This document shows positions 1-64,000 of a DNA stretch of 64,000 bases, piece by piece. This DNA is from an uncultured bacterium (GTDB taxonomy: Bacteria > Armatimonadota > Abditibacteriia > Abditibacteriales > Abditibacteriaceae). Made by a program: the position numbers and the translations under genes. How positions within the stretch are numbered: position 1 is the stretch's first letter; each line of letters begins with the position of its first letter. The notes beneath the pieces are model-generated. The model saw only the letters and a program-made list of their open reading frames with translations. It did no database searches and was not told the DNA's origin. Location of the stretch: the NCBI GenBank assembly GCA_963843795.1, contig CAWJLW010000006.1, positions 1,426,001 to 1,490,000 on the forward strand, written 5' to 3'.

Positions 1-537
1 GATTTTGGCGATTTGCGTTAAGTCACCGCTGGCTTCTTTGACGCCGATAATGTTGGGAATTTCGGCCAAACGTGCCACAGTTTCGGCTTCCAAATTCCGC
101 GCGGTGCGAGTCGGCACGTTGTAGAGAATGCACGGCAGTTCGACTGATTTGGCAATCGCGGCGAAATGTTGATATAAACCTTCCTGATTGGGACGGTTGT
201 AATATGGCACGACGAGTAACAGAGCATCAACGTTTAACTTGGCAGCTTGTTGGGAAAATTCAATGGAAAAGGCGGTTTCGTTATCGCCGGTATTGGCGAT
301 GACGGGAATCTCGACCGCGTCTTGAACGGCGCGATATAAATCGAGTTTTTCGTCCGGCGTGAGCGTCGGGCTTTCTCCGGTTGTGCCGGTGATGACAAGC
401 CCGGTCGTGCCATTTTCGACCAGATGGCGCGCCAATTCCTGAGCGCGATTCATATCGAGGTTTTGCTGTGCATCAAAGGGCGTCACCATCGCGGTCACGA
501 CGGGGCCAAAAGGCGGCGCTGGAGTGGGAATGTTCAT
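1..537 (-). CDS. dapA: 4-hydroxy-tetrahydrodipicolinate synthase (5' part, runs off window)
   Basis: Not in ORF track. Manual translation from ATG at 537 gives MNIPTPAPPFGPVVTAMVTPF...GTTGESPTLT...PYYNRP...LYNVPTRT...GVKEASG (DHDPS motifs); lies near asd and dapB. Confidence 0.95.
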   Translation of the reverse strand, partial: MNIPTPAPPFGPVVTAMVTPFDAQQNLDMNRAQELARHLVENGTTGLVITGTTGESPTLTPDEKLDLYRAVQDAVEIPVIANTGDNETAFSIEFSQQAAKLNVDALLLVVPYYNRPNQEGLYQHFAAIAKSVELPCILYNVPTRTARNLEAETVARLAEIPNIIGVKEASGDLTQIAKI

Positions 538-594
538 AATCGTATTCAATCAAAGGGTATTTTAACAAACGCGCGGTTTACGCCTCGCGTGGAA

Positions 595-622
595 AATGCC
601 CTGCAAGTACTTGCAGGGCATT
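595..622. repeat. 28-bp perfect palindrome centred on TGCAAGTACTTGCA
   Basis: AATGCCC-TGCAAGTACTTGCA-GGGCATT between the NmrA-like gene and dapA. Confidence 0.95.
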
Positions 623-670
623 GGATTGACATCGTTCTTCCTGCGGGCTGCCCGCATCATCAAATGAAAA

Positions 671-1525
671 TTAACTAAAAGCTGCTGCGTAATCGTGCGC
701 GAACTGTTGGAAGCTGCGCGGTGCGACACCCGTGACAGCTTCCACATCGGAAGTCACTTCCGCGCCCGCGTTCTGGCTCCACTGCTCATATTCGCCCAGC
801 AATCCATCCGCTGTCCATTCGGGAAAATGCACGCTTAACAAAATTGCGCGCATGGCGGCAGGCGGAATATCGATGTAGTGAATGGTGCGACCCAAAACCT
901 CCGAAAGCGTGTCTGCCATATCCGCGTGCGAGAGCGCCTGTGGGCCGGTGAGGTTGTAGGCCTTATTTTCGTGGCCCACTTGCGTGAAAGCGGCTAAGGC
1001 GACTTTGGCGATGTCGCGCACATCAATTACGCTCACGCGGCCTTCACCAATCGGCGCGTAAATCGCGTTTTGCGCTTTGATGGTCGGGGCGGAACTGAGC
1101 ATGGCTTGCATGAACAAGTTGGGCCGCAAAAAGGTGTATGTGATGCCAGAATTTTTGATGGCTGCTTCAACGATGCCATGATATTGCAAAAAGCGAGTGG
1201 GCGCATCGACATCGGCGCCCAACTGCGAAAGCTTAACGATGTGTTTGACACCAGATTTTTTGGCCTCGCGAACGAAATTGGTTTGCAATTCCGCTGCGTT
1301 TTGAAACGAGGGTGTCAGCAAAAAGGCTTTATCGATGCCCTGCAAAGCAGCGCGTAACGTTTCGGGCTGGTCGAAGTCGCCCGACACGATTTCGATGCCG
1401 GGTAATTTGATGGCGTCAGCTTTTGCAGGATGGCGCACCATCGCACGCGCCGAAATACCTTGTGCGACGAGCAATTTAATCAGTTCTGTGCCGTTGGTGC
1501 CGGTGGCACCGGTGATTAAAATCAT
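671..1525 (-). CDS. NmrA-like / atypical SDR NAD(P)H-binding oxidoreductase
   Basis: MILITGATGTNG Rossmann motif, LRPNLFMQ, IDVRDIA, YNLTGP. Confidence 0.85.
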   Translation of the reverse strand: MILITGATGTNGTELIKLLVAQGISARAMVRHPAKADAIKLPGIEIVSGDFDQPETLRAALQGIDKAFLLTPSFQNAAELQTNFVREAKKSGVKHIVKLSQLGADVDAPTRFLQYHGIVEAAIKNSGITYTFLRPNLFMQAMLSSAPTIKAQNAIYAPIGEGRVSVIDVRDIAKVALAAFTQVGHENKAYNLTGPQALSHADMADTLSEVLGRTIHYIDIPPAAMRAILLSVHFPEWTADGLLGEYEQWSQNAGAEVTSDVEAVTGVAPRSFQQFAHDYAAAFS

Positions 1526-1576
1526 CAGAGTTTCCTTGTTTGAAGCGGCAAGTACTTGCCGCGCGTATTTGCGACG

Positions 1577-2563
1577 TTATTCCGACCAAGTCAGAGCTTC
1601 GCTGGCTGCACCAGGCTGTTTCACCCACGCTTTACGGTCGCCTTTGCCGTCGTTGGCGATGCGCAAAATCGCTTCCGGCGGTTTTTCGTCCAAACGCGCC
1701 ACATAACGATATGAAGCTTGCGGCTTTTCCTGCGCGATGAGAGTCGCAATGGTCTTGATATCTTCAAGTGGCTGGCGCGAATTCAATTTCGCATATGTGC
1801 CCATATCGTTGTTCGGACGAGGTTTGGTGATATCGAACGAGGGTACGATCCACCACAGCGGCTTGTCCGGCCCGATTTTGCCTATCGCATCGCCCAGAAC
1901 ATTGGTTTCGCTGGGCGGTGGCACGACAGCGGGCGAAGCTATCTGCAACGTGCCATCAAGCGCGGGTTTCAGCGGTTTGGAAAGCAAATTCAACGAGGCT
2001 TCGTCCCAAGTCACTTTGGTTTCGGCCAACATAAACGGATGCAGCCAGATGCCGCCCTTGGGCGGCTCGATTTGAAAGCGCGAATTGCCAATCGGCTCGG
2101 CGGGCAATGCGGTCAATGTCAATTCTGGTTGCGGCCAAAACCAGCTGATGAAACCCTTGAAACCAGTGGCTTTGGCGCGACAGCGCGCGGTCAAAACCGA
2201 TTTCGCGGTCGGTTGCCAACGAAAATCATCAGCGGTTTTCTGCGTGGTGCCGTCGTGCCACAAAACGGTCCAGTTTTCAGATTCAGTTAGCAACACGCGA
2301 AAGGCGTTGCCCCGGCGCAGCAATACGGTCGAACCGGAACTGATGCGCTGTTCCATTTGTGGATTGGCCCAGCGCACGATTAAACCGGGTTGTTCGGGCG
2401 CGCTATCGCGTATCCAAACATAGCTGACTGTGCCCGCGATGAGCAGGAAAACTACGAGCCAGAACCAGCGATGCGAGCGCCGTTTGCGCTGGCGCGCCAC
2501 TGCCACACGCTGCTGAGAGCGCCCCACATACGCCAATCGTTCCGCATCGCGTCCGGTAATCAT
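1577..2563 (-). CDS. Hypothetical protein with N-terminal membrane anchor
   Basis: 328-aa ORF, basic stretch then one TM helix (WFWLVVFLLIAGTVSYVWI); co-oriented with neighbours. Confidence 0.7.
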   Translation of the reverse strand: MITGRDAERLAYVGRSQQRVAVARQRKRRSHRWFWLVVFLLIAGTVSYVWIRDSAPEQPGLIVRWANPQMEQRISSGSTVLLRRGNAFRVLLTESENWTVLWHDGTTQKTADDFRWQPTAKSVLTARCRAKATGFKGFISWFWPQPELTLTALPAEPIGNSRFQIEPPKGGIWLHPFMLAETKVTWDEASLNLLSKPLKPALDGTLQIASPAVVPPPSETNVLGDAIGKIGPDKPLWWIVPSFDITKPRPNNDMGTYAKLNSRQPLEDIKTIATLIAQEKPQASYRYVARLDEKPPEAILRIANDGKGDRKAWVKQPGAASEALTWSE

Positions 2564-2648
2564 AAATCAAATGTAAAAAAGAAGTGTGAAAACGCCTGCA
2601 AGTACTTGCAGCACACCCGAAGCCCGTTGCACTACTTTTGTTGTAGAT

Positions 2649-3728
2649 TTACTGAATAAATCCATCGCGTAACAGCATTTCAGCGACCAAAACTGCGCCG
2701 CGCGCCGCACCCATTTTTGTGTTGTGTGATACCAAAACCCATTTCACGCCGTGCGCGCTCAACACGGTTTCCTCGCGCACTCGACCGACAACCGTTGTCA
2801 TGCCATCGTTCATATCGCGGTCGCGGCGTGGCTGCGGACGAAACGGATCGTCGTGCACGAAAATCAATGGGTTGGGTGCCGAATGCAAACCTTGCAAGGC
2901 GCCATCGAACGAACGCATCGCTGCAATCGCGTCTTCGGGCAAGCAGGCTTTTTCAGTCGCCACAAAAACTGCTTCAGTGTGGCCGTCCAAAACGCCCACG
3001 CGTGTGCAAGTCGCCGAAACTCCGAACTGCGCGGGAACGATGCCATCATGGTTCAATGCGCCCAGAATTTTCTGCGTTTCTTTTTGGACTTTGGCTTCCT
3101 CGCCGGGAATGAATGGAATGACGTTCTCCATCGCGTCCAAACCCAAAACGCCGCCGCGTCGTCCCGCGCCGCTCATCGCTTGCAGCGAAGTTACTACAAC
3201 ACCTGAAATTCCAAACGCATCCTGAATCGGTTTCAATGTCATCGCCAGACCTGTGGTTGTGCAGTTGGGAATCGGTGTGACGAAACCTTGCCAGCCGCGC
3301 TCTTTTTGCTGGCGATGCAAAAGTGTCGCGTGGTCATTATTGACGCCAGGAATAATGATCGGCGTGTCATCGAAGTAGCGAAACGCCGAAGCGGTTGAAA
3401 TGACCGGCGTAGTTTGCGCATAACGTGGCTCGATTTCTTTGGCCGCATCGCTTTCCACTGCGGTGAACACTACATCGACGCTGCGCGCATCGAATTTCGC
3501 GCCATCAACCACGGGCATTTTGGCGAAATTAGCGGGCAAATCTTCCGCGCACCACCAGCCCAAGGCCCCTGATGGCTCCAAGAGCGCATCGTGATAGGTT
3601 TTGCCGGCGCTGCGTGGCGAGGCGGCGAGATGTGTGACTTCAAACTGCGGATGGTCGCGCAAAGCAGCAACAAACTGTTGTCCGGCGATGCCGGTTGCGC
3701 CAATGATGGCGGCTGTTTTCTTACTCAT
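2649..3728 (-). CDS. asd: Aspartate-semialdehyde dehydrogenase (archaeal/fungal-like subtype)
   Basis: GATGIAGQ, catalytic PNCTT, QAMSGAG, RVGVLDGH, PQPRRD, HNTKMGAA. Confidence 0.95.
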   Translation of the reverse strand: MSKKTAAIIGATGIAGQQFVAALRDHPQFEVTHLAASPRSAGKTYHDALLEPSGALGWWCAEDLPANFAKMPVVDGAKFDARSVDVVFTAVESDAAKEIEPRYAQTTPVISTASAFRYFDDTPIIIPGVNNDHATLLHRQQKERGWQGFVTPIPNCTTTGLAMTLKPIQDAFGISGVVVTSLQAMSGAGRRGGVLGLDAMENVIPFIPGEEAKVQKETQKILGALNHDGIVPAQFGVSATCTRVGVLDGHTEAVFVATEKACLPEDAIAAMRSFDGALQGLHSAPNPLIFVHDDPFRPQPRRDRDMNDGMTTVVGRVREETVLSAHGVKWVLVSHNTKMGAARGAVLVAEMLLRDGFIQ

Positions 3729-3744
3729 TCAATTCTCATTCAAT

Positions 3745-3772
3745 TATGCTCTGCAAGTACTTGCAGAGCATA
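3745..3772. repeat. 28-bp perfect palindrome around core
   Basis: TATGCTC-TGCAAGTACTTGCA-GAGCATA between dapB and asd. Confidence 0.95.
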
Positions 3773-3777
3773 TTTAT

Positions 3778-4599
3778 TCACAAAATATGTTCTAAACCAT
3801 AAGTCAAGCCCTGCAATTGCTGCACGGCTTTAATTGCACGCAACACGCCGGGCATGTAACATTCGCGCGTGATCGTATCGTGACGAATCGTCAGCGTTTG
3901 ACCGGCCATGCCCAGAATTACTTCCTGATGCGCCAGATAACCTGCCAAGCGCACGCTGTGAATTGGAATGCCACCGATTTCTCCGCCGCGCGCACCAATC
4001 GCCGAAGAACCTTCGGCTTCGCTATCGCCGCCGATGCGATTGAAATCTTCGCCGCGCGCTTCACGCATTACCAGCGCGGTTTTGAAAGCGGTGCCCGATG
4101 GCGCATCCAATTTTTTATCGTGGTGATATTCGATAATTTCTGCACTGGGAAACAATTTCGCGCATTCTGCAGCGAAACGCATCATTAAAACCGCTCCGAT
4201 GGCAAAGTTGGGCGCAATGAAAACCGGCACGTTTTTCTCGCGACTCAAAGCGTCAATCGCGGCGAGATCGTCTTCTTTTAAACCGGTCGTGCCCACAACT
4301 GGCGCGACGCCAGCATCAATCATAGTGCGCACATTCTGCATCACGCCCTGCGGTACGGAAAAATCGACCGCGATTTGCGCGCCGGAATTTTTCAGCGCGC
4401 TCACCAAATTTTCTTCGATGAAGACATTTTGTACCCCAACACCGGCAACCGTTCCGGCATCTTCACCGATTCTATCGCGCGCCACCGCGCCAACCAACTG
4501 CAAATCCGGGTCATTGACCACGGCGCGCACGACTTCGCTGCCCATGCGGCCCGAAGCGCCGCTTACAAGTACTTGTATCATTGGCTTTATTTTACCCAA
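3778..4599 (-). CDS. dapB: 4-hydroxy-tetrahydrodipicolinate reductase
   Basis: GASGRMG, VVGTTG, APNFAIG, EYHHDKKLDAPSGTA. Confidence 0.97.
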   Translation of the reverse strand: MGKIKPMIQVLVSGASGRMGSEVVRAVVNDPDLQLVGAVARDRIGEDAGTVAGVGVQNVFIEENLVSALKNSGAQIAVDFSVPQGVMQNVRTMIDAGVAPVVGTTGLKEDDLAAIDALSREKNVPVFIAPNFAIGAVLMMRFAAECAKLFPSAEIIEYHHDKKLDAPSGTAFKTALVMREARGEDFNRIGGDSEAEGSSAIGARGGEIGGIPIHSVRLAGYLAHQEVILGMAGQTLTIRHDTITRECYMPGVLRAIKAVQQLQGLTYGLEHIL

Positions 4600-5875
4600 C
4601 CTTTATTTCGAGTGCGGGTTTGTCATCTTCAAAAGGCCCGACCGCGACTACATTCATCAATTCATCGTTGAACATTTCTTGCGCCACATTCCGAATATCA
4701 GCGCGGGTGACACCTAAAATATCATCCAAAACGTCCTGCGTCGAGCGCTGATGTCCGTAATACCACTCGTTGCGCGCAATACGCCCCATTTGCGAAGACG
4801 AACTTTCCTCGGCCAGCAACAAATTGGCGCGCGACATTTGATTGGCGCGCGTCAATTCCTCCTCGGTCACGCCATCTTTTTTCACCGAGCGCAATTCTTT
4901 GGCGATGAGTTGTGCGGTTTCGTGCGCATTTTCCGGTGCGACGCTGGTCGCCACGCTCCAAAAACCGCCCCGCCGATACTGCGCCGAATTGGAGCCAATC
5001 GAATAGCACAAACCGCGCTTTTCACGGATTTCCTGAAACAAACGCGACGAATAGCCGCCAGTCAAAATCGTATCCAAGGTATAAGCTGCGAAGCGGCGAG
5101 GATCATCGTGCGCATAAGCGCGCGTTCCGGCACACAAATGCACCTGCTCGACATCGCGTGATTCTAAAGCCATTTGCGCGCTTACGGTGGGAATGCTCGG
5201 CATGCGATGCGCGCCGTTACTATTGTTGTCGCGTCCCGGCAAATTTTGTAATAGCTGCTGCGCTTGCTCGACAATTTTTTCGTGCTCGATATCGCCGACC
5301 GCAACCACCAGCGTGTGACGAGGCGCGTAATGCGTTTTCATAAAAGCGCGCAGGTCGTCTGGTGTGAAGCGCGACACCGTTTTTTCCTGTCCTGTAATCG
5401 GACGTCCCCAGCGCGAGCGCGGATAAATCGTCTGCGAAAACAGTTCGTCCGCAAGGTCTTCAGGCACATCATCTATCGAGCGAATTTCTTCGATAATGAC
5501 GCCTTTTTCCAATTCTAAATCTGCGGCATCTAAAATCGAAGAAGTTGCCAGTTCGCACAATAATTCGAGCGCAATCGGCGCGTGTTCGGACAGGGTTTTG
5601 GCGTGATAACAGACGAACTCACGGTCGGTGAAAGCGTTGGTCTGGCCGCCAATCGAATCCATTAATTCGGCAATTTGTGATGAAGTGCGTTGCTGCGTGC
5701 CCTTGAAAACCATGTGTTCGAGCAGATGCGCCAACCCGCTTTGGTTCTTGTTTTCATAGACCGCACCGGCTTCAAACCAGAGGCCAATAGTCGCGGAGTG
5801 AACGTGTGGATGATGTTCGGTGAGAACGCGCAAACCATCGGGCAAGACGGTTTTGCGAAAAGTAGAATCTTTCAT
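4592..5875 (-). CDS. M16 family (pitrilysin-like) zinc peptidase
   Basis: HLLEH inverted zinc motif, TNAFT, SRLFQEIREKRGLCY. Confidence 0.93.
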   Translation of the reverse strand: MKDSTFRKTVLPDGLRVLTEHHPHVHSATIGLWFEAGAVYENKNQSGLAHLLEHMVFKGTQQRTSSQIAELMDSIGGQTNAFTDREFVCYHAKTLSEHAPIALELLCELATSSILDAADLELEKGVIIEEIRSIDDVPEDLADELFSQTIYPRSRWGRPITGQEKTVSRFTPDDLRAFMKTHYAPRHTLVVAVGDIEHEKIVEQAQQLLQNLPGRDNNSNGAHRMPSIPTVSAQMALESRDVEQVHLCAGTRAYAHDDPRRFAAYTLDTILTGGYSSRLFQEIREKRGLCYSIGSNSAQYRRGGFWSVATSVAPENAHETAQLIAKELRSVKKDGVTEEELTRANQMSRANLLLAEESSSSQMGRIARNEWYYGHQRSTQDVLDDILGVTRADIRNVAQEMFNDELMNVVAVGPFEDDKPALEIKVG

Positions 5876-6007
5876 GGATTTAGGGAGACAAAATTAAACC
5901 GCCGAGAATGCTTAAAGATTTCTCGGCGGCAATTCAGTGTAACGCCCTCAATACTCACACGACATTCCGCAGCTAAATAGTGCTGCAAGTACTTGCAGCG
6001 CTGTTTT

Positions 6008-8200
6008 TCATGGCAACATGGGAATCGGTTCGCCGTATGCAATGCCGCGCCCGTTGGTGGCGACGAAAACGCGGCCATAAACGCGCGGATCGCCGATGAC
6101 CGCGCGACCAATCCAGCCGTAGCGATGCGCGTCGTCGTTGATACGCGTCCACGTCGCGCCGCTATCGTCCGAACGATAAACACCGTAAATCTCGTTGGCC
6201 TTGCCCGCGATGTAAAGTGCCGGATAATTTTTATCGGGAGCCGCTTTTCCAAAACCAATTGTATCTGTTGTTTGCACGCTGGTCACTTTTTGCCAGTTCG
6301 CGCCGCCATCCGTCGAATGCCACAAGCCCTCATCGCCCGCTGCTAACCACAAATCACCTTGGTGCTCGGGAACCGCGCGCAGGCGACGGGCAGTTTTGGG
6401 TAATGTTGCCTCGCGCGCTGTGAAGCTCGCACCGCCATCGGTGCTGAAGTATAGTTTTCCGGCTTTTCCATCGAGCGCATAAAACCCTTGCGGATTAACA
6501 CGATCCGCGACTACATCGCAATTGGCTTCCAAACCTTTGCAGCGCGTCCATGTAACGCCTTTGTCGCGGGAAAAATGGGCGAAATTATCGGGCGCGACCC
6601 ACACGAAACTCGCTCCATCGGCAGAAACCGCGACCGAACGCGAACGTGCATCGACATCGCGCGCGCTCGTGGGTTCGCTCGCAAACGGCGTCCACGAAAT
6701 TGCGCCATCGACTGAAACCGCGCCGCGCTTTTCGCCTTTGCCCGCGGTGCCTACGCGCACAACGATATTTGGATTTAATTCCGCGAAATCTAAGGCCGTG
6801 ACATTGTTCATCGTCGGGTTCGTCCACATTCCGCTTTGCGGAGAAGCACCCAAATCGTCGTGTCGAAAACCGCCGATGTCGCCCAGTCCGCTGATGAGGT
6901 GCGGTCCAGAAGGTGGGCTAATCAAATCAATCACGGCGGTTTCTTCGATGCCACGCGCGTGCACCGTCCAATGTGTGGGCTGATTCTGGTCGGCATTGAT
7001 CAAATCTTGCGTGCCCCAAATGGTTGCGCCCGTCACATACATCGCGTGATTGGAATTGAACGGGTCGATTTCGACATCGCCGATCCAGTGACCGAATTCG
7101 GCTTTATCGCGCCCCCACTTCAAAAACGGTGACAACGAACTATCGCGCTCGGCTAGCGCGCGCAGACCCGTCCAACTTTTTCCGCCATTGGTGCTGCGAA
7201 AAATATCGTCGCCTTTGCCCCAGCGATCCATCGTGGCCACCATCACAATATTCGGATTTTTCGCAGTCACCGCCAAACCTGCGTAGCCAAAATTTGTGTT
7301 ATCTCCGCCTGGCGCAATGGGTGTGATGTTCGTCCATTGATCGGTTTTGGTGTCGAGCTTCCAAACCGCGCCATCGCTCATGCCATTGGGTCCGGGTTTG
7401 TCGCCGTAGCTGAGATAAAGCGTGCCGTCGGCAGCTAAAACGCCATGATGTGGCAGCAAACCATTCGGCTGTCCGGGAACTTTTTGCCAACTTGTGCCGC
7501 CATCTTTGCTGCGATACAAATGTGTAGTTGGCGAAGCCACGCCCGCGTAAAGCGTTGGCGTTGGCGCGCCGATTTTGCCATCGCGCGCATCAAAAAAGAT
7601 AAAACCGACACCGATATTTTTGGTGTCGTCGGTGTTGGGGAACGTTGTCACTTGCTGCCAATTTGCACCGGAATCGGTGCTTTTCCACAAACCGTTGCTC
7701 CGCGTGCCTAGAAACAGAATGCGTCCGTCGTGCGGATCAACGACCAAGCGTTCGCCCATCGAACGTCCGTCCTCGTTGCCGCCCAACTTAAATGGTAAAT
7801 TGGTGCGCTGCCAGTTTTTACCCTGATCGCGCGAACGCAAAATCGCACCGTTGCCCGCCCAATCGTTGGTGTAAGTGCCTGCTGCCAGATAAACCACGTT
7901 GGCATCGGATGGATCGAGGCCGATGCTTTCGACGCCCAGTAAATTCCAATCGTCTGCGCTCACCCAATCTTGCAGCGCAATCCAGCGTTTTTGCACGCTG
8001 TCCCAGCGGTATGCACCACCGATATCGGTGCGACAATACATCAGATTTGGCTGTGTGGGATGAAACACGATGCCCGGTACGAAACCGCTGCCGACAATTT
8101 CGACCTGCCGCCAATTGTAAGCCTCAGCGGTCGCGGCGCAACCAATTCCGGTCACGAACCACAAACTCAGCAAAAGCGAGACGATAAATTTTAAACGCAT
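6008..8200 (-). CDS. GH74 xyloglucanase / endoglucanase, secreted
   Basis: Signal peptide from MRLKF; RTDIGGAYRWD, GIEET, LGDIGGF, BNR repeats (SxDGGxxW), ATNGRG. Confidence 0.93.
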   Translation of the reverse strand: MRLKFIVSLLLSLWFVTGIGCAATAEAYNWRQVEIVGSGFVPGIVFHPTQPNLMYCRTDIGGAYRWDSVQKRWIALQDWVSADDWNLLGVESIGLDPSDANVVYLAAGTYTNDWAGNGAILRSRDQGKNWQRTNLPFKLGGNEDGRSMGERLVVDPHDGRILFLGTRSNGLWKSTDSGANWQQVTTFPNTDDTKNIGVGFIFFDARDGKIGAPTPTLYAGVASPTTHLYRSKDGGTSWQKVPGQPNGLLPHHGVLAADGTLYLSYGDKPGPNGMSDGAVWKLDTKTDQWTNITPIAPGGDNTNFGYAGLAVTAKNPNIVMVATMDRWGKGDDIFRSTNGGKSWTGLRALAERDSSLSPFLKWGRDKAEFGHWIGDVEIDPFNSNHAMYVTGATIWGTQDLINADQNQPTHWTVHARGIEETAVIDLISPPSGPHLISGLGDIGGFRHDDLGASPQSGMWTNPTMNNVTALDFAELNPNIVVRVGTAGKGEKRGAVSVDGAISWTPFASEPTSARDVDARSRSVAVSADGASFVWVAPDNFAHFSRDKGVTWTRCKGLEANCDVVADRVNPQGFYALDGKAGKLYFSTDGGASFTAREATLPKTARRLRAVPEHQGDLWLAAGDEGLWHSTDGGANWQKVTSVQTTDTIGFGKAAPDKNYPALYIAGKANEIYGVYRSDDSGATWTRINDDAHRYGWIGRAVIGDPRVYGRVFVATNGRGIAYGEPIPMLP

Positions 8201-8220
8201 AGTTTTTCCTGTGGATAACA

Positions 8221-8252
8221 AAGCAGGCGCGCAAGTACTTGCGCGCCTGCTT
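8221..8252. repeat. 32-bp perfect palindrome around core
   Basis: AAGCAGGCGC-GCAAGTACTTGC-GCGCCTGCTT just upstream of the GH74 start. Confidence 0.95.
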
Positions 8253-8351
8253 CTCGGTTTTTAATGACAAAAACTGGGTTTTGGAATGTCTGTTTGGATT
8301 CTCGCGCTCGCGAAAAGTAACACAAAATGTATTGCAAGTACTTGCAACGCG

Positions 8352-9263
8352 TTATTCTCCTAAAACATCGACCAACCAGTTTGCCATGCGACTGCCCGCC
8401 AGCGCCAAACGCGTGTCGCAGAGAATTTTCATGTGACGAATATAATCCTGCGATGGTATTGCGCGCTGCGGTGTCGAAAACGCGAAATCGTCAGCCAGAA
8501 GATTGCTTTCGCGCGCCCACTCACTTGCCTTTAATTCGGGCTCAGCCACATTGGCTTCGCCCGATTTCTGTGCGAAATCCCGCACAATTTTCAAATCGGG
8601 ATGATCGGAAAACCCAGCGTCGTCAAGCATTTTTATGCGTCCATCGACGACATCGTAGCGATAACCAAAATCCCATAATTGATGCAAGCGCGCGTAAGTG
8701 GCGCCGCCATCGGGATCGTCTTTAGGCCGAAATGTCGCGGTTAAACCGGGCAGCGCACCGATGGGAAAATCGTTGCCGCCGCGATCTCGGTCGATGGCGT
8801 GCAATGGTTGGTGCAAATCGCCGATAACGTGAATCGCAATCGCCAGCCATTCGGCGCGCATTTTCGCGTCGGAATCGGACGAACGCAGCACGACACGCGC
8901 CATTTTCAAGGCGTCGAGCGCGTTGGTTGCTTCTATTGAGTCGGGATTGGCCTTGGCTTTGGCATCGACGTAATGCAGCGAACTGAGATTGTCGCGTTGA
9001 TGGCCTGCTTTCACATCATCCATCCAGCACGAAGCAGTCACGAAATCGTAAGGCCGCGCGGTAGCGTCGCTGCGAAAATCGGGCAGGGCACGCAACAATT
9101 CATCGGCTTTTTGGCGCGTTGCGACTGGTAAGTGATTGTAAGCGATTTGAGCGGAAATCATGTGGCCGCCCGCGTCCCACGCGCTGCAAGTACTTGCAGC
9201 AGCATTGAGCAGGAAAAATGAAGCGGCAAGTGCTTGCAATGGTTGGCGAATAAAATTGAGCAT
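8352..9263 (-). CDS. S1/P1 nuclease, secreted
   Basis: Signal peptide then WDAGGH; WMDD, HVIGDLHQPLH, DRGGN, LHQLWD zinc motifs. Confidence 0.9.
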   Translation of the reverse strand: MLNFIRQPLQALAASFFLLNAAASTCSAWDAGGHMISAQIAYNHLPVATRQKADELLRALPDFRSDATARPYDFVTASCWMDDVKAGHQRDNLSSLHYVDAKAKANPDSIEATNALDALKMARVVLRSSDSDAKMRAEWLAIAIHVIGDLHQPLHAIDRDRGGNDFPIGALPGLTATFRPKDDPDGGATYARLHQLWDFGYRYDVVDGRIKMLDDAGFSDHPDLKIVRDFAQKSGEANVAEPELKASEWARESNLLADDFAFSTPQRAIPSQDYIRHMKILCDTRLALAGSRMANWLVDVLGE

Positions 9264-9269
9264 AAAAAC

Positions 9270-10781
9270 TTAAAATTTTAACAACGGATTGCGCGCTTCG
9301 TAGGAGCGCAGTTGTTCAAAAGCGGACAGCTTTGCCGTGTTATTGCTGGCGCGCAGTTCTTTTTCCAGATACAGCGTGCGCGCGGCGCGCACCAGTCGCA
9401 ACAAACGCGCCTCACGAATTTCGGGATCGTCGTTGGCGCTTTGAGTGCGATAAGCGTGCAACGAATTCAATAATTTCTGCACTTGCGCGTCGCGTTTTTC
9501 CAATTCTACGAGCGCGTCGCTGCGAGCGCGAGTGTAGGTTGCGCTGTCATTTTTGGCGCGCAAACCGGGAAACTTATTTTGAAGCGCGGCGCGCAAATCT
9601 TCGCGCTGTTTAACCAAATTGGCGGGTAGCGGCGTGGTGCCGGGCACTTCGCTGTGCGCGAGATATTCCTGCCAGGCGCGCGCGATACGATCTTCTCCGC
9701 TCAGCTTCAACGAGGCCGAAAGCTCATCTAAAATGGCGCGTTGCCAGGGAGCTGCGCCTTTCAATGTTTGGCTGTAGGGAACTTGGAGCCAGAATTCGTT
9801 GTTGTTATCGGCGTTTTGGCGCAGCAGTGCATCGGAAGTCATAATCGGCACGTCGATGGAGTCTTCGTGAATCGTCGCGTGAGCGAAGGCTTCGTTCATG
9901 CCAACGCGGCCATCGCGATTGTAATCGGCGCTCTCGGCTTTTTCACCCAGGCGGGTCTGGCCTGAAAGCGCGGAAAAGAAGGCCGAAGTGAAATCTTCGT
10001 AATCGGCTTCGTTGATTTCCGGCGTGCAACCCGCTGCGGGACGTTCTTTGACCGTAGCGAAAAATCCGCAAAAATCGCGCTGCACGTAGGGTTTATTCGG
10101 ATCGCCATCCTGAAAAATCAGGTTGGCGAACGCGCCGGAAAAGCATTGCACCATCACCAGAACCACAGGCCGATTCGCGGGCAGTTTTTGCAGTTGATCG
10201 GCCATTTCGCGTACGCTGAGGGTGTTGTCGTTCCACAGATAATACACGTTGTTTTCCAAATCGGCGCGTCGCGAATCGGCTTCTTTGCCTCGTCCGCCGT
10301 GACCGGTGAAATACAGCAAATAGCGCGCGTCTGCGGGCGCGTTTGCGCCCAGAGTTTGGAACTGCGCGGCGATAGAAGTTTTACTGGACGGGCCTTCGAT
10401 GCGCGCCAATGAGGTTTTGCGGAAGTCGATGCTGCCTTTGGAAACGTCTTCGTTAAATAAAAAGGCAAACGCGGCGCTGTGGATACTGGGAACCGTTCCG
10501 TTGAGAAATTGCACGGTGGCCGAATTTTTCTGCCCGTCGGCAAATAAAATATTATGAGGCGTCTGCCCCAACAAGCGGCCGACGTATTTCACATTGCTTT
10601 CAATGGCATATTGGTTCATTTTTGGCTCTGGTCCGCCACCGATGAGCAACGCGCGTAACGCTGTGGTAGGTGGCGCGGCAGCGGTTTGGGCGGAACTGAG
10701 GGTGTTGGCGCTCATCAACAACGTGGCCGTAATCGCCGGTGTCCTAACCGCGCGAAAGTTGAATTTAGGTCGAGTTATCAT
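9270..10781 (-). CDS. Secreted clan CD (caspase/C13-like) cysteine peptidase domain protein
   Basis: Signal peptide; LYFTGHG and MVQCFSG His/Cys dyad motifs. Confidence 0.65.
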   Translation of the reverse strand: MITRPKFNFRAVRTPAITATLLMSANTLSSAQTAAAPPTTALRALLIGGGPEPKMNQYAIESNVKYVGRLLGQTPHNILFADGQKNSATVQFLNGTVPSIHSAAFAFLFNEDVSKGSIDFRKTSLARIEGPSSKTSIAAQFQTLGANAPADARYLLYFTGHGGRGKEADSRRADLENNVYYLWNDNTLSVREMADQLQKLPANRPVVLVMVQCFSGAFANLIFQDGDPNKPYVQRDFCGFFATVKERPAAGCTPEINEADYEDFTSAFFSALSGQTRLGEKAESADYNRDGRVGMNEAFAHATIHEDSIDVPIMTSDALLRQNADNNNEFWLQVPYSQTLKGAAPWQRAILDELSASLKLSGEDRIARAWQEYLAHSEVPGTTPLPANLVKQREDLRAALQNKFPGLRAKNDSATYTRARSDALVELEKRDAQVQKLLNSLHAYRTQSANDDPEIREARLLRLVRAARTLYLEKELRASNNTAKLSAFEQLRSYEARNPLLKF

Positions 10782-10932
10782 AATCAGAGCCGAGTATAAG
10801 AGTGTCGAAATACTGAAACCAGAACTGCTTCCAGGCAGAATAATGTCGAGGTTTGACGTTGGATGGATATTGGGGTCGCAAGTACTTGCACACGATTTCT
10901 GAGGTTTTTAAGTTTGAGGGAAAGAACGTTTT

Positions 10933-11694
10933 ATGAGTATGGGTTGGATGTCAGAGCCACATAACTGGCTGGCTTTTATTACATTGTTGGGATTAGAAAT
11001 TGTTCTCAATGTCGATAACATTATTCTGATTTCAATTTTATCGGCCAAGTTGCCGCCCGAACAGCAACAGCGAGCGCGCTACACCGGTTTGTTCCTGGCG
11101 ATGTTCATTCGCATCGGTCTGCTATGTTCGCTGGCCTGGCTCACGAAATTGACCGCGCCGCTATTCTCGATTCTTGGACACGGCTTCTCCGGTCGCGACT
11201 TGATTTTACTGCTGGGCGGTTTGTTTTTAATTGCCAAATCGACGCAAGAAATTCATCACAGTCTGGAAGGCTCATCAAGCGATAATCACGAAAAAGAAAC
11301 GCGCAAAGTGCCGACTTTCGTTGCGACCATTGCGCAAATTCTGTTGCTGGATATAGTATTTTCCCTAGATTCTGTCATTACCGCCATCGGCATGGCCAAC
11401 GACCTCGGCATCATGGTTTCGGCTGTCGTGATCTCGGTCGCATTTATGATGTTTTTTGCCAATTCGATCAGCAATTTCGTCGAAGCGCGCCCGACTGTGA
11501 AAATGCTCGCCATCAGTTTTCTTTTGATGATCGGCGTAGTGCTGGTCGCCGAAGGTTGGGGCCAGCACGTTTCCAAAGGCTACATTTATTTCGCGATGGG
11601 CTTCTCGCTTTTCGTTGAAATGTTGAACTTGAAAATTCGCGGCACAAGTGGCGAACCAGTGAAACTGCGCGAATCGTCGTTAAAAAATGATTAA
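10933..11694 (+). CDS. TerC family membrane protein
   Basis: LEIVLNVDN, LDIVFSLDSVITA, KGYIYFAMGFS. Confidence 0.92.
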   Translation: MSMGWMSEPHNWLAFITLLGLEIVLNVDNIILISILSAKLPPEQQQRARYTGLFLAMFIRIGLLCSLAWLTKLTAPLFSILGHGFSGRDLILLLGGLFLIAKSTQEIHHSLEGSSSDNHEKETRKVPTFVATIAQILLLDIVFSLDSVITAIGMANDLGIMVSAVVISVAFMMFFANSISNFVEARPTVKMLAISFLLMIGVVLVAEGWGQHVSKGYIYFAMGFSLFVEMLNLKIRGTSGEPVKLRESSLKND

Positions 11695-11747
11695 AAACAT
11701 CAAAAGCGCGCAGCAAGTACTTGCTGCGCGCTTTTGATGTTTTTAAT
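11690..11747. terminator. 58-bp perfect palindrome / probable bidirectional terminator
   Basis: ATTAAAAACATCAAAAGCGCGCA-GCAAGTACTTGC-TGCGCGCTTTTGATGTTTTTAAT spanning both stop codons of convergent genes. Confidence 0.85.
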
Positions 11748-12957
11748 TGAACGGCAAAGTGAGCGTTACAGGTTCCGCCGCCATCAAAGTTTCTTCGCGA
11801 TTAATGGTGACATCGAGCGCCAAATCTGGCGCGGCGGCGAATTCGAACGGTGCTTGATTGCGCAGCGCACAAGAGAGAGCGTGCCACAATTCCAATACGG
11901 CGCTCGCTCGGTTCAGTGTGCTGCCGTCGTGACGCGGGGCCTGAGTTTCGTTGCGCGCCCACAGCGCGAAAAAGGCATTAAGTTCTTCGGATAAACCCAG
12001 AATTTGTGCGTTGAAAAGGCGCGCGGTTGCGCCGGGTGGAGAAATTGTGCGCGTAGCTTCGCGCGGCTCAAAAATTTGCACTTCCCGTCCGCCGCGACAC
12101 AGCAACGAACGACCTTGCGAGCCACAAATTTCCAGACGCGGCAAATCGGCGTTCCAATCATCAGCGCTATTAAGCAGAATAGTCGCGCTACTGCCATCGC
12201 GGTTTTCGATCCACACGTTGCTTACGCCGTCGCAAGTACTTGCCGCTATGCGACGCACTACAGACGCCAGATTGTCGTGCGCACCATGCGCGACATCGCG
12301 CCCTAAATCGGGTGCGAGAAACGTGAGTACCAGTTCGAGCGCGGCATAAATCGCGGCGACATCGTGCGAATTTTCGGACGGCATTGAATGAGGCCAACGC
12401 AAAGCCAGAGCGCGCAGCGGACCGATTTCTCCACTCGCATGCAAGCGTCGCGCGGCGCGATGAGCAAGCATCTGGCTGGCGGGGCGCGCACACCAAATCA
12501 CGCGCGCGGCGTGTAATTTGGCGGCTTCGCGGGCGCGCTGAAAATTGGTTGCGGGCGGCCCGGCGAGCCAAATCCAACGTGCGCAATTTTCTAATTTGCG
12601 CGCGCCCAAGTCGGACAGCAATCGTTCCGTGCGCGCGGGCGATGTCGCGACAATTAACGCATCAACGCCAATAATGCCCGACGCCATTTCGCTGCACAAC
12701 GTCGTCCAATCGCAGATGCGCGGGATACGCATCGCGCGCGCCACGCGTTCTAAACGCGGCGCATTATCATCGCATAGTGCGACGATTTCGGGGCGCGCGG
12801 GCACTTGGTAAGCGATGTCGATTTGCGCGTTGGGACGACGCAGCCACCACGCCCCTTCATCGGGCGCGCTTAGCGCCGAAGGCGTCGAAAGAAATGGCAA
12901 TATCACGTTTTCGCTGAGGGTTCCACTGCCGATTACGGCCACGCGCATTCGTCGCAC
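11743..12957 (-). CDS. Divergent Gfo/Idh/MocA-like oxidoreductase
   Basis: RVAVIGSG, EIVALCD, DALIVATS, GEIGPLR, LEICGSQG; the EKP motif is replaced by GPP. Confidence 0.6.
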   Translation of the reverse strand: MRRMRVAVIGSGTLSENVILPFLSTPSALSAPDEGAWWLRRPNAQIDIAYQVPARPEIVALCDDNAPRLERVARAMRIPRICDWTTLCSEMASGIIGVDALIVATSPARTERLLSDLGARKLENCARWIWLAGPPATNFQRAREAAKLHAARVIWCARPASQMLAHRAARRLHASGEIGPLRALALRWPHSMPSENSHDVAAIYAALELVLTFLAPDLGRDVAHGAHDNLASVVRRIAASTCDGVSNVWIENRDGSSATILLNSADDWNADLPRLEICGSQGRSLLCRGGREVQIFEPREATRTISPPGATARLFNAQILGLSEELNAFFALWARNETQAPRHDGSTLNRASAVLELWHALSCALRNQAPFEFAAAPDLALDVTINREETLMAAEPVTLTLPFN

Positions 12958-13206
12958 AATTCATTCTCCTTGGATTATCTTGGGGTCTATTGCAAGTACT
13001 TACAGCGAACCAAAATTCAGAAGCGTTCGAATGACGCTTAGCTACTAACGGCCTTGAGTTTGCAAGTGTAACTGCGAACTTTGTTCCGCTCTTTGAGCCT
13101 ACAATGAACTTTTTTACACCGCGAAACGTTCAGCGAATTAAGCGATTTATACGCGGCCATGAGTCTAATGGCTGGCGTAACTATTTAATTGTCTATGGGA
13201 AATTTT

Positions 13207-15600
13207 ATGAAACCTCTTATTACCAGTCGAAATCGATTTATTTCTGTCAAAGCCGCAGCTTGTGCCTTAGTTTTGAGCGGTGCGGTTTTCTTACCTTCTC
13301 AAACCGCACACGCACAAGACATTGGTGTGCAACTGAACGGTAGTTCGGTGAATTTCTCCGAAGCCGCGCCGGTGAACATCAGCGGAAGTGTTCTGGTGCC
13401 GATGCGCGGCGTATTTGAAGCGATGAACGCCAGTGTGCGTTATCAAGCGGCGACGCGCACAATTGTCGCCGGGCGCGGCAACCGCGAAATTCAGCTCAGC
13501 ATCGGTTCGGCCACGGCTTATGTCAACGGCTCGCCAATCAGTCTCAGTCAACCGGCGCGCGTTATCAATGGCAGCACCTTCGTTCCGCTGCGCTTTGTAG
13601 CCGACGCTCTGGGCGCCAGCGTGCGTTGGGAAAGCGCTACCAAAACCGTTATTATCAATGATGATACATTGCAGAGCGGTGGCAACACGGGTGGTTCGAT
13701 GACGCCGCCTGGCACGGGAACCATTCCAACGACTGGCATCGGGACAAATCCTAACCCAGGCAACATTTCAACACCTCCCACAACAAGTGTCCCCGCCACT
13801 GGCACCACTTCTGCCGAAGGCATTACGGCTGTTTTCGAGCGCGTTGATACGGCTCCGCCAGCCTCAATGGTTTTAACCGTCAACGGACAAAACAAGCGTT
13901 ACGACATGGCGGCGAACGTCGATGTCTATAGCCAAGTCGGCAATGGGACGACCTTCGGTGCGCTGGTTCCAATTGATCCTTCCAACTTGCGTCCCGGCGA
14001 AGATGTGCAAGTTGTGCTTAATGAAGGCATGATTACGCGTGTGACGGCCAAGCGCGTGGTGCGCGCTGGTCGCGTTTTGAGTAGTACAGGCAACCGCATT
14101 GTGCTGACTGATGGTACGCAACTGAATATCGGCCCGCGCTTGCGCTACACCAATCCGCAAGGCGACAATGCGACCGAAGCCACTCTGCCTGCTAATTCAA
14201 ACGTTGCGCTTTTTGTGCGACAGAATACGGGCGCAATCTACGGAGTTTCGGCTACGCCCGCTGATGTGGCCGCCGCGACCAATTTCGGCGTCAGCGGCAC
14301 AACGGGAACCACCAATAACAACACCGGGACCAGTTCGATTGGTAATCCGGGCGCGGCCACGATGGGCGCGATTACCATGGTGAAGCACAGCGCTGCCGCT
14401 CCGCTTTCCTCTGGCGGCGTGATTAACGTTGAGGTGCGTGGCACTCCTAATTTGACCGGCACTTTCGACCTTTCTTCGCGCTTGCGCAGCTTCCCTTTGG
14501 CTGAAAACCCGGCGGGTGTTTATCGCGGCACTTACACTGTGAGAACCGGTGATGACGTTCTGAACAGCTTTGTCACTGCGCGTTTGGTGGGTACGGCCAA
14601 CGGTGCTAATGTAGATGAAACTCAGCAAAGCGAAGCGCCGCTGACGATTGATACTGTTGCACCGCGCATTGTTTCGATTGAACCAGCCAATAATTCAACA
14701 GTTGGCGAAACGCGCCCGACAATTATCGTGACGGTCGATGATGTTGGCGGCAGCGGTTTGGCCAAGGCTCGTTATGAATTAACCGATGCCGCTGGCAAGC
14801 GTCCGATTGCGCCGATGACGGTCGTGCCACCCAATCGGGCTACAGTCGTGGTCGAGCCGCTCACGGGCCGAGTCTCCGGTCGCGTTGGCGTTTCGGATGC
14901 AGCGGGCAACGAGCGTTTGGAAAACTTCACGTTCACAGTGCAGCCACGTTTGGGGGCGATCACTTCGGTGACGCAAGACTCAACGCGTCCGCTGCGTTTG
15001 AACGACATTATCACGGTCGATGTCCAGGCTCAGCCCGGTGGCCGTGCGACCTTTGATTTGGTGTCACCAAACAACCAAGTGGTCGCTAATAACGTTCCGA
15101 TGACCGAGATTAATGGCACCGGTCGCTATCGCGGCACCTACAACTTCAATGTGCTGCCCAACGCCGATCAGGTGCGTGTGCGCGCTCGTTTTGATAATTT
15201 GAACGGAGTTGTTGATACGCTGGAAGCGCAAACTCCGGTGATGCTGGCCAATGTGGCGACGACCAACCAAGCGTTTTCGATTCGCGAGCCGGCACAAAAC
15301 GCGGTTGCGGGTAACACGGTCACGGTGAGTGGGCGCGGCACTCCGCGCGCGCTAGTTGACGTTACAGTGACAGCGCAGGGCGTGCGCACCCTGTTCGGCA
15401 TTATCGGCTATCAGCAGTTCAGCCAGGCCGTCGATACCAAGCAGGTGCAAGTCGATGCCAACGGCAACTGGGTCACACCAGCGATTACGCTGACCGCGCC
15501 GCGCGGAATTGCGCAGTTGCGCTATGAAATCAGCGCCGTGCAGACCGATATCGGCAACCAGAAATCTCAGCCGCAGACCGTTACGTTGACCACTCAATAA
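13207..15600 (+). CDS. Secreted protein with copper amine oxidase N-terminal (stalk) domain and repeated Ig-like modules
   Basis: Signal peptide (AHA); VLVPMRGVFEAMNA and TFVPLRFVADALGASVRW; two ITxVx...G.ATFDL...GxYRGTY modules. Confidence 0.85.
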   Translation: MKPLITSRNRFISVKAAACALVLSGAVFLPSQTAHAQDIGVQLNGSSVNFSEAAPVNISGSVLVPMRGVFEAMNASVRYQAATRTIVAGRGNREIQLSIGSATAYVNGSPISLSQPARVINGSTFVPLRFVADALGASVRWESATKTVIINDDTLQSGGNTGGSMTPPGTGTIPTTGIGTNPNPGNISTPPTTSVPATGTTSAEGITAVFERVDTAPPASMVLTVNGQNKRYDMAANVDVYSQVGNGTTFGALVPIDPSNLRPGEDVQVVLNEGMITRVTAKRVVRAGRVLSSTGNRIVLTDGTQLNIGPRLRYTNPQGDNATEATLPANSNVALFVRQNTGAIYGVSATPADVAAATNFGVSGTTGTTNNNTGTSSIGNPGAATMGAITMVKHSAAAPLSSGGVINVEVRGTPNLTGTFDLSSRLRSFPLAENPAGVYRGTYTVRTGDDVLNSFVTARLVGTANGANVDETQQSEAPLTIDTVAPRIVSIEPANNSTVGETRPTIIVTVDDVGGSGLAKARYELTDAAGKRPIAPMTVVPPNRATVVVEPLTGRVSGRVGVSDAAGNERLENFTFTVQPRLGAITSVTQDSTRPLRLNDIITVDVQAQPGGRATFDLVSPNNQVVANNVPMTEINGTGRYRGTYNFNVLPNADQVRVRARFDNLNGVVDTLEAQTPVMLANVATTNQAFSIREPAQNAVAGNTVTVSGRGTPRALVDVTVTAQGVRTLFGIIGYQQFSQAVDTKQVQVDANGNWVTPAITLTAPRGIAQLRYEISAVQTDIGNQKSQPQTVTLTTQ

Positions 15601-15656
15601 CTTCTTATTGTAAGTTTTGTATCTGCTTGAGCATTTCACACTAAGCAGTTGTTCAT

Positions 15657-15692
15657 ACAGCCGTCTGCAAGTACTTGCAGATGGCTGTTTTT
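15657..15692 (+). terminator. Intrinsic terminator built on the core palindrome
   Basis: ACAGCCGTC-TGCAAGTACTTGCA-GATGGCTGT then TTTT, 56 bp after the stop; one G-U pair. Confidence 0.7.
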
Positions 15693-15862
15693 GTTCTATC
15701 GTATTTCGATTCGCGAAGCTGGAAACTTTCCTGCAGTTACCTGCGGAAGAATTTTGATGTTTTTGGCTTGCGTTGTCTGAGTGCGTTAAAGTACTTGGTT
15801 ATAAATTACTACAGTGCTGTTGGATAGAAAAATTGTCTTGTCAATGAAAGAAGGAGTTCTCA

Positions 15863-17257
15863 GTGGAAGAAGCAACGACGCCACAAACCGGAAATAATCG
15901 TCCAGTAAACGAAGGACTTCCTGCAAACAATGGCCTCATCGCGCGTTGGCACAACACGCCGCTTTATCTTCGCATTCTCGGCGCTCTGATTCTGGGCGTT
16001 CTGGCGGGCGTGTTGCTGGGAGAAAGCGCTGCGCCGCTCGCCATTCCCAGCAAACTCATTCTGCGCTTGTTGGGCGCGTTGGCTCCGGCCTTGATTTTGG
16101 TCGCCGTCGTTCACGCTTTGATGACAGCGCAGCTGAAAGGTCGCATGGCGTCGCGTTTGGTCGGGCTTTTGATTCTCAACACTCTGGTGGCGATTTGCAT
16201 TGGTTTAGTTGTTGCTAACATCATACAACCGGGTCGTTTCGCCAAACTTCCGGCGCCTTCGACGAATGAAACCACGATCAAGGGCAGCGATGAATTGGGG
16301 CCACGCATCGCGCAGTTTTTACAGGAAAACGGTTACAAACCTGTGCCCGAAAAGCCCGATTTTCTGACCCAGTTTTTGGAGAATGTGCCCAGTAGTTTGC
16401 TGGGGCCGCTGGGCGATAATGGCAAAGTGATCGGCGTAATCTTCATCGCGATCGCCATAGGTATCGCTCTGAGACGCTTTCGTGAAACCGAAATTCGCAC
16501 CGTCGAGCAAGGTGTTGAACTTACGCTCAATGTGCTAATTACAATTTTGCACTGGATCATCGACTTGGTGCCGTTCGGCGTTTTCGGTATCGTGGCATCC
16601 ATCATTGGCAACCATGGTTTCGCTCCATTTGCAGCGCTGGGAGCGTTTGTGGGCGCAGTGATTTTAGCGCTTTTACTTCAAGCGACCTACTATTTAGTGC
16701 GTATTCGCTTGGGTTCGTGGGTCACTCCCAAACATTTACTTGTCAACACCCGTGACGCTTTGGTGATGGCGTTTTCGACTGCATCCTCGACCGCGACAAT
16801 GCCCGTTACCTACGAACTGTTGAAAAACCGCGTCGGTTTGCGCGAACGTTCTTCAAGTTTGGGCGCGTTGGTCGGTGCCAATTTCAATAACGACGGCACC
16901 GCTTTGTATGAAGCGATGTCAGCGCTTTTTATCGCCCAAATGCTCGGACAACACTTGACTCTACCGCAACAATTTCTGGTCGTCGTCACTTCGGTCGTGG
17001 CTTCTGTTGGCGCGGCGGGGATTCCCGAAGCCGGTCTGGTGACGATGACTTTGGTATTTAGCGCTGTGGGTTTGCCGCCTCAATACATCGCGATTTTGCT
17101 GACCGTTGATTGGTTTCTCGACCGCTGCCGCACCGCGATTAACGTGATGGGCGACATGAACATTTCCTGCCTGCTGGATGGCAAGGAACGCGAAACGCCT
17201 GCCGAACGAGCCGCTGCCGAACACGCCGCAACAACCGAAAGCATGGTGGCCGCTTAG
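15863..17257 (+). CDS. Dicarboxylate/amino acid:cation symporter (DAACS, GltP-like)
   Basis: AFSTASSTATMP, GANFNNDGTALY, VGAAGIPEAG, VDWFLDRCRTAINV; GTG start after AAGGAG. Confidence 0.92.
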   Translation: MEEATTPQTGNNRPVNEGLPANNGLIARWHNTPLYLRILGALILGVLAGVLLGESAAPLAIPSKLILRLLGALAPALILVAVVHALMTAQLKGRMASRLVGLLILNTLVAICIGLVVANIIQPGRFAKLPAPSTNETTIKGSDELGPRIAQFLQENGYKPVPEKPDFLTQFLENVPSSLLGPLGDNGKVIGVIFIAIAIGIALRRFRETEIRTVEQGVELTLNVLITILHWIIDLVPFGVFGIVASIIGNHGFAPFAALGAFVGAVILALLLQATYYLVRIRLGSWVTPKHLLVNTRDALVMAFSTASSTATMPVTYELLKNRVGLRERSSSLGALVGANFNNDGTALYEAMSALFIAQMLGQHLTLPQQFLVVVTSVVASVGAAGIPEAGLVTMTLVFSAVGLPPQYIAILLTVDWFLDRCRTAINVMGDMNISCLLDGKERETPAERAAAEHAATTESMVAA

Positions 17258-17323
17258 ACATTTTTCGCAGAATGCGAATTAAAAACCTCAGCAAAATTGT
17301 CGACGTTTTTAAAGGTTTGGAAT

Positions 17324-17831
17324 TCAACTTCCGTTCTCGCGGCACCAGTGCAATAGCGATTCAATTTCAATCAACTGCACGCGCTTCAACCACTCCGCAT
17401 CGCCTGTTTGACACTCATCGACAAACTCTTCGGGCAGCCATGATTTTTGAGCATCCATTTTGGCTAAAAACTGCTGTGCAGCAGTGTCGTTTTCCTGTTG
17501 CAAGTACGTGCGCGTGTTCTGATAAACCGAATCAAAAGCCGCATGATCTCCTGTCCGTCGCCACCAATATTTTGAATTGCTCGCATCGCCCTCGCGCCGG
17601 TGCATAATCGCGTGCCAGAACGCCGCAGTTTCATCCGGCCTGTTTTGCACGATTTCATGTGCGCCGTCCAAATCGTCGTTGAGCATCAGTAATCCGCAGC
17701 GCTCGAAATCACTCAAAGTGGCAGCTGCGATTTGCGCCGAAAGTTGGCGCATCGAAAACCTGCTTGGGAAACAACGGCGGCAAGGGCTGACGCCCGGAAA
17801 GTTGATCGTGCAGCGATTGAAAATTGTTCAT
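17324..17831 (-). pseudogene. Conserved hypothetical protein with apparent +1 frameshift near 17747
   Basis: MNNFQ...[11 protein letters not shown] joins QLSAQIAAA...[13 protein letters not shown]...[11 protein letters not shown]...SKYWWRRTG if one C is removed from gcgcca; may be an assembly error. Confidence 0.6.
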
Positions 17832-18003
17832 AGCGAAGTTGTGACACAAACACAAAGCGCGCTGCAAGTAATCTGCAGCGCAGATTTCGAGGTAGTCAAC
17901 CCTGCTATTGATAATAAAAATAGGCGCGACAGAAACAATTGCGAAACAATTGGCAATTAAGATTATTGTCAGTTGATATATCAAAAATTGACGAGGAGAA
18001 ACG

Positions 18004-18864
18004 ATGAAAAAAGTTGGATCGCAACGAGAATGGCTTCAGAAAGTTCCGGCGCTGAGTGTGTTGGCTTTTGTGCCGCTGAACTGTGCGGTTGCAAGCCGCG
18101 CTGATGAAGCCAAGCCACCGGTCGCGCCGCCCGCACCACCGGCCACCATCACCAAAGCTGAAATTGAAGCGATGGAAATGATGATACCTCCGTTTGTGCC
18201 ACCAATTTCTGACAAGCGGCAGAAAACGGCGCAGCAGCATTTGGATTTGTCGATGGTGGAGATGATCGCGCAATCTCCGATTTCGATTGATGTGCAAGAT
18301 GTTTCTTTGGAGGAACTGGTCGAAGCCATCGAGAAAGCCGCGAAGAAGCCAATCAAGCCCAAAGTCATCGACATTCGCACCGACGAACCGGTGATGGTTT
18401 CGCTCAAAGTCGAGGAAATGGCGCTGGGCAAAGTGATGAGCGCAGCGGCAGCGTTGGCGGGTTGCCACTTGTATCTGCTGCCCGACCGCTTTGTGATTGG
18501 AGCTTACACTTCGTTGAGCGAAGAAGAAAAGTTCGTGGGCGAGCGATACTCGCGCGATGTGGCTTCTTACGGCAAAGATCGTAGCCGGCTTTTCGCCAGC
18601 GAAATCATGAAAAACCATCACGATGGCAACAATGGCGATAAAACGCGTTTGAAGTTGACCGACTTATCGAAGTCGGAACAGCAAATGGTGCAATGGATGG
18701 CCGATGATCTCAGCCAAAAAACCAACAACGCACAGATCACGCTGCCGATTAGCACAGAAATTGTCATAGAAACTACCATGGAGGGATTCAACAATTTTCG
18801 TCTGAATTTGCAGTCCATCAATCGTGGAGTTGGTGGATACGATTGGTTCAACGTTAGACGTTAA
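18004..18864 (+). CDS. Hypothetical secreted protein, possible STN-like domain
   Basis: GAGGAG RBS, signal peptide, Pro-rich linker, ISIDVQDVSLEELVEAI...VSLKVEEMALGKVM. Confidence 0.65.
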   Translation: MKKVGSQREWLQKVPALSVLAFVPLNCAVASRADEAKPPVAPPAPPATITKAEIEAMEMMIPPFVPPISDKRQKTAQQHLDLSMVEMIAQSPISIDVQDVSLEELVEAIEKAAKKPIKPKVIDIRTDEPVMVSLKVEEMALGKVMSAAAALAGCHLYLLPDRFVIGAYTSLSEEEKFVGERYSRDVASYGKDRSRLFASEIMKNHHDGNNGDKTRLKLTDLSKSEQQMVQWMADDLSQKTNNAQITLPISTEIVIETTMEGFNNFRLNLQSINRGVGGYDWFNVRR

Positions 18865-18915
18865 ATTGCCTCATGTCCAATTCATATAATTTGACGTTCG
18901 TAAAGGAGAAATTCA

Positions 18916-19392
18916 ATGAAAAGTTTGAAAATTGTCTTGCCGTTGTTTGTCGCATCTTGCGCAGTTCCTGACCTGTAGTTTGTCAGCAGAAGCTGCTCCC
19001 ACCGCACAAATAGGCACTCTTACGCCTGCCAATGATGCAATCGTGATTGCATCTCCGAATTATCAAGAGCGCTATACAGACGGGAACACTGACTGCAACA
19101 GGTACAGATTGTGAGTTCAAATAATATAACGATAATTCTCAATCCAGATGTTTCTGTGCCAGCTAGTTTTCCTTATACGTCTGCTGTTGTATCGGCTGGG
19201 ACAACTATGCCTTATGATGGGCCTGTTTATGCAATTCTTCCTGTAGCCGATGGCTACAGTGCCCAAGCGTTGCTGTATGGAAAAAACGCAGGGGGACCAG
19301 ACATTTCCTATTTGTTGGACAATAAAACCCACGCGTTTCACGTGCGAATGGGGCAATCCGATGATGGCCCCGGCGGCGGTGGCGAACTCTGA
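18916..19392 (+). pseudogene. Small secreted hypothetical protein split by frameshifts (lower GC)
   Basis: AAGGAG RBS; MKSLKIVLPLFVASCAV then a shift to LTCSLSAEAAP (signal peptide) then a shift to VSSNNITIILNP...GGGGEL*. Confidence 0.5.
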
Positions 19393-19414
19393 CGAAGCTG
19401 GTTGTGCAACCTTT

Positions 19415-19453
19415 CAAAGTGCGGTGCGAACTGTTCGCACCGCACTTTGTTTT
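19415..19453 (+). terminator. Intrinsic terminator
   Basis: 16-bp stem CAAAGTGCGGTGCGAA-ctg-TTCGCACCGCACTTTG followed by TTTT. Confidence 0.75.
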
Positions 19454-19459
19454 GAAACC

Positions 19460-19489
19460 AAGCGCGCTGCAAGTACTTGCAGCGCGCTT
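19460..19489. repeat. 30-bp perfect palindrome around core
   Basis: AAGCGCGC-TGCAAGTACTTGCA-GCGCGCTT. Confidence 0.95.
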
Positions 19490-19562
19490 TCGGCCGATTT
19501 ATCGCGGCGTAGTCTTATGCACGATGATTTGGCGATTCCATAATTAACAGGAGAATTAAATT

Positions 19563-19783
19563 ATGTCAGTCGTAAAAATCATCAAAGTCATTGGCCAATC
19601 GACCGAATTCGTTCGACGATGCGGTGAAAAGTGCCGTGAAGGAAGCGACCGAAAAATTTGCGCAACGTCAAGAGCTTTCAAGTCGATGAAATGTCGGGCG
19701 AAATCAGCGATGGCAATGTCACCAAATTTCGCGCTGCGGTGGAAATCGCTTTTGTCGTGGAAGATAAAGACAGCGCCGCTTAA
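19563..19783 (+). pseudogene. Dodecin family protein with two apparent +1 insertions
   Basis: AGGAG RBS; corrected read MSVVKIIKVIGQSTE/SFDDAVKSAVKEATEK/LRNVKSFQVDEMSGEISDGNVTKFRAAVEIAFVVEDKDSAA*. Confidence 0.8.
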
Positions 19784-19796
19784 ATTTCAAGCACGA

Positions 19797-19830
19797 AAAA
19801 CGCCCCCGCAAGCACTTGCAGGGGCGTTTT
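19797..19830. terminator. Bidirectional terminator with variant core GCAAGCACTTGC
   Basis: AAAACGCCCCC-GCAAGCACTTGC-AGGGGCGTTTT between convergent genes. Confidence 0.7.
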
Positions 19831-19845
19831 GCTGTGTCGGTTGCA

Positions 19846-20265
19846 TTATTCGAGATCGAATTCGATGCCGCCCATCCAACCAGCGACCACGTTGTAAAGA
19901 AACGCCCAGATGACAGCACCAATGCCGCCGCCGAGACCGTAAAGGATAATGCCGAAAATGTAGCCAACAATACCGCCGCCAAAAGCGGCTCCGGCTCGGT
20001 TAGCACCCGGCATAGCGCTCATTATAGCGCCCATTAGAAAAATCATTGGCAAGCCGATGACTGCCCACGTCAACGCGCTGGTTACCGCGCCAATTTTAAA
20101 AGCCGAACCCGGATCAATGCGCTTCAACACGCGGCGACCCGATATGCGCTGCATTTCGTAGCTGCCCGTGGGATTGGGCAACGGCGCGCCGTATTGCGGC
20201 GCGGATTGGACAGGTTGGGGCATTCCCGTGGGACGCTCGGAACCGAAGCCTTCTGGCGATTGCAT
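19846..20265 (-). CDS. DUF3566-like membrane protein
   Basis: AAGGAG RBS; RRVLKRIDPGSAFKIG, TM helices, LYNVVAGWMGGIEFDLE. Confidence 0.7.
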   Translation of the reverse strand: MQSPEGFGSERPTGMPQPVQSAPQYGAPLPNPTGSYEMQRISGRRVLKRIDPGSAFKIGAVTSALTWAVIGLPMIFLMGAIMSAMPGANRAGAAFGGGIVGYIFGIILYGLGGGIGAVIWAFLYNVVAGWMGGIEFDLE

Positions 20266-20402
20266 AATGTTCTCCTTTGAATCGTGCGTTGCTGGCTCGT
20301 TCGACGCGCACTATTGCGCGACTACGCCTCATTATAACTGCTTTTTACGCCTAAAAACCCCGAAAATCAAGAAATTTTGCCTCCCAATTTTGCCAATTCG
20401 CC

Positions 20403-20431
20403 TTGACGAATTGTTTCAAGTTCTTTATAAT
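20403..20431 (+). promoter_or_regulatory. Sigma70-type promoter of groESL
   Basis: TTGACG-17 bp-TATAAT. Confidence 0.9.
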
Positions 20432-20442
20432 CTTGTTGCAGA

Positions 20443-20469
20443 TTAGCACTCGGCAGTTGAGAGTGCTAA
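20443..20469 (+). promoter_or_regulatory. CIRCE element (HrcA operator)
   Basis: Perfect TTAGCACTC-N9-GAGTGCTAA upstream of groES. Confidence 0.98.
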
Positions 20470-20501
20470 CGAAAAACCACACATTTCAGGAGGGTTTAGA
20501 T

Positions 20502-20795
20502 ATGGCGAGCATCAAACCGTTGGGCGACAAAGTCTTGGTTCAGCCCAGCAGCAGCACAGAAACCACATCGGGTGGCATCGTATTGCCGGATTCGGCCAAA
20601 GAGCGTCCGCAGGAAGGCACCGTGAAAGCGGTTGGGCCGGGTCGCACTCTGGACAGCGGCGAGCGAGTTGAATTGGGCGTCAAAGAAGGCGACCTGGTCA
20701 TTTACTCGAAATACGGTGGCACTGAAGTCAAATTGGACGGCGTCGAATATCTGATTCTGGACGAAAGCAGCTTGTTGGCCGTTAAAGAAGGCTAA
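20502..20795 (+). CDS. groES: Co-chaperonin GroES
   Basis: [44 protein letters not shown]. Confidence 0.98.
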
Positions 20796-20896
20796 ATAAC
20801 GGCGCGATGAACTCGCGTTCAGAACTTTCACTCTGCAAGTACTTGCAACAGCAATTGTAACTTGCGGATATAAAAATTACATTAAAGAGGTACTAA

Positions 20897-22534
<1,638 letters not shown>

Positions 22535-22563
22535 TTCGCCCGTTCGCTAAAAGGCCAAACATT

Positions 22564-22601
22564 CAAAACGCGCCCTGCAAGTACTTGCAGGGCGCGTTTT
22601 G
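22564..22601 (+). terminator. 38-bp perfect palindrome / groEL terminator
   Basis: CAAAACGCGCCC-TGCAAGTACTTGCA-GGGCGCGTTTTG. Confidence 0.85.
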
Positions 22602-22842
22602 TGGTTTGTCGACTCAATAAATTACGCAAATTTCGCCATTTTTCGCCATTGTAGGATATTTCCGATTGGAAATCGACGATTTCGATTCGATTGCGAGTCG
22701 CTTGCGTTTGGGCGTCCTCTAATTTATCAATTGAATGGGTGAGCGAAATATCGCATTGATAGTGTGTTGTAAGTACTTACAAATCACTACAATCGCTCTC
22801 GCTGTGATAATTCCGATATTCAATTTGAAACGGAAAACCAAA

Positions 22843-24387
22843 ATGAAAAGACGCCAATTTTTACAAGTAGCCGGCAGTGTTGCGACTTTAGGATTGCTGG
22901 CAAAGTGGTCGTTGGCTGAAGCCGCCCTAAGGGAGAAAATGGAAAAACCGAACATCGTTTTTATTCTGGCCGATGATTTGGGCTACACCGATTTGGGCTG
23001 TTACGGCAGCAGTTTTTACGATACGCCGCATCTGGATGCGCTGGCCAAACAGGGTGCGCTTTTCACGAGTGCTTATGCCGCGTGTCCGGTGTGTTCGCCC
23101 ACGCGCGCTTCTTTAATGACCGGACAATATCCGCAGCGCACCGGCATTACCGATTATATTGGGGCGCCGCAGCCAGAAAATTGGAAGCCCAACACTCAAC
23201 TGTTGCCCGCGCCGTATCACGAGCAGCTCGATCTGGAAAAAGTGACGATTACTGAAATGCTGAAAGAGCAGGGATATGCGACTGCATTTTTTGGCAAGTG
23301 GCATCTCGGACCGTTGGGGCACTGGCCCGAAGATCAGGGATTTGATATTAACAAAGGCGGCATTGATCGCGGCGGGCCGTATGGCGGCGGCAAATATTTT
23401 TCGCCCTACGATAATCCACGCCTGCCCGATGGCCCTAAAGGCGAACATTTGCCCGACCGTTTGGCGAGCGAAGTTTGTCAGTTCATGGAAGATAATCGCG
23501 ACCAGCCGTTTCTCGCTTACTTTTCTTTCTATTCGGTTCACACGCCCCTCATGGCGCGACCCGACTTGGAAGAAAAATATAAAAAACGCCGCGAAGAGCG
23601 CGGTCTGCAAACCCAATGGGGCCACGATGGCACGCGCGATGTGCGCGAAAGTCAGGATCACGCGGTTTACGCGAGCATGGTCGAAGCGATGGACGCGGCA
23701 GCGGGTAAAGTTTTGGCGAAGTTAGAAGAACTTGGATTATCCGAGAACACTATCGTGATATTTACCAGCGATAACGGCGGTTTATCGACCAGCGAAGGTT
23801 GGCCAACTTCGAATTTGCCGTTGCGGGGTGGCAAAGGCTGGCTTTATGAAGGTGGCATCCGCGAGCCGCTGCTCATTCGCTGGCCCGGAGTGACAAAAGC
23901 AGGTTCTCGCTACGATTTACCGGTTATCAGTCCCGATTTCTTCACAACCTTTATGTCCGTTGTCGGCGCGGCAGTGCCACCGGATCAGCCGCTTGATGGC
24001 ATCAATTTAAAACCGATTTTGCAAGGCCACGCTGTCGCGCAGCGCTCTTTGTTCTGGGATTATCCGCATTACGGCAATCAGGGCGGTGCGCCCGGTGCAG
24101 CAGTGCGTTTGGGCGATTGGAAACTGATCGAATGGTATGAGGCCGGAAAAATTGAACTGTTCAATCTGGCGACCGATATTGGAGAGCACAATGATCTGGC
24201 TGCAAAAGAGCCGGAACGGGTTCAGAAAATGCTGGCTATGTTGCACGATTGGCAAAAGCAAGTGGGGGCGAAAAAAGCCACGCCCAATCCCAATTACGAC
24301 CCGACAAAACGCAACGGCCGCTTCGGCGGACGTCCCGTCGAACTGCGAGGTAAGGGGCCGGAAAATTTGGAAACCGAACGCATTTAA
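22843..24387 (+). CDS. Cys-type (formylglycine) sulfatase with Tat signal
   Basis: MKRRQFLQ Tat motif, ILADDLG, CSPTR, GKWHLG, FTSDNG, YEGGIR. Confidence 0.95.
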   Translation: MKRRQFLQVAGSVATLGLLAKWSLAEAALREKMEKPNIVFILADDLGYTDLGCYGSSFYDTPHLDALAKQGALFTSAYAACPVCSPTRASLMTGQYPQRTGITDYIGAPQPENWKPNTQLLPAPYHEQLDLEKVTITEMLKEQGYATAFFGKWHLGPLGHWPEDQGFDINKGGIDRGGPYGGGKYFSPYDNPRLPDGPKGEHLPDRLASEVCQFMEDNRDQPFLAYFSFYSVHTPLMARPDLEEKYKKRREERGLQTQWGHDGTRDVRESQDHAVYASMVEAMDAAAGKVLAKLEELGLSENTIVIFTSDNGGLSTSEGWPTSNLPLRGGKGWLYEGGIREPLLIRWPGVTKAGSRYDLPVISPDFFTTFMSVVGAAVPPDQPLDGINLKPILQGHAVAQRSLFWDYPHYGNQGGAPGAAVRLGDWKLIEWYEAGKIELFNLATDIGEHNDLAAKEPERVQKMLAMLHDWQKQVGAKKATPNPNYDPTKRNGRFGGRPVELRGKGPENLETERI

Positions 24388-24398
24388 TGAACGACACC

Positions 24399-24451
24399 AA
24401 CGCAAAACGCCCTGCAAGTACTGCGCAAGCACTTGCAGGGCGTTTTGCGTT
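24399..24451. terminator. Bidirectional hairpin with duplicated core
   Basis: 21-bp perfect arms AACGCAAAACGCCCTGCAAGT / ACTTGCAGGGCGTTTTGCGTT, 11-nt loop, between convergent genes. Confidence 0.8.
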
Positions 24452-24475
24452 TCAAAAGTTTGAACTGTTCGGCGC

Positions 24476-27223
24476 TCAATCCATCTTTTTAGTGAGCGCC
24501 AGGTCGATGCGACGCAACGCGTCGGCAAAGAAAAGGCGTGTCATCGCGTCGGGCGAGCTTTTGCGCGGAGCGGATAATTGCGCTTTAAGCGCGCGCAGGT
24601 CGGCGCCCGCCAAAAGAATCGCATCGTCGGGCGTACCGGGACGTTTTTCGATTACAGTATCGACCAAAATTTGCAAATGCTGACGGGCCAAATCGCGCTG
24701 CAAGGTGGTGTAAACGGTCGCGGGCGCCAGTGGGCCCCAGATGGCTTTGCGCAGCGATAGGTAAAGCTCCGACATCGACAGAGTTTGGCTGGGAAACTTC
24801 CATTGTGTGTTGGACATACGATCCAAACGCGCAGGTGCCAGCAAACTATTTAAAATTCCGCTGCGCAAATTGGCGATATCGTCGCGAATCGGGAAAGCCT
24901 CATCGGCAAACGAGTCCTGGCGATCAAAAGGGTCAATCGCGGTTTTGGTTAAATATCGCGTCGGAATCTGAAAGGCATTGGGCGCGAAAATTTCTGTGTT
25001 AATCAGTTGTAATGCGCGACGCTGCTGCGAAAGCGGAACCGGCGTGAAAGGCTGGTTGGGATTTTTATCGCCTTGCACCACGCGGCGCACGCGCGCTCCA
25101 CCCACGAAACGAACCGCCAGATTCGCGTCGCGCCCTTTCGAGCGAATCAAAGAACGCAAGCGGCTGGTGAAACGCTCATAGCCTTCACTGGGTTTAGGTT
25201 CGTTCTTGTCCAGAGTAGCCAGCAATTTGCGCGAGACACCGAACGACGTTTCGATGTAAGTCAGCGGTTCTGAAGACAAATCGTAGCGCACGATGGTCGG
25301 GTCGTAATCATCGGCTTGATCATCCGAACTGTAAGCGTGGCCCGGCAAATAAGATAGACCCGCGATTTTGTTCAGTTCGGCTTTCTCACCAGCTGGCGAA
25401 GGCGCTGCAATGGGCGTGTAGCCATAGCGAATCGCCCAGTAATCATAGGTGCCCGGCCCGGTGGCGAATAAGTTAGCGCCAGTTTTTAAACCAAACACGT
25501 TGAAGCCCACATAATCCATCACTGAAGACGAAATGCCGCGCGCAGCCACTAGTTTCGGATCGGCTAATGTAGCAGGCGAGTGGAACAGCGAACCCATGAA
25601 ATTATGCCGCAAGCCCAGAATATGGCCGAATTCGTGAGCAACAGTTGCAAAAAGCAGTTGGTTGACATATTTCTCGTCGTCAAAGCGCGGATCGCTGAAC
25701 TGAGCGGTAATTTCGCAGGCTTCGCCTCCCATTCTAAGAGCGGTGATTTCGTTAGTTCCCAGAACTGGATTCACGGTGTCAATTTTTTGGCGGAACCCGA
25801 CGCGCGCCCAATTGGCATCGACTGTGATTGAAGCATTGATAATCTGACCAGTCATCGGATTTTCGCGCAGTAAAGCGACCGCATAAGCCGAGCCGCTCGA
25901 TGGCGAGGACGCGTTCCAGCGCAGCGTATTGAATCGCATATCGGCGTGATCGTAACCAGCGACATCTTTGGCGTCTTTGACCACAACAGCGTTGATAAAG
26001 CCCAGCCGTTCAAAAGGTTTGTTCCACGATAGCAGCGCGCTGCGCATCACCTGATGATAGCGGCTGGGGATGGTTTCATCCAGCACAAAAACAATTGGCT
26101 GCACGGGAGCTGACACACGCGCTGAGGGATCAGCTTTTTGCAGATGCCAGCGATTGATATAAATAACCCGCGCATCGGCTTTGGCTTCATCATCGAAAGT
26201 CTGGAATCCGGCGCGTCCTGCTGAAAGCTGACCGTTGACGAAAAAGCCGACGCGCGGGTCGGCCAATCGGGGTTGATAGCCATTTTTCTCCGGCAAGCCA
26301 TAAAGATTAAATACGACTTGCAGTGGCAGTGAGCGCGCATCGGCCAACGCATCGTTGTTTTGACCGGTGCCCTGTCCAACCCGTTTGTAATGGTAATTGG
26401 CTTCCACGACCATGTTCAGCGGGAAGTTCTTCAGCGATTTGACGAAGTTGAGTTTCGGGTCGAGTGCATAAGACGTGCGCGGCGGGCCAGCACCGGGCGG
26501 CGCGGCAAATGCCGTATCGAGGCCGGTGATTGAACCATCGAAAAACGAAGTGAAATCGATTAGAACTGTGCCATTTTCCTTAGACTCCGCCATGATGGGA
26601 TATACATCGAGATACGCATCGGGAAAGTCGCGCGCGACGGCAATTTTTAAATTCGGATCAGTCGAGCGATACCACAGGTTCGGGACGGTCACAACCAGAC
26701 GGTTATCGGGCGTTTTTGTCCATTTCCAGACCACGTCCTGCGAAGGTCGACCCGCAGCGACCAAGCCCGCTGCGCCGGTTTCATAAGTTGATTGCAGTAG
26801 AAAAAGCGGGCCGATTTGCGACTCGCGAATTTCGGCCAACAGGCTTTGTTTGTTGTTGGCGACTTTGCGGTACAGCGTGAAAATGCCATCGACTTTGTCA
26901 TAACCCTTGACCAGTTCTTCGATAGTTTTGGGCTTGGCTTCGGGCTTCTCGATCGGCTTGGCAACAGGTGTTGGAATTGGTGTCGGACCGACTTTATTGT
27001 CGCCATCTTTGGAACCCGGTGTATCGCTGCCCGGTTCGGCAGGAACAGGCGGATCGCCCGGTTTTGGATCGCCCGGTTTTGGGGTCGGTGGATCGTCGGG
27101 TTTGGGCGCGGGTGGAACCGGGCCGGGCGGCACGGGAGGAACAGGCTTGGGGTCGACCTGGGCACTCGCGGGCGCAATCAATAAAAACGACAGCAGCAAG
27201 GGACGAAAAAACCGTAGTATCAT
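24476..27223 (-). CDS. Secreted zinc-dependent metalloprotease (EcxA / DUF5117-DUF4953-like)
   Basis: Signal peptide, Pro-rich linker, PRLADPRVGFF, HEFGHILGLRHNF, SSVMDY. Confidence 0.9.
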   Translation of the reverse strand: MILRFFRPLLLSFLLIAPASAQVDPKPVPPVPPGPVPPAPKPDDPPTPKPGDPKPGDPPVPAEPGSDTPGSKDGDNKVGPTPIPTPVAKPIEKPEAKPKTIEELVKGYDKVDGIFTLYRKVANNKQSLLAEIRESQIGPLFLLQSTYETGAAGLVAAGRPSQDVVWKWTKTPDNRLVVTVPNLWYRSTDPNLKIAVARDFPDAYLDVYPIMAESKENGTVLIDFTSFFDGSITGLDTAFAAPPGAGPPRTSYALDPKLNFVKSLKNFPLNMVVEANYHYKRVGQGTGQNNDALADARSLPLQVVFNLYGLPEKNGYQPRLADPRVGFFVNGQLSAGRAGFQTFDDEAKADARVIYINRWHLQKADPSARVSAPVQPIVFVLDETIPSRYHQVMRSALLSWNKPFERLGFINAVVVKDAKDVAGYDHADMRFNTLRWNASSPSSGSAYAVALLRENPMTGQIINASITVDANWARVGFRQKIDTVNPVLGTNEITALRMGGEACEITAQFSDPRFDDEKYVNQLLFATVAHEFGHILGLRHNFMGSLFHSPATLADPKLVAARGISSSVMDYVGFNVFGLKTGANLFATGPGTYDYWAIRYGYTPIAAPSPAGEKAELNKIAGLSYLPGHAYSSDDQADDYDPTIVRYDLSSEPLTYIETSFGVSRKLLATLDKNEPKPSEGYERFTSRLRSLIRSKGRDANLAVRFVGGARVRRVVQGDKNPNQPFTPVPLSQQRRALQLINTEIFAPNAFQIPTRYLTKTAIDPFDRQDSFADEAFPIRDDIANLRSGILNSLLAPARLDRMSNTQWKFPSQTLSMSELYLSLRKAIWGPLAPATVYTTLQRDLARQHLQILVDTVIEKRPGTPDDAILLAGADLRALKAQLSAPRKSSPDAMTRLFFADALRRIDLALTKKMD

Positions 27224-27534
27224 GAGCAAACTTAGAAACGTCGCAACCACCAAGAGTTCCGGACGAAAACAGGACTAAATCTCAATAGAGAAAATAGAAA
27301 ATTATCGAATTTTACTTTGTTGTAAAAGTTGAGTGACAACGAAATTAAATCAGTAACTAAAACGAAATATTTGATGCGCCAATGAAGCGTATTCCACTGC
27401 CAATTGCTCTCAAATTTTTACCCGCGCTGAATTTCAGCAGAAAATCGATTTCAGAAAAAATCTTCCCCTATTTCAAATTTTACTGTCAAATACTTGCCGT
27501 GCCCTTGTAAAACGCGTTTCAGGTCGCGATAATG

Positions 27535-28944
27535 TCAAAATTCAATCAACGCGGTTTCACTTTGATCGCGCAACAACTTTTCCTCGCGCGTTGAAGCCGA
27601 AAATAATAAAGCCGCTTTCTCGTTGGCCGCGCGCTCCATCGCGGGAATTGCGATAAAGACCAAATCTCCAGCGATTTTTGTCTGCACTCCTCGTGGCGCA
27701 CCCGCAAGTACTTGCAGCGCGCCTTGGCGCTGTGCAAGTACTTGCACACGCTGCGCGCGCGCTTTGCCACCGATAATTGTGTGCAACTGCCATTCGTAAA
27801 TTGTGCCCGGATGGGGCGCTCCATCGAGATACATCGCCAATTTCCAAATTTTCCCGGATAGCTCAACCGATAAACCGCGCATATCGGTGCCTGCTGGTGC
27901 GCGCGGCGCGGTATCCGCTTTTTCATCGCTCAGAAGCAGATTGCCCCTTATAGCCGAACTTTTCACCGCACCGAATAGCTCATTGCGCCGCACAAAGGCA
28001 CGCAAATAATGGGGCGTAAATAACAATTGACTGCCATATTCTTCCAGTGCACGCCGCTTTTGTTCTTCAACGCTCGCGCTGAGGTTCAGCGAGCGCCATT
28101 CCGTGTTCTGTTGCATTTGCGCCTGAGGCGGCACTAAGCGCGCTTGGGGATGCAAACCGTGCGGCAGCGGCCACACGCCGTGATGAATCAAAAAGCCCAT
28201 AACGCCCGATTTGCGTGCCCACGCCGCGCTTTTGTCTTGTGCAAGTACTTGCAGCGCGGCTTGCGCATAGGCGTAAGCGGCCCAATGATCGACGTGCGTG
28301 TCGGCGGGATGCGTAGTCAAAACCAAAGTTGGCCGAAACGCCCGCATTTCGCGCACGATGTCAGATAGCATTTGCGCGCCGCGATAAGTTGCATGGGGCG
28401 TCGGAGAAGTCGGGTAGGGCGAATGATTGAGTCTGGTAGTTAAGGAAGTGTAAGTCGCGGGCCAGTTTTCCCACATTGTTTTGAGGCCGCCATCGGGATA
28501 GCCCAGAAACACGATGTCTTGTCGTTGCACACCCAACTGAGCGAGCGCACGCACGGCTTCGCGCTGTCGCATTTTCGCCATTTCGACATACGAATGACGG
28601 CGCAAATAGTGGAAATTTTCGCCAATGATGGTAGCACCCGACCCATCGCCATTGGTACAAAAAACGATGCGCACGCGCGCGCCGCTTTTCACAGCTTGGG
28701 CAATCGCGCCGCCCGCGCCCAAAGTTTCGTCGTCTAAATGCGGCGAAAGTACTAAAACGCGAGCCGTTTTTTGTATTGGCGAGAAAGTCTTTAATGGAAT
28801 GTTTTGTTGTGCGCTATCGGCGCGAATTAAAGTCGCAACACGCCTCGCGCCCGGCCAAAACCACCACGCGACAATCGCGCACGCAAAAAGTGCGCACGCG
28901 ATAATCGGTCTGGATCTGGTTTTTGTAGTGTTTGTTCTATGCAC
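27535..28944 (-). CDS. PIG-L family deacetylase, membrane-anchored
   Basis: SPHLDDE, TNGDG, RQREA, LGYPDG, DTHVDH. Confidence 0.88.
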   Translation of the reverse strand: MHRTNTTKTRSRPIIACALFACAIVAWWFWPGARRVATLIRADSAQQNIPLKTFSPIQKTARVLVLSPHLDDETLGAGGAIAQAVKSGARVRIVFCTNGDGSGATIIGENFHYLRRHSYVEMAKMRQREAVRALAQLGVQRQDIVFLGYPDGGLKTMWENWPATYTSLTTRLNHSPYPTSPTPHATYRGAQMLSDIVREMRAFRPTLVLTTHPADTHVDHWAAYAYAQAALQVLAQDKSAAWARKSGVMGFLIHHGVWPLPHGLHPQARLVPPQAQMQQNTEWRSLNLSASVEEQKRRALEEYGSQLLFTPHYLRAFVRRNELFGAVKSSAIRGNLLLSDEKADTAPRAPAGTDMRGLSVELSGKIWKLAMYLDGAPHPGTIYEWQLHTIIGGKARAQRVQVLAQRQGALQVLAGAPRGVQTKIAGDLVFIAIPAMERAANEKAALLFSASTREEKLLRDQSETALIEF

Positions 28945-28959
28945 TTTTTTCTACGAGAG

Positions 28960-30972
28960 TCATTTATTATTGACAGTCACGCCTGGCCAATCGTCGGTGC
29001 GAAATGGGACGGCGGGCAGATTCGCGGCGTTGGTCAAATTGACGTCGGGATTGTTGGCCCATCCATAACGAACTGCGACCGGTGCAAGTACTTGCGGCGC
29101 AGAAACCACCACGCTGTTGCCTTCAATTTTAGCATCGGCCCACACCCATTTTTTATCGACTCCACTAATGGCGAAACCTTTCAAGTCTCCGTCGGTTGTC
29201 TTCAAGCCTTGCGCATGCGTAAAGTTCAAACGAATTTTGTTGCCCTCGATTTTCATCGATTGGAAATCTGGCCCTGAAAACTCAAATTTTTGTCCGTAAG
29301 TTGTGGCCAATGCCGTTAAAGCCAAACGTTTGCCGACATCTTGTTTGTTGCGCGGATGAATATCGTTGGCATCGCCAATATCAATTGCAGAAGCCAGACC
29401 CACGTTCGGCAATTTCTGCGCGGTTAAACGCTGCGCTTCGCGGAGTTCGGCCCAATCCGATTCGCCCGGATTTTGCGGGCGCGGCGTGAAGTTGGCGAGT
29501 TGCACGATATGAAAAGCGAAATTGCCCTGCTTCCACTGCGTGCGCCAATCTTGGATCATCGTCGGCAGTAAGGCGCGATATTGATAAGCGCGGCTCGCGT
29601 TGCTTTCGCCTTGATACCAGATCGCGCCCTTGATTCCATAAGGCACCAGAGGCGCGATCATCGCGTTGTAAAGTACGGTGGGAACGTTTGGATTTTGCGA
29701 CATTGCTGCGGGCATCGGGCTGAGGTTTTTTAGTTCGGTGCTGGCGCGATATTTCCAATCACCTGCCAGCGCCAACGAACTCTCGTCGCTTTCCAACTTC
29801 ATCGCCGACGCCGCGCCATAAATGCCGCCACCGTAGCCTCCATCATAAACGCGCACTGCAATCACGTTGCGTCCCGCTTTCAAAACGCCAACGGGAACTT
29901 CATAATCGCGCGGCGTAGAGTAAGAATCCAAACCACCGACGCGAACGCCATTGACCCAAGTTGTGTCACGGTCATCAATCGGACCCAGATGCAGCGTGGC
30001 CGCTTTGCCGTTCCAACTTTGCGGCAGGTCGATTTCGCGCCGAAACCACACCACGCCATCGAAATCGGGCAGGCCACCGTTTTCCCAGTTTTGCGGTAGC
30101 GCCATCGTTTTCCAATCGCTGTCGCGTGCAGCGCTGCTGGCCCACACATCGTTCACCGATCCCTCATCGTTTTTCGCCCACCACTCCTGCGTTTGGGCAT
30201 CGACACCGGGCGGCAAACCGCGATTCTTCAAATTGGCGGTTTCCATTTCCAGCACGCGCGCTTTGAAATCGGGTAGCGTCTTGAGCGCACTCGCACTTGT
30301 CCACGCTTCGGCGATAGTTCCACCCCACGAAGAATGAATCAGGCCGATTGGAACTTTTAATTCGCGGTGTAACTCGCGCCCGAAAAAATAGCCAACTGCA
30401 GAAAATCCACCCACACTTTGCGGACTGCACACCTGCCAGCCAATTCCGGTGGAAGCGGGCAGCATTTCGCGCGCTTCGTTGTCAGTTTCATTGGGCACGC
30501 TGAAAAGGCGAATTTCGGGAAAGTTAGCGTCGGCGATTTCCTGCGCGCCGTTATTGGCGCTTCCGACATTGAAGCCCATGTTCGATTGTCCCGAACACAG
30601 CCAGACATCGCCTATCATGACGTTTTTAAAAGTCGCTGTTGGTGGCCCGCTCACAGATAGCGTATACGGCCCGCCCGCTTCAAGCGGTTTGAGATACGCT
30701 GTCCACTTACCATCTTTGCCCGCGCGTACCGAAGTCGAAAGCGCGATAGCGCGCGGTTTCTTATTTTTCGCATTGTCTTGCGTTCCAGTGAGGTCGACGC
30801 GCACTTTTTGTCCGGGCGCGGCCCAACCCCAAACGGGAATTTTGAGGTCGCGCTGTAAAACCATATTGTCGCTGAAGAGATTGCTGACAAATGGCCGATC
30901 TTTGGGTGAGGCTTGAAGGCTCTGAAAACTCGCAAAAAACACAATCACTGAAGTGGTAAGAACAATTTTCAT
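28960..30972 (-). CDS. Sialate O-acetylesterase (SGNH) with inserted sugar-binding domain
   Basis: NMVLQRD, CSGQSNM, SAVGYFF, WGGT, WYQGESN, DIHPRNK. Confidence 0.93.
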   Translation of the reverse strand: MKIVLTTSVIVFFASFQSLQASPKDRPFVSNLFSDNMVLQRDLKIPVWGWAAPGQKVRVDLTGTQDNAKNKKPRAIALSTSVRAGKDGKWTAYLKPLEAGGPYTLSVSGPPTATFKNVMIGDVWLCSGQSNMGFNVGSANNGAQEIADANFPEIRLFSVPNETDNEAREMLPASTGIGWQVCSPQSVGGFSAVGYFFGRELHRELKVPIGLIHSSWGGTIAEAWTSASALKTLPDFKARVLEMETANLKNRGLPPGVDAQTQEWWAKNDEGSVNDVWASSAARDSDWKTMALPQNWENGGLPDFDGVVWFRREIDLPQSWNGKAATLHLGPIDDRDTTWVNGVRVGGLDSYSTPRDYEVPVGVLKAGRNVIAVRVYDGGYGGGIYGAASAMKLESDESSLALAGDWKYRASTELKNLSPMPAAMSQNPNVPTVLYNAMIAPLVPYGIKGAIWYQGESNASRAYQYRALLPTMIQDWRTQWKQGNFAFHIVQLANFTPRPQNPGESDWAELREAQRLTAQKLPNVGLASAIDIGDANDIHPRNKQDVGKRLALTALATTYGQKFEFSGPDFQSMKIEGNKIRLNFTHAQGLKTTDGDLKGFAISGVDKKWVWADAKIEGNSVVVSAPQVLAPVAVRYGWANNPDVNLTNAANLPAVPFRTDDWPGVTVNNK

Positions 30973-30984
30973 GAACGTTTAAGA

Positions 30985-31050
30985 CACCTGCAAGTACTTG
31001 CAGGTGCGTTTTGGGTCCAAATGGTGTTGCAAGTACTTGCAACACCATTT
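30985..31050. repeat. Two adjacent core palindromes with different arms (22 bp and 32 bp)
   Basis: CACC-TGCAAGTACTTGCA-GGTG (30985-31006) and AAATGGTGT-TGCAAGTACTTGCA-ACACCATTT (31019-31050). Confidence 0.95.
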
Positions 31051-32664
31051 TCAATGTCCCATTTCGGCGCTTGGTGCCGCCGCTTTATTGGAGCGCAGCA
31101 ATAAAACAAAGGGCGATACGACAACCATTGCCAGTCCGATAAGAATGAAAGCATCATTATAGCTCATGATCGTCGCCTGATTTTGCACTGTGCGCGCGAC
31201 AATTTCCAATGCGGCCTGATGAGCGCGCTCGGTGCCGTAACCGCGCGCCATTAAACCCTGTTGTAAAGCCGCCATGCGCGACTCGAACGCCGGATTGCCG
31301 GGCGAAATGTGCGCGACGAGCGCGCTGGTGTGCACGGCGCTCTGGTTTGACAGATGAGTTCCCAGATAGGCAATTCCAAACGAACCGCCCAACTGTCGCA
31401 TCAAATTTAATAAGCTCGCGCCCTGAGCGATTTCCGCCCCTTCCAGCGAAGAGAACGCTGCTAAATTGATTGGTGTGAATAAACATCCCAATCCGAAACC
31501 GCGAATAATTAAGGCCAGTCTGGTGTCGGGTTCGCCGCTTTGTCCGGTCATGTGCCCCAAATCCCACATCGAAAGCACAAACAAAGCCATACCGAAAATA
31601 ATGATAACTTTAGGACTGACCATTTGCTTTTTGCCGTTCAATAAACGCCCGGAGATAATCGCACTGATGCCGGTCGCAATGGCGCCGGGCATCAGGACTA
31701 GGCCGGTCACAGTCGGGCTGAAGTGCAAAATATTTTGCGCGAACAGCGGGAAAATGAAAATTCCGCCATACAAGCCAAATCCTAAGGCTAAAAATAGCGT
31801 GAGAGCAGCGCTCAAATCGCGATTTTTTAACACGCGCAGATTGACAATTGGATGTTGATTTTTCGAAGACAGTTCCCACCAGAAGAACGCTGCCAGAGAA
31901 ACCGCTGCGACAATTGATAAACGCACAATCGTCGTGCTTTCAAACCAATCGTCCTGGTTGCCTTCTTCCAAAACGTATTGCAACGAACCCAGGCCTGCTG
32001 TTAGCAAACCCACTCCCCACCAATCGACTGTAGCCGTCTGCACTTTGAATTTGGTGTCTTGCAAAAAATTGACGACGATGAAGAGAGAAATCAAGCCCAG
32101 AGGGATATTGACGAAGAAAATCCACGGCCACGAATAATTGTCGGTAATCCAACCACCCAAAGTCGGCCCAATCGTGGGTGCGCAAATGATGCCCAGAATG
32201 TAAATCGACTGCACTAAACCTTGCTGTTCCTTGGGAAAAATTTCACGAATCGTCGCCTGCGCGGTAGAAAGCAAAGCTGCGCCGCCAGCGCCTTGCAAAA
32301 TGCGCCATAGCACGAGTTCGTGTAACGCACGCGAAGTCCCACAGAAAAACGAGGCAACTAAGAACAAAATAATCGAACCCGCGAGATAACGCTTGCGCCC
32401 AAAGCGCGACGAAAGCCACGCCGTCATCGGCAACACGATGACGTTGGCCAAAATGTAACCGGTCGAAACCCAGCCAATTTCCTGCGCCGTTGCGCCCAGA
32501 TTGCCTGCCATTTGCGGAAGCGCGACGTTGACGATAGTCGTGTCGAGCACTTCTAAAATCGCTCCCAGAATCAGGCCAGCCAGAATAATCCAGCGATACG
32601 GACTGAGTTCTTCAGTGATAGAATTGGGGCGAGAAGCGGTTTGCGTTGCGGTTTGTGTAGCCAT
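31051..32664 (-). CDS. DHA2 family MFS efflux permease (EmrB-like)
   Basis: LDTTIVNVALP, WVSTGY, RILQGAGG, GPTLGGWI, WIFFVNIP, RQLGGSFG. Confidence 0.93.
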   Translation of the reverse strand: MATQTATQTASRPNSITEELSPYRWIILAGLILGAILEVLDTTIVNVALPQMAGNLGATAQEIGWVSTGYILANVIVLPMTAWLSSRFGRKRYLAGSIILFLVASFFCGTSRALHELVLWRILQGAGGAALLSTAQATIREIFPKEQQGLVQSIYILGIICAPTIGPTLGGWITDNYSWPWIFFVNIPLGLISLFIVVNFLQDTKFKVQTATVDWWGVGLLTAGLGSLQYVLEEGNQDDWFESTTIVRLSIVAAVSLAAFFWWELSSKNQHPIVNLRVLKNRDLSAALTLFLALGFGLYGGIFIFPLFAQNILHFSPTVTGLVLMPGAIATGISAIISGRLLNGKKQMVSPKVIIIFGMALFVLSMWDLGHMTGQSGEPDTRLALIIRGFGLGCLFTPINLAAFSSLEGAEIAQGASLLNLMRQLGGSFGIAYLGTHLSNQSAVHTSALVAHISPGNPAFESRMAALQQGLMARGYGTERAHQAALEIVARTVQNQATIMSYNDAFILIGLAMVVVSPFVLLLRSNKAAAPSAEMGH

Positions 32665-32771
32665 GAGGAGTGAGCCAATCAATGTTGCAAGTACTTGCGA
32701 GAAAGTTTTGACGTATATGGTACCGACCGGATGAGTTACGCGAACCCTACGGGGCTTCCATCAATTCAATG

Positions 32772-34844
32772 TCATCGTGCCGCACGCTTGTTAAGCGGTC
32801 TATTTTTGACGGCTGCCGCTGTATCGACAACCGCAGTCACCGACATTCCCAAACGTAGCGGCGCTTCTGAATCGTTGGAATCGTCGATAGCAATTTTGAC
32901 TGGCACGCGCTGCACAACTTTGGTGAAATTGCCCGAAGCATTTTCTGGCGGCAAGAGGCTAAAAACCGCGCCGGTTCCGGCGCTGAAACTATCGATATGT
33001 CCGTGAAAAGTGTGGCCAGGATAAGCATCGACTTCGATTTCGGCCGGACTGCCCGGCTTCATCCCGTTCAACTGGGTTTCTTTGAAATTCGCTGTCACAT
33101 AAACCGAACCCAAATCGCTCACGACCATCAGCGATTGTCCGTTTTGCACGGTTTGTCCCGCCATTACGTTTTTGCTCGCAACCACGCCATCGTGCGGCGC
33201 GACAATATTGGTGTAAGACAATTGCAGCAAAAGTTCATCGACGCGTGCGCGCGCCTGACGTACTTTACCGGTTGCGGCCAACGCTTGCGCCTTGCTCACG
33301 CCAATTTGTTGGGGCGCGGTCGCCGTATTTTGCAAGGCGGCCTGTGCCTGTGCGATTTTCGCGCGTTGGGCATCGACATCGGCCTGCAATGCGGCAGCAT
33401 TGCGACGTGCTTCTTCGATGCCGGTTGTGGCCTGCGTGACTTTGGCGCGTTCGCCACCTACTCCCGCTTGCAACGCCGCATAATTGCCGCGCGCGGCTTG
33501 AACTGCAGCTTGCGCTTGTTTGATCTTGGCTTGCTGGCCCGCGACATCGGCGCGCAAAGCCGCGGCATTTTGGCGGGCCTGTTCCAAACCAGCGCGCGCC
33601 TGATTTTCTTTGGCTTGTGCCGCGCGCACCGCGTCGCCGGAATTTTGTCCGCTGACTTCGGCCTGCTTGAGAGCGCTCTGCGCTTGATTACGCCGCGCAA
33701 CGGCTTGACCGATTCCGGATTGTGCGGTTTCTACGTTCGATTCGGCGCGCGTCACATCCGATTGGGCCGCCTGCAATTTCTGGCGCGCTGCGTTGGCCGT
33801 CGCGCGAGCCGTTGTGAGAGCTTCCTGTGCGACTTCGATTTGCACGCGCGGCCCCGCATCGCCCTGATACAAGAATTTAGCGCGATCTGAATCGGCCTGC
33901 GCTTGTTGGGCGCGCGCATCGGCGGTCGTGATGTCGGCTCTGGCAACACCAACGGCATTACGCGCTGCGGCAACTTGCGCCTGTGTGCTTACCAAGGTTT
34001 GGCGCGCTACTGAAATACCCGCTTCGGCTTCGATCACTGCTTCGCGCGCTGCCGAAACTCCCGCTCCGGTTGCGCCAATATTATTCTTCGCATCGCTGAC
34101 GGCTTCCTGCGCCGCAGCCACAGCGGCCTGTGCCGCAGCGATCTGCGCCTGCCCGACTTTTACCTGTTTCTCGGCTGCCAGCTCTTGCGCTTGTGCCGCG
34201 CGCACGGCAGCTTGAGCCGATGGCAAATCGGACGCGCCCGCGATGGCTTGCTGGCGGGCGGTTTCGGTTCCTGCGCGCGCCACGCCCACAGCGGCTTGCG
34301 CGGCGGGAACTTGCGATTGCGCGGCCTGCGCTTGTTGGCGCGCGGCTTCGACCTGAGCACGCGCGATTGCCACCCCGGCCTGCGCCTGCGAAGTCGCCGA
34401 ACCGGTCGATTGCTGCGTGATTGTCACATTGACGCCCGCCGCGCGTGCGTTGGCTTCTTCGGTCGCCAAGACCGCGCGTGCCTGTGCCAGTTGCGAGCGA
34501 ATATCGCGCGCATCCAAAGTCGCCAGCAAATCGCCCTGCTTCACTACATCATTGCTTTCGACCAGAACTTTGTCGATGCGCCCGCCAATTTTCGAGCTAA
34601 TCGCGTAATTATCGCCGTTCACAGCGGCGTCATCGGTTGCGGCATGGCTGCGCGAATAAGCCAGCAATCGCGTTCCCCAAATCGCGCCACCTAAAAGCAC
34701 AATCGCTAGCGCCGCATAAATCAGTGGGCGCTTGTTGCCCGCTTTGGCTTTCGCTTTGGGTTCGGCGCCGAATTCGGCTTCGGATTCTGCCGGCACCTCC
34801 GCTTCCTTATTCGGCACTAAATTGTCGTTTTCCTTTTTACCCAT
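32772..34844 (-). CDS. HlyD/EmrA family periplasmic adaptor with very long coiled-coil hairpin
   Basis: TM helix, TDDA, lipoyl halves (VKQGDLLATLD / IVAPHDGVV), ANFKETQL, PPENASGNFTKVVQRVPV. Confidence 0.93.
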   Translation of the reverse strand: MGKKENDNLVPNKEAEVPAESEAEFGAEPKAKAKAGNKRPLIYAALAIVLLGGAIWGTRLLAYSRSHAATDDAAVNGDNYAISSKIGGRIDKVLVESNDVVKQGDLLATLDARDIRSQLAQARAVLATEEANARAAGVNVTITQQSTGSATSQAQAGVAIARAQVEAARQQAQAAQSQVPAAQAAVGVARAGTETARQQAIAGASDLPSAQAAVRAAQAQELAAEKQVKVGQAQIAAAQAAVAAAQEAVSDAKNNIGATGAGVSAAREAVIEAEAGISVARQTLVSTQAQVAAARNAVGVARADITTADARAQQAQADSDRAKFLYQGDAGPRVQIEVAQEALTTARATANAARQKLQAAQSDVTRAESNVETAQSGIGQAVARRNQAQSALKQAEVSGQNSGDAVRAAQAKENQARAGLEQARQNAAALRADVAGQQAKIKQAQAAVQAARGNYAALQAGVGGERAKVTQATTGIEEARRNAAALQADVDAQRAKIAQAQAALQNTATAPQQIGVSKAQALAATGKVRQARARVDELLLQLSYTNIVAPHDGVVASKNVMAGQTVQNGQSLMVVSDLGSVYVTANFKETQLNGMKPGSPAEIEVDAYPGHTFHGHIDSFSAGTGAVFSLLPPENASGNFTKVVQRVPVKIAIDDSNDSEAPLRLGMSVTAVVDTAAAVKNRPLNKRAAR

Positions 34845-35253
34845 TGAGATTTTTCTCCACTTTCTCCATAATTGCGACAAGTTGTTCTTGTTGCTTTGCG
34901 CTCAGTCCGTTCATCGCTTGGCGATTGATTTCCTGAATGATATTTGTCAGCGGCGCTTCAAGAGCACGTCCGGCATCGGTCAGCCAAATTTTCACTGCGC
35001 GCCTGTCCTGCTGGCTACGCTCACGTCGAATCAAATTCTTTTTCTCCAGCCGATCCAGAATGCCGGTCAACGTGCCGCCATCACTGCTGGCGTCTTGAGT
35101 CAATAAGGCAGTTGTGATGCCATCGCCTTCCCACAAACGCTTCAAAACCGGTAGTTGCGCTGCCGTGATGTCCAGCGCCGCCGCGCGTAACTCGAATTCG
35201 CGACGCAACGCCTTGCGTATGCACACGACTCGAAGAATGAAATTTGATGACAT
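34837..35253 (-). CDS. MarR family transcriptional regulator
   Basis: ITAAQLPVL, LTGILDRLEKKNLIRR, DRRAVKIWLTDAG. Confidence 0.93.
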   Translation of the reverse strand: MSSNFILRVVCIRKALRREFELRAAALDITAAQLPVLKRLWEGDGITTALLTQDASSDGGTLTGILDRLEKKNLIRRERSQQDRRAVKIWLTDAGRALEAPLTNIIQEINRQAMNGLSAKQQEQLVAIMEKVEKNLNG

Positions 35254-35273
35254 TTTGAAGATCCTGTTTAGTA

Positions 35274-35298
35274 AGTATGCAAATACTACGTATGCAAA
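35274..35298. promoter_or_regulatory. Putative MarR operator
   Basis: AGTAT-GCAA-ATACT inverted repeat plus GTATGCAAA direct repeat (15-bp period) just upstream of marR. Confidence 0.4.
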
Positions 35299-35464
35299 GT
35301 AAATGCGTTGCGCAAGTTTTTTCTGGAGAATTTGCAAATAGTTTGATGAGCAAAACGCAAAGGCCGCTGCAAGTACTTGCAACGGCCTTTGGCATCAGAT
35401 TTTTTGATTAAGTTGTCCTGCAAGTACTTGCAGTGCGGTGCTTTTGCGCCAATCGAGGGCGTCT

Positions 35465-35566
35465 TGAGGGTGCGGGTCTCCGACCTGCCCGTGTCGAGCG
35501 CCAGTTGTGTCCATCAAAAGAACATTCGTGAATTGGAACAGGGCGGGTCGGAAACCCGCACCCTAC
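35465..35566. mobile_element. REPIN-like inverted doublet of GTAG-type REP
   Basis: TGAGGGTGCGGGTCTCCGACCTGCCC (35465-35490) and GGGCGGGTCGGAAACCCGCACCCTAC (35541-35566, reverse complement begins GTAG), 50-bp spacer. Confidence 0.7.
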
Positions 35567-35632
35567 AAAGTCAAGAGAATGTAGCAACTTTTAGATCAGC
35601 AAGTACTTGCAAGGCAATATGTAGCTTCCGAT

Positions 35633-39460
<3,828 letters not shown>

Positions 39461-39756
39461 TTAATGGCGTTGAGTCAGTTTAATCTGTGTCACGCAAGTT
39501 GTCGCCGAAAAACAAATTTATTCGTGCGGAAACTTGAAATTAACCTCTGCGCAATTTAATCGGTTTCTCCCCTTTCTATGCTTCGTGTAACACGCGCGAA
39601 ACGCAAATTTCACGCAGAAAAAACTTGCGTGGCCCTGCCCAAAGCGAGATGCCCGCGCACTTTCTAAGATGTGCCGAACGGCAACGATTTTTAAATTTTT
39701 ACTCACTTAGTAATGTCGTGTACGGCAAGTACTTGCTGTACACGACGAGGAATTTT

Positions 39757-41562
39757 ATGGAAGCGCAAGATTTCACGCCCGAACAAAAACAATATTTACA
39801 GGGCTTTCTTTCCGGCGCCAATGTCTTGGGTCGCCGCAACTATTTGTCCGCCGCACAGCCCGTTTCCAATGATGTAGTTGATGATGTGCATCCGGATGCG
39901 CCAAGTTTGCGGGCGCAAAATCGCGTCATTGCGCGCGGCGAAATCTTGACCGAACAGGAAGCCGCGCGGCGCATCAAAAATCCCTTGGATCAATGGGACG
40001 AAATTAGCGCCCTGGCTATCGCCGGTAAGTTTCCCAAAGGGATCGATGTTCTATCGCTCAAATATTGGGGCTTGTTTTACACTTCGCCGGCACAAAATGC
40101 TTACATGACGCGCCTGCGCTTTCCCGGCGGATTAATCAGCGCGGCGCAAATGCGTTGCGCGGCACATATCGCGCGCGATTACGGCGGCGGTTACGCGCAC
40201 GTCACGACGCGCTCGAATTTGCAAATGCGCGAAATCGGTGCGGCGCACGCGGTCGATGTCATAATCGATTTGTGCGAAGCGGGCATTCTGAACAAAGGCT
40301 CTGGCGCGGATAACATTCGTAACGTGACGGGAAGCCCAACGGCGGGAATCGACGCGCAGGAATTGTATGACACGCGCACGCTCACGCGTGCTATGAACCA
40401 TTACATTCTCAATCACCGCGAAATGTACGGCTTGCCGCGTAAATTCAACATTGCTTTTGATGGCGGCGGCATCGTTTCCACCCTCGAAGACACCAACGAT
40501 ATCGGTTTTTTCGCCGTGCAAGTACTTGCAGGTCACAAAGACGAAAGCGGCGCAACGATAGAACCCGGCATTTACTTTCGCATGGCATTGGGCGGCATCA
40601 CCGGCCATCGAGATTTCGCTCGCGATGTGGGAATTCTACTAACGCCCGAACAATGTGTGTCGATGGCCGCTGCTGTGGTGCGCGTTTTCATTGATGAAGG
40701 CGACCGCACCGACCGCAAAAAGGCGCGCCTTAAATACGTTTTAGACCGTTTGGGTTTGGACGAATTCATGACCTTGACGCCCCCTTATATGAATTTCGTG
40801 CCGCGCCGTTTGCCCCTTGGAGAATGTGAGCCGCGCCCAAGTTTCGACCGTTTGGCGCATATCGGCGTGCATCCGCAAAAGCAGAAGGGCCTGTTCTATA
40901 TCGGCGTGGTTTTGCCGGTTGGAAAACTCGAAGCCGAACAATTGGAAGGTTTGGCCGCGTTGAGCGAACGTTTCGGCAGCGGCATCATTCGCTTAACGCC
41001 ATGGCAGAACTTACTGATTTCCGACGTTGAAAAAGTTCATGTTGAGACAGTCAAAAATGAATTGGAATCGATGGGATTGCATTGGAGCGCGACCAATGTG
41101 CGCGCAGGCCTGGTCGCTTGCACAGGCAATTTCGGCTGCAAGTTCGCCTTGGCCAACACTAAAAGCACGGCGATGGAAATCGCCGCATATGTCGAAGAAC
41201 GCCTGACTCTGGATACGCCGCTGAACATTCACGTCACCGGCTGTCCCAATTCCTGCGCGCAGCATTATATCGGCGATATCGGCTTGCTGGGCGTGAAAGT
41301 CGAAGTTGATGAGGAGATGGTGGATGGTTATCACATTTTCGTTGGCGGAGGCTTTGGCCCGGACGCGGCGGTTGGGCGTTTGGTGCAAGAAAATATTGTG
41401 TCGAGCGATGCGCCGCGCGCGATTGAGAAAATGCTGACGATTTATTTGAATGCGCGCGCGGACGGCGAAACTTTTTTGGCATGGACGCGCCGCCATGAAA
41501 CAGAAGAATTGTGCGCGATTTTTAATGCGCCTGTTGAAGCTGGAGAATTGGTCGCGGTTTGA
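39757..41562 (+). CDS. nirA: NirA family siroheme nitrite/sulfite reductase
   Basis: TTRSNLQ, DNIRNV, LPRKFNI, ACTGNFGC and GCPNSC siroheme/4Fe-4S ligands; GAGG RBS. Confidence 0.88.
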   Translation: MEAQDFTPEQKQYLQGFLSGANVLGRRNYLSAAQPVSNDVVDDVHPDAPSLRAQNRVIARGEILTEQEAARRIKNPLDQWDEISALAIAGKFPKGIDVLSLKYWGLFYTSPAQNAYMTRLRFPGGLISAAQMRCAAHIARDYGGGYAHVTTRSNLQMREIGAAHAVDVIIDLCEAGILNKGSGADNIRNVTGSPTAGIDAQELYDTRTLTRAMNHYILNHREMYGLPRKFNIAFDGGGIVSTLEDTNDIGFFAVQVLAGHKDESGATIEPGIYFRMALGGITGHRDFARDVGILLTPEQCVSMAAAVVRVFIDEGDRTDRKKARLKYVLDRLGLDEFMTLTPPYMNFVPRRLPLGECEPRPSFDRLAHIGVHPQKQKGLFYIGVVLPVGKLEAEQLEGLAALSERFGSGIIRLTPWQNLLISDVEKVHVETVKNELESMGLHWSATNVRAGLVACTGNFGCKFALANTKSTAMEIAAYVEERLTLDTPLNIHVTGCPNSCAQHYIGDIGLLGVKVEVDEEMVDGYHIFVGGGFGPDAAVGRLVQENIVSSDAPRAIEKMLTIYLNARADGETFLAWTRRHETEELCAIFNAPVEAGELVAV

Positions 41563-41616
41563 CAGTGATAAGGGTGATCTGCAAGTACTTGCAGAGCCGA
41601 ATTTTAAAGGTTTTCT

Positions 41617-42102
41617 ATGGCAATTCCAGTTTTACCGCCCAGTGCGCCGTTCAATTCCGAACAACGCGCGTGGCTCAATGGTTTTTTGGCAGCTGTGCTG
41701 TACCAAGAAAGCGAATGCGATGGCGCGGTGGCTTATGCCAACGATGAGCGCAGTTTGAATCGCATCGGCTCGGATTCTGGCGGCGATACGATTGTCGTGC
41801 CGCCGACTTCGGCTGCTGCTCTCAACGGAAGCGCGAGCGCTGGGGACAGTGCACACGGCGACGATTTCTTGTGGCACGATCCGGCTTTGGAGTTGGATGA
41901 GCGCATGGAAATGGTGCAAAACGAGCCGTTGCCGCTTCAATTGATGGCGGCCATGGCGCAACTCGATTGCGGGCAGTGCGGTTATTTATGCAACACCTAC
42001 GCGGCGGCAATTGCCGATGGCAGCGAGAAAAGTTTGAAGAAATGCGTGCCAGGCGAAAAAGCGACTGCTAACAAATTAAAAGAACTGATGGCCGCCTCTT
42101 GA
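41617..42102 (+). CDS. Fe-S cluster protein (RnfB-like FeS domain)
   Basis: WHDPAL, MAAMAQLDCGQCGYLCNTYA...CVPG. Confidence 0.8.
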   Translation: MAIPVLPPSAPFNSEQRAWLNGFLAAVLYQESECDGAVAYANDERSLNRIGSDSGGDTIVVPPTSAAALNGSASAGDSAHGDDFLWHDPALELDERMEMVQNEPLPLQLMAAMAQLDCGQCGYLCNTYAAAIADGSEKSLKKCVPGEKATANKLKELMAAS

Positions 42103-42142
42103 AGCTACATTTTAAAACGTTGTTCTATAGAACTCCCCAATA

Positions 42143-43456
42143 ATGACACAAATTCTTCCCGACGACGCCCCTTTTTCCGACACGCAGCGTTCGTGGCTCG
42201 ACGGCTTTTTTTCGGCTGCGCTGAAATTGGAACCTAAGGCCCCTGCTCCCATTGGCGCCAAAGCTCCACCGCTCGAAATCGAAATGAAAGCGCCGCAGAG
42301 AACGGTACCTGCTCCGAAAATCGCGGCGTATGATCGCGAACACCCGTTTCCCGCCCGCATTGTTCACGTCACACGTCTGTGCGGCGAAGATTCGCAAAAA
42401 GATGTGCGCGCGATTGCTCTCAGTCTCAAAGGAAGCGGACTGAAATATACCGTCGGCGATGCGCTCGGCGTTTATCCCGAAAACGAACACGAATTAGTCG
42501 AGCAACTACTTGCAGCATTGGGCGCGAGTGGCGAAGAACCGGTCGTGACACCAGACAGTCGCGTGGTTCCGATGCGCATTGCCTTACTTCTCGGCTACGA
42601 TATTACACGCGTGGGCGAGGATTTACTGCAACTTTTGGCGCGCACTTCGGGCGATGATGGCGCCGCCGCAACGCTTCAAGAACTGGCCGATGATGATAAA
42701 AACAGTTGGCTCGAAGGCCGCGATGTGCTGGATGTGTTGCAGCGTTTTCCATCTTCGACCGCGACGCCCGAAGAAATCGTGGCGTCGCTGTCTCCTTTGC
42801 AACCGCGTTTGTATTCCATCGCGTCTTCACAAAATGCCCATCCCGATGAGGTGCATCTCACGGTTGGAGTGGTGCGCTATTACGCTGGTCAACGCGCGCG
42901 CAAAGGCGTAGCTTCGACCTATTTATCAGAAAATAGCACGCTGGACTTGGGCCGTCGCGTCGGGGTTTTCGTGCATCCCGCGCCCGGTTTTCGCTTGCCC
43001 GAAGATGGCAACACGCCGATCATTATGGTCGGGCCGGGCACTGGCATCGCGCCTTTTCGCGCTTTTTTGCAGGAGCGACGCGCGATGAAAACGAGCGGGA
43101 AAAATTGGCTGTTTTTCGGTGATCAGCGCCAGCACTGCGATTATCTTTATCGCAGCGAACTGGAAGAATTTCTGTCCGATACCACATTGGCGCGCCTGGA
43201 TACGGCGTTTTCACGCGATCAGGACGAGAAAATTTACGTGCAAAACCGGATGCTGGAAAACGGCGCTGAAATTTGGCATTGGCTCGAAGAAGGCGCGCAT
43301 TTTTATGTTTGTGGCGATGCTAAACGTATGGCTAAAGATGTCGATAACGCGCTGCGCGACCTTGTGGCGGAACACGGACAAATGAGCGAAGGAGAAGCGC
43401 GCGAATTTGTGCAGGGCCTGACTAAAGCCCGGCGCTATCAACGCGATGTGTATTGA
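42143..43456 (+). CDS. Sulfite reductase alpha-like FAD/NADPH flavoprotein lacking flavodoxin domain
   Basis: PRLYSIASS, GVASTY, GPGTGIAPFR, YVCGDA, RYQRDVY. Confidence 0.9.
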   Translation: MTQILPDDAPFSDTQRSWLDGFFSAALKLEPKAPAPIGAKAPPLEIEMKAPQRTVPAPKIAAYDREHPFPARIVHVTRLCGEDSQKDVRAIALSLKGSGLKYTVGDALGVYPENEHELVEQLLAALGASGEEPVVTPDSRVVPMRIALLLGYDITRVGEDLLQLLARTSGDDGAAATLQELADDDKNSWLEGRDVLDVLQRFPSSTATPEEIVASLSPLQPRLYSIASSQNAHPDEVHLTVGVVRYYAGQRARKGVASTYLSENSTLDLGRRVGVFVHPAPGFRLPEDGNTPIIMVGPGTGIAPFRAFLQERRAMKTSGKNWLFFGDQRQHCDYLYRSELEEFLSDTTLARLDTAFSRDQDEKIYVQNRMLENGAEIWHWLEEGAHFYVCGDAKRMAKDVDNALRDLVAEHGQMSEGEAREFVQGLTKARRYQRDVY

Positions 43457-43552
43457 GTTTTGGGCGCTGCCTTGATTTGAACGCCCGCAAGTACTTGTGG
43501 GCGTTTTGCTTGCTATTTGACAGCTTCGGTTTAACTCGTTTAAATCAAATGT

Positions 43553-44530
43553 ATGAGTGAGTTTTTGAATTATTCCAATCCGGTTTGGGACGGTTACTGC
43601 GCCGATCCTTTTGTGCTACGTTTCAACAATTTCTATTATGCCTATGGAACGGGCGGGCAGAATCAGCAAATGCAAGGGCGCCAATTCGTTTTACTGCGTT
43701 CGCACGATTTGGTGACGTGGGAGTTTGTGGGCGGCGCTTTAGAGCCGATGAAAGGCTACGAAAAGGCCGCGCACTGGGCGCCCGAAGTCGCGTATGCCAA
43801 CGGCAAATTTTGGATGTATTATTCGGCTGCCGCACCCGACACCGATGATTCCACACATCGTTTGCGCGTGGCTATGGCCGATAACCCAGAAGGCCCATTT
43901 CGCGATTGTGGAAAAGAATTGTTGCCCGATGAAGGTTTCACGATTGACGCCAGTCCGTTTTGTGACCCGCGCGATGGGCAATGGTATCTTTATTTTTGCC
44001 GCGATAATTTTGACAATCGACCCGGAACGGGCACGGCAGTAGTGAAATTAGATTCCGATATGATGACCGCCAGCAGCGAGCCGATTTCGGTAGTTGTGGC
44101 GCACTCCGACTGGCATATCAGCGCGCGCAATCGCCAGCATTACGAGCGCGAATGGAAAGAATGGCACACCGTCGAGGGCGCGCAGGTGGTGTTCAAAAAC
44201 GGTTTGTACTACTGCTTTTATTCGGGAGGCGCGTGGCAAAACGAAACTTACGGCGTTTCTTATGCGACCGCCGAACATCCTCTGGGGCCATGGCGCGATG
44301 AATGGAGTGCAGACGGGCCGCAAGTTTTGCAGGGCGCGCCGCCGCACATCATCGGGCCGGGCCATAATTCGATTACCGTTGCGCCTGATGGTGAAACTTT
44401 GGTTTGCGTTTATCACGCGTGGGACGAAGATTTCACCGCCCGGCGTTTGTGCATTGACCCGATAGAATGGACAGATAATGGTCCACATGTTACGCCAACG
44501 TGGAGAAACGGCCGTCTGCCGATTTCTTAA
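43553..44530 (+). CDS. GH43 glycoside hydrolase
   Basis: ADPFV, WAPEV, IDASPF, EGAQV, GPGHNS. Confidence 0.92.
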   Translation: MSEFLNYSNPVWDGYCADPFVLRFNNFYYAYGTGGQNQQMQGRQFVLLRSHDLVTWEFVGGALEPMKGYEKAAHWAPEVAYANGKFWMYYSAAAPDTDDSTHRLRVAMADNPEGPFRDCGKELLPDEGFTIDASPFCDPRDGQWYLYFCRDNFDNRPGTGTAVVKLDSDMMTASSEPISVVVAHSDWHISARNRQHYEREWKEWHTVEGAQVVFKNGLYYCFYSGGAWQNETYGVSYATAEHPLGPWRDEWSADGPQVLQGAPPHIIGPGHNSITVAPDGETLVCVYHAWDEDFTARRLCIDPIEWTDNGPHVTPTWRNGRLPIS

Positions 44531-44547
44531 AGCGGAAAGTTTTGAAG

Positions 44548-44595
44548 AAAAAGCGCGCTGCAGGTACTTGTGCAAGTACTTGCAGCGCGCTTTTT
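44548..44595. terminator. Bidirectional hairpin with two cores
   Basis: AAAAAGCGCGCTGCAGGTACTTG-TG-CAAGTACTTGCAGCGCGCTTTTT between convergent genes. Confidence 0.8.
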
Positions 44596-44606
44596 GTGTT
44601 TAAACG

Positions 44607-46964
44607 CTAAGAACGAGTGGAAAGAGTGCCCACGCTTTCGGCGAGTTCCTGATCGCGGCCCAGCAAGTTCGGGCCATAACTCGGGCCATAAGCGTAGTAG
44701 CCGCCGGTAGTGTTGGTGCGTTTCACTTTGTTGAAAACCGCGCCCAGCAAGCGGCCACCGGCGTGGCGCAGCATCGCTTGGGCACGCTGAACATCGGATT
44801 TTGAAGTCGAATCCGCAGCGACGACCATCACAACGCCATCGACTTGAGAACACAAAACTTGCGCATCGGTCAGGGCCAGAACCGGCGGACTGTCGATGAT
44901 TACGATATCGAACTGTTCCTTGAAAACGTGCAGCCATTGGCGCGTATCGCGCGAGCCGAGCAGTTCAGGCGGATTCAAGGGCAAAGTTCCTGCGGTTAAA
45001 ACCGAAAGATTATTGACCTTGGTGTTTTGAATCGCACTGTTTACATCGGTTTCACCGGCCAACAAATTAGTGAAACCGGGTTCAAGTGGCAAGCCGTTCA
45101 AGGTGTGTTGCGAGGGACGGCGTAAATCGCAATCGAGCAATAAAACGCGGCGGCCATCGAAAGCCATCACCGTCGCGATATTCAAGGCGCTAAGCGACTT
45201 ACCTTCGCCAGCGCCCGCGCTGGAGACCAACACCGTTTGGGCGGGCGAATCCATCGTGGCAAACGCCATATTGGAGCGAATGATACGACAGGCTTCCAAT
45301 ACGTGCGGTGCCATCGGTTGCGCGCCAGTCATCTGCGCCAGACGGCGTTCGCCGCGACCACGCAATAAGGGCATTGCGCCCAAAACCGGAGCGGGCAGCA
45401 GCGGCTCTAAATCCTCGACCCCATGCAACGAATGATCCAATTGTTCCAGCAACATCGCGCATAAGGCAGCCAGCACGAGACCGATAAGAACACCGACCAT
45501 AATCGCGCGCGACCATGTACGCGAAACGGGTTTGGCTTCGCGGGCGGGAACCTGATTGAAAACCGTCGCGGCTTTGGCGCTGCCGGTCAACTCAAGCTCG
45601 GTCAAGCGGTTGGTGACGGTATTATAGGTGTCGCCCAATTGTCGCACGCGCTCTTTGAGCTGGCTCATGCGAAACTCGACGGCGGGCAACCGCGCGGCGC
45701 GGCTTTCGGCCTGAGCCAGTTCGCGCGAAGCGTCGTTAGCACGCTGCCGTGCCTGCTCGGTTAACTTGGCGGTGCGTTGATCGACCTGAGTTTTGGCGGT
45801 TTCGTAGTTGGCACGCGCTTCCCGAGCTTCGGGAGAGGATGGATAAAAATCGCGCAGCACGTTTTCATATTTGAGCAGTTCGTCGGAAGCGCGTTGCTGC
45901 AGCGATTGAGTGATAGCGTCTCCCAAAACCAAGTTGCTGGTGGCACCGGCTTCGGCGTCAATGCGGGCCGAGCGCTCTTTGTCTTTCAACTGTTCAATGG
46001 TTGCGCTGCTGGTCGTCATCGAGGCATCGACATCGAAAACCTGATTGGCTTCCTTGAAACGTTGCAGTTCGATTTTGGCTTGGGACAATTGGCGTCCAAC
46101 ATCCTTAACGCGGCCTGTAACGAAAGTTTTGTCCGAGCTTAACGTCGCGTCGCTTTGCCGCACCAGTTCGTTGGCGTAAACCTGTACGCTGGCGTTAGCC
46201 ATCGCGCGCGACGCTTCGGGGTCATCCGAAGTGATTGTAATATCGACCAGTTCGGGCGAAAGTGGCGCGGTTGCTTTGATGGTCGCGCCATCGATAGCCG
46301 CAAGGGTTGCTTTATCGGCATTGAGAAACGCGATTAAATTCTTTTTGGCTTGTTTTTGAGCTTTTTGGATAAAGGGATACGATTCCAGAATAGCGATTTG
46401 TGTATCGAGCGCGTTACCCGCCGCATCGCGTCGTCCGCCCAGAGAACTCAGCGCCGAAGCCACATCATTGCCACCTCCGCCCGATTTGGGCAACAGCATC
46501 GTAGCGGTTGCGACATACGACACTTCGCCGGGCCGCAATTTCCACGATACCGCCGCAACGACTAGCAAAAACATCAACAGCGCAGGTTTCCAGCGCCGCC
46601 GCAGCACGCCCACAAAATCGGTTGACGATCCGCGCGCGCTGGTTTCTTTGCCATTGTTACCGTCTTGATTGACAACAGTGAGCAACTGTTCCAATAGCGC
46701 GCGCGCACGCGGATCGTCAACTGAAAGCGCGTTCTCGCCATTTAGATGGCCGTTGGCCTGATGACCATTGGCGCGTGCCTCAGCGCCATTACTATGGATG
46801 ACATCGCCATCCACTCCAGCGGTTTTGGCACCAATTTCGGCGTGTCCACCGTGTGCGGTGTCGCCGACATGATGCGAGTTATCGGCTGCGCTTTCGCTGT
46901 GAATCAAAGGCGTCATCAACTTGCCTTCGTCTCCTGAGCCAGTGTTATCGTTTTTTTTCGCCAT
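44607..46964 (-). CDS. Wzc-like polysaccharide co-polymerase / tyrosine autokinase
   Basis: Two TM helices, coiled coil, GEGKS Walker A, DCDLRRP, IIDSPP, C-terminal Tyr cluster GGYYAYGPSY. Confidence 0.93.
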   Translation of the reverse strand: MAKKNDNTGSGDEGKLMTPLIHSESAADNSHHVGDTAHGGHAEIGAKTAGVDGDVIHSNGAEARANGHQANGHLNGENALSVDDPRARALLEQLLTVVNQDGNNGKETSARGSSTDFVGVLRRRWKPALLMFLLVVAAVSWKLRPGEVSYVATATMLLPKSGGGGNDVASALSSLGGRRDAAGNALDTQIAILESYPFIQKAQKQAKKNLIAFLNADKATLAAIDGATIKATAPLSPELVDITITSDDPEASRAMANASVQVYANELVRQSDATLSSDKTFVTGRVKDVGRQLSQAKIELQRFKEANQVFDVDASMTTSSATIEQLKDKERSARIDAEAGATSNLVLGDAITQSLQQRASDELLKYENVLRDFYPSSPEAREARANYETAKTQVDQRTAKLTEQARQRANDASRELAQAESRAARLPAVEFRMSQLKERVRQLGDTYNTVTNRLTELELTGSAKAATVFNQVPAREAKPVSRTWSRAIMVGVLIGLVLAALCAMLLEQLDHSLHGVEDLEPLLPAPVLGAMPLLRGRGERRLAQMTGAQPMAPHVLEACRIIRSNMAFATMDSPAQTVLVSSAGAGEGKSLSALNIATVMAFDGRRVLLLDCDLRRPSQHTLNGLPLEPGFTNLLAGETDVNSAIQNTKVNNLSVLTAGTLPLNPPELLGSRDTRQWLHVFKEQFDIVIIDSPPVLALTDAQVLCSQVDGVVMVVAADSTSKSDVQRAQAMLRHAGGRLLGAVFNKVKRTNTTGGYYAYGPSYGPNLLGRDQELAESVGTLSTRS

Positions 46965-47006
46965 GAGAATTCTTGGTTTGTTTTGCGTTAGATGTTAATT
47001 CGACTG

Positions 47007-47036
47007 CGGTGGTCTGCAAGTACTTGCAGACCACCG
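47007..47036. repeat. 30-bp perfect palindrome around core
   Basis: CGGTGGTC-TGCAAGTACTTGCA-GACCACCG. Confidence 0.95.
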
Positions 47037-47127
47037 ATTGAGCTAAGGGCGTTTACGTGGGTGCAGTTTTCATTGCTACGCGATGGCACGCAAGTACTTG
47101 CACAACGACTTGGCGTTCGTATGATAA

Positions 47128-49221
47128 CTAAAATCCGCCGAAACTGCGCGCGATAGAAAGCAAACCCAGAATGCTGCCCGCCTGAGAGAGCGGCGATTGC
47201 TTGTATTTGCCTTCGGGCACTACGATAACATCGCCAGCCTGTACAATCAGACGCGCACCACCAATTTTACCGTCTTTCAACTGCTTCAAATCCAACACTG
47301 TCACCTGCGGCTCGCCGGTGCCCTTATCGCGCACCAAGGCCACTTCCTGAGTGCGCGCGCCGGGTAGCGTGCCGCCCGCTTCGCCGATGGCTTCCAATAC
47401 CGAAAGTTGGCGACCTTCGGGAAGGGGAACCAAGCCCTGTCGCGCCACTGCGCCCGCTACATAAATGCGCTGACGGTTTTCCGGAATCACAATGTAATCG
47501 CCGCTGCGAATAATGCCATCAGCGCCCAGTGAATTGACTTGGCCGTTGACAACCGCGTCGTAGGCATCCAAGGTTTGCACGCGCCCGTCATTGCGCCGAA
47601 TTGTAATGGCGCGCAGGCTGGCTTTGGAAGTTTGACCGCCAGCACGCGCGATGAGCGTCGCGATGTCTTGGCCGCCTTCTGGTAAAATCTGTGGGCCGGG
47701 CTTGGTGATTTCGCCGGTGAGAGTCGCGTTTTGTTCGGCGGCTTCGACCACGTTAATAATATCGCCATTTTGCAAAACCGCATTCTGCGCCGGATCGCGC
47801 TGCACCAACAATTTTTGCGCGTCGACGGCCAAAAACTTCTGGTCGCCGTTTATGCGACGCACGATTGTGATGCGCGCTTTGTCAACTTCCATAGTCGGAT
47901 TCAATCCACCGGCGCGCGATATTGCATCGTAAACGCGCGATTCCGGGGGCAATTCCATCGCTTTGCTGGCGTTGGGCGAAGCGACCGCACCCGAAACCGT
48001 GACTTTAATCACATCAATCGGTGAAATTTGAATTGTGTCGCCGCTTTGCAATGTGAAGTTAGTTTTTTGGTCGCCCGCCAAAATTCCCGTCAGGTCGATG
48101 GGCAAATTGCGCCCGTCGCGCTGCAACGTGACATTGAACTGCTCGGATGGCCCATCGATACCACCGGCCAGAGCGACCGCGTTCAAAACTTTGCCACCCG
48201 GCGTCACTTTCTGATTGCCCGGCGTTTTGACTTCGCCCAGCACGTCGACGCTCAGCGGCTGTTCCATCTTGAAAGTCACGAAATCGCCTGGCTTGAGCAC
48301 AATATCAGCGTTGGGATCTTGGAAATCAACTGCGGCGCGCACATCCAAATCAATCCGTTGCGAGCCGCGTTGCACAAATCCGGTCACCAAACCATCGTCG
48401 GTTTTTTCCGTGCTATCGAAACCACCCGCCGCCACGATTAAATCGGTCAAATGTGGATCAAGCGGTAATTCTTGTTCGCTGGCCTGCGGCGCGCGGCGCA
48501 GTTCATAAACGCCACTTTTTTTAATGTCGCCACTCACCGAAATGCGACCCGGATCAATTGCTTGAACTGAAATCACATCATCGGGCTGCACGCGCACGTT
48601 GGCCGCCGATTGCGGATAGGAAACTGCCTGATACAAATCAATCGGAATCGATTTGCCGCCACGCGATAAGTTGGCCTGAACTTCATCTAAACGCTTAGTT
48701 GCGCCACCAGCTTTGGCCAGCACTTCGGTCAAACGATAACCTTTGTAAATGTCGATGGTGCCCTGATTTTGCACGCTGCCGACCACGAACACGTTGCCCA
48801 ACGCAGCGTTGCGAATTTCCTTGATGCTGACCGCAATGCGCGGATTGCGAATGCGCTTGTTGATGCGCTGTGTTAATTCTTGCTGCACCTGAGTCGTAGT
48901 TTTGCCGATGACATAAAGCGGCGCGCCAAAATACGGCAGCGAAATTTTGCCATCCGGCGGCACGATGACGCGCTCGGCTCCATAATCGGGAAAACGCTCG
49001 ATGGAAATTCCAATCACGTCCTGCGGCCCCAGCAAATACTTTTCGACTGCTTTCACCATCGCTGGGGTGCCGCTGTTGCTTGGATAGTTGCCGCTGCTAT
49101 TACTGCTGCCACTACTGCGTTGTGCGTGAGCGGTGCCCAGCAATGCGCAAACGCCCACAAGCAGAAACTTGGGCGCGTGCTGAAAGCTTAGGTATCGCAT
49201 TGATTTTAAATCTGACTTCAT
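47128..49221 (-). CDS. Polysaccharide export protein (Wza/KpsD-like) with multiple SLBB domains
   Basis: YLLGPQD, VPPDGKISLP, repeated VxGxV..pG...AGG...GDxI units; GAGGT RBS. Confidence 0.88.
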   Translation of the reverse strand: MKSDLKSMRYLSFQHAPKFLLVGVCALLGTAHAQRSSGSSNSSGNYPSNSGTPAMVKAVEKYLLGPQDVIGISIERFPDYGAERVIVPPDGKISLPYFGAPLYVIGKTTTQVQQELTQRINKRIRNPRIAVSIKEIRNAALGNVFVVGSVQNQGTIDIYKGYRLTEVLAKAGGATKRLDEVQANLSRGGKSIPIDLYQAVSYPQSAANVRVQPDDVISVQAIDPGRISVSGDIKKSGVYELRRAPQASEQELPLDPHLTDLIVAAGGFDSTEKTDDGLVTGFVQRGSQRIDLDVRAAVDFQDPNADIVLKPGDFVTFKMEQPLSVDVLGEVKTPGNQKVTPGGKVLNAVALAGGIDGPSEQFNVTLQRDGRNLPIDLTGILAGDQKTNFTLQSGDTIQISPIDVIKVTVSGAVASPNASKAMELPPESRVYDAISRAGGLNPTMEVDKARITIVRRINGDQKFLAVDAQKLLVQRDPAQNAVLQNGDIINVVEAAEQNATLTGEITKPGPQILPEGGQDIATLIARAGGQTSKASLRAITIRRNDGRVQTLDAYDAVVNGQVNSLGADGIIRSGDYIVIPENRQRIYVAGAVARQGLVPLPEGRQLSVLEAIGEAGGTLPGARTQEVALVRDKGTGEPQVTVLDLKQLKDGKIGGARLIVQAGDVIVVPEGKYKQSPLSQAGSILGLLSIARSFGGF

Positions 49222-49412
49222 TTTCGACCTCACTGATGACTTCTAGGAGAAGGTTGACCTTTAATTCGCCGCGCATAGACGGCTCGTTCACGAGAAAGTT
49301 GCCTTCTGACAATGATGTTGAACGAGCGCACGCAGTTTAGCGCACCGCTTGAAGTCGATGCAGACACCCAAGTGCGCTGCAAGTACTTGCAGCGCTAAAC
49401 TGCCACCCTTGT

Positions 49413-50735
49413 ATGAACCAATTTTTGCCAACGCCTGCACCAACAACTTTGGAAACTTCCTCCCAAGCGCGCTTGCGTTCTCTTTATATTTGCTACTATC
49501 CCTTGACCGAACCTCTGGTGCAAACACAGGTCGTGGCTTACCTTCGCGGTTTGGCCGCGCGTGGCCACGTCATTCATCTGCTCACCTACGAAATCGAAAA
49601 ATTATCTCCGCGCCAGAAACGCGATTACCGGCGAAACTTGAAAGCGCAGGGCATTGTGTGGCACCATTTGCGTTATCACAGCCGACCCACAGTGCCGGCC
49701 ACGGTTTACGATAGCTTGTGCGGTATCGCGCGCGCCGTCCAAATCGTGCGGCGTTATCGCTTGGACTGCGTACATGCGCGTTCTCAGGTGCCTGCATTGA
49801 TGGCGACGGTTGTGAAAACTCTTACCGGAGCCAAAACGATTTTCGATATTCGCGGTTTGCTGGCCGAAGAATATGAAGACGCTGGCTCGTGGACGCGCGA
49901 AAGTTTGCCGTTTCGCCTCACCAAAGCCGCGCAGAATTTCGCCATCGCGCGTGCGGATGGCATTGTCACTTTAACGCAGCGCGTCCGTCGCGTTTTGTTC
50001 AACCCGAATTACACGCCGCAAAACGATGCGGAAAAAAGCATCGGTTTATCACCCATTTTGCCGTCGGAAAATTGTGTGCTGAAAGTCATTCCCTGCTGCG
50101 CCGATTTGTCGGGCATCGAAGCGCAAAGTTCCGAGCGCGAGGCGATGCGGCGCGAGCTGGGTTTGGAATCGAAGCGAGTGCTGGTTTACGTTGGTAAATT
50201 TGGCGGCTGGTATTTGCAGCGCGAGATGATCGAGTGGTTTAAAGCCGCGCACCAACGCGACGCGAAGTGGCATTTTCTGATTTTGTCGCAAAGCGATCAT
50301 AATTTGGCGCGACAAGAGTTCGAGCGTTGCGCCTTGCCAGAGCAATGTTATACGCTGACAAAAGCGTCGCATCAGCGCATCGGTGCTTATCTGGCGGCGG
50401 GCGATGTGGCGATTTCGTTCATCGCAGCGATGCCCTCAAAGATCGCGTCATCACCGACCAAAATCGGCGAATATCTCGCAGCGGGTTTGGCCGTGGTTTC
50501 CAATCCTGGCGTCGGCGATGTCGATGCCGAATTAGAAGAATTCAATGTCGGCGTTGTGGTGCCCGAGTTTGGCGAAGCGGCGTATCAACAATCGTTGGAT
50601 GAATTGGAAACCTTGTTGAACGACGAAAGTCTGGCCTCGCGCTGCCGTCGCGCTGCTCACGAAACTGTCGCGTTGGAAGAAATCGGCGTGGCGCGCTATG
50701 ATGAATTGTATCGCGCCCTGGCGCAGAAATCATAA
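49413..50735 (+). CDS. GT4-like glycosyltransferase
   Basis: VHARS, FDIRG, YVGKFGGWY, SPTKIGEYLAAG. Confidence 0.88.
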   Translation: MNQFLPTPAPTTLETSSQARLRSLYICYYPLTEPLVQTQVVAYLRGLAARGHVIHLLTYEIEKLSPRQKRDYRRNLKAQGIVWHHLRYHSRPTVPATVYDSLCGIARAVQIVRRYRLDCVHARSQVPALMATVVKTLTGAKTIFDIRGLLAEEYEDAGSWTRESLPFRLTKAAQNFAIARADGIVTLTQRVRRVLFNPNYTPQNDAEKSIGLSPILPSENCVLKVIPCCADLSGIEAQSSEREAMRRELGLESKRVLVYVGKFGGWYLQREMIEWFKAAHQRDAKWHFLILSQSDHNLARQEFERCALPEQCYTLTKASHQRIGAYLAAGDVAISFIAAMPSKIASSPTKIGEYLAAGLAVVSNPGVGDVDAELEEFNVGVVVPEFGEAAYQQSLDELETLLNDESLASRCRRAAHETVALEEIGVARYDELYRALAQKS

Positions 50736-50778
50736 AAATGCGTTGTGCAAGTACTTGCAGCGCCAAGTGGAACGAATT

Positions 50779-52266
50779 ATGGCGAATGTGAAATCGCAAT
50801 TGGGAATTTGGTTGGTGATGAGCGCGATTGGGCTAACTATCGTCAGCGGTTTGTTCCTGCCATTGGAAACTGCCGGCGCGCTTTATATGTGCGTGTTTTT
50901 TCTGGCTCTTGGCGTTGTGGGACTAGCGCTAATGGATAGTGGGCGCGACCGCGATAATCTCATCAAAATTTTCGTCGCCGCTTATGTTTTGCGCGTGCTG
51001 TTCACCCTGCTGGCGTATTCTCTGGGCATCGTGGAACTTTTGGGCGGCGCCGATGATACGGGTTGGAAGCAATCGTGGTGGATTTCGCGTTACTGGCTGG
51101 GATATGAAACCGCGCCGCCCAACGTGGCCGATATTCCCGGCGTGCGTCCGCCGCTCACGTTTTGGGAAGTCGTCAATGGTGAATACGGACACAATCGCGG
51201 CTGGCACTGGATTATGGCGAATTATTTTTATTTGCTGGAAATTCAGTCACAAATCACGGTATCGTTTTTCAACTGCTTTTTCAACAGCTTAACGGCGTGC
51301 GTTATTTACCGTGTCGCGCGCGATTTTTATTCGGAAAAAGCTTCGCTGCTGGCGGCGGGCGCGTGCGTGATTTTTCCCGGCTTTCTGGCGTGGAGCGCTT
51401 TGACGGTGAAAGAACCGTGGGTAATTTGTTTGGAAATCGCGGCCTTTTTCTTCACGGTGCGCGCGGTTCGTGATCGCAATATCTGGATGGCGTGTTTGGC
51501 GGTTTTCGCGCTCGCGCTAACTTATTCGATGCGGTTTTACGTCGGCTATATCATCGTTTTGGCGGCGATATTCGCGGCGGTAACTTTTAATGCCAAACGT
51601 CCGCGCACTTCGGCAGCGGTTTTTGCCGGTGCGATGGCTTTTATCGTCGTCGCGGCGTTTGCGTTGCAAATCATCAAGTTCGATATCGCGAACTTCGTAC
51701 AGCAAAATTTGGATATGTTCACGCAGTTCCGCGACAACGTTTCGGGCAAAACCCAGCAGGGCGGCAGCGTCGATTACGGAACCAATACGGGCGTGATGTT
51801 CGATTACGACGCCAACACGCCGAGCGGAATGTTCATGATTATCGCAACCGGAGCGACGTATTTGCTGTTTTCGCCGTTTCCGTGGTCACTGTCAGGCAAG
51901 CAACTGCTCACATTGCCCGACGTGGCGATCTGGTGGATTCTTGTTTTCTTCTATATTCTGCCGGGCATTCGCAGCGCGTGGCGCGAACAACCTGCTTTGG
52001 CCGTGACTCTGACAACGTATTTGGTGCCGTTGATTCTGCTGTATTCGATGATTTTCGGCAACATCGGCCTCGCTTATCGCCAGCGCGCGCAGCTCATGCC
52101 GTTCTTCCTGATTTTCGCTGCGGCGGGCTATGATGCGCGCGAACGTCGCAAACGCAAAACGCCCGAAACTCAAACCGAAGCCTCGCAAATCGTCGCCCAA
52201 TTGCGCGCTTTGCAAGGCGCGCCGCCGGGAAATGCTCCGGTGAGTGCGGCTAGTCGAGAGGTATAA
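50779..52266 (+). CDS. Polytopic membrane protein, putative Wzy-like polymerase
   Basis: About 11-12 TM segments, VKE, PFPW, NIGLAYRQR; located in EPS cluster. Confidence 0.6.
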   Translation: MANVKSQLGIWLVMSAIGLTIVSGLFLPLETAGALYMCVFFLALGVVGLALMDSGRDRDNLIKIFVAAYVLRVLFTLLAYSLGIVELLGGADDTGWKQSWWISRYWLGYETAPPNVADIPGVRPPLTFWEVVNGEYGHNRGWHWIMANYFYLLEIQSQITVSFFNCFFNSLTACVIYRVARDFYSEKASLLAAGACVIFPGFLAWSALTVKEPWVICLEIAAFFFTVRAVRDRNIWMACLAVFALALTYSMRFYVGYIIVLAAIFAAVTFNAKRPRTSAAVFAGAMAFIVVAAFALQIIKFDIANFVQQNLDMFTQFRDNVSGKTQQGGSVDYGTNTGVMFDYDANTPSGMFMIIATGATYLLFSPFPWSLSGKQLLTLPDVAIWWILVFFYILPGIRSAWREQPALAVTLTTYLVPLILLYSMIFGNIGLAYRQRAQLMPFFLIFAAAGYDARERRKRKTPETQTEASQIVAQLRALQGAPPGNAPVSAASREV

Positions 52267-52275
52267 TTTCCGAAT

Positions 52276-52677
52276 ATGAAACCGCATCTCAGCATGGTCA
52301 CACTGGGCGTTGCCGATTTGGAACGCGCGACAATTTTCTATCGTGATGGCTTGCATTTGCCGGTCGAAGGCAATTTCGATGGCGTGACATTTTTCAAGCT
52401 AAGCGGCGCTTGGATTTCCTTGTTTCCGCGCGGTGAATTGTTCAAAGATGCGAACGTAAATCCACCCGCAAGTACTTGCAACGCCGCTTTCACCCTGGCG
52501 CATAACGTGGCGAGCAGAGCAGAAGTCGATAGCGTTTTGCAGCAGGCCGCAGCGGCGGGTGCAACGATTCTCAAAGCGCCGCAAGACGCGTTTTGGGGAG
52601 GTTATCACGGTTTCTTCGCCGATTTGGATGGTTTCGTATGGGAAATTGCGTGGAATCCAGATTTGGATTTAACGTGA
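52276..52677 (+). CDS. VOC (glyoxalase-like) protein
   Basis: VTLGVADLERA, LAHNV, FWGGYHGFFADLDG..WEIAWNP. Confidence 0.9.
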   Translation: MKPHLSMVTLGVADLERATIFYRDGLHLPVEGNFDGVTFFKLSGAWISLFPRGELFKDANVNPPASTCNAAFTLAHNVASRAEVDSVLQQAAAAGATILKAPQDAFWGGYHGFFADLDGFVWEIAWNPDLDLT

Positions 52678-53775
52678 GTATTTCGAGCTTCCATTCGCGA
52701 CGCTGCGGAAAATTGCCAGCACGTGCGGCGCTTGCGTTTCCGCAGTGAATTCTTGCAAAACGGTTTCGTGACCGGCTTCACCAATTTGCTGGCGCAATTT
52801 TACATCGTCCAATAGCCGTGCAAGTACTTGCACCCATTCTTCGCCCGAAGCCAGAAAACCGTTTTCGCCATCGCGAATGATGTCGCGATTCACGCCGACT
52901 GGCGAACACACGGCGGGAATTCCGAGCGCCATATATTGCAGCGCCTTCATGGCACATTTGCCGCGCGTAAATGGCGCGTCGGGTAAAGGCATCAGGCCGA
53001 TGTCCAGAGCGCTCAAATCTTCGGCTTCACTACTGGCGCGCCAGCGCACATTTTCGATTTTTACGCCGGGCCATTGCCAATCGCACGGGCCGATGAAACG
53101 AAAGATGAAATCTTTCTGCTCGGCCAATTTCGCCAGCGCGGGGCCGATGGTTTCCAGATAAGCAATTGTTGTTGTGCTGCCGCTCCAACCGATGACCGGC
53201 GGGCCGCTTTTATCAGCGCGCGAAGCCGGGCCGAAGCGCTCATAATCGTAGGAACGGGTGTCAATTGTGGAAGGAATCACGCTGGTGTTGGCGTTGAACT
53301 GCTGTGCCCATTCTTGTAGATATTTGTTGCCGACCATGACGTGCGAAGCCAACCGGCAAATCTGCGCGACTTTTTGGGGCGATTTGAGCCAGCCCAGAGC
53401 CCGATTGGCTTCGCTGACGGCGGGCAGATAAATCGCGTCGTCGAAATCATAAACAATGGGAATGTTTTGACGCGCGATGAGGTTTTCCAGCCACGCCGGA
53501 CCGAGCAGCGCGGCTTCGCGATAAAGGTAAATCGCGTCGAATTCGCGCGCCAATCGCGGTAACTTCAAGCGCCGACCGGTCGCTTGCAATACTGCGCGCG
53601 CTTTGCGTCCGTATTGGCCGGGCTGATAAATGCGTTGGTTAAGATCGCGGTTTTCAAAGGGTACGAAAGTCATCTGAACGCCTTGAGCGCGCATGAGCGG
53701 TTCCCATTGTTCGATGCGATAGCGCTGTCCGGGCGAAATGTTATAAAGGTAGGGTACGATTGCGAGAATTTTCAT
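52669..53775 (-). CDS. GT4 glycosyltransferase
   Basis: MKILAIVPY, QRYRIEQ, YDFDDAI, GWSGS, KALQYMALGIP. Confidence 0.9.
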   Translation of the reverse strand: MKILAIVPYLYNISPGQRYRIEQWEPLMRAQGVQMTFVPFENRDLNQRIYQPGQYGRKARAVLQATGRRLKLPRLAREFDAIYLYREAALLGPAWLENLIARQNIPIVYDFDDAIYLPAVSEANRALGWLKSPQKVAQICRLASHVMVGNKYLQEWAQQFNANTSVIPSTIDTRSYDYERFGPASRADKSGPPVIGWSGSTTTIAYLETIGPALAKLAEQKDFIFRFIGPCDWQWPGVKIENVRWRASSEAEDLSALDIGLMPLPDAPFTRGKCAMKALQYMALGIPAVCSPVGVNRDIIRDGENGFLASGEEWVQVLARLLDDVKLRQQIGEAGHETVLQEFTAETQAPHVLAIFRSVANGSSKYSR

Positions 53776-53978
53776 GAGTTTAGGCGCTGTTTTCTCGCTG
53801 CAAGTACTTGCAGCAGTTCCGAGACGCGCAAAACATTTTAACGCGCGCTGTTGTAATGGGTATACTGCTTTCTCGCCACGAAATGCGTTGCCGCTACTTG
53901 CAGCGCTCACTGCTCGCCAAAGCGGGCGAAAAATGACGGGAGATTGAGCCGGTATTTGGGTGGAAGTTAGAGTTTGCG

Positions 53979-55118
53979 ATGCGGATTTTGCACGTTATTG
54001 AAACATTGGGCGCGGGCGGCGCGGAACGGGTTCTCATCAACCTGTTGCCGCGTTTGCAGGAGCGTGGGCACGCGTGCGAAGTCGCGTGTTTGTATCCGGT
54101 GTATTCGCTGCAATCCGACCTCGAAGATGCGGGCATTCGAGTGCATCGTATGCACAACCGATTGGAGCGGCGCTGGGACATTCTCACCGGAGCCGCACAA
54201 ATCATGCGTTTGCAGCGCCGTCGCCAATACGATATTTTGCACGCGCATCTGTTGTTCGCCGATATCTATGTCGGTGCCTCGCGATTATGGGGCCGACCTC
54301 CGTGTCGCACAGTAACGTTTCACTCCACTAATTTCAACCATTTTTACGGCTCGCCGACTGCGAGTATGGCGCGCTACCTACTTCCGCAACTTTTGCGCAG
54401 CGGTTTCGATAGCGTAACTGCGGTCAGCAAGCCGGTCGCCGAACATTTGCGCGAACATGTGCGCGGCGTCGAGCCGATTGTGATTCCCAATCCTCTCCCA
54501 CTTTCCATCGCACCCGACTCCAGCTTAGACCGCAACGAAGTTTTGCGACCTTATGGCGTGAAGCCCGAAGATTTCGCTATCGCGGTCGCTGCTCGCTTGA
54601 TTCCCGACAAGGCTCATCTGAAATTATTCGATGCGCTGCAAATGTTGCATGAAAAAGGTTGCCGTCCCAAAGTGCTGTTGGCCGGAGGCGGCCCGCTCGA
54701 AGGCGAACTGCGTAGCGCCGTGAAAACGCGCAAATTGCACGATCAGGTCGTGTTTTGTGGCTTGATGCAGCACGCACCCTTGATGCGTTTGGTGCAAGCC
54801 TGTGATTTATTTGTGCTGGCCTCAGTGCGCGAAGGTTTCGGACTCGCGCCCGCTGAAGCGATGTTGCTGGAACGCCCGGTTCTGGCTACCACAGCCGGTG
54901 GTTTAGTCGAAGTCATCGAAGATGGTTGCTCGGGCATGTTGGTGCCGCCCGGCGACGCCAAGGCCCTGGCACACGGCATCGAAAAATTGATGCATAATAC
55001 CGAATTGCGCGCGACTTTGGGACGCGAAGGACGCGAGCGCATCGTGAAAAACTTCGGTGCTGATGAAGTGGCGCGCCGCTGGGAAGAGCATTATCAAATG
55101 CTGATAGATCGTCGATAG
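53979..55118 (+). CDS. GT4 glycosyltransferase
   Basis: GGAERV, EGFGLAPAEAM. Confidence 0.92.
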   Translation: MRILHVIETLGAGGAERVLINLLPRLQERGHACEVACLYPVYSLQSDLEDAGIRVHRMHNRLERRWDILTGAAQIMRLQRRRQYDILHAHLLFADIYVGASRLWGRPPCRTVTFHSTNFNHFYGSPTASMARYLLPQLLRSGFDSVTAVSKPVAEHLREHVRGVEPIVIPNPLPLSIAPDSSLDRNEVLRPYGVKPEDFAIAVAARLIPDKAHLKLFDALQMLHEKGCRPKVLLAGGGPLEGELRSAVKTRKLHDQVVFCGLMQHAPLMRLVQACDLFVLASVREGFGLAPAEAMLLERPVLATTAGGLVEVIEDGCSGMLVPPGDAKALAHGIEKLMHNTELRATLGREGRERIVKNFGADEVARRWEEHYQMLIDRR

Positions 55119-55171
55119 CATAGCGGGAAGTTAATTGGCAAGATAGAAGTAGAAAGCAAACGCAAAAAATT

Positions 55172-57073
55172 ATGTGTGGGATTGTCGGGGTTCTTCAATT
55201 AGACGGCGCGCGGGCCGAGCGCTCGCAGGTGCAGCGTATGAACGACTGCATCGTGCATCGTGGGCCGGACGAGCAGGGCGTGTGGGTGCAAGGCCCCGTC
55301 GCCATTGCGATGCGTCGCCTCTCGATTATCGATCTGGCCAGCGGGCAGCAGCCGATGAGCAACGAAGACCAGAAAGTGTGGATCGTTTTCAACGGCGAAA
55401 TCTACAACTTCGCCGAACTGCGCGAACGTCTCATTGCTAAAGGCCACATTTTTCGCACGCATTCTGATACCGAAACCATCATTCATGCGTATGAAGAATG
55501 GGGCGAGGATTGTCCCAAGTACTTGCGTGGTATGTTCGCTTTCGCGATTTATGATGCGCGTCAGGGTGATGAAAATTACACCTTGTTTTTGGCGCGTGAT
55601 CGCGTCGGCAAAAAGCCGCTGCTTTATACGACTTCGGGCCGACAATTTATCTGGGGTTCGGAATTTCAAGCGATTTTAGCCAACTCGCAAGTCGCACGTC
55701 GTCCGTATTTCGCCGCCATCGATTCGTATCTGGCGACCAGTGCCGTGCCCGCGCCGATGACGGCGTATGAAGGTATTCACAAATTGCCGCCCGCGCATTC
55801 GCTGACGATTCATCAAGGCGAAATCAAGCTGCGCCGCTACTGGTCGCTCGACTTCACCAAGAAAATCAAAATTTCGGAAGAAGACGCTGCCGAGGAGCTG
55901 ATCGAGCGTTTAGACGAAGCCGTGCGCGTGCGCATGATTTCCGAAGTGCCCTTGGGCGCTTTTCTTTCCGGCGGCATCGATTCAAGCGCGATTGTCGCAA
56001 TGATGGCGCGCCACTCGACGCGACCTGTGAAAACGTTTTCTATCGGTTTCAAAGAAAAAAGCTATTCGGAAATTGAACACGCGCGCCGCATTGCGCGCCT
56101 TTACGGTACCGATCACACCGAAGTCATCGTTGAGCCTCACGCGATTGATATTTTGCCGCAGCTAGTGCGTCATTATGGCGAACCGTTCGCTGATTCCAGT
56201 GCGGTGCCGACGTTTTATGTTTCGCAAATTACGCGTCGTCATGTCACGGTGGCTCTGGCGGGCGATGGCGGAGACGAATTGTTCGCTGGCTACGAGCGTC
56301 ATCGCGCAATGAGCTTTACCGAAATGGTGCCACGCGGCTTGTTGCGCACCGCGTCGCGCATGAGCAATTATCTGCCCGATGGTGTCGATTTTCGTTCATT
56401 CAATGTGCGTTTGAAACGGATGTTACAAGCCGCTGCTCAAACGCGCTCGCAGCGTTATTTGCAGTGGATTAGTGCTTTTAGCGCGGCACAAAAACGCGAA
56501 CTTTACACGCGCGAATTTTGCGAATTATCAGGCTTTGGTCGCACTAAACAGCCAACCGAACAATGGCTCATTAACCATCGCAATTTGAACGTGATCGACG
56601 CGTGTTTGCTGACCGATACCAACACATATTTGCCCGATGACTTGCTGGTGAAAGTCGATATCACAAGCATGGCGAACAGTTTGGAAGTGCGCGCGCCGTT
56701 TTTGGACACGCCGCTGATGGAATGGGCAGCGACTCTGCCACCAAATTTGAAACTTAAAGGCAAAGTTTCGAAATATATCTTGCGCAAGGCCTTAGCTGAC
56801 AATAATTTGGTTCCGCGTGAAAATATGGAGCGCCCGAAAATGGGCTTTGGCGTGCCGATTCGCCACTGGTTCCACGATGCGATGAAAGCGCTTTTGTATG
56901 ACACTGTTTTGTCTGACCGCGCTTTCGCGCGCGGCTATTTCAAGCCGGACGCGGTGCGAAATTTAGTCAACGAACATTGGGAAGGCCGACAAGACCACGC
57001 GTATCGCTTGTGGGCGCTGCTGATGCTGGAATTGTGGCATCGCGAATTTATCGACAATTTTCCGTCGAAGTGA
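55172..57073 (+). CDS. asnB: Asparagine synthase (glutamine-hydrolysing) family amidotransferase, EPS-associated
   Basis: MCGIVG, HRGPD, RRLSIID, NGEIYN, LSGGIDSS, GDGGDE, EVRAPFLD. Confidence 0.93.
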   Translation: MCGIVGVLQLDGARAERSQVQRMNDCIVHRGPDEQGVWVQGPVAIAMRRLSIIDLASGQQPMSNEDQKVWIVFNGEIYNFAELRERLIAKGHIFRTHSDTETIIHAYEEWGEDCPKYLRGMFAFAIYDARQGDENYTLFLARDRVGKKPLLYTTSGRQFIWGSEFQAILANSQVARRPYFAAIDSYLATSAVPAPMTAYEGIHKLPPAHSLTIHQGEIKLRRYWSLDFTKKIKISEEDAAEELIERLDEAVRVRMISEVPLGAFLSGGIDSSAIVAMMARHSTRPVKTFSIGFKEKSYSEIEHARRIARLYGTDHTEVIVEPHAIDILPQLVRHYGEPFADSSAVPTFYVSQITRRHVTVALAGDGGDELFAGYERHRAMSFTEMVPRGLLRTASRMSNYLPDGVDFRSFNVRLKRMLQAAAQTRSQRYLQWISAFSAAQKRELYTREFCELSGFGRTKQPTEQWLINHRNLNVIDACLLTDTNTYLPDDLLVKVDITSMANSLEVRAPFLDTPLMEWAATLPPNLKLKGKVSKYILRKALADNNLVPRENMERPKMGFGVPIRHWFHDAMKALLYDTVLSDRAFARGYFKPDAVRNLVNEHWEGRQDHAYRLWALLMLELWHREFIDNFPSK

Positions 57074-57087
57074 AAAGAAAATGTCGT

Positions 57088-57119
57088 AAAACGCCCTGCA
57101 AGTACTTGCAGGGCATTTT
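57088..57119. repeat. Core palindrome with GCCC/GGGC arms
   Basis: AAAAC-GCCC-TGCAAGTACTTGCA-GGGC-ATTTT. Confidence 0.9.
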
Positions 57120-57147
57120 CTTGAAAAACCGAGTTTTTAAAAGCATT

Positions 57148-58381
57148 GTGAGTTCACCCAAAATCCCCCAATTGCCCTTTTCCGATCAACGCTTGCGCGT
57201 GATGCGATTGATCGCGCGTCTTAATATCGGCGGCCCGGCCATTCACACCACACTTTTGACCGAACGCTTGAATCCACAGCGATTTTCTTCGACTTTGGTG
57301 ACTGGCGTCGAAGCGGCCAACGAAGGCCACATGTGGGAATTGATGGGGCCGCGCGATTGGCAACCGATAATCGTGCCTTCGCTGGGGCGTGAAATTTCGC
57401 CGAAAAACGACATCAGCACGCTCCGCGAGGTTGTGCGTTTAATGCGCGCTCAACAGCCGCACATTGTGCATACGCACACGGCTAAAGCCGGCTTTGTCGG
57501 GCGTATGGCGGCGCGTTTGTGCCGTGTACCAATTGTGATTCACACGTTTCACGGCAATGTTTTCAACGGCTACTTTTCGCCGCGCAAAACAAAACTATTC
57601 ATCGGTGTCGAAAAAATGCTGGCTCGTAGGCACCGACCGCATCATCGTGCTGGGTGAGCAACAGAAAAACGAAATTCTACAACTGGGCATCGGGCGCGAA
57701 AAACAGTTTCGCATTGTGCCGCTGGGCTTGGATTTGAAGCCATTTTTGGAAGCCGAACAATGGCGCGGGCAGTTGAAAAGCGAATTGGGTCTCGCGCCCC
57801 AAACTCCTCTGGTTGGCATCGTAGCGCGTCTGGTTCCAATCAAAGCAATAGATATTTTTCTCAAGGCTGCCGCGCAAGTACTTGCAGCGCAACCAGATGC
57901 GCATTTTGTGATTGCGGGCGATGGCGATTTGCGCGCTGAACTGGAAAAATTATCGCAAACTTTAAAAATTCAACATCGCGTGCATTTTTTGGGTTTTCGT
58001 GCCGATTTGCCGCGCATCAACGCCGATTTAAGTTGCAAGGTTTTGTGTTCTTTGAACGAAGGTTTACCAGTCGCCGTCATCGAGGCGCTCGCTTCAGCGC
58101 GGCCTGTCGTGGCCACTGATGTAGGCAGCGTTAAAGATTTAGTAGTCAACGAAGATAGCGGCGTTTTGGTGCCATCGGGCGACGTTGATGCTCTGGCTCA
58201 GGGGATTTTGCGGGTTTTGGAAAAACCCGAACGCGCGGCGCAGTGGGGGAAAAATGGGCGTGAAAGAGTTTTTCCCGCACTAGATATCAGCCGTTTGGTG
58301 AGTGACATCGAAGCATTGTATTGGGAAGTGGCGCGTGAGAAAAATCTGCCGACCAAAAAAGAGCCATTGGTAAAATCATGA
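57148..58381 (+). pseudogene. GT4 glycosyltransferase with +1 frameshift near 57628
   Basis: IARLNIGGPA...HTAKAG...EKMLAR then a shift to GTDRIIVL...NEGLPVAVIEA; start uncertain. Confidence 0.8.
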
Positions 58382-58468
58382 GACGACGCGGCCTGAAAGT
58401 GCGATAATATCACGCGCACGACAAAATTTGAATTGTAAAAATGAATTGAAATTGAAAGGGGAACTGTT

Positions 58469-59413
58469 TTGGCCGGAAATGCTGTGGTTTTGGTGACAGG
58501 CGGCGCTGGTTTTATCGGCTCGCATCTGGTGCGCCGCTTGTTGAACGATAATTATTCGGTTCGTGTCTTGGATAATCTCGCGACCGGGAAGTTGGAAAAT
58601 CTCGCGCCAGTGCAAAATGACATCGAAATGATCAACGGCAGTATCGCCGATGAGGATGCCGTGTCGCGCGCCGTCAGCGGAGTTGATTTTATCCTGCATC
58701 AAGCGGCGATTCCATCCGTGCCACGCTCGGTGCGCGACCCGATTGGCTCCAATGAAATCAACGTCGATGGCACGTTGCTCCTGCTCAATGTAGCACGTCA
58801 GTCCGGTGTGCAGCGCGTGGTTTACGCTGCTTCCTCGAGCGCTTATGGTAACACACCAATTCTGCCCAAAGTGGAAACTATGCGCAGCGAACCTCTATCG
58901 CCCTATGCCGTAGCGAAGTTGGCGGGCGAAAATTACTGCCGCGCCTTTACTCACGTTTACGGGTTGGAAACCGTTGCCCTTCGATATTTCAATGTTTTCG
59001 GCCCGCGCCAAGACCCGATGTCGGAATACGCTGCGGTGATTCCCAAATTTATTTTGGCCTTGTTGAACAATCAGCCGATTACAATTCACGGCGACGGCGA
59101 ACAATCACGCGATTTTACTTACATCGACAATACGGTGGATGGCAATCTGCGCGCGATGAATTCGCCCAACGCCAGCGGCGAAATGATGAATCTGGCGTGC
59201 GGCGCGAGCTTTACGCTCAACGATTTGGTGCGCGAACTGGAAGCCATCACCGGTCGCAAGGCCAATGTGCAACATTTGGAGAAGCGCACCGGCGATGTGA
59301 AAGATTCGCTGGCCGATATCGACAAAGCGCGCCGCTTGCTCGATTACGAACCGCTGGTTTCGTTTCGGGAAGGTTTAGAGCGCACGGTCAAGTACTTTCA
59401 AGACACTATTTAA
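58469..59413 (+). CDS. NAD-dependent sugar epimerase (UDP-GlcNAc/Glc 4-epimerase-like)
   Basis: TGGAGFIGS, AASSS, YAVAK, LRYFNVFGPRQDP; TTG start. Confidence 0.9.
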   Translation: MAGNAVVLVTGGAGFIGSHLVRRLLNDNYSVRVLDNLATGKLENLAPVQNDIEMINGSIADEDAVSRAVSGVDFILHQAAIPSVPRSVRDPIGSNEINVDGTLLLLNVARQSGVQRVVYAASSSAYGNTPILPKVETMRSEPLSPYAVAKLAGENYCRAFTHVYGLETVALRYFNVFGPRQDPMSEYAAVIPKFILALLNNQPITIHGDGEQSRDFTYIDNTVDGNLRAMNSPNASGEMMNLACGASFTLNDLVRELEAITGRKANVQHLEKRTGDVKDSLADIDKARRLLDYEPLVSFREGLERTVKYFQDTI

Positions 59414-59442
59414 TAGTTATAGCTATAGAGGCGGAATATCAG

Positions 59443-60417
59443 TTGAAGATTCTCATTACGGGCGGCGCGGGCTTTATCGGCTCGCATTTATCGGAATTGT
59501 TGCTGCAAGACCCGGAAACTCAGGTCACTATCGTCGATTCTTTATCGACGGGCACCTATCACAACATTCAGCATCTCACTCACAACAGCAATTATCGCTT
59601 AATTGTTGCGCCAGTCACCGACACCAAAATTCTTGAACCCTTAGTCGAAGCCAGCGATCACGTTTATCATTTGGCTGCTGCCGTCGGCGTGCGTCGTATT
59701 ATCGAGCAGCCGGTCGAAACCATTGAAACCAACATTTTGGGCACCGAAGCCGTTCTCAGCCTGGCGGCTAAATATCACAAGAAAGTTTTGGTCGCTTCGA
59801 CTTCGGAAGTTTATGGCAAGAACTCTAACGTGCCTTTTAGCGAAGACGACGACAGCGTGTTCGGCGCGACCACCAAAAGCCGATGGAGCTACGCTTGCTC
59901 CAAAGCCATAGACGAATTTTTGGCCCTTGCCTATCACAAGGAAAAAGGTTTGCCGGTTGTTATCGTGCGCTTTTTCAATACGGTCGGCCCGCGCCAGACC
60001 GGTCGTTATGGCATGGTCATTCCCAATTTGGTTAAGCAGGCTTTACGAAACTTGCCGCTCACCGTTTTCGGCGATGGCCAGCAATCTCGCTGTTTCACTC
60101 ATGTCAAAGATTCCATTAAATGCCAGACGGCGCTGATGAACGAACCGCGTGCGATTGGACAAGTCTTTAATTTAGGTGCGAATCAGGAAGTTACCATTGA
60201 AGATCTCGCGCGCCGCATCATTGAAATGACCGGCTCCCATTCGCAGTTGCGCTATATGTCGTATGAGGAAGCCTATGAATCCGGCTTTGAAGATATGCGC
60301 CGCCGCGTGCCCGATACTACCAAAGTGCGCAATTTACTGGGATTCGCGCCTGACTCCAAACTCGACGATATTCTGCATGATGTCATCGAATATTTTCGCG
60401 CGCACCCCGAAATTTAA
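59443..60417 (+). CDS. NAD-dependent epimerase/dehydratase (UDP-GlcA decarboxylase-like)
   Basis: TTG start; TGGAGFIGS, STSEVYG, RWSYACSK, RFFNTVGPRQ. Confidence 0.88.
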   Translation: MKILITGGAGFIGSHLSELLLQDPETQVTIVDSLSTGTYHNIQHLTHNSNYRLIVAPVTDTKILEPLVEASDHVYHLAAAVGVRRIIEQPVETIETNILGTEAVLSLAAKYHKKVLVASTSEVYGKNSNVPFSEDDDSVFGATTKSRWSYACSKAIDEFLALAYHKEKGLPVVIVRFFNTVGPRQTGRYGMVIPNLVKQALRNLPLTVFGDGQQSRCFTHVKDSIKCQTALMNEPRAIGQVFNLGANQEVTIEDLARRIIEMTGSHSQLRYMSYEEAYESGFEDMRRRVPDTTKVRNLLGFAPDSKLDDILHDVIEYFRAHPEI

Positions 60418-60433
60418 AACCTTTGTGCGATTG

Positions 60434-60473
60434 AAAAATTCCTTTCTGCAAGTACTTGCAGAAAGGAATTTTT
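60434..60473. terminator. 40-bp perfect palindrome / terminator
   Basis: AAAAATTCCTTTC-TGCAAGTACTTGCA-GAAAGGAATTTTT after the EPS operon. Confidence 0.85.
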
Positions 60474-60590
60474 ATTTGCGTTGCGAATTTTTAGACACAG
60501 CAATAACCAGAAAATGCAACGCTCCACAACACATCGCGTTGGAAAAATCGAACGTCACCGCACCACGCAATTTATACTGCGAGCATCCTT

Positions 60591-61877
60591 ATGAATATCT
60601 GGAATCAAGCCATCGAACGCGCCGGACTGTCGGAAATTCACGCCAAAGTTTTGGCGGGACAACGTCTCAGCTATGACGACGGGCTGCAATTATACGCGAC
60701 ACCGGCTCTTTCTGTTGTTGGTTATCTGGCCAACATTGTGCGCGAGCGATTGAATGGCAACAACGCTTACTGGGTGCGCAATCAGCACGTCAATTACACC
60801 AACATTTGCAACAAAGGTTGCCTATTTTGTTCGTTCTACGCCAAGCCCAAAGATGACCCGCGCGCTTATGTGATGTCGCCGGAACAAGCGGCACAAAAGG
60901 TCGCTAATTATGGCGATGTGCCGATTTCGGAAATTCATGTCGTCGGCGGCGTCAATCCGAAATTGCCCTACGATTATTATCTCGATTTGCTGCGCGCTAT
61001 CAAAGCCGCGCGGCCCGCAGCGCACATCAAAGCGTTCACGATGATTGAAATCGACCAGATCGTGCGCGCGGCCAAGAAAACTCCTGCTGAAGTCTTTGAA
61101 GATTTGAAAGCTGCGGGTTTGGACGCACTGCCCGGCGGCGGCGCCGAAGTAATGAGCGAACGCGTGCACGAAGATTTGTTCGCCGCTAAGCCCAATGCCG
61201 CGCGCTGGCTCGAACTGGCGCAAATCGCGCATCGCGCCGGATTGAAAACTAACGCGACTTTGCTTTATGGACACGTCGAACAAACGCCGGAAAAAGTGGA
61301 GCATTTCGTGCGTTTGCGCGAAGCGCAGGACGAAAGTTTGGCCAATACAACTGGCGGATTCTTGACGTTTATTCCCCTGAGTTGGCATCCCGAAAAGACC
61401 GCATTAGAATCGATTGCGCCGCCAACCGGCGTTGAGGATTTGCGCGAAATCGCGGTCGCGCGTTTGATGCTGGACAACTTTCCGCACATCAAAAGTTTTT
61501 GGATTATGAATAGCGCGCCGGTCACGCAAAGCGCGCTTTGGTACGGCGCGGATGATGTGGACGGAACGATTATGGAGTACGAAATCATTCGCGACCCGAC
61601 ACGCGACCGCAAACAGGTTTTGACTTCGCGCCAACTGGTCGAAATGATTATCGAAGCCGGTCGCGATCCTCTCGAACGCGACCCATTTTACAAAGTGTTA
61701 TCGCACGGTTTGGAAGGTGTGCACGACGTGGAAACTTTGCTGGTGAACGAGCGTGCGGATGCCGGACATAACGTGGCAAACTTGGATATTATGACGCGCA
61801 AAGATGTTGAAACGGCGGCGCAGAAACAAAAGGGTCGCGCCCGTGAGAAAGGTTTGATTCCTCTCGAAGCCGTGTAA
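60591..61877 (+). CDS. mqnE: Aminofutalosine synthase (radical SAM)
   Basis: NYTNICNKGCLFC, HIKAFT, PGGGAE, NATLLYGH, HIKSFW, GADDVDGT. Confidence 0.85.
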   Translation: MNIWNQAIERAGLSEIHAKVLAGQRLSYDDGLQLYATPALSVVGYLANIVRERLNGNNAYWVRNQHVNYTNICNKGCLFCSFYAKPKDDPRAYVMSPEQAAQKVANYGDVPISEIHVVGGVNPKLPYDYYLDLLRAIKAARPAAHIKAFTMIEIDQIVRAAKKTPAEVFEDLKAAGLDALPGGGAEVMSERVHEDLFAAKPNAARWLELAQIAHRAGLKTNATLLYGHVEQTPEKVEHFVRLREAQDESLANTTGGFLTFIPLSWHPEKTALESIAPPTGVEDLREIAVARLMLDNFPHIKSFWIMNSAPVTQSALWYGADDVDGTIMEYEIIRDPTRDRKQVLTSRQLVEMIIEAGRDPLERDPFYKVLSHGLEGVHDVETLLVNERADAGHNVANLDIMTRKDVETAAQKQKGRAREKGLIPLEAV

Positions 61878-61942
61878 AATATCCTGCACGCCGAACGCAT
61901 TAGTGGAAGCGTTCGAAAATTCTCGTTTTGGGAGATTCATCT

Positions 61943-62353
61943 ATGTCGATGCTGCAGGAATTTAAAGAGTTCGCGCTCAAAGGCAATATGCTCGATTTAG
62001 CGATTGGGCTAATTTTGGGCAGTTCGTTTGGTAACGTGGTCAATTCGTTAGTTACTGACTTGATTGTGCCAAGAATCAAGGGTTTAACCTCGGGCGATGT
62101 TAATGCGGCATTGGCGCCACTCGATTACGGCGCGGTTTTTGGCAGTTTGCTAAGTTTCGTGATGTTGAGTGCCGTAACATTTGTTGTGGTGAAAATTATC
62201 AATAAATTGAAGCGTGGCGAGGAGCCAGCGCCGGTCGAAAAAGAATGTCCGCACTGTTATTTTTCGGTTCCAGTCAAAGCCACGCGCTGCGGCCATTGCA
62301 CTTCTATGTTGGGCAACGATTCGATGCCTGAAACTGCAACCGTCACGCTTTGA
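61943..62353 (+). CDS. mscL: Large-conductance mechanosensitive channel with C-terminal zinc ribbon
   Basis: EFKEFALKGNMLDLAIG, VNSLVTDLI, CPHC...RCGHC. Confidence 0.9.
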   Translation: MSMLQEFKEFALKGNMLDLAIGLILGSSFGNVVNSLVTDLIVPRIKGLTSGDVNAALAPLDYGAVFGSLLSFVMLSAVTFVVVKIINKLKRGEEPAPVEKECPHCYFSVPVKATRCGHCTSMLGNDSMPETATVTL

Positions 62354-62438
62354 ATGCGCTGCAAGTACTTGCACTGCAGAAATGCAGCGCGGAACACGCC
62401 TGTAAAGCTGCTGGTCACAGTTAAAGGAGGTTGCGATA

Positions 62439-62726
62439 ATGAACACTTTCATTCCGCTCGAAGATGTGCGCGTGGCAACACCGTGCCGCGCTGACTGGAA
62501 CAAAATGGAGGGCGACGGCAACGCGCGTTTTTGCGGCTCGTGCGCCAAAAATGTTTACAACCTGTCCGAGATGACGCGCGCCGATGCCGAACACTTGATT
62601 CTGGAGCACGAAGGCCATTTATGTGTGCGCTATTATCAGCGCGCCGATGGCACCGTGCTCACCAAAGATTGTCCGGTTGGTATCACCGAACGTCGCCGTC
62701 CGTTCCGCGATCACCAACAATGTTAG
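62439..62726 (+). CDS. Small Cys-rich conserved hypothetical protein
   Basis: AAGGAGG RBS; PCRADWNKM...RFCGSCAKNVYNLSEM...LCVRYYQRADG...DCP. Confidence 0.8.
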   Translation: MNTFIPLEDVRVATPCRADWNKMEGDGNARFCGSCAKNVYNLSEMTRADAEHLILEHEGHLCVRYYQRADGTVLTKDCPVGITERRRPFRDHQQC

Positions 62727-62756
62727 GACAAATTGAAGCACCAAAGGAAAACCACG

Positions 62757-63896
62757 ATGAACAGCCCCGCAAGTACTTGCAGCCCCAATGAAACTCAAAA
62801 CATAGATGACATCGCGTCCAAAGTTTGGAATGGCGAACGTTTATCTTATGAAGATGGCGTGCGTTTGATGCATCATCCAAATTTGAACGAACTGGCGATT
62901 TTGGCCGATCACGTTCGCCAGCGCGTCAATCCGGGCCGCGTCGTGACGTATATCGCGGGGCGCAATATCAATTATTCCAACGTGTGCTGGGTGCAATGTA
63001 AGTTCTGCGCATTTTACGATTTGCCGTCCTCGCAAAAAGGCTACACGCTTTCGCACGATCAGATTTTTGGCAAAATCCAAGAAATGGTCGATTTGGGCGG
63101 TATCGAAATTCTGCTGCAAGGCGGCCTCAATCCGCGCTTGAAAATCGACTATTACGAAGATTTATTCAGCGCCATCAAAGCCAAATTCCCGCAAGTGTGG
63201 ATTCACGGACTCAGCGTCGCCGAAATTCTCTACATCGCCAAAATCTCACGCTTGAGTTTGGAAGACACCCTGAAACGTTTGCGCGCTGCCGGTTTGGGCA
63301 CGATTCCTGGCGCGGGTGCAGAAATGCTGGTCGATCGCGTGCGCAAAGTCATCGCGCCCTACAAAGATACGACTGCTGAATGGCTCGACACGATGAGTTT
63401 GTGGCACCGTTTGGGTGGCCATTCCAGCGTGACGATGATGTATGGAACGGTCGATACGCCCGAAGATCGAGTCGAGCACATGATTCGCACGCGCGATGTG
63501 CAAGATAAATCGCTGGCCGAAACCATGGGCAGTTTCACCGCGTTTATCGCGTGGAATTTTCAGCCTGATGGCACGCCATTAGGCAATCAATTGAAAAGTG
63601 AAACTCTCGATTGGCGCAAAGCCAGTGGCTTCGCTTATCTGCGCACCGTCGCCGTCGGACGTTTGCTGCTCGATAATATTCCACACCATCAAGCGAGTTG
63701 GGTCACGCAAGGCCCTAAAATCGCGCAAATCGCGCTAGATTATGGCTTAGACGATTTTGGCTCGACGATGATGGAAGAAAACGTGGTTTCCGCAGCCGGC
63801 ACCGATTTCGTGATGCCCATCAGCGAAATTGAACGCTTAATCAGCGAAGCGGGCTACGAACCCAAACGCCGCACTACACTTTACGAAGTGTTGTGA
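62757..63896 (+). CDS. mqnC: Cyclic dehypoxanthinyl futalosine synthase (radical SAM)
   Basis: RNINYSNVCWVQCKFC, LLQGG, PGAGAE, QASWVTQG, DFGSTMMEENVVSAAG. Confidence 0.92.
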   Translation: MNSPASTCSPNETQNIDDIASKVWNGERLSYEDGVRLMHHPNLNELAILADHVRQRVNPGRVVTYIAGRNINYSNVCWVQCKFCAFYDLPSSQKGYTLSHDQIFGKIQEMVDLGGIEILLQGGLNPRLKIDYYEDLFSAIKAKFPQVWIHGLSVAEILYIAKISRLSLEDTLKRLRAAGLGTIPGAGAEMLVDRVRKVIAPYKDTTAEWLDTMSLWHRLGGHSSVTMMYGTVDTPEDRVEHMIRTRDVQDKSLAETMGSFTAFIAWNFQPDGTPLGNQLKSETLDWRKASGFAYLRTVAVGRLLLDNIPHHQASWVTQGPKIAQIALDYGLDDFGSTMMEENVVSAAGTDFVMPISEIERLISEAGYEPKRRTTLYEVL

Positions 63897-63908
63897 ACTT
63901 GAAATTCA

Positions 63909-63942
63909 AAACGCGCCCTGCAAGTATTTGCAGGGCGCGTTT
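63909..63942 (+). terminator. Terminator with variant core (TGCAAGTATTTGCA)
   Basis: AAACGCGCCC-TGCAAGTATTTGCA-GGGCGCGTTT right after mqnC. Confidence 0.8.
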
Positions 63943-64000
63943 GTCGTTGTTTGAACTTGAAAATCAGTTCTATTAAACACTGCCTTTTGTTTGTTATGGG

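What the first reader, a model, noticed from the sequence alone, without database searches (positions are those of the whole stretch)
595..63942. Highly iterated loopless palindrome (T)GCAAGTACTTGC(A), about one per 1.5 kb: candidate undescribed HIP1/uptake-sequence-like system
Seen: at least 44 exact GCAAGTACTTGC copies plus about 12 near variants in 64 kb, versus 64000/4^12 = about 0.004 expected. About 31 copies are intergenic and occupy most gene gaps regardless of function (dap genes, groES-groEL, EPS locus, nirA); about 13 lie inside CDSs. Known analogues are cyanobacterial HIP1 (GCGATCGC), Neisseria and Pasteurellaceae DNA uptake sequences (found in terminators and in frame in genes), and nucleoid-protein sites such as the E. 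coli SlmA site GTGAGTACTCAC, which shares the AGTACT centre. This motif matches none of them and I do not recall a description of it. Inference: it is a lineage-specific genome-wide signal, such as a self-DNA or uptake tag, a nucleoid or segregation protein site, or a methylation- or repair-driven motif (it nests GTAC, AGTACT and TGCA). No candidate cognate protein is evident in this window.
Basis: partly seen in the sequence, partly recalled or inferred. Interest (0 to 1): 0.95.

Follow-up and report, generated by a model that had tools for sequence, protein, structure and literature searches.

The report
Species-specific DNA tag with helical flanks
This soil bacterium has written one 12-letter DNA palindrome into its genome about 2,600 times, inside genes and at gene ends, and related species use their own different words; the pattern best fits a self-recognition tag for taking up DNA from kin, so far known from only two bacterial families, but the protein that reads it is still unknown.

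Summary
Confirmed: 44 exact GCAAGTACTTGC in the window, 2,567 in this 4.3-Mb Abditibacteriaceae genome, evenly spread along the chromosome and missing from two 26-kb islands. 746 lie in genes, mostly made by substitution at poorly conserved codons; 391 of 602 terminator-like hairpins have it at the apex. Even inside genes the flanks show an AT/GC wave of 10.4-bp period reaching about 40 bp each side (controls flat), so a protein probably reads it on bent double-stranded DNA. 11 of 27 family genomes carry such a word: AGTACT-centred palindromes (6), and non-palindromic AGTACGGTCGA (1), CCACAAAAAATG (1) and CAGCCACG (3), some as inverted pairs in terminators. ComEC, ComEA, DprA and a type IV pilus locus are present. 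Best reading (0.55): a DNA-uptake-sequence system with dialects, like Neisseriaceae DUS and Pasteurellaceae USS; uptake itself is untested and no receptor was found. The orphan methyltransferase does not track the words; ori/ter bias, RAYT and Ssn partners were not found. The scan found AGTACT dialects before in another genome of this family (e1-5297255); the unrelated words and phased flanks are added here.

The parts
603..62780 (.). 44 exact GCAAGTACTTGC: 603, 1548, 2598, 3753, 5985, 8231, 8334, 9186, 10878, 11713, 12232, 15667, 19469, 20835, 22577, 27704, 27734, 28241, 29084, 30990, 31029, 32687, 35369, 35420, 35599, 37519, 38737, 39438, 39725, 40518, 41581, 44572, 47016, 47090, 49379, 50747, 52468, 52820, 53800, 57098, 57874, 60448, 62361, 62769 (first base of each 12-mer)
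11690..11747 (.). 58-bp perfect palindrome with the word at its apex, between convergent genes; folds as an RNA hairpin with a GUAC loop; bidirectional terminator-like
   Evidence: (-43.7 kcal/mol, z -10.8)
22564..22601 (.). 38-bp palindrome 42 bp after groEL, GC stem plus T tail; terminator-like
   Evidence: (z -7.1)
60434..60473 (.). 40-bp palindrome after the dehydratase gene; terminator-like
   Evidence: z -8.2
595..622 (.). 28-bp palindrome centred on the word (others of 28-32 bp: 3745-3772, 8221-8252, 19460-19489, 31019-31050, 39428-39459, 47007-47036)
27704..28252 (-). three in-frame copies (27704, 27734, 28241) in one deacetylase-like gene, all in the Gln-Val-Leu-Ala frame
37519..38748 (-). 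two in-frame copies in the LacZ-type beta-galactosidase (Lys-Tyr-Leu frame); the ortholog aligns without a gap at 38737
40518..40529 (+). in-frame copy in nirA; no strong hairpin as RNA (z -1.3)
12232..62780 (.). other coding copies: 12232, 29084, 52468, 52820, 57874, 62769
9226..63931 (.). one-mismatch variants at 9226, 12992, 17500, 19808, 24425, 42502, 43487, 55515, 63920; two-mismatch at 4565, 22769, 27486, 44560, 59388

Best explanation
The word is a species-specific self-DNA tag of the DNA-uptake-sequence kind. SHOWN: it is genome-wide, arises in genes mostly by substitution, settles where constraint is low (variable codons, gaps, terminator hairpins), is scarce in IS-rich islands, has helically phased AT tracts on both sides, and differs between species. 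INFERRED: a DNA-binding subunit of the competence machinery (most likely a minor pilin of the type IV pilus) binds the 12-bp core and prefers DNA that bends around it; fragments with better sites enter and recombine more often, so over many rounds sites are driven to the consensus (molecular drive). The palindrome presents the site in both orientations and fits the apex of the family's GC-stem/T-tail terminators, which therefore collect it. A change of receptor specificity rewrites the word genome-wide, giving the dialects. The biased step could also lie after entry (processing or recombination).
For: 2,567 perfect, 506 one-off, 371 two-off copies against 0-1 perfect for six control palindromes. 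746 in CDS, 490 in the QVLA frame; QVLA occurs 560 times against 40, 33, 26 for permutations. 74 of 98 ortholog alignments are ungapped at the site; amino-acid identity there 32% against 57% overall; density falls from 0.29 to 0.14 per kb with codon-model score. Sites are kept in place: AGTACT at the aligned position in 24 of 43 ungapped sites in metagenome relatives, 3 of 6 in G001, 0 of 56 in genomes without the AGTACT word; other GTAC kept in 11 of 164. 391 of 602 terminator-like hairpins have it at the apex. Codon-corrected AT excess peaks at +9, +20, +31, +41 from the edge; period 10.4 bp, amplitude 7.4% (n=656) against 0.3-1.1% for four control word sets. Dialects: AAAGTACTTT 1,987 in G001; TCGAGTACTCGA 2,770 in G009, 2,510 in G015, 0 in G000; non-palindromic GTACGGTCGA 2,981 in G006, CCACAAAAAATG 2,162 in G020, CAGCCACG 2,676-3,503 in G007, G016, G018, equal on both strands, with inverted pairs in G006 and G020. 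ComEC in 27 of 27 family genomes; ComEA, DprA and a pilus locus in G000. These traits match DUS/USS as described in PMC2817400, PMC3630211, PMC7811141, bioRxiv 2025.10.24.684340.
Against: No uptake or binding data; no receptor found. The competence genes and the minor-pilin cluster are also in the 16 family genomes with no word seen, and no pilin tracked the words. Known DUS/USS are not palindromes (PMC1939737 passage); in G000 the whole palindrome is kept, lone half-sites being few. USS AT tracts are two, close to the core; here the wave runs 3-4 turns on both sides, which is also what wrapping by gyrase looks like (PMC6379681). Gaps near coding sites are 2-3 times background (24 of 98 against 10%; 18 of 74 against 8%), so some copies may be insertions. 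Site conservation with the g6 dialect genomes is poor (1 of 20 ungapped sites with AGTACT). Some plasmid/phage-like metagenome contigs carry the word (L279, L287, L302). Several pilus genes of G000 are split into pieces; assembly indels or real decay cannot be told apart. The metagenome loci were chosen by the motif, which favours conservation.
Confidence: 0.55

Rival explanations
1. HIP1-like methylation ratchet: an orphan methyltransferase marks GTAC/AGTACT and a methyl-directed repair or recombination factor fixes mutations towards the palindrome, about one site per kb (Elhai model), perhaps also aiding transformation.
For: Palindrome, density near 1 per 1-1.7 kb, sites conserved between genomes as for HIP1 (PMC5861425). 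G000 has one orphan beta-class N6/N4 methyltransferase (C6:2517365-2518135), full length in 20 of 27 family genomes. AGTACT is either very common or strongly avoided in the family; GTAC nearly absent in g5 samples.
Against: The enzyme's predicted recognition region is near-invariant across genomes with AGTACT words, CAGCCACG, CCACAAAAAATG and none; G016 has a word but no full-length hit. Its closest solved relative is M.RsrI (GAATTC target recalled). Four genomes' words lack GTAC and five are not palindromes. One-off variants are spread over all positions (40-154 per position), not piled at the ends as the model predicts. A methylase footprint does not explain flanks phased to 40 bp. Many 6-bp palindromes are avoided in this family, so AGTACT avoidance is not special.
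Confidence: 0.15
2. Chromosome-architecture site: a DNA-wrapping protein (a sequence-specific nucleoid protein, or gyrase with a specificity partner) binds each copy; selection keeps sites downstream of genes where supercoils build up.
For: Symmetric 10.4-bp AT/GC wave resembles the symmetric 10.75-bp gyrase motif, and gyrase sites are enriched downstream of transcribed units and at BIME palindromes (PMC6379681 passages). Dyad with a 4-bp centre. Spacing more even than Poisson (variance/mean 0.61). Only one type IIA topoisomerase found.
Against: The gyrase motif is degenerate and 130 bp with arms from 17-20 to 63-66 bp; here an invariant 12-mer with a wave fading by about 48 bp from the centre. 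GyrA looks ordinary. No ori/ter bias, no long-range period. A housekeeping role fits poorly with three unrelated words and apparent absence in 16 of 27 genomes, including sisters on the ComEC tree (G020/G042, G012/G017). Even spacing follows from gene gaps.
Confidence: 0.15
3. Selfish miniature palindrome (REP/REPIN- or Ssn-type) spread by a HUH or GIY-YIG nuclease.
For: Hairpins after genes, species-specific variants, 12 exact 12-bp tandem duplications on C6, G006 inverted doublets bounded by GTAC, raised gap rate at coding sites, patchy distribution.
Against: 29% of copies are in frame in genes and mostly substitution-made; arms differ from copy to copy. One weak Y1_Tnp hit in G000 (E 4e-7), none in G006, many in genomes without a word. 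G000's two GIY-YIG hits lie in 672- and 450-aa frames, not about 100-aa Ssn proteins. No cluster of 5 copies within 1.3 kb.
Confidence: 0.08
4. RNA-level signal: a preferred terminator apex or RNA-binding site.
For: 391 of 602 terminator-like hairpins; strong folds.
Against: 746 coding and 265 divergent-gap copies; loop bases GTAC are as conserved as stem bases; relatives without words make similar long terminators with free loops; helical phasing is a double-stranded DNA property.
Confidence: 0.04

Closest known systems
DNA uptake sequences: Neisseriaceae DUS (receptor ComP) and Pasteurellaceae USS (PMC3630211, PMC2817400, PMC7811141, bioRxiv 2025.10.24.684340)
   Same: Thousands of copies; in genes with frame bias and tripeptide excess at poorly conserved residues; about half in terminators; species dialects round a kept core; scarce in foreign DNA; AT tracts beside the core (USS); competence genes present.
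   Different: Sequence unrelated; G000's word is a perfect palindrome at the hairpin apex, not an inverted pair; AT wave spans 3-4 turns on both sides; one family holds three unrelated words and many members with none; receptor and uptake bias not shown.
Cyanobacterial HIP1 GCGATCGC and alternate HIPs (PMC4390886, PMC5861425, PMC13756078, bioRxiv 2024.09.10.611283)
   Same: Loopless palindrome, about one per kb, in genes and spacers, conserved in place; lineage-specific replacements; HIP1 raises transformation when methylated.
   Different: 12-14 bp against 5-10; no methyltransferase matched to the word; no long-range period found; strong terminator enrichment; sister words not palindromic.
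Gyrase binding motif / BIME sites (PMC6379681)
   Same: Symmetric helical GC/AT wave; downstream-of-gene location.
   Different: Invariant core; shorter wave; species-specific.
REP/RAYT and NTS/Ssn repeats (PMC11893778 for Ssn; REP/RAYT recalled)
   Same: Short species-specific palindromes in hundreds of copies.
   Different: No nuclease gene tied to the word; many in-frame coding copies; arms not shared.

Membership tests
DUS/USS | Hundreds to thousands of copies, genome-wide, both strands | tested here: met
   non-palindromic sister words equal on both strands
DUS/USS | Coding copies by substitution, frame-biased, at poorly conserved residues | tested here: met
   (about a quarter of sites have a nearby gap)
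DUS/USS | Enrichment in intrinsic terminators | tested here: met
   inverted pairs in G006, G009, G012, G020
DUS/USS | Scarce in recently acquired DNA | tested here: met
   two 26-kb gaps, C3 3 in 40.6 kb (island genes named by eye); exceptions L279, L287, L302
DUS/USS | Competence machinery present | tested here: met
   also in genomes without words; some G000 pilus genes split
DUS/USS | Sequence homology to DUS or USS; non-palindromic core | tested here: not met
   G000 word is palindromic and unrelated
DUS/USS | Sequence-specific receptor pilin (ComP, ComN/PpdA) | tested here: inconclusive
   no pilin of the core cluster tracked the words; ComP family model not searched
DUS/USS | Preferential uptake of DNA bearing the word | not testable with these tools
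   needs a cultured carrier
HIP1 / alternate HIP | Highly iterated loopless palindrome conserved in place | tested here: met
HIP1 / alternate HIP | Methyltransferase specific for the palindrome co-occurs with it | tested here: not met
   the orphan enzyme does not track the words; its target is unknown; C5 methylases looked for by a short regex only
HIP1 / alternate HIP | One-off variants piled at terminal positions; quasi-periodic spacing | tested here: not met
   (top spectral peak 8.4 against about 8.1 expected for noise)
HIP1 / alternate HIP | Site is methylated in vivo | not testable with these tools
   needs long-read kinetics
SlmA/MatP/Noc/parS-type sites | Few sites, biased to or away from ori/ter (recalled) | tested here: not met
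REP/RAYT, NTS/Ssn | Cognate nuclease gene flanked by the repeat; extragenic insertions | tested here: not met

The most novel reading that the evidence does not exclude
Abditibacteriaceae have a third, independent sequence-specific DNA-uptake system whose receptor bends DNA over about 90 bp, can read palindromic or asymmetric words, and has switched specificity or been gained and lost several times within one family, each time rewriting thousands of genomic sites and hundreds of proteins; the words would act as species barriers.
Probability: 0.45. Interest if true: 0.9.

Novelty: new variant of a known kind. Interest (0 to 1): 0.78.

Why it matters
Sequence-specific uptake is described for two proteobacterial families (PMC1939737, PMC7811141) and proposed for cyanobacterial HIP1 (PMC13756078). 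A distant soil family with 11 carriers, three unrelated words and 16 apparent non-carriers gives the contrast needed to find a receptor by comparative genomics and to test how uptake sequences arise (molecular drive against selection). A palindromic word with uptake-like anatomy also links the DUS and HIP1 questions. In practice the word may be needed to transform these bacteria and is a strong binning marker.

Tried and rejected
Literature: exact word 0 papers; 'AGTACT + overrepresented + bacterial genomes + repeat' 2 unrelated; 'Abditibacteri + palindrom' 2 unrelated; searches listed nothing on this family's repeats. AGTACT over 401 phylum genomes: only 6, all in this family, reach about 750-1,230 per Mb; the highest of the other 374 outside the family is about 350 per Mb (read from rounded sizes). 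Viral scans: 6 of 6 loci single copy; 71 of 80 loci single, 9 with two, from four contigs without similarity to G000 proteins: no evidence on host phages. No RNA holder listed. Plasmid search with GroEL did not place the organism; family comes from names of methyltransferase homologs. Orphan methyltransferase, Y1 transposase, GIY-YIG, core minor pilins and the large tip protein as readers: none tracks the words; Atlas gave only unnamed hits under 0.9 for the tip protein; its tree did not finish. Flank phasing in G006, G020 and the CAGCCACG genomes: samples too small (35-91 sites); the five AGTACT sets all fit 10.3-10.8 bp but only G000 is far above noise. Genome-wide GTAC counts across the family could not be obtained; only samples. 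No whole-genome gene profile of carriers against non-carriers was possible. The ComEC tree is a quick tree; G014 was left out and G011 is a fragment.
Full report
OBSERVATION. The window holds 44 exact GCAAGTACTTGC, none in 100 shuffles, plus 9 one-off and 5 two-off variants; 32 are intergenic and 12 coding by my gene calls. The window is G000:C6:1,426,001-1,490,000. The genome has 2,567 copies over 11 contigs, 506 one-off and 371 two-off; six control palindromes have 0-1 perfect copies. Homologs of one G000 protein are named Abditibacterium utsteinense and Abditibacteriaceae bacterium, which places the family. A contig of soil run X1 spans the copy at 1548 without a difference (possibly the source sample). 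Metagenome assemblies of relatives (GC 59-71%, about 70% identity in aligned parts) carry CAAGTACTTG at similar density. It is not an artefact.

DISTRIBUTION. Along the 3.6-Mb contig density is 47-83 per 100 kb (30 in the first bin), with no change at the GC-skew turn near the window, and no long-range period. The two largest gaps, C6:56,010-82,495 and 517,680-543,429, hold transposase-like and type I restriction-like genes (named by eye); C3, with a phage-tail-like locus, has 3 copies in 40.6 kb. 746 copies are in CDS, 1,249 in tandem, 291 in convergent and 265 in divergent gaps. In convergent gaps 62% extend to perfect palindromes of 30 bp or more; 391 of 602 terminator-like hairpins have the word at the apex, 27 in the stem, 159 lack it. 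Three window examples fold with a GUAC loop at z -7 to -11, two other copies at z -2.2 and -1.3. Relatives without a word build similar long terminators with free loops, so the word has occupied an existing structure.

CODING COPIES. 490 of 746 are in the QVLA frame, and QVLA is 14 times commoner than its permutations. In 98 alignments to relatives' genes 74 have no gap at the site; identity at those codons is 32% against 57%. The 24 gapped cases are 2-3 times background and concentrate in the ASTC frame; they may be loops or insertions. Density halves from the lowest to the highest codon-score fifth. Sites persist: AGTACT stands at the aligned place in 24 of 43 ungapped sites in the metagenome relatives (chosen by the motif), 3 of 6 in G001, 1 of 20 in the four g6 palindrome genomes, 0 of 2 in G006, 0 of 56 in genomes without the AGTACT word; other GTAC are kept in 11 of 164.

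PHASED FLANKS. After correcting for codon position, AT content beside coding copies is low at +2-6, high at +9-10, and peaks again at +20, +31 and +41, on both sides and in all three frames (standard error about 1.4 points). The fit is 10.4 bp with amplitude 7.4% (n=656); AAGNNCTT, CAANNNNTTG, SAANNNNTTS and other GTAC words give 0.3-1.1%, and QVLA codons without AGTACT 3.0% (n=85, may include decayed sites). This is the mark of a protein that prefers bent double-stranded DNA (inference). It also explains the terminator link: the preferred flank, GC run then T tract, is a terminator's shape.

RELATIVES. The exact word is at background in 40 relatives and its 10-bp core in the 26 other family genomes, but AGTACT is at about 750-1,230 per Mb in 6 of 27 family genomes and in none of 374 other phylum genomes. 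Dialects: (C)AAAGTACTTT(G) in G001, TCGAGTACTCGA in G009, G015, G019, (C)GAGTACTC(G) in G012. G006 has a non-palindromic AGTACGGTCGAWWT, 2,981 copies, mostly in inverted pairs but also alone. G020 has CCACAAAAAATG(AAG), 2,162 copies with inverted pairs. G007, G016, G018 have CAGCCACG, 2,676-3,503 copies against about 300 for the control, without strand skew in two G007 samples. Samples of 8-80 kb from the other 16 genomes showed no such word. On a quick ComEC tree of 26 genomes carriers and non-carriers are interleaved.

READER. Nothing in the window. The one N6/N4 methyltransferase is an orphan nearest to M.RsrI among solved structures, full length in 20 of 27 genomes and nearly unchanged across all word types. 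Y1 transposases and small GIY-YIG nucleases do not track the word. ComEC is in 27 of 27; G000 has ComEA, DprA and a pilB-pilT-pilC-pilD locus with four pilin-like genes and a large tip protein; several of these are split in G000, whole in relatives. The cluster is family-wide and no member tracked the words.

MECHANISM. Shown: iteration, substitution origin, low-constraint placement, terminator occupancy, scarcity in islands, helical flanks, dialects, competence genes. Inferred: a receptor of the uptake or recombination path favours the word, and repeated transformation drives it up; receptor change rewrites it (0.55). Rivals: methylation ratchet (0.15), chromosome-wrapping or gyrase site (0.15), selfish palindrome (0.08), RNA signal (0.04).

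COMPARISON. It works like DUS/USS on five tested traits but is not a member by sequence, and uptake is untested; it shares palindromy with HIP1 but fails the matched-methylase and end-biased-variant tests. Papers seen: PMC4390886 abstract and first part of section 3.4; PMC13756078 abstract and one discussion section; PMC2817400 and bioRxiv 2024.09.10.611283 abstracts; passages of PMC3630211, PMC5861425, PMC1939737, PMC7811141, PMC6379681, PMC11893778 and bioRxiv 2025.10.24.684340; PMC12616744 and PMC3868556 as search listings only. No supplements were read; a word list in one could already include this family. Labels for SlmA/MatP/Noc/parS, REP/RAYT, Chi and the M.RsrI target are recalled.

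VERDICT. Real, not found in print with the searches named, a new variant of the iterated-signal kind; interest 0.78.

Noticed in passing
G020 genome-wide (e.g. L141, L129): Unrelated non-palindromic word CCACAAAAAATG(AAG), 2,162 copies, inverted pairs in terminators; sister G042 has 25 copies bunched on a few contigs (transfer or binning).
   Followed up: partly
G007, G016, G018 (L126, L127, L182-L185): CAGCCACG word, 2,676-3,503 copies, largely in genes; G016 shows a longer form ACACCAGCCACGTCCT.
   Followed up: partly
G006 (L121-L123): AGTACGGTCGAWWT, looks like the G009 word with two extra bases; overlapping inverted pairs round an AATT/ATTT centre.
   Followed up: partly
L375, L368, L370, L387, L394 (IMG/VR 3300009537_001754, _001544, 3300009514_000019): Phage contigs (GC 38-47%) with a 16-bp palindrome GTGCAAGTACTTGCAC just upstream of several genes, next to the ribosome site; likely a phage operator or promoter, host unknown.
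   Followed up: partly
L279, L287, L302: Plasmid- or phage-like metagenome contigs (replication-initiator-like and primase-like frames, by eye) carrying the G000 word with its flanks, with no protein similarity to G000.
   Followed up: partly
G000:C6:2517365-2518135 (L079): Orphan M.RsrI-like methyltransferase conserved in most of the family, lost or broken in some g2 genomes; target unknown. GTAC is almost absent from g5 samples.
   Followed up: partly
G000:C3:2600-27300: Phage-tail-like (contractile injection system-like) gene cluster, named by eye; nearly free of the word.
   Followed up: no
window 41617-43456; G000:C6:385800-398700: cysJ-like gene and several pilus genes are split into adjacent frames; probably assembly indels.
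   Followed up: no
G009 L039-L048: Second repeat type (GGGCGAAGCATGCTTCGCCC; GTCATTCTGAGCGCAGCGAAGAATCT arms) resembling Ssn-associated motifs; G009 has two small GIY-YIG frames (99, 106 aa).
   Followed up: no
L207, L209, L210, L212: The 1,300-aa pilus tip-like protein (no Pfam match) is duplicated in G012, G007, G016, G017; the PilV-like subunit is only 56% identical between G007 and G018 while pilD is 94%.
   Followed up: partly
L180-L181 (G013): An 11-mer set repeated 41 times in a few places, CRISPR-array-like.
   Followed up: no

Follow-up and report, generated by a model that had tools for sequence, protein, structure and literature searches.

The DUS of Neisseriaceae comes in lineage dialects, and we know of no uptake sequence, this one and the USS of Pasteurellaceae included, that is palindromic. 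Both are described as present in thousands of copies in coding and non-coding DNA, with matching peptides over-represented, as missing from foreign genes and as co-opted into terminators (PMC2817400; PMC3458573). Helical phasing of the USS is described for just two T-tracts, on one side, 3' of the core (PMC3458573). HIP1 (GCGATCGC) of cyanobacteria is a hyper-abundant perfect palindrome, with about one copy per 1-2 kb, lineage alternates and an orphan methyltransferase (PMC4390886); it has been proposed to act in the nucleoid (PMC5861425), and methylated HIP1 is reported to increase transformation (10.1101/2024.09.10.611283). The GTAG/CGTC REP elements with RAYT are short palindromes of intergenic DNA, located 3' of genes and numbering from hundreds to thousands (PMC3733652). 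The gyrase motif of E. coli, as tabulated from Topo-Seq, is symmetric and spans ~130 bp, with G/C phasing of the flanks at ~10.5 bp around a 4-bp centre (PMC6379681, table DS10). Finally, quasipalindrome correction is the process by which template switching brings imperfect inverted repeats closer to perfection (PMC7202029).

A 12-bp core in genes and spacers

The window, the whole 64,000-nucleotide stretch of an Abditibacteriaceae genome that was analysed, contains 44 exact copies (595..62780; about one per 1.5 kb) of a 12-bp palindromic core, GCAAGTACTTGC, that recurs 2567 times genome-wide in genes and spacers at a mean spacing of 1.58 kb. Coding sequences hold 747 of the 2563 classified sites, 71% of core sites lying outside genes, and the genome-wide spacing is even. 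About 65% of intergenic gaps of at least 40 bp contain a core, irrespective of gap length. Coding cores steer clear of intergenic ones: separations of less than 200 bp number 31 versus 78 expected, and those of 1.5-3 kb number 172 versus 91. Cores that form close pairs share a helical phase (n = 170, Rayleigh p = 1.6e-8). Two 26-kb stretches, the two largest gaps and the ones inspected, lack any core and carry apparent transposase and type I restriction (restriction-modification) genes.

Within genes the Q-V-L-A frame is favoured, with 560 occurrences of QVLA versus 38 expected; in the window, the minus-strand coding sequence 27704..29095 has four in-frame cores in this frame (at 27704, 27731, 28240 and 29084), with arms of 0-3 bp. 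When coding cores are aligned to orthologues, 35 of 45 alignments are gap-free, and three of the eight alignments to genome G001 show that genome's own dialect at the same place as the core. Judging from such alignments, coding cores are mostly born by substitution. An unrelated inverted-repeat family has a core in its spacer in 15 of 21 matches; the corresponding count in relatives is 0 of 9.

Perfect palindromes of the window

Ten zero-loop perfect palindromes had drawn attention to this DNA, and their starts, lengths and arms were all reproduced (gene and terminator calls were made with custom scripts). The longest, a core-bearing palindrome of 58 bp (11690..11747; -43.7 kcal/mol, z -10.4), separates convergent genes and is predicted to terminate transcription in both directions; their two stop codons fall inside its arms, 18 nt from the core, and its symmetry extends beyond the T-tract. 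Two core-bearing palindromes on the plus strand are likewise predicted terminators, one of 40 bp (60434..60473) 30 nt after a gene end and one of 38 bp (22564..22601) following groEL (20900-22534). The 28-bp palindrome at 595..622 presents the core at its hairpin tip, 56 nt 3' of a minus-strand gene ending at 671, and the other of that length (3745..3772, with core) is located between dapB and asd, both on the minus strand. Core-bearing palindromes of 32 bp (8221..8252) and 30 bp (47007..47036) occupy intergenic DNA between co-directional genes, and the 30-bp palindrome at 19460..19489 has arms that come close to the consensus AGCGCGCTTT. The 32-bp palindrome with core at 31019..31050 is just 3' of an EmrB-family gene, and another core (30985-31006) is 39 bp off, about four helical turns. 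The last, also of 32 bp and with core (39428..39459), is in a gap flanked by genes called as divergent, and is therefore not an obvious terminator. They represent the extreme end of a distribution, in which 12 of the 44 window cores are armless.

The preliminary description judged the arms to be largely unrelated and not to constitute a transposed family. The second point holds: there are 273 distinct 10-mers among 437 long-armed sites, and flank homology is confined to neighbouring cores and small families. The first does not: the arms share a loose consensus, AGCGCGCTTT, at a median distance of 2, which 45 of the 437 match exactly. This consensus, the extragenic location of 71% of the sites and the existence of a Y1 transposase in the genome could suggest a 32-bp REP/MITE family (AAAGCGCGCT-core-AGCGCGCTTT) that was spread by a transposase and has since diverged, but that origin is already largely refuted and hardly probable at all. 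Coding copies mostly swap codons with length unchanged; the sole Y1 transposase has flanking GTAG repeats of its own, which are unrelated, and genome G006 bears the motif without a Y1 match. Terminators of motif-free relatives are built in the style of the arm consensus too, conservation beyond ±17 is limited to A/T versus G/C and does not extend to the letters, and the variety of the arms (273 among 437) itself speaks against copying. The likeness to GTAG/CGTC REP elements is that of short, high-copy intergenic palindromes downstream of genes; the difference is that the site lacks a GTAG or CGTC tag and, in genes, is mostly substitution-born.

The core and the perfection of its arms

Perfect arms reaching 10 bp or more past the 12-mer occur at 437 of 2563 core sites, compared with 3.4 when half-sites are randomly paired. 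They are found at 6 of 747 coding cores, 20 of 268 divergent and 179 of 293 convergent cores; across the first 10 arm positions, convergent sites with one mismatch number 20 and those with two number 10. Arms of non-terminator cores are mostly short or absent. The long-armed sites peak 25-30 nt after stop codons, and they combine a G/C-rich hairpin with a U-tract close behind the stop codon, which identifies this subset as predicted intrinsic terminators.

The preliminary description proposed that the core nucleates fold-back or cruciform copying of one flank onto the other, and that the hairpins so grown later serve as terminators. The arms are indeed perfect and locus-specific, some hairpin tips have duplicated cores, coding cores show a small excess of arms (14 sites with an arm of at least 5, versus 3.2 expected, of 559), and stems with a single mismatch have no significant preference between G-U and A-C (22 versus 14, p = 0.24). 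The sbcCD genes for which it suggested looking are represented by sbcD and an sbcC-like gene. Copying between flanks is borne out to the extent that 60 of 349 sites stay symmetric for at least 5 nt beyond the T-run (1.4 expected), but it is not core-specific: extension past the T-run is also seen in 12 of 102 core-less hairpins and in 3 of 39 from motif-free relatives (null 0.8 and 0.1, respectively). The core may have a modest effect, to judge from the comparison of core-bearing with core-less hairpins (58 of 292 versus 12 of 102, p = 0.07) and from the excess of arms at coding cores.

The seeding role assigned to the core fares worse. Perfection in excess of that of core-less terminators, the comparison on which the proposal had itself agreed to be refuted, was not found among compact terminators of the same genome, 33 of 47 without the core and 82 of 100 with an exact core being perfect (p = 0.13). 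Extensions of at least 7 nt are present in 9 of 47 core-less and 20 of 100 core-bearing hairpins (p = 1); relative to motif-free relatives (2 of 44) the core-bearing hairpins have more of them (p = 0.02). These relatives share AAAA-GC-stem-TTTT hairpins, of which 29 of 44 are perfect. Perfect arms are retained in hairpins with mutated cores, arms of at least 10 bp are rare at coding and divergent cores and common at convergent ones, the spacers of the unrelated inverted-repeat family are not symmetrised despite their cores, and seeding leaves the phased flanks and the spacing (see below and above) unexplained. Hairpin growth from the core is thus very unlikely to be the explanation. Seeding of the arms by the core is not supported, and the proposal merged the signal with a perfection that terminator hairpins have in general. 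In all likelihood the long perfect arms are ordinary stems of predicted terminators into which the core moved. The symmetry beyond the T-run is likely the work of template switching; quasipalindrome correction fits this symmetry in these intrinsic terminators, and differs in being a general process with no core specificity.

Helically phased flanks

Both flanks of the core oscillate between A/T and G/C every 10.5 bp, out to about ±65 bp. In the genome-wide average, A/T-rich stretches are centred ±15, 25.5, 36, 46.5 and 57 from the dyad, and G/C-rich stretches at ±9.5, 20, 31, 41.5, 52 and 62; for the 44 cores of the window the phased ~130-bp zone is to be read as this average and not site by site. 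The AA/TT amplitude at 10.5 bp is 8.5 for 1632 intergenic and 5.9 for 643 coding cores, versus at most 1.6 for eight control anchor sets, and the best-fitting period is 10.4-10.55. The phase is identical at the three codon positions, the third being strongest. Past ±17 it is the A/T versus G/C class that is conserved and not the specific letters. Relatives share the phase weakly in five of five data sets (z 2.2-3.6; amplitude 1.5-3.9 versus 7.2). The alternation of A/T and G/C once per helical turn around the core makes it a likely docking site for a DNA-bending protein.

The terminators are adjusted to the same geometry. The span from A-run to T-run falls within 24-28 nt for 90% of the 271 core hairpins and for 47% of the 102 hairpins without a core (Levene p = 5e-10), phasing persists beyond core-bearing hairpins and not beyond core-less ones (+3.5 versus -2.2), and core-bearing terminators are tuned to the phased-flank geometry.

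A symmetric ~130-bp footprint, phasing of two flanks at ~10.5 bp and a 4-bp centre are shared with the E. coli gyrase motif; the phase is opposite, and the gyrase motif is degenerate where the core is almost invariant. A strong gyrase site was rejected on this basis: with dyads aligned, the E. coli matrix, which alone was used, is in anti-phase (r -0.52), and at offsets from -16 to +16 its score is never above random.

The reader might instead be a chromosome-organising nucleoid protein wrapping ~130 bp, with selection, and not an uptake drive, keeping a single wrap, or the apex of one plectoneme, at each gene boundary. The two-sided phasing over ~130 bp fits a single bend that runs through the dyad without a break (r 0.64-0.77 with a cosine whose maximum is at the dyad). 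Such a protein would also suit the even spacing, the frequency of roughly one site for each intergenic gap and the shared phase of close pairs. We consider this reading possible but unlikely. The histone fold PF00808, the only one searched for, is matched in 0 of 27 genomes (the control matched in three archaea); G000 has one HU, and the copy number of ParB does not follow the motif. The gyrase matrix, anti-phase and at no offset better than random, also counts against it, as does a dialect that shifts within a genus, with 20 of the 27 family genomes showing neither counted motif.

Dialects and an orphan methyltransferase

GTAC-centred dialects are present in 7 of the 27 family genomes (six relatives and the present genome), and they differ within a genus; neither counted motif occurs in the other 20. 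No excess of AGTACT was found in 145 sampled genomes from other families of the phylum. Within the family, GTAC has been almost entirely eliminated in some genomes and is concentrated in a single context in others, and CTAG is depleted as strongly as GTAC in several relatives. An orphan beta-class adenine (N6_N4) methyltransferase, whose closest characterised relatives have 33-36% identity, is encoded in 22 of the 27 genomes, including all 7 with the motif and 15 without it. In genus g2, AGTACT occurs 0.2-5.9 times per Mb in eight genomes with the gene or a remnant versus 6.0-26 in five without, counts from kin that are not independent. G016, in which the gene is absent, nevertheless has only 7 GTAC in 140 kb. 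The orphan methyltransferase may act on GTAC and thereby gate the signal, for which its distribution and the g2 counts speak; the low identity of its characterised relatives, the depletion of CTAG, its presence in 15 motif-free genomes and the case of G016 speak against.

The likeness to HIP1 extends to the perfect palindrome, a density of ~1 per kb, lineage alternates and the orphan methyltransferase alongside. The differences are another sequence and phylum, the 12-bp length, the strongly intergenic location and the link to terminators; a counterpart of the phased-flank footprint was not seen in the HIP1 articles cited. HIP1 proper (GCGATCGC) was set aside as an identification: the sequence differs, GATC is under-represented (o/e 0.47), and the best named homologues are from Abditibacteriaceae.

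An origin of the HIP1 kind could nevertheless be imagined, with the site a by-product of methylation-directed repair: a repair factor would read methylated GTAC in a preferred context and bias the fixation of mutations in favour of the motif, up to a density of about one per kb (the Elhai ratchet). The conserved orphan methyltransferase, the purging or confinement of GTAC and the presence of MutS are in keeping with this ratchet, and spacing saturates as the model predicts (PMC4390886, section 3.4). A match to MutH is found in 0 of the 7 motif genomes, however, and in 4 of 27 overall, all of them motif-free; R.PabI (PF09522) is matched in 0 of 27, although its control is likewise without a match anywhere. 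Nor does the ratchet readily account for A/T phasing to ±65 bp or for the 71% intergenic share, and we rate it as decidedly improbable.

A proposed self-DNA uptake tag

The explanation that we prefer, with confidence a little short of even, is that the core and its ~130-bp phased zone constitute a duplex site bent by a putative dimeric reader, likeliest a receptor favouring the uptake or recombination of DNA from the same species, and that the arms are the stems of terminators that the site has colonised. A protein would read the core and the bend on duplex DNA, and biased uptake and recombination would spread the site by point substitution, new sites being fixed where they are cheapest: in the gaps between genes, in the loops of terminators and in Q-V-L-A codons. 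A terminator would be an ideal host because the core would add four extra stem pairs and a GUAC loop, and because the A-run and T-run would furnish the ±15 tracts once the stem is tuned to 26 nt. Generic template switching would maintain the perfection of these hairpins and lengthen them past the T-run, and the family's orphan adenine methyltransferase might, by methylating GTAC, gate the signal.

The features of USS- and DUS-type sequences that were found are over-representation, a substitution and proteome bias, competence genes and absence from apparently acquired DNA (the two largest gaps). The uptake genes comprise ComEC, ComEA and secretins, which do not discriminate, since they are found with and without the motif. 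Copy number, peptide bias, absence from foreign DNA and use in terminators are shared with the USS and the DUS. The differences are that the core is a self-complementary palindrome centred on GTAC, that it sits in the terminator loop whereas USS and DUS form both stem arms, and that the phasing is two-sided and covers about five turns. Two-sided phasing over about five turns equally suits a wrap on chromosomal DNA.

A more far-reaching statement, rather doubtful at present, is that two genera of Abditibacteriaceae use a methylation-gated palindromic identity tag, wrapped by a dimer over ~130 bp, as either a third and independent self-DNA uptake system or a chromatin particle that sequence positions at most gene boundaries. 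Such a tag would join a nucleosome-like phase, with no histone detected, to species-specific dialects, terminators and thousands of codons having been remodelled to the footprint.

Significance

How palindromes as highly iterated as HIP1 come about, and what reads them, is a long-standing question, and few lineages have an established sequence-specific uptake of DNA. The signal itself is now separated from the generic perfection of terminator hairpins, and a measurable 130-bp footprint tells biochemists which probe to use. With four different dialects, near-complete purges of GTAC and an orphan methyltransferase common to most of its members, the Abditibacteriaceae constitute a natural experiment.

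Palindromes, cores and arms

The ten zero-loop palindromes of the preliminary description stand as reported in coordinates, lengths and arms, and each is centred on GCAAGTACTTGC, a 12-bp palindrome with GTAC at its middle (the core; the arm is the perfectly complementary stretch beyond it, the dyad its centre). There are 44 exact cores in the window, of which 12 are armless, and 2567 in the genome under study, G000 (4.30 Mb, 11 contigs). By the gene calls of our own caller (3451 genes, 85% coding), the 2563 classifiable cores comprise 747 coding, 1231 co-directional, 293 convergent, 268 divergent and 24 other sites. Perfect arms of at least 10 bp surround 437 cores, against 3.4 under random half-site pairing, and the arms therefore co-vary. 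Long arms, found at 179 of the 293 convergent and 227 of the 1231 co-directional sites but at 20 of the 268 divergent and 6 of the 747 coding ones, concentrate at expected terminator positions, and long-armed cores peak 25-30 nt past stop codons. The arms had been called largely unrelated, which is right in that 273 of the 437 are distinct and wrong in that a loose consensus, AGCGCGCTTT, is common to them (45 of 437 exact). Coding cores have a small excess of arms of at least 5 bp (14 versus 3.2 of 559), much of it the consensus AGCGC.

Some individual arrangements deserve mention. In the palindrome at window positions 11690-11747 the mirror-image TAA stops of both convergent genes lie within the arms, and symmetric stops resembling these are also found at C6:1009328, 1987589 and 511327 (C4 and C6 being contigs of G000). 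Four clustered perfect palindromes of 28-58 bp at C4:10126-10330, in a low-motif region, are centred on TATATATA. The longest perfect inverted repeat seen in relatives (L224:2778-2904, in the family member G009) has 58-bp arms and a 10-nt loop, without the motif. An Rfam search of the window returned no matches; the best named homologues of its Asd and of a methyltransferase belong to Abditibacteriaceae, so that G000 is probably of that family.

Origin of the arms

The core had been proposed to seed hairpins by the copying of one flank onto the other, with later co-option as terminators, and we consider this improbable. The comparison took hairpins that follow genes within the first 1.8 Mb of C6 and kept only compact ones (no more than 2 unpaired positions and 2 G-U pairs, -15 kcal/mol or below, each counted once): 136 of the 266 that bear the motif and 47 of the 105 core-less. 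In this set 82 of 100 exact-core and 33 of 47 core-less hairpins have neither G-U pairs nor bulges (p=0.13), and pairing extends at least 7 nt beyond the stem base in 20 of 100 and 9 of 47, respectively (p=1). Seeding by the core is left unsupported, since perfection is not significantly lower in core-less terminators, the outcome that the preliminary description had named as refuting it. The wider gap in the unfiltered terminator census (74% perfect with core, 43% without) is exaggerated because loose random folds landed in the core-less group. In motif-free relatives 29 of 44 compact hairpins are perfect, in the same AAAA-GC-rich-TTTT style; an E. coli terminator control, with 3 compact hairpins in 100 kb, was too small for comparison. 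Many hairpins keep perfect arms although the core at their tip is mutated or duplicated; symmetric double mutants of the core number 0-4 per class, too few for an excess to emerge.

Some copying between flanks is real. At 60 of 349 long-armed sites (1.4 expected) the symmetry carries on for at least 5 nt past the T-run, with no obvious gain for a terminator; it does so in core-less hairpins as well. By a second method, extension was found in 58 of 292 core, 13 of 65 variant-core, 12 of 102 core-less and 3 of 39 motif-free hairpins (the last from 1.09 Mb of twelve relatives), far above nulls of 1.0, 0.5, 0.8 and 0.1. Core hairpins extend somewhat more by this method, short of significance (p=0.07-0.08); in the compact set they exceed those of motif-free relatives (20 of 100 versus 2 of 44, p=0.02). 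We read the extended symmetry as generic quasipalindrome correction via template switching, the mechanism being that described in PMC7202029; a zero-loop centre perhaps raises such correction mildly. Stems with a single mismatch comprise 22 with G-U and 14 with A-C, no significant preference, and 221 stems are perfect. The arms first described are real, and their origin is probably ordinary.

The search for sbcCD called for earlier yields sbcD and an sbcC-like gene in G000. Directly upstream lie two genes (375 and 620 aa) with no Pfam or NCBIfam match (L263:1186-8812, C6:2199186-2206812), a layout reminiscent of nurA-herA-mre11-rad50 operons. Doubled cores, overlapping or head to tail and 12-13 bp apart, sit at some hairpin tips (C6:373256, 759262 and 2705928, for example), with 18 such pairs on C6.

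Fit of the core to terminators

Among perfect-based hairpins between an A-run and a T-run, 357 of 460 contain the core or a variant. Of 271 single-core hairpins 90% have a span of 24-28 nt from A-run to T-run (mode 26); the share is 47% among 102 core-less hairpins and 51% among 39 motif-free ones. A 26-nt span sets both runs on the first phased tract of the flanks described below, and phasing goes on past the hairpin only where the hairpin bears a core. As RNA, the core gives the stem four extra pairs and a loop of GUAC. Of the 21 G000 matches to an unrelated inverted-repeat family, 15 have the core in the spacer; of nine in the relatives G001, G002, G014 and G016, none does. This comparison of spacers, together with that of spans, makes it most likely that the hairpin came before the core, an order deduced across genomes and not from orthologous spacers. 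The inverted-repeat elements occur family-wide, a variable spacer being flanked by arms of tandem 9-bp units, of either the CACAGAGAA or the CGCAAAGAA type (on C6 at 1381524, 2572354 and 3146646, for example; also at loci L245, L298, L299, L292 and L294), and most of those in G000 gained a core in the spacer.

Replacement in genes and dialects in the family

Within genes, 35 of 45 alignments of coding cores with orthologues are gap-free, so that codons were replaced, mostly with no change of length. Alignments with G001, of the same genus, show that relative's own variant motif (its dialect) at the matching place in three of eight. The G000 proteome is correspondingly marked, QVLA being 15-fold and ASTC 34-fold over-represented. 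A RAYT/REP or MITE origin of the core was considered and rejected: a Y1 transposase is present, in single copy, flanked by its own GTAG REP pairs, and these repeats, with the lineage dialects, the length-neutral replacement and the proteome bias, make a mobile repeat highly improbable. The RAYT-like Y1 transposase gene (L262:4650-5520, C6:751650-752520) is apparently 5'-damaged.

The exact 12-mer has 0-3 copies in each of 40 relatives. A genome-collection scan for a 14-mer gave, among the matches listed (at least 80), mostly single chance matches, and five of these genomes had 1-3 copies each. The dialect of G001 is CAAAGTACTTTG; G009, G012, G015 and G019 have a CGAGTACTCG-type centre; that of G006 is GTACGGTCGA-NN-TCGACCGTAC. 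AGTACT reaches 2813-4733 copies in six family genomes and GTACGGTCGA about 3000 in G006, which makes seven motif carriers among 27; the other 20 have 1-285 copies of AGTACT, and no excess was seen among 145 genomes sampled from the phylum's other families. A search of the literature, most subscription journals lying outside it, found no report of the 12-mer, of an Abditibacterium palindromic repeat or of AGTACT over-representation in an Armatimonad. Closer relatives were sought by a metagenome scan, with identities of at most 63%; genes of the same-genus genome are about 70-76% alike, its spacers too diverged to align. A contig encoding P0001, an Asd 95% identical to that of the window, represents a close relative. 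One sequencing run contains the organism at low depth, and none of the contigs listed spans the long palindromes; no RNA run with the organism is among those listed.

GTAC and CTAG are almost gone from the core DNA of several motif-free relatives (loci of G008, G013, G014 and G016; L245-L256, L292-L311), the extremes being one GTAC in 160 kb of G014 and one AGTACT in the entire 6 Mb of G005; two other families of the phylum, f11 and f34, are also very low in AGTACT (0-45). At L254:11973-11996 (contig C273) G005 has a G006-type element, otherwise absent from it, by transfer or binning contamination. Much as two cores share a hairpin tip in G000, the G006 dialect consists of two GTAC half-sites flanking a short palindrome, a possible route between dialects. 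A Neisseria assembly (L079:290-325) has the same 12-mer, made between two inverted DUS-like words, probably incidentally.

An extended site, probably read on duplex DNA

The core is the centre of a zone of about 130 bp. Averaged over sites, G+C in both flanks has peaks at distances of about 9.5, 20, 31, 41.5, 52 and 62 bp from the dyad, separated by troughs at 15, 25.5, 36, 46.5 and 57 bp, and the best period is 10.4-10.55. On C6 the AA/TT amplitude reaches 8.5 for intergenic cores and 5.9 for coding ones; none of eight control anchor sets, other GTAC and AA-N4-TT sites among them, exceeds 1.6. Phasing is seen in divergent gaps, at short-armed sites and, with a single phase, at all three codon positions; its source is therefore neither terminators nor protein helices. 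All five relative data sets show weak phasing in the phase of G000 (z 2.2-3.6). Past ±17 only A/T versus G/C is conserved. A look-alike flank exists elsewhere for 168 of 2563 sites, mostly by way of a second core inside the flank. The 170 pairs of cores less than 160 bp apart are helically phased (p 1.6e-8); coding cores shun the surroundings of intergenic ones and occupy long gaps; about two-thirds of intergenic gaps contain a core, irrespective of length. With phased flanks, in-phase close pairs, this spacing and this occupancy, core and flanks bear the marks of a duplex-DNA site for a putative bending protein, with a benefit that levels off at one to two kilobases. Whoever reads the site, we regard it as quite probable that the core acts as a signal in duplex DNA and that the arms belong to terminators hosting it.

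Candidate readers of the site

In size and symmetry the site recalls the gyrase motif described in PMC6379681, and a cut with a 4-base stagger would fit GTAC. Gyrase cutting at GTAC was nevertheless rejected, the E. coli matrix of table DS10 there being anti-phase at zero shift (r -0.52) and, at offsets from -16 to +16, nowhere better than random. The phase of the flanks agrees with a single continuous bend through the dyad (r 0.64-0.77). Nucleosomal DNA has such a phase, and a nucleoid wrap is one candidate, if an unlikely one; the histone fold PF00808 was found in none of the 27 family genomes. Nor does the number of ParB paralogues show a pattern with the motif. MutH is found in four of the 27 and in none of the seven carriers, and a repair ratchet, of the kind presented in PMC4390886, appears quite unlikely. 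An R.PabI-type GTAC glycosylase search matched none of the 27 genomes, its control likewise matching nowhere. Beside parB and the GC-skew minimum, at C6:3512715-3512750, lies a palindrome with extended perfect arms, TGTTTCACGTGAAACA, which we take to be parS-like and which likely marks the origin region.

An orphan beta-class adenine methyltransferase with motif DPPY (L261:6365-7135, C6:2517364-2518135) is present in 22 of the 27 genomes, including all seven carriers, conserved at 57-75% in changing neighbourhoods and broken in two (G013, G022). Five AGTACT-poor and five ordinary genomes outside the family have no close orthologue (best E ~1e-20). In g2, a genus of the family, each of the eight genomes that keep the gene or a remnant is poorer in AGTACT than any of the five that lack it, which hints at a GTAC-containing target, but CTAG is depleted as well. 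PDB matches include M.RsrI, 8urk and 9c3u, the last two presumably the Burkholderia GTWWAC enzyme. The methyltransferase tree is poorly resolved, and dialects could not be mapped onto it. DNA uptake is gated by methylation in Campylobacter.

The preferred reading, though somewhat short of an even chance, is that a drive of the uptake or recombination type would spread the core. It is suggested by features shared with the USS/DUS syndrome as drawn in PMC2817400 and PMC3458573 (spread by substitution, a biased proteome, islands free of the motif, dialects, T-tracts in phase and co-opted terminators), and by the fact that methylated HIP1 raises transformation, according to 10.1101/2024.09.10.611283. 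ComEC, ComEA and secretins are present, yet universal among the genomes tested. The core signal is of the HIP and uptake-sequence kind, with an unusual two-sided footprint.

Follow-up and report, generated by a model that had tools for sequence, protein, structure and literature searches.

The 12-base palindrome GCAAGTACTTGC occurred 44 times in the 64-kb window (the whole stretch of DNA analysed here) and not once in 100 dinucleotide shuffles. In the Abditibacteriaceae genome from which the window comes, labelled G000 in the comparisons, 2,567 copies were counted in 4.3 Mb, where an order-3 Markov model predicts 0.65. The copies of this hyperabundant motif are evenly spaced, absent from foreign islands and dense on small replicons. 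They are flanked by phased A-tracts, lie in genes through substitution at permissive residues, are conserved between orthologs and are replaced by other dialects in related lineages. These observations support the proposal of a first-pass annotation that a DNA-level constraint writes the motif into proteins, and the constraint acts on double-stranded DNA. From its sequence profile, GCAAGTACTTGC is best read as a lineage-specific self signal for DNA uptake (DUS/USS-like), a reading to which we give an even chance.

Abundance and distribution of the motif

Perfect copies in G000 far outnumbered copies with one mismatch (2,567 versus 506). Half-sites were few, with full 12-mers making up 2,567 of the 2,736 occurrences of AGTACTTGC. 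The overall density was 0.6 per kb, with approximately 30% of copies coding and 70% intergenic, so that intergenic DNA carried about 15 times as many copies per kb as coding DNA. A copy was present in 614 of 3,640 called genes, and the 762 coding copies were skewed between reading frames (500:147:115). The motif was spread over the chromosome, terminus included (0.61 versus 0.64 copies per kb), and was absent from the IS, restriction-modification and foreign islands. Periodicity at 8–200 kb did not exceed permutations (spectral peak 6.7; permutation median 6.5, 95th percentile 9.2), with a method simpler than that of the HIP1 paper. No site polymorphism was seen in sequencing run X1, which consisted of near-identical DNA at a depth of 2–7.

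In the window, all 13 exact coding 12-mers lay where the first-pass annotation had placed them (±3 nt) and in the frames it had given, and the 12-mer has no internal stop codon in any frame. The peptide ASTC was encoded by an S1/P1 nuclease gene (ORF 8352–9263; 9186–9197, minus strand, exact 12-mer), in the N-terminal leader that precedes the S1/P1 domain, which begins at residue 29. ASTC was also found in ORF 11743–12957 (12232–12243, minus, exact 12-mer), in a VOC/glyoxalase protein (52468–52479, plus) and at the N-terminus of MqnC (62769–62780, plus). QVLA occurred three times in a PIG-L protein (all minus; copy 1 at 28241–28252, copy 2 at 27734–27745 and, 30 bp from it, copy 3 at 27704–27715). 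Further QVLA copies were located in a SASA-domain esterase (29084–29095, minus), NirA (40518–40529, plus), a GT1/GT4 glycosyltransferase (52820–52831, minus) and a GT4 glycosyltransferase (57874–57885, plus). KYL occurred twice in a GH2 beta-galactosidase (37519–37530 and 38737–38748, both minus). Two variants described earlier were also present, namely IQVLV at the dapB start, which keeps a 10-bp core (4564–4577, minus), and PKYL in asnB, an 11-of-12 match (55515–55526, plus; 55516 in the annotation). The protein names of the first-pass annotation agreed with Pfam/NCBIfam, except that 'Gfo-like' (ORF 11743–12957) had no match at E ≤ 1e-5 and no Pfam family.

Another 31 copies lay outside confident genes, at 603, 1548, 2598, 3753, 5985, 8231, 8334, 10878, 11713, 15667, 19469, 20835, 22577, 30990, 31029, 32687, 35369, 35420, 35599, 39438, 39725, 41581, 44572, 47016, 47090, 49379, 50747, 53800, 57098, 60448 and 62361; that at 35420 is within a doubtful 39-aa call, and a few may fall in upstream extensions of genes. 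The groEL gene itself (20900–22534) carried no copy, as noted previously, and was flanked by those at 20835 and 22577.

Encoded peptides and conservation of coding copies

The exact GCAAGTACTTGC string encoded 509 of 572 QVLA (89%), 115 of 133 ASTC (86%) and 194 of 316 KYL (61%) peptides in the G000 proteome. Codon usage, the yardstick on which the first-pass annotation had staked its claim, predicted 0.39%, 0.20% and 4.1%, respectively (0.34%, 0.19% and 4.1% with motif copies masked), so the refuting condition set by that annotation did not hold. The peptides tracked the DNA dialect rather than the protein. In orthologous protein sets, QVLA occurred 24 times in G000 and never in its congener G001, whereas QSTL occurred 24 times in G001 and never in G000; SSTR was found 33 times in G009 and not in G000.

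Among 94 copies aligned with orthologs, 55 were ungapped, 9 were gapped and 30 fell outside the alignment; for the most part, coding copies originated through substitution at variable residues rather than insertion. Alignment gaps were commoner near sites (12–33%) than at random positions (6%). In the window, the esterase and GT4 sites read QVTA and KVLV, both ungapped, in the G001 orthologs, and the VOC site differed without a gap in the G009 ortholog. QVLA copy 3 of the PIG-L protein was retained in seven of seven close homologs, and the MqnC position held an AGTACT-core site of the G001 dialect in G001 (11 of 12 bases).

Conservation, a trait shared with HIP1, was compared at coding sites, and individual sites proved better conserved than the sequence around them. 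Against a relative with 66% identity and 63–68% GC, 4 of 10 ungapped sites were kept letter for letter. Of 17 ungapped G000 coding sites, 4 had in G001 an AGTACT core with that genome's own flanks, compared with 4 of 18,778 control positions. No G001 site was found in G000 (0 of 18), and no sites were common to different genera in comparisons with G009 (0 of 30 and 0 of 39). We attribute the motif's presence in the proteome to a constraint on DNA because the peptides follow the dialect, most copies align without gaps and the columns are permissive.

Dialects in related genomes

Six of the 27 family genomes carried RAGTACTY in hyperabundance (2,695–4,371 copies, versus 0–117), with flanks that vary by lineage; exact GCAAGTACTTGC occurred at most three times in each of 40 relatives. 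The relatives' lineage-specific dialects included CAAAGTACTTTG, TCGAGTACTCGA and the non-palindromic CAGCCACG, and the encoded peptides were swapped to match. CAGCCACG, present in three other genomes as singles and inverted pairs, had no strand bias (39 plus, 40 minus in five 20-kb stretches). None of the motifs was found in 17 of the 27 genomes; since the dialects were detected only through de novo counting in 2–60 kb sampled per genome, weaker motifs may have been missed. The AGTACT genera were not sisters in a quick ComEC tree. A repeat in G017 was rejected as a dialect, as it forms a clustered array that we take to be attC-like.

Spacing and A-tracts

The density of coding copies rose from 0.10 to 0.41 per kb as the nearest intergenic copy became more distant, and it did so in each of the four gene-length classes. 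After covariates, the rate ratio for coding copies was 0.78 per flanking copy (z = −3.7). The same gap filling was seen over 400 kb of G009 (0.62/0.42/0.20 per kb), and gaps >5 kb numbered 38 in G000, versus 57.7 ± 4.6 in shuffles. Because gaps between intergenic copies get filled, coding copies are placed where they are needed and not only, as suggested earlier, where they are tolerated.

A-tracts were phased over approximately four helical turns on both sides of the motif. Beside coding copies, AAA frequencies at 7–10, 12–14, 17–21, 23–26 and 28–32 bp were 7.4%, 0.6%, 4.5%, 1.7% and 3.4%, while the control was flat at 2.6%; the phasing at coding copies was also observed in G009. Close pairs were helically phased as well (148 pairs 15–110 bp apart, period approximately 10.4–10.7 bp, R = 0.35), with none of 1,000 jitter controls as high, and the phasing persisted without the 36–45 bp peak.

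Proposed uptake signal and competence genes

Several features argue for the uptake reading because they match the DUS/USS profile, namely the density, the coding share, the frame skew, the permissive yet conserved sites and the absence from islands. The dialects, gap filling, phased A-tracts, motif-rich small replicons and competence genes point the same way. A type IV pilus- or secretin-associated receptor would recognize GCAAGTACTTGC and favour import of the clade's own DNA. This receptor would probably be dimeric or two-fold to bind the palindrome, and the A-tracts may help DNA bend into the pore. Fragments bearing sites would be taken up and recombined more often, and such biased uptake would enrich the motif and fill gaps until most fragments of 1–3 kb have one site. 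Intergenic copies could afterwards often be co-opted as cores of terminator hairpins, a step supported by sequence and folding.

G000 encodes an open ComEC frame, DprA, ComEA, T2SSE ATPases, secretins and a minor-pilin operon; several of its pilus genes are split in the assembly, probably through errors, to judge from contigs with a depth of 2–4. ComEC was detected in 27, DprA in 25 and the minor-pilin operon (by one pilin) in 25 of the 27 genomes. The occurrence of these genes in motif-free relatives counts against the uptake reading, as do the split pilus genes, the lack of sites common to genera or carried from G001 to G000, and the non-sister AGTACT genera. No pilin that follows the dialects was seen when the minor-pilin operons of 20 relatives were inspected, one pilin looked up in the Atlas gave no receptor candidate, and ComP_DUS (PF16732) matched none of the 27 genomes, nor any control.

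In the literature cited, Neisseriaceae DUS resemble GCAAGTACTTGC in that about one third lie in CDS (34% in PMC11893778), dialects surround a common core and recently acquired DNA lacks them. Inverted pairs in spacers, a DUS hallmark, also occur here, including pairs of CAGCCACG, and an overlapping dyad DUS is described in Simonsiella (PMC3630211). The G000 motif differs in being a strict palindrome with no stop in any frame and A-tract flanks. Pasteurellaceae USS likewise are described as having a short core, thousands of copies in genes and terminators, over-represented peptides and more than one dialect. Their tripeptides are skewed between reading frames (PMC2817400), their sites are permissive yet conserved (PMC2397512) and they carry two helically phased T-tracts (PMC3458573). 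However, the USS is a non-palindromic 9-mer of another phylum with both tracts on one side, while GCAAGTACTTGC is a 12-bp palindrome that has a putative uptake role and is flanked on either side by tracts spanning about four turns.

Hairpins and alternative explanations

Only about 27% of the intergenic copies form part of long hairpins, which makes termination a secondary role of the motif. In the window, the copy at 11713, between convergent genes, lies in the middle of a perfect hairpin that bears A and T tracts (11690–11747, terminator-like, z = −11.8), and that at 22577 forms a terminator-like hairpin downstream of groEL (22555–22610, plus, z = −8.9). The copy upstream of groEL, in a spacer between co-directional genes, has a 1-bp arm (20835–20846). 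Perfect arms of at least 8 bp, many with A/T tracts, were found at 187 of 304 convergent-gene copies. In contrast, 235 of 464 divergent spacers carried a copy, and only 22 of 261 copies there had long arms. Copies in spacers of the ribosomal-protein cluster were armless, and coding copies had short arms or none, as first described (≤2 bp in 684 of 762, ≥8 bp in 7). Strong hairpins were predicted for three of four intergenic copies, whereas four of four coding copies folded no better than shuffles. The divergent-spacer, ribosomal-cluster and non-folding coding copies together exclude the purely terminator role that the first-pass annotation had argued against. If a transposase or nuclease had amplified the motif as a terminator or REP-type hairpin, with coding copies as by-products, the intergenic majority and the hairpins would be accounted for. 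As the sole cause this origin is largely refuted by coding copies that are armless, substituted, conserved (4 of 10 ungapped sites), gap-filling and flanked by phased A-tracts. REP/RAYT and NTS/Ssn repeats also form many intergenic hairpins, but NTS are reported in genes only rarely (2%), compared with 30% coding copies of GCAAGTACTTGC. No cognate transposase or small nuclease was found for GCAAGTACTTGC, the single Y1 transposase match being flanked by another repeat and no small Ssn-type GIY-YIG being detected, and we regard this origin as extremely improbable.

Alternatively, the sites could bind a dimeric protein, abundant inside the cell, which would bend or wrap approximately 100 bp every 1–2 kb to organize or segregate the nucleoid or to mark self DNA, with small replicons gaining sites to hitch-hike. 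The perfect palindrome, few half-sites and two-sided tracts over four turns fit such a protein at least as well as they fit a receptor, and the helically phased close pairs and gap filling are also consistent with it. A role in chromosome structure has been argued for HIP1 (PMC5861425), and the E. coli SlmA site is a 12-bp palindrome with AGTACT at its centre as well (from a string count in PMC3020112). However, for a housekeeping protein it would be odd that dialects differ between congeners and that 17 of 27 genomes lack any of the motifs detected, no candidate for the protein emerged (ParB matches, four), and neither terminus exclusion, which marks SlmA and Noc sites, nor 8–200 kb periodicity above permutation was seen. 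We consider it unlikely. A nucleoid-occlusion site proper was rejected, given thousands of evenly spread copies with the terminus included, compared with 52 ChIP sites and Ter exclusion for SlmA. Chi sites are non-palindromic and polarized with replication, and a Chi site was rejected for the palindromic G000 motif and for CAGCCACG, which lacks local strand bias. In a HIP1-like process, the central GTAC would be marked by an orphan methyltransferase of family-wide occurrence, the flanks would be ratcheted to consensus through methyl-directed repair or recombination, and saturation would be reached near one site per kb, as Elhai's model predicts (PMC4390886). An orphan beta-class methyltransferase (C6:2517368-2518135) is present in 22 of 27 genomes, and GTAC was the most depleted tetramer in sampled DNA of 11 carriers compared with four non-carriers (log2 −3.85), the latter forming one clade. 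HIP1 is moreover reported to raise transformation in a way that depends on methylation (10.1101/2024.09.10.611283). Yet the enzyme also occurs in motif-free genomes that avoid GTAC and is missing from G016, CAGCCACG lacks GTAC, and whole-genome CGTACG counts separate carriers from non-carriers poorly. Its GTAC target is putative; the closest solved relative is M.RsrI, with GAATTC specificity. Neither an m5C nor a Dam-family enzyme was detected in G000 (92% complete), and no PabI-type GTAC restriction enzyme was found in the 27 genomes, nor in any control. A repair ratchet also leaves the phased A-tracts and 12-bp specificity unexplained, and we judge this process decidedly improbable. HIP1 itself, in the accounts cited, is likewise a hyperabundant palindrome that occurs within and outside coding DNA, is conserved more than codon or peptide selection would explain, and has been proposed as an uptake or recombination signal; GCAAGTACTTGC possibly contains the orphan methyltransferase's site. 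HIP1 differs in being 8 bp long, widespread across a phylum and periodic at 10–90 kb, while GCAAGTACTTGC has 12 bp, 50% GC, changes between congeners, 15-fold intergenic enrichment and no long-range period found.

Significance and small replicons

The literature cited names proven uptake sequences for two families only, Neisseriaceae and Pasteurellaceae, with HIP1 as a proposed further case. If the uptake reading is true, this would be a third family, in another phylum. At slightly less than an even chance, Abditibacteriaceae may possess a third sequence-specific uptake system, independent of those two and outside Proteobacteria, with palindromic AGTACT-core and separate non-palindromic dialects, bilateral bending tracts, a putative receptor and small replicons with no relaxase detected that load the host dialect to spread. 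A nucleoid protein that wraps DNA at positioned sites in their thousands would be no less surprising. The lineage dialects with peptide swaps, gap filling, phased A-tracts at coding copies and motif-dense small replicons are new here. With its several dialects, its motif-free sister lineages and its palindromic as well as non-palindromic forms, the family provides a natural experiment on signal origin, switching and proteome tax, and gap filling bears directly on the long-standing debate over whether DUS and HIP1 reflect selection or drive. In practice, the dialect would be the first addition to make to DNA for transforming these little-studied bacteria.

A motif-pair scan of genome contigs returned 23 loci, none in a motif-rich genome. 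One viral scan gave six loci, with single copies only; a further scan gave at least 134 stretches, of which 75 loci were examined, and its sole multi-copy case was an AT-rich virus whose copies were mainly intergenic and which had no homologs in G000. These viral scans, run with motifs other than the g6 dialect, turned up no phage of this host. Three circular replicons of 7.5–12 kb, chosen by a motif-pair search, held 46 copies in 30.2 kb (1.5 per kb), and a scan of 36 ORFs revealed no relaxase. One of the replicons encodes a tape-measure-like protein, so their spread may be phage-helped, which, like their selection by motif pairs, is a caveat to the uptake reading. The dialect further assigns plasmids and contigs to their hosts.

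Abundance of the palindrome and its imprint on the proteome

The palindrome GCAAGTACTTGC occurred 44 times in the window and in none of 100 shuffles. The whole genome (G000; 4.30 Mb, 92% complete, placed in the Abditibacteriaceae from the names of homologous proteins) contained 2,567 copies, where an order-3 Markov model predicted 0.65, plus 506 copies with one mismatch. Based on our own gene caller, which used conservative starts and predicted 3,640 genes, 762 copies were coding, 22 lay at gene edges and 1,783 were intergenic, corresponding to 0.20 per kb in coding and 3.1 per kb in intergenic DNA; up to 174 of the non-coding copies could fall in upstream ATG extensions of genes. Coding copies were read as QVLA (500), KYL (147) or ASTC (115). 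All 13 exact coding copies named in the first-pass annotation were at the correct positions and in the correct frames, and both of its variant copies were present in frame. Its protein names were backed by Pfam, with the exception of 'Gfo-like'. The annotation had further proposed that a DNA-level force writes the motif into the proteome, an interpretation that was supported and sharpened here. No tetrapeptides were more over-represented than QVLA (572 vs 39) and ASTC (133 vs 4), and the exact nucleotide string encoded 509 of 572 QVLA, 115 of 133 ASTC and 194 of 316 KYL, where codon usage predicted 0.39%, 0.20% and 4.1%, respectively. The more conserved the protein, the lower its palindrome density: 0.27 per kb at 45–65% identity and 0.08 at 75% identity or more.

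The alignments indicate that coding copies arose by substitution and not by insertion, the two origins that the first-pass annotation had asked to be distinguished: 55 of 94 site-by-ortholog comparisons were ungapped and 9 gapped, with 30 sites beyond the local alignment. In a larger comparison, gaps were found near 12–33% of aligned sites, above the control of 6%. Amino acid identity at palindrome sites was 0.29–0.48 vs 0.65, and homologs also diverged from each other at the site columns (0.38 vs 0.81, based on 66 column pairs in a small number of genes). Individual sites were nevertheless retained among close relatives. The three QVLA of PIG-L were present in seven of seven homologs at 69–77% identity and in none of five at 43–49%, as determined at the protein level with 12 of 72 homologs aligned. 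In a metagenome relative, represented by seven loci chosen by motif pair (63–68% GC, median identity 66%), four of ten ungapped sites were letter-perfect and six retained AGTACT, with differing adjacent residues.

Placement along the genome

The median spacing of the palindrome was 1.4 kb. On contig C6, it was evenly distributed (47–83 per 100 kb, two end bins excepted), the skew-defined terminus included, and no periodicity between 8 and 200 kb stood out in G000. Islands with IS, restriction or foreign-looking genes were free of it. Coding copies fill gaps between intergenic copies: coding density was 0.10 per kb nearest to an intergenic copy and 0.41 per kb farthest from one, an increase seen in each of the four length classes, and the rate ratio per flanking copy was 0.78 after covariates (z = −3.7). 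The contrast was weaker for genes with two roomy flanks (0.21, 0.19, 0.14). Of four control 9-mers, the QVL-related one showed the trend and the other three showed it little or not at all. Gap filling was replicated in G009, another genome of the family (0.62, 0.42, 0.20).

Two regions without the palindrome were observed. At the end of contig C6 (3600000–3623414), GC content rose to 64–70% and type IV secretion-like genes were present; we propose a foreign element or a misjoin. Contig C3 (2634–27317) carried a cluster of phage-tail-like genes, by inspection similar to a contractile injection system.

DNA geometry and hairpins

A-tracts were phased outward from the palindrome, also around coding copies, with AAA peaks at approximately 8, 19, 30 and 40 bp. 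Random coding controls were flat, even when conditioned on the first tract. The pattern was the same in G009; the signal in the congener G001 was not clear-cut. Close palindrome pairs were phased at approximately 10.5 bp, although tracts shared by the pairs could account for the peaks at 30 and 40 bp. Together, phased tracts and phased pairs point to an agent that would be a protein working on bent double-stranded DNA. Perfect arms of at least 8 bp flanked 187 of 304 copies between convergent genes, 277 of 1,213 between co-directional genes and 22 of 261 in divergent spacers; among the 762 coding copies, 7 had such arms. Terminator use is thus secondary, in agreement with the earlier argument against a purely terminator role. 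Tandem copies 10–13 bp apart were also observed (24 neighbouring pairs overlapped or abutted); most of the tandem pairs listed formed the centre of a longer hairpin.

Dialects among relatives

The exact 12-mer was not enriched in any of 40 relatives. Among 27 family genomes, a motif was found in 10 and none in the remaining 17. RAGTACTY was hyperabundant in six of the 27, with the dialects CAAAGTACTTTG in G001, TCGAGTACTCGA in G009, G015 and G019, and CGAGTACTCG in G012. The G006 dialect was AGTACGGTCGA, chiefly as inverted pairs. A non-palindromic motif, CAGCCACG, occurred in G007, G016 and G018 both singly and in closely spaced inverted pairs, without local strand bias; strand counts of GCAGCCACG were 919/864, 491/481 and 690/721, respectively, vs 13–89 elsewhere. 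Peptides tracked dialect in orthologous sets: QVLA 24 vs 0 and QSTL 0 vs 24 (G000 vs G001), and SSTR 0 in G000 vs 33 in G009. Of 17 G000 sites aligned without gaps, 4 showed AGTACT in G001 within the flanks of the G001 dialect, compared with 4 of 18,778 in the control. None of 18 G001 sites looked up in G000 was shared, nor were sites shared with G009 (0/30 and 0/39). In a quick ComEC tree, motif-free genera separated the two AGTACT genera (support 85–94).

An orphan beta-class methyltransferase was encoded in 22 of the 27 family genomes, and GTAC avoidance partly followed it. No PabI-type enzyme was found in the family genomes. GTAC was avoided almost totally in G005, G008, G011, G014 and several genomes of group g2; four samples of group g5 had 0 vs approximately 84 expected, and three had two CGTACG per genome. 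One contig of G024 (C98; L110) held five of that genome's nine RAGTACTY without its GTAC avoidance, and is possibly misbinned or newly acquired. An array of imperfect repeat pairs, clustered between small genes (G017, C44:100001–120000; L115), resembled integron attC sites.

Competence genes and probable assembly errors

G000 encoded an open ComEC frame, DprA, ComEA, seven T2SSE-family ATPase matches, eight secretin matches and a minor-pilin operon. A prepilin-like pattern search gave 54 matches, at least one of them false; approximately 45 paralogous prepilin-like proteins had a near-identical N-terminus. Since competence genes were family-wide where tested, they had no power to discriminate. 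The assembly splits several pilus genes. Assembly errors are likely, as low-depth contigs of sequencing run X1, with near-identical DNA, were one base shorter at each of five positions in the pilus region and at one window gene break. In the window, genes for a sulfite reductase flavoprotein (41617–43456; one base absent in run X1 near 42120) and a glycosyltransferase (57148–58381) each seemed split into two ORFs, probably due to indel errors.

Candidate function of the palindrome

The constraint acts at the DNA level, per length, on duplex DNA, and is lineage-specific. We consider it an even call whether the palindrome is a DNA uptake sequence, with an inferred agent. This reading is placed first because uptake sequences are the only known class joining all of the following traits: dialects, a coding share of approximately one third, co-option as terminators, A/T tracts in phase, sites that are permissive yet conserved, and no copies in newly acquired DNA. 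A nucleoid protein site, for which the strict dyad and the long bilateral phasing speak, seems rather unlikely; a route like that of HIP1, the cyanobacterial highly iterated palindrome, for which the GTAC core of the palindrome speaks, is improbable. The palindrome is a candidate uptake signal, and we do not file it as a member of the DUS (Neisseriaceae) or USS (Pasteurellaceae). The comparison drew on portions of published work (PMC4390886, PMC2817400, PMC11893778, PMC12616744, PMC3630211, PMC2397512, PMC5861425, PMC1939737, PMC3458573, PMC3020112, 10.1101/2025.10.24.684340, PMC13756078, 10.1101/2024.09.10.611283). None of the papers listed for either the motifs or the family described them; supplementary tables of genome-wide motif surveys could include them.

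Mobile and foreign DNA

Among 57 metagenome loci with the motif pair, three were circular elements (7.5–12 kb) with 46 palindrome copies in 30.2 kb, many within ORFs and with the same A-tracts. As they were chosen for motif density, they demonstrate existence and not a rule. They had short matches (73–80%) to G000 contigs C8 and C3 and encoded D5- or DnaB/Toprim-type replication proteins and HTH proteins. Of 36 hand-picked ORFs from five loci, none matched a relaxase and one was similar to a tape-measure protein. L237, L264 and L252 (also L248 and L260) formed a small circular replicon family with primase-helicase, TubC_N and HTH genes; L237, perhaps a phage satellite, encoded a 943-aa tape-measure-like protein. 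In an AT-rich virus (L322, L364, L304, L328), for which no homologs were found in G000, TGCAAGTACTTGCA was nearly confined to intergenic DNA and is probably an operator. The repeats on either side of a Y1 transposase-like gene in G000 (C6:751600–752500) were palindromes of the GTAG type with no relation to the 12-mer. Degenerate 22-bp tandem arrays containing the same 12-mer were observed in Prevotella, Segatella, Paraprevotella and one record labelled Clostridium (L027, L029–L032, L034, L035, L038, L040, L041, L043), and single operator-like 12-mer pairs in Actinobacteria and Bacteroidota (L028, L033, L036, L037, L044–L049).
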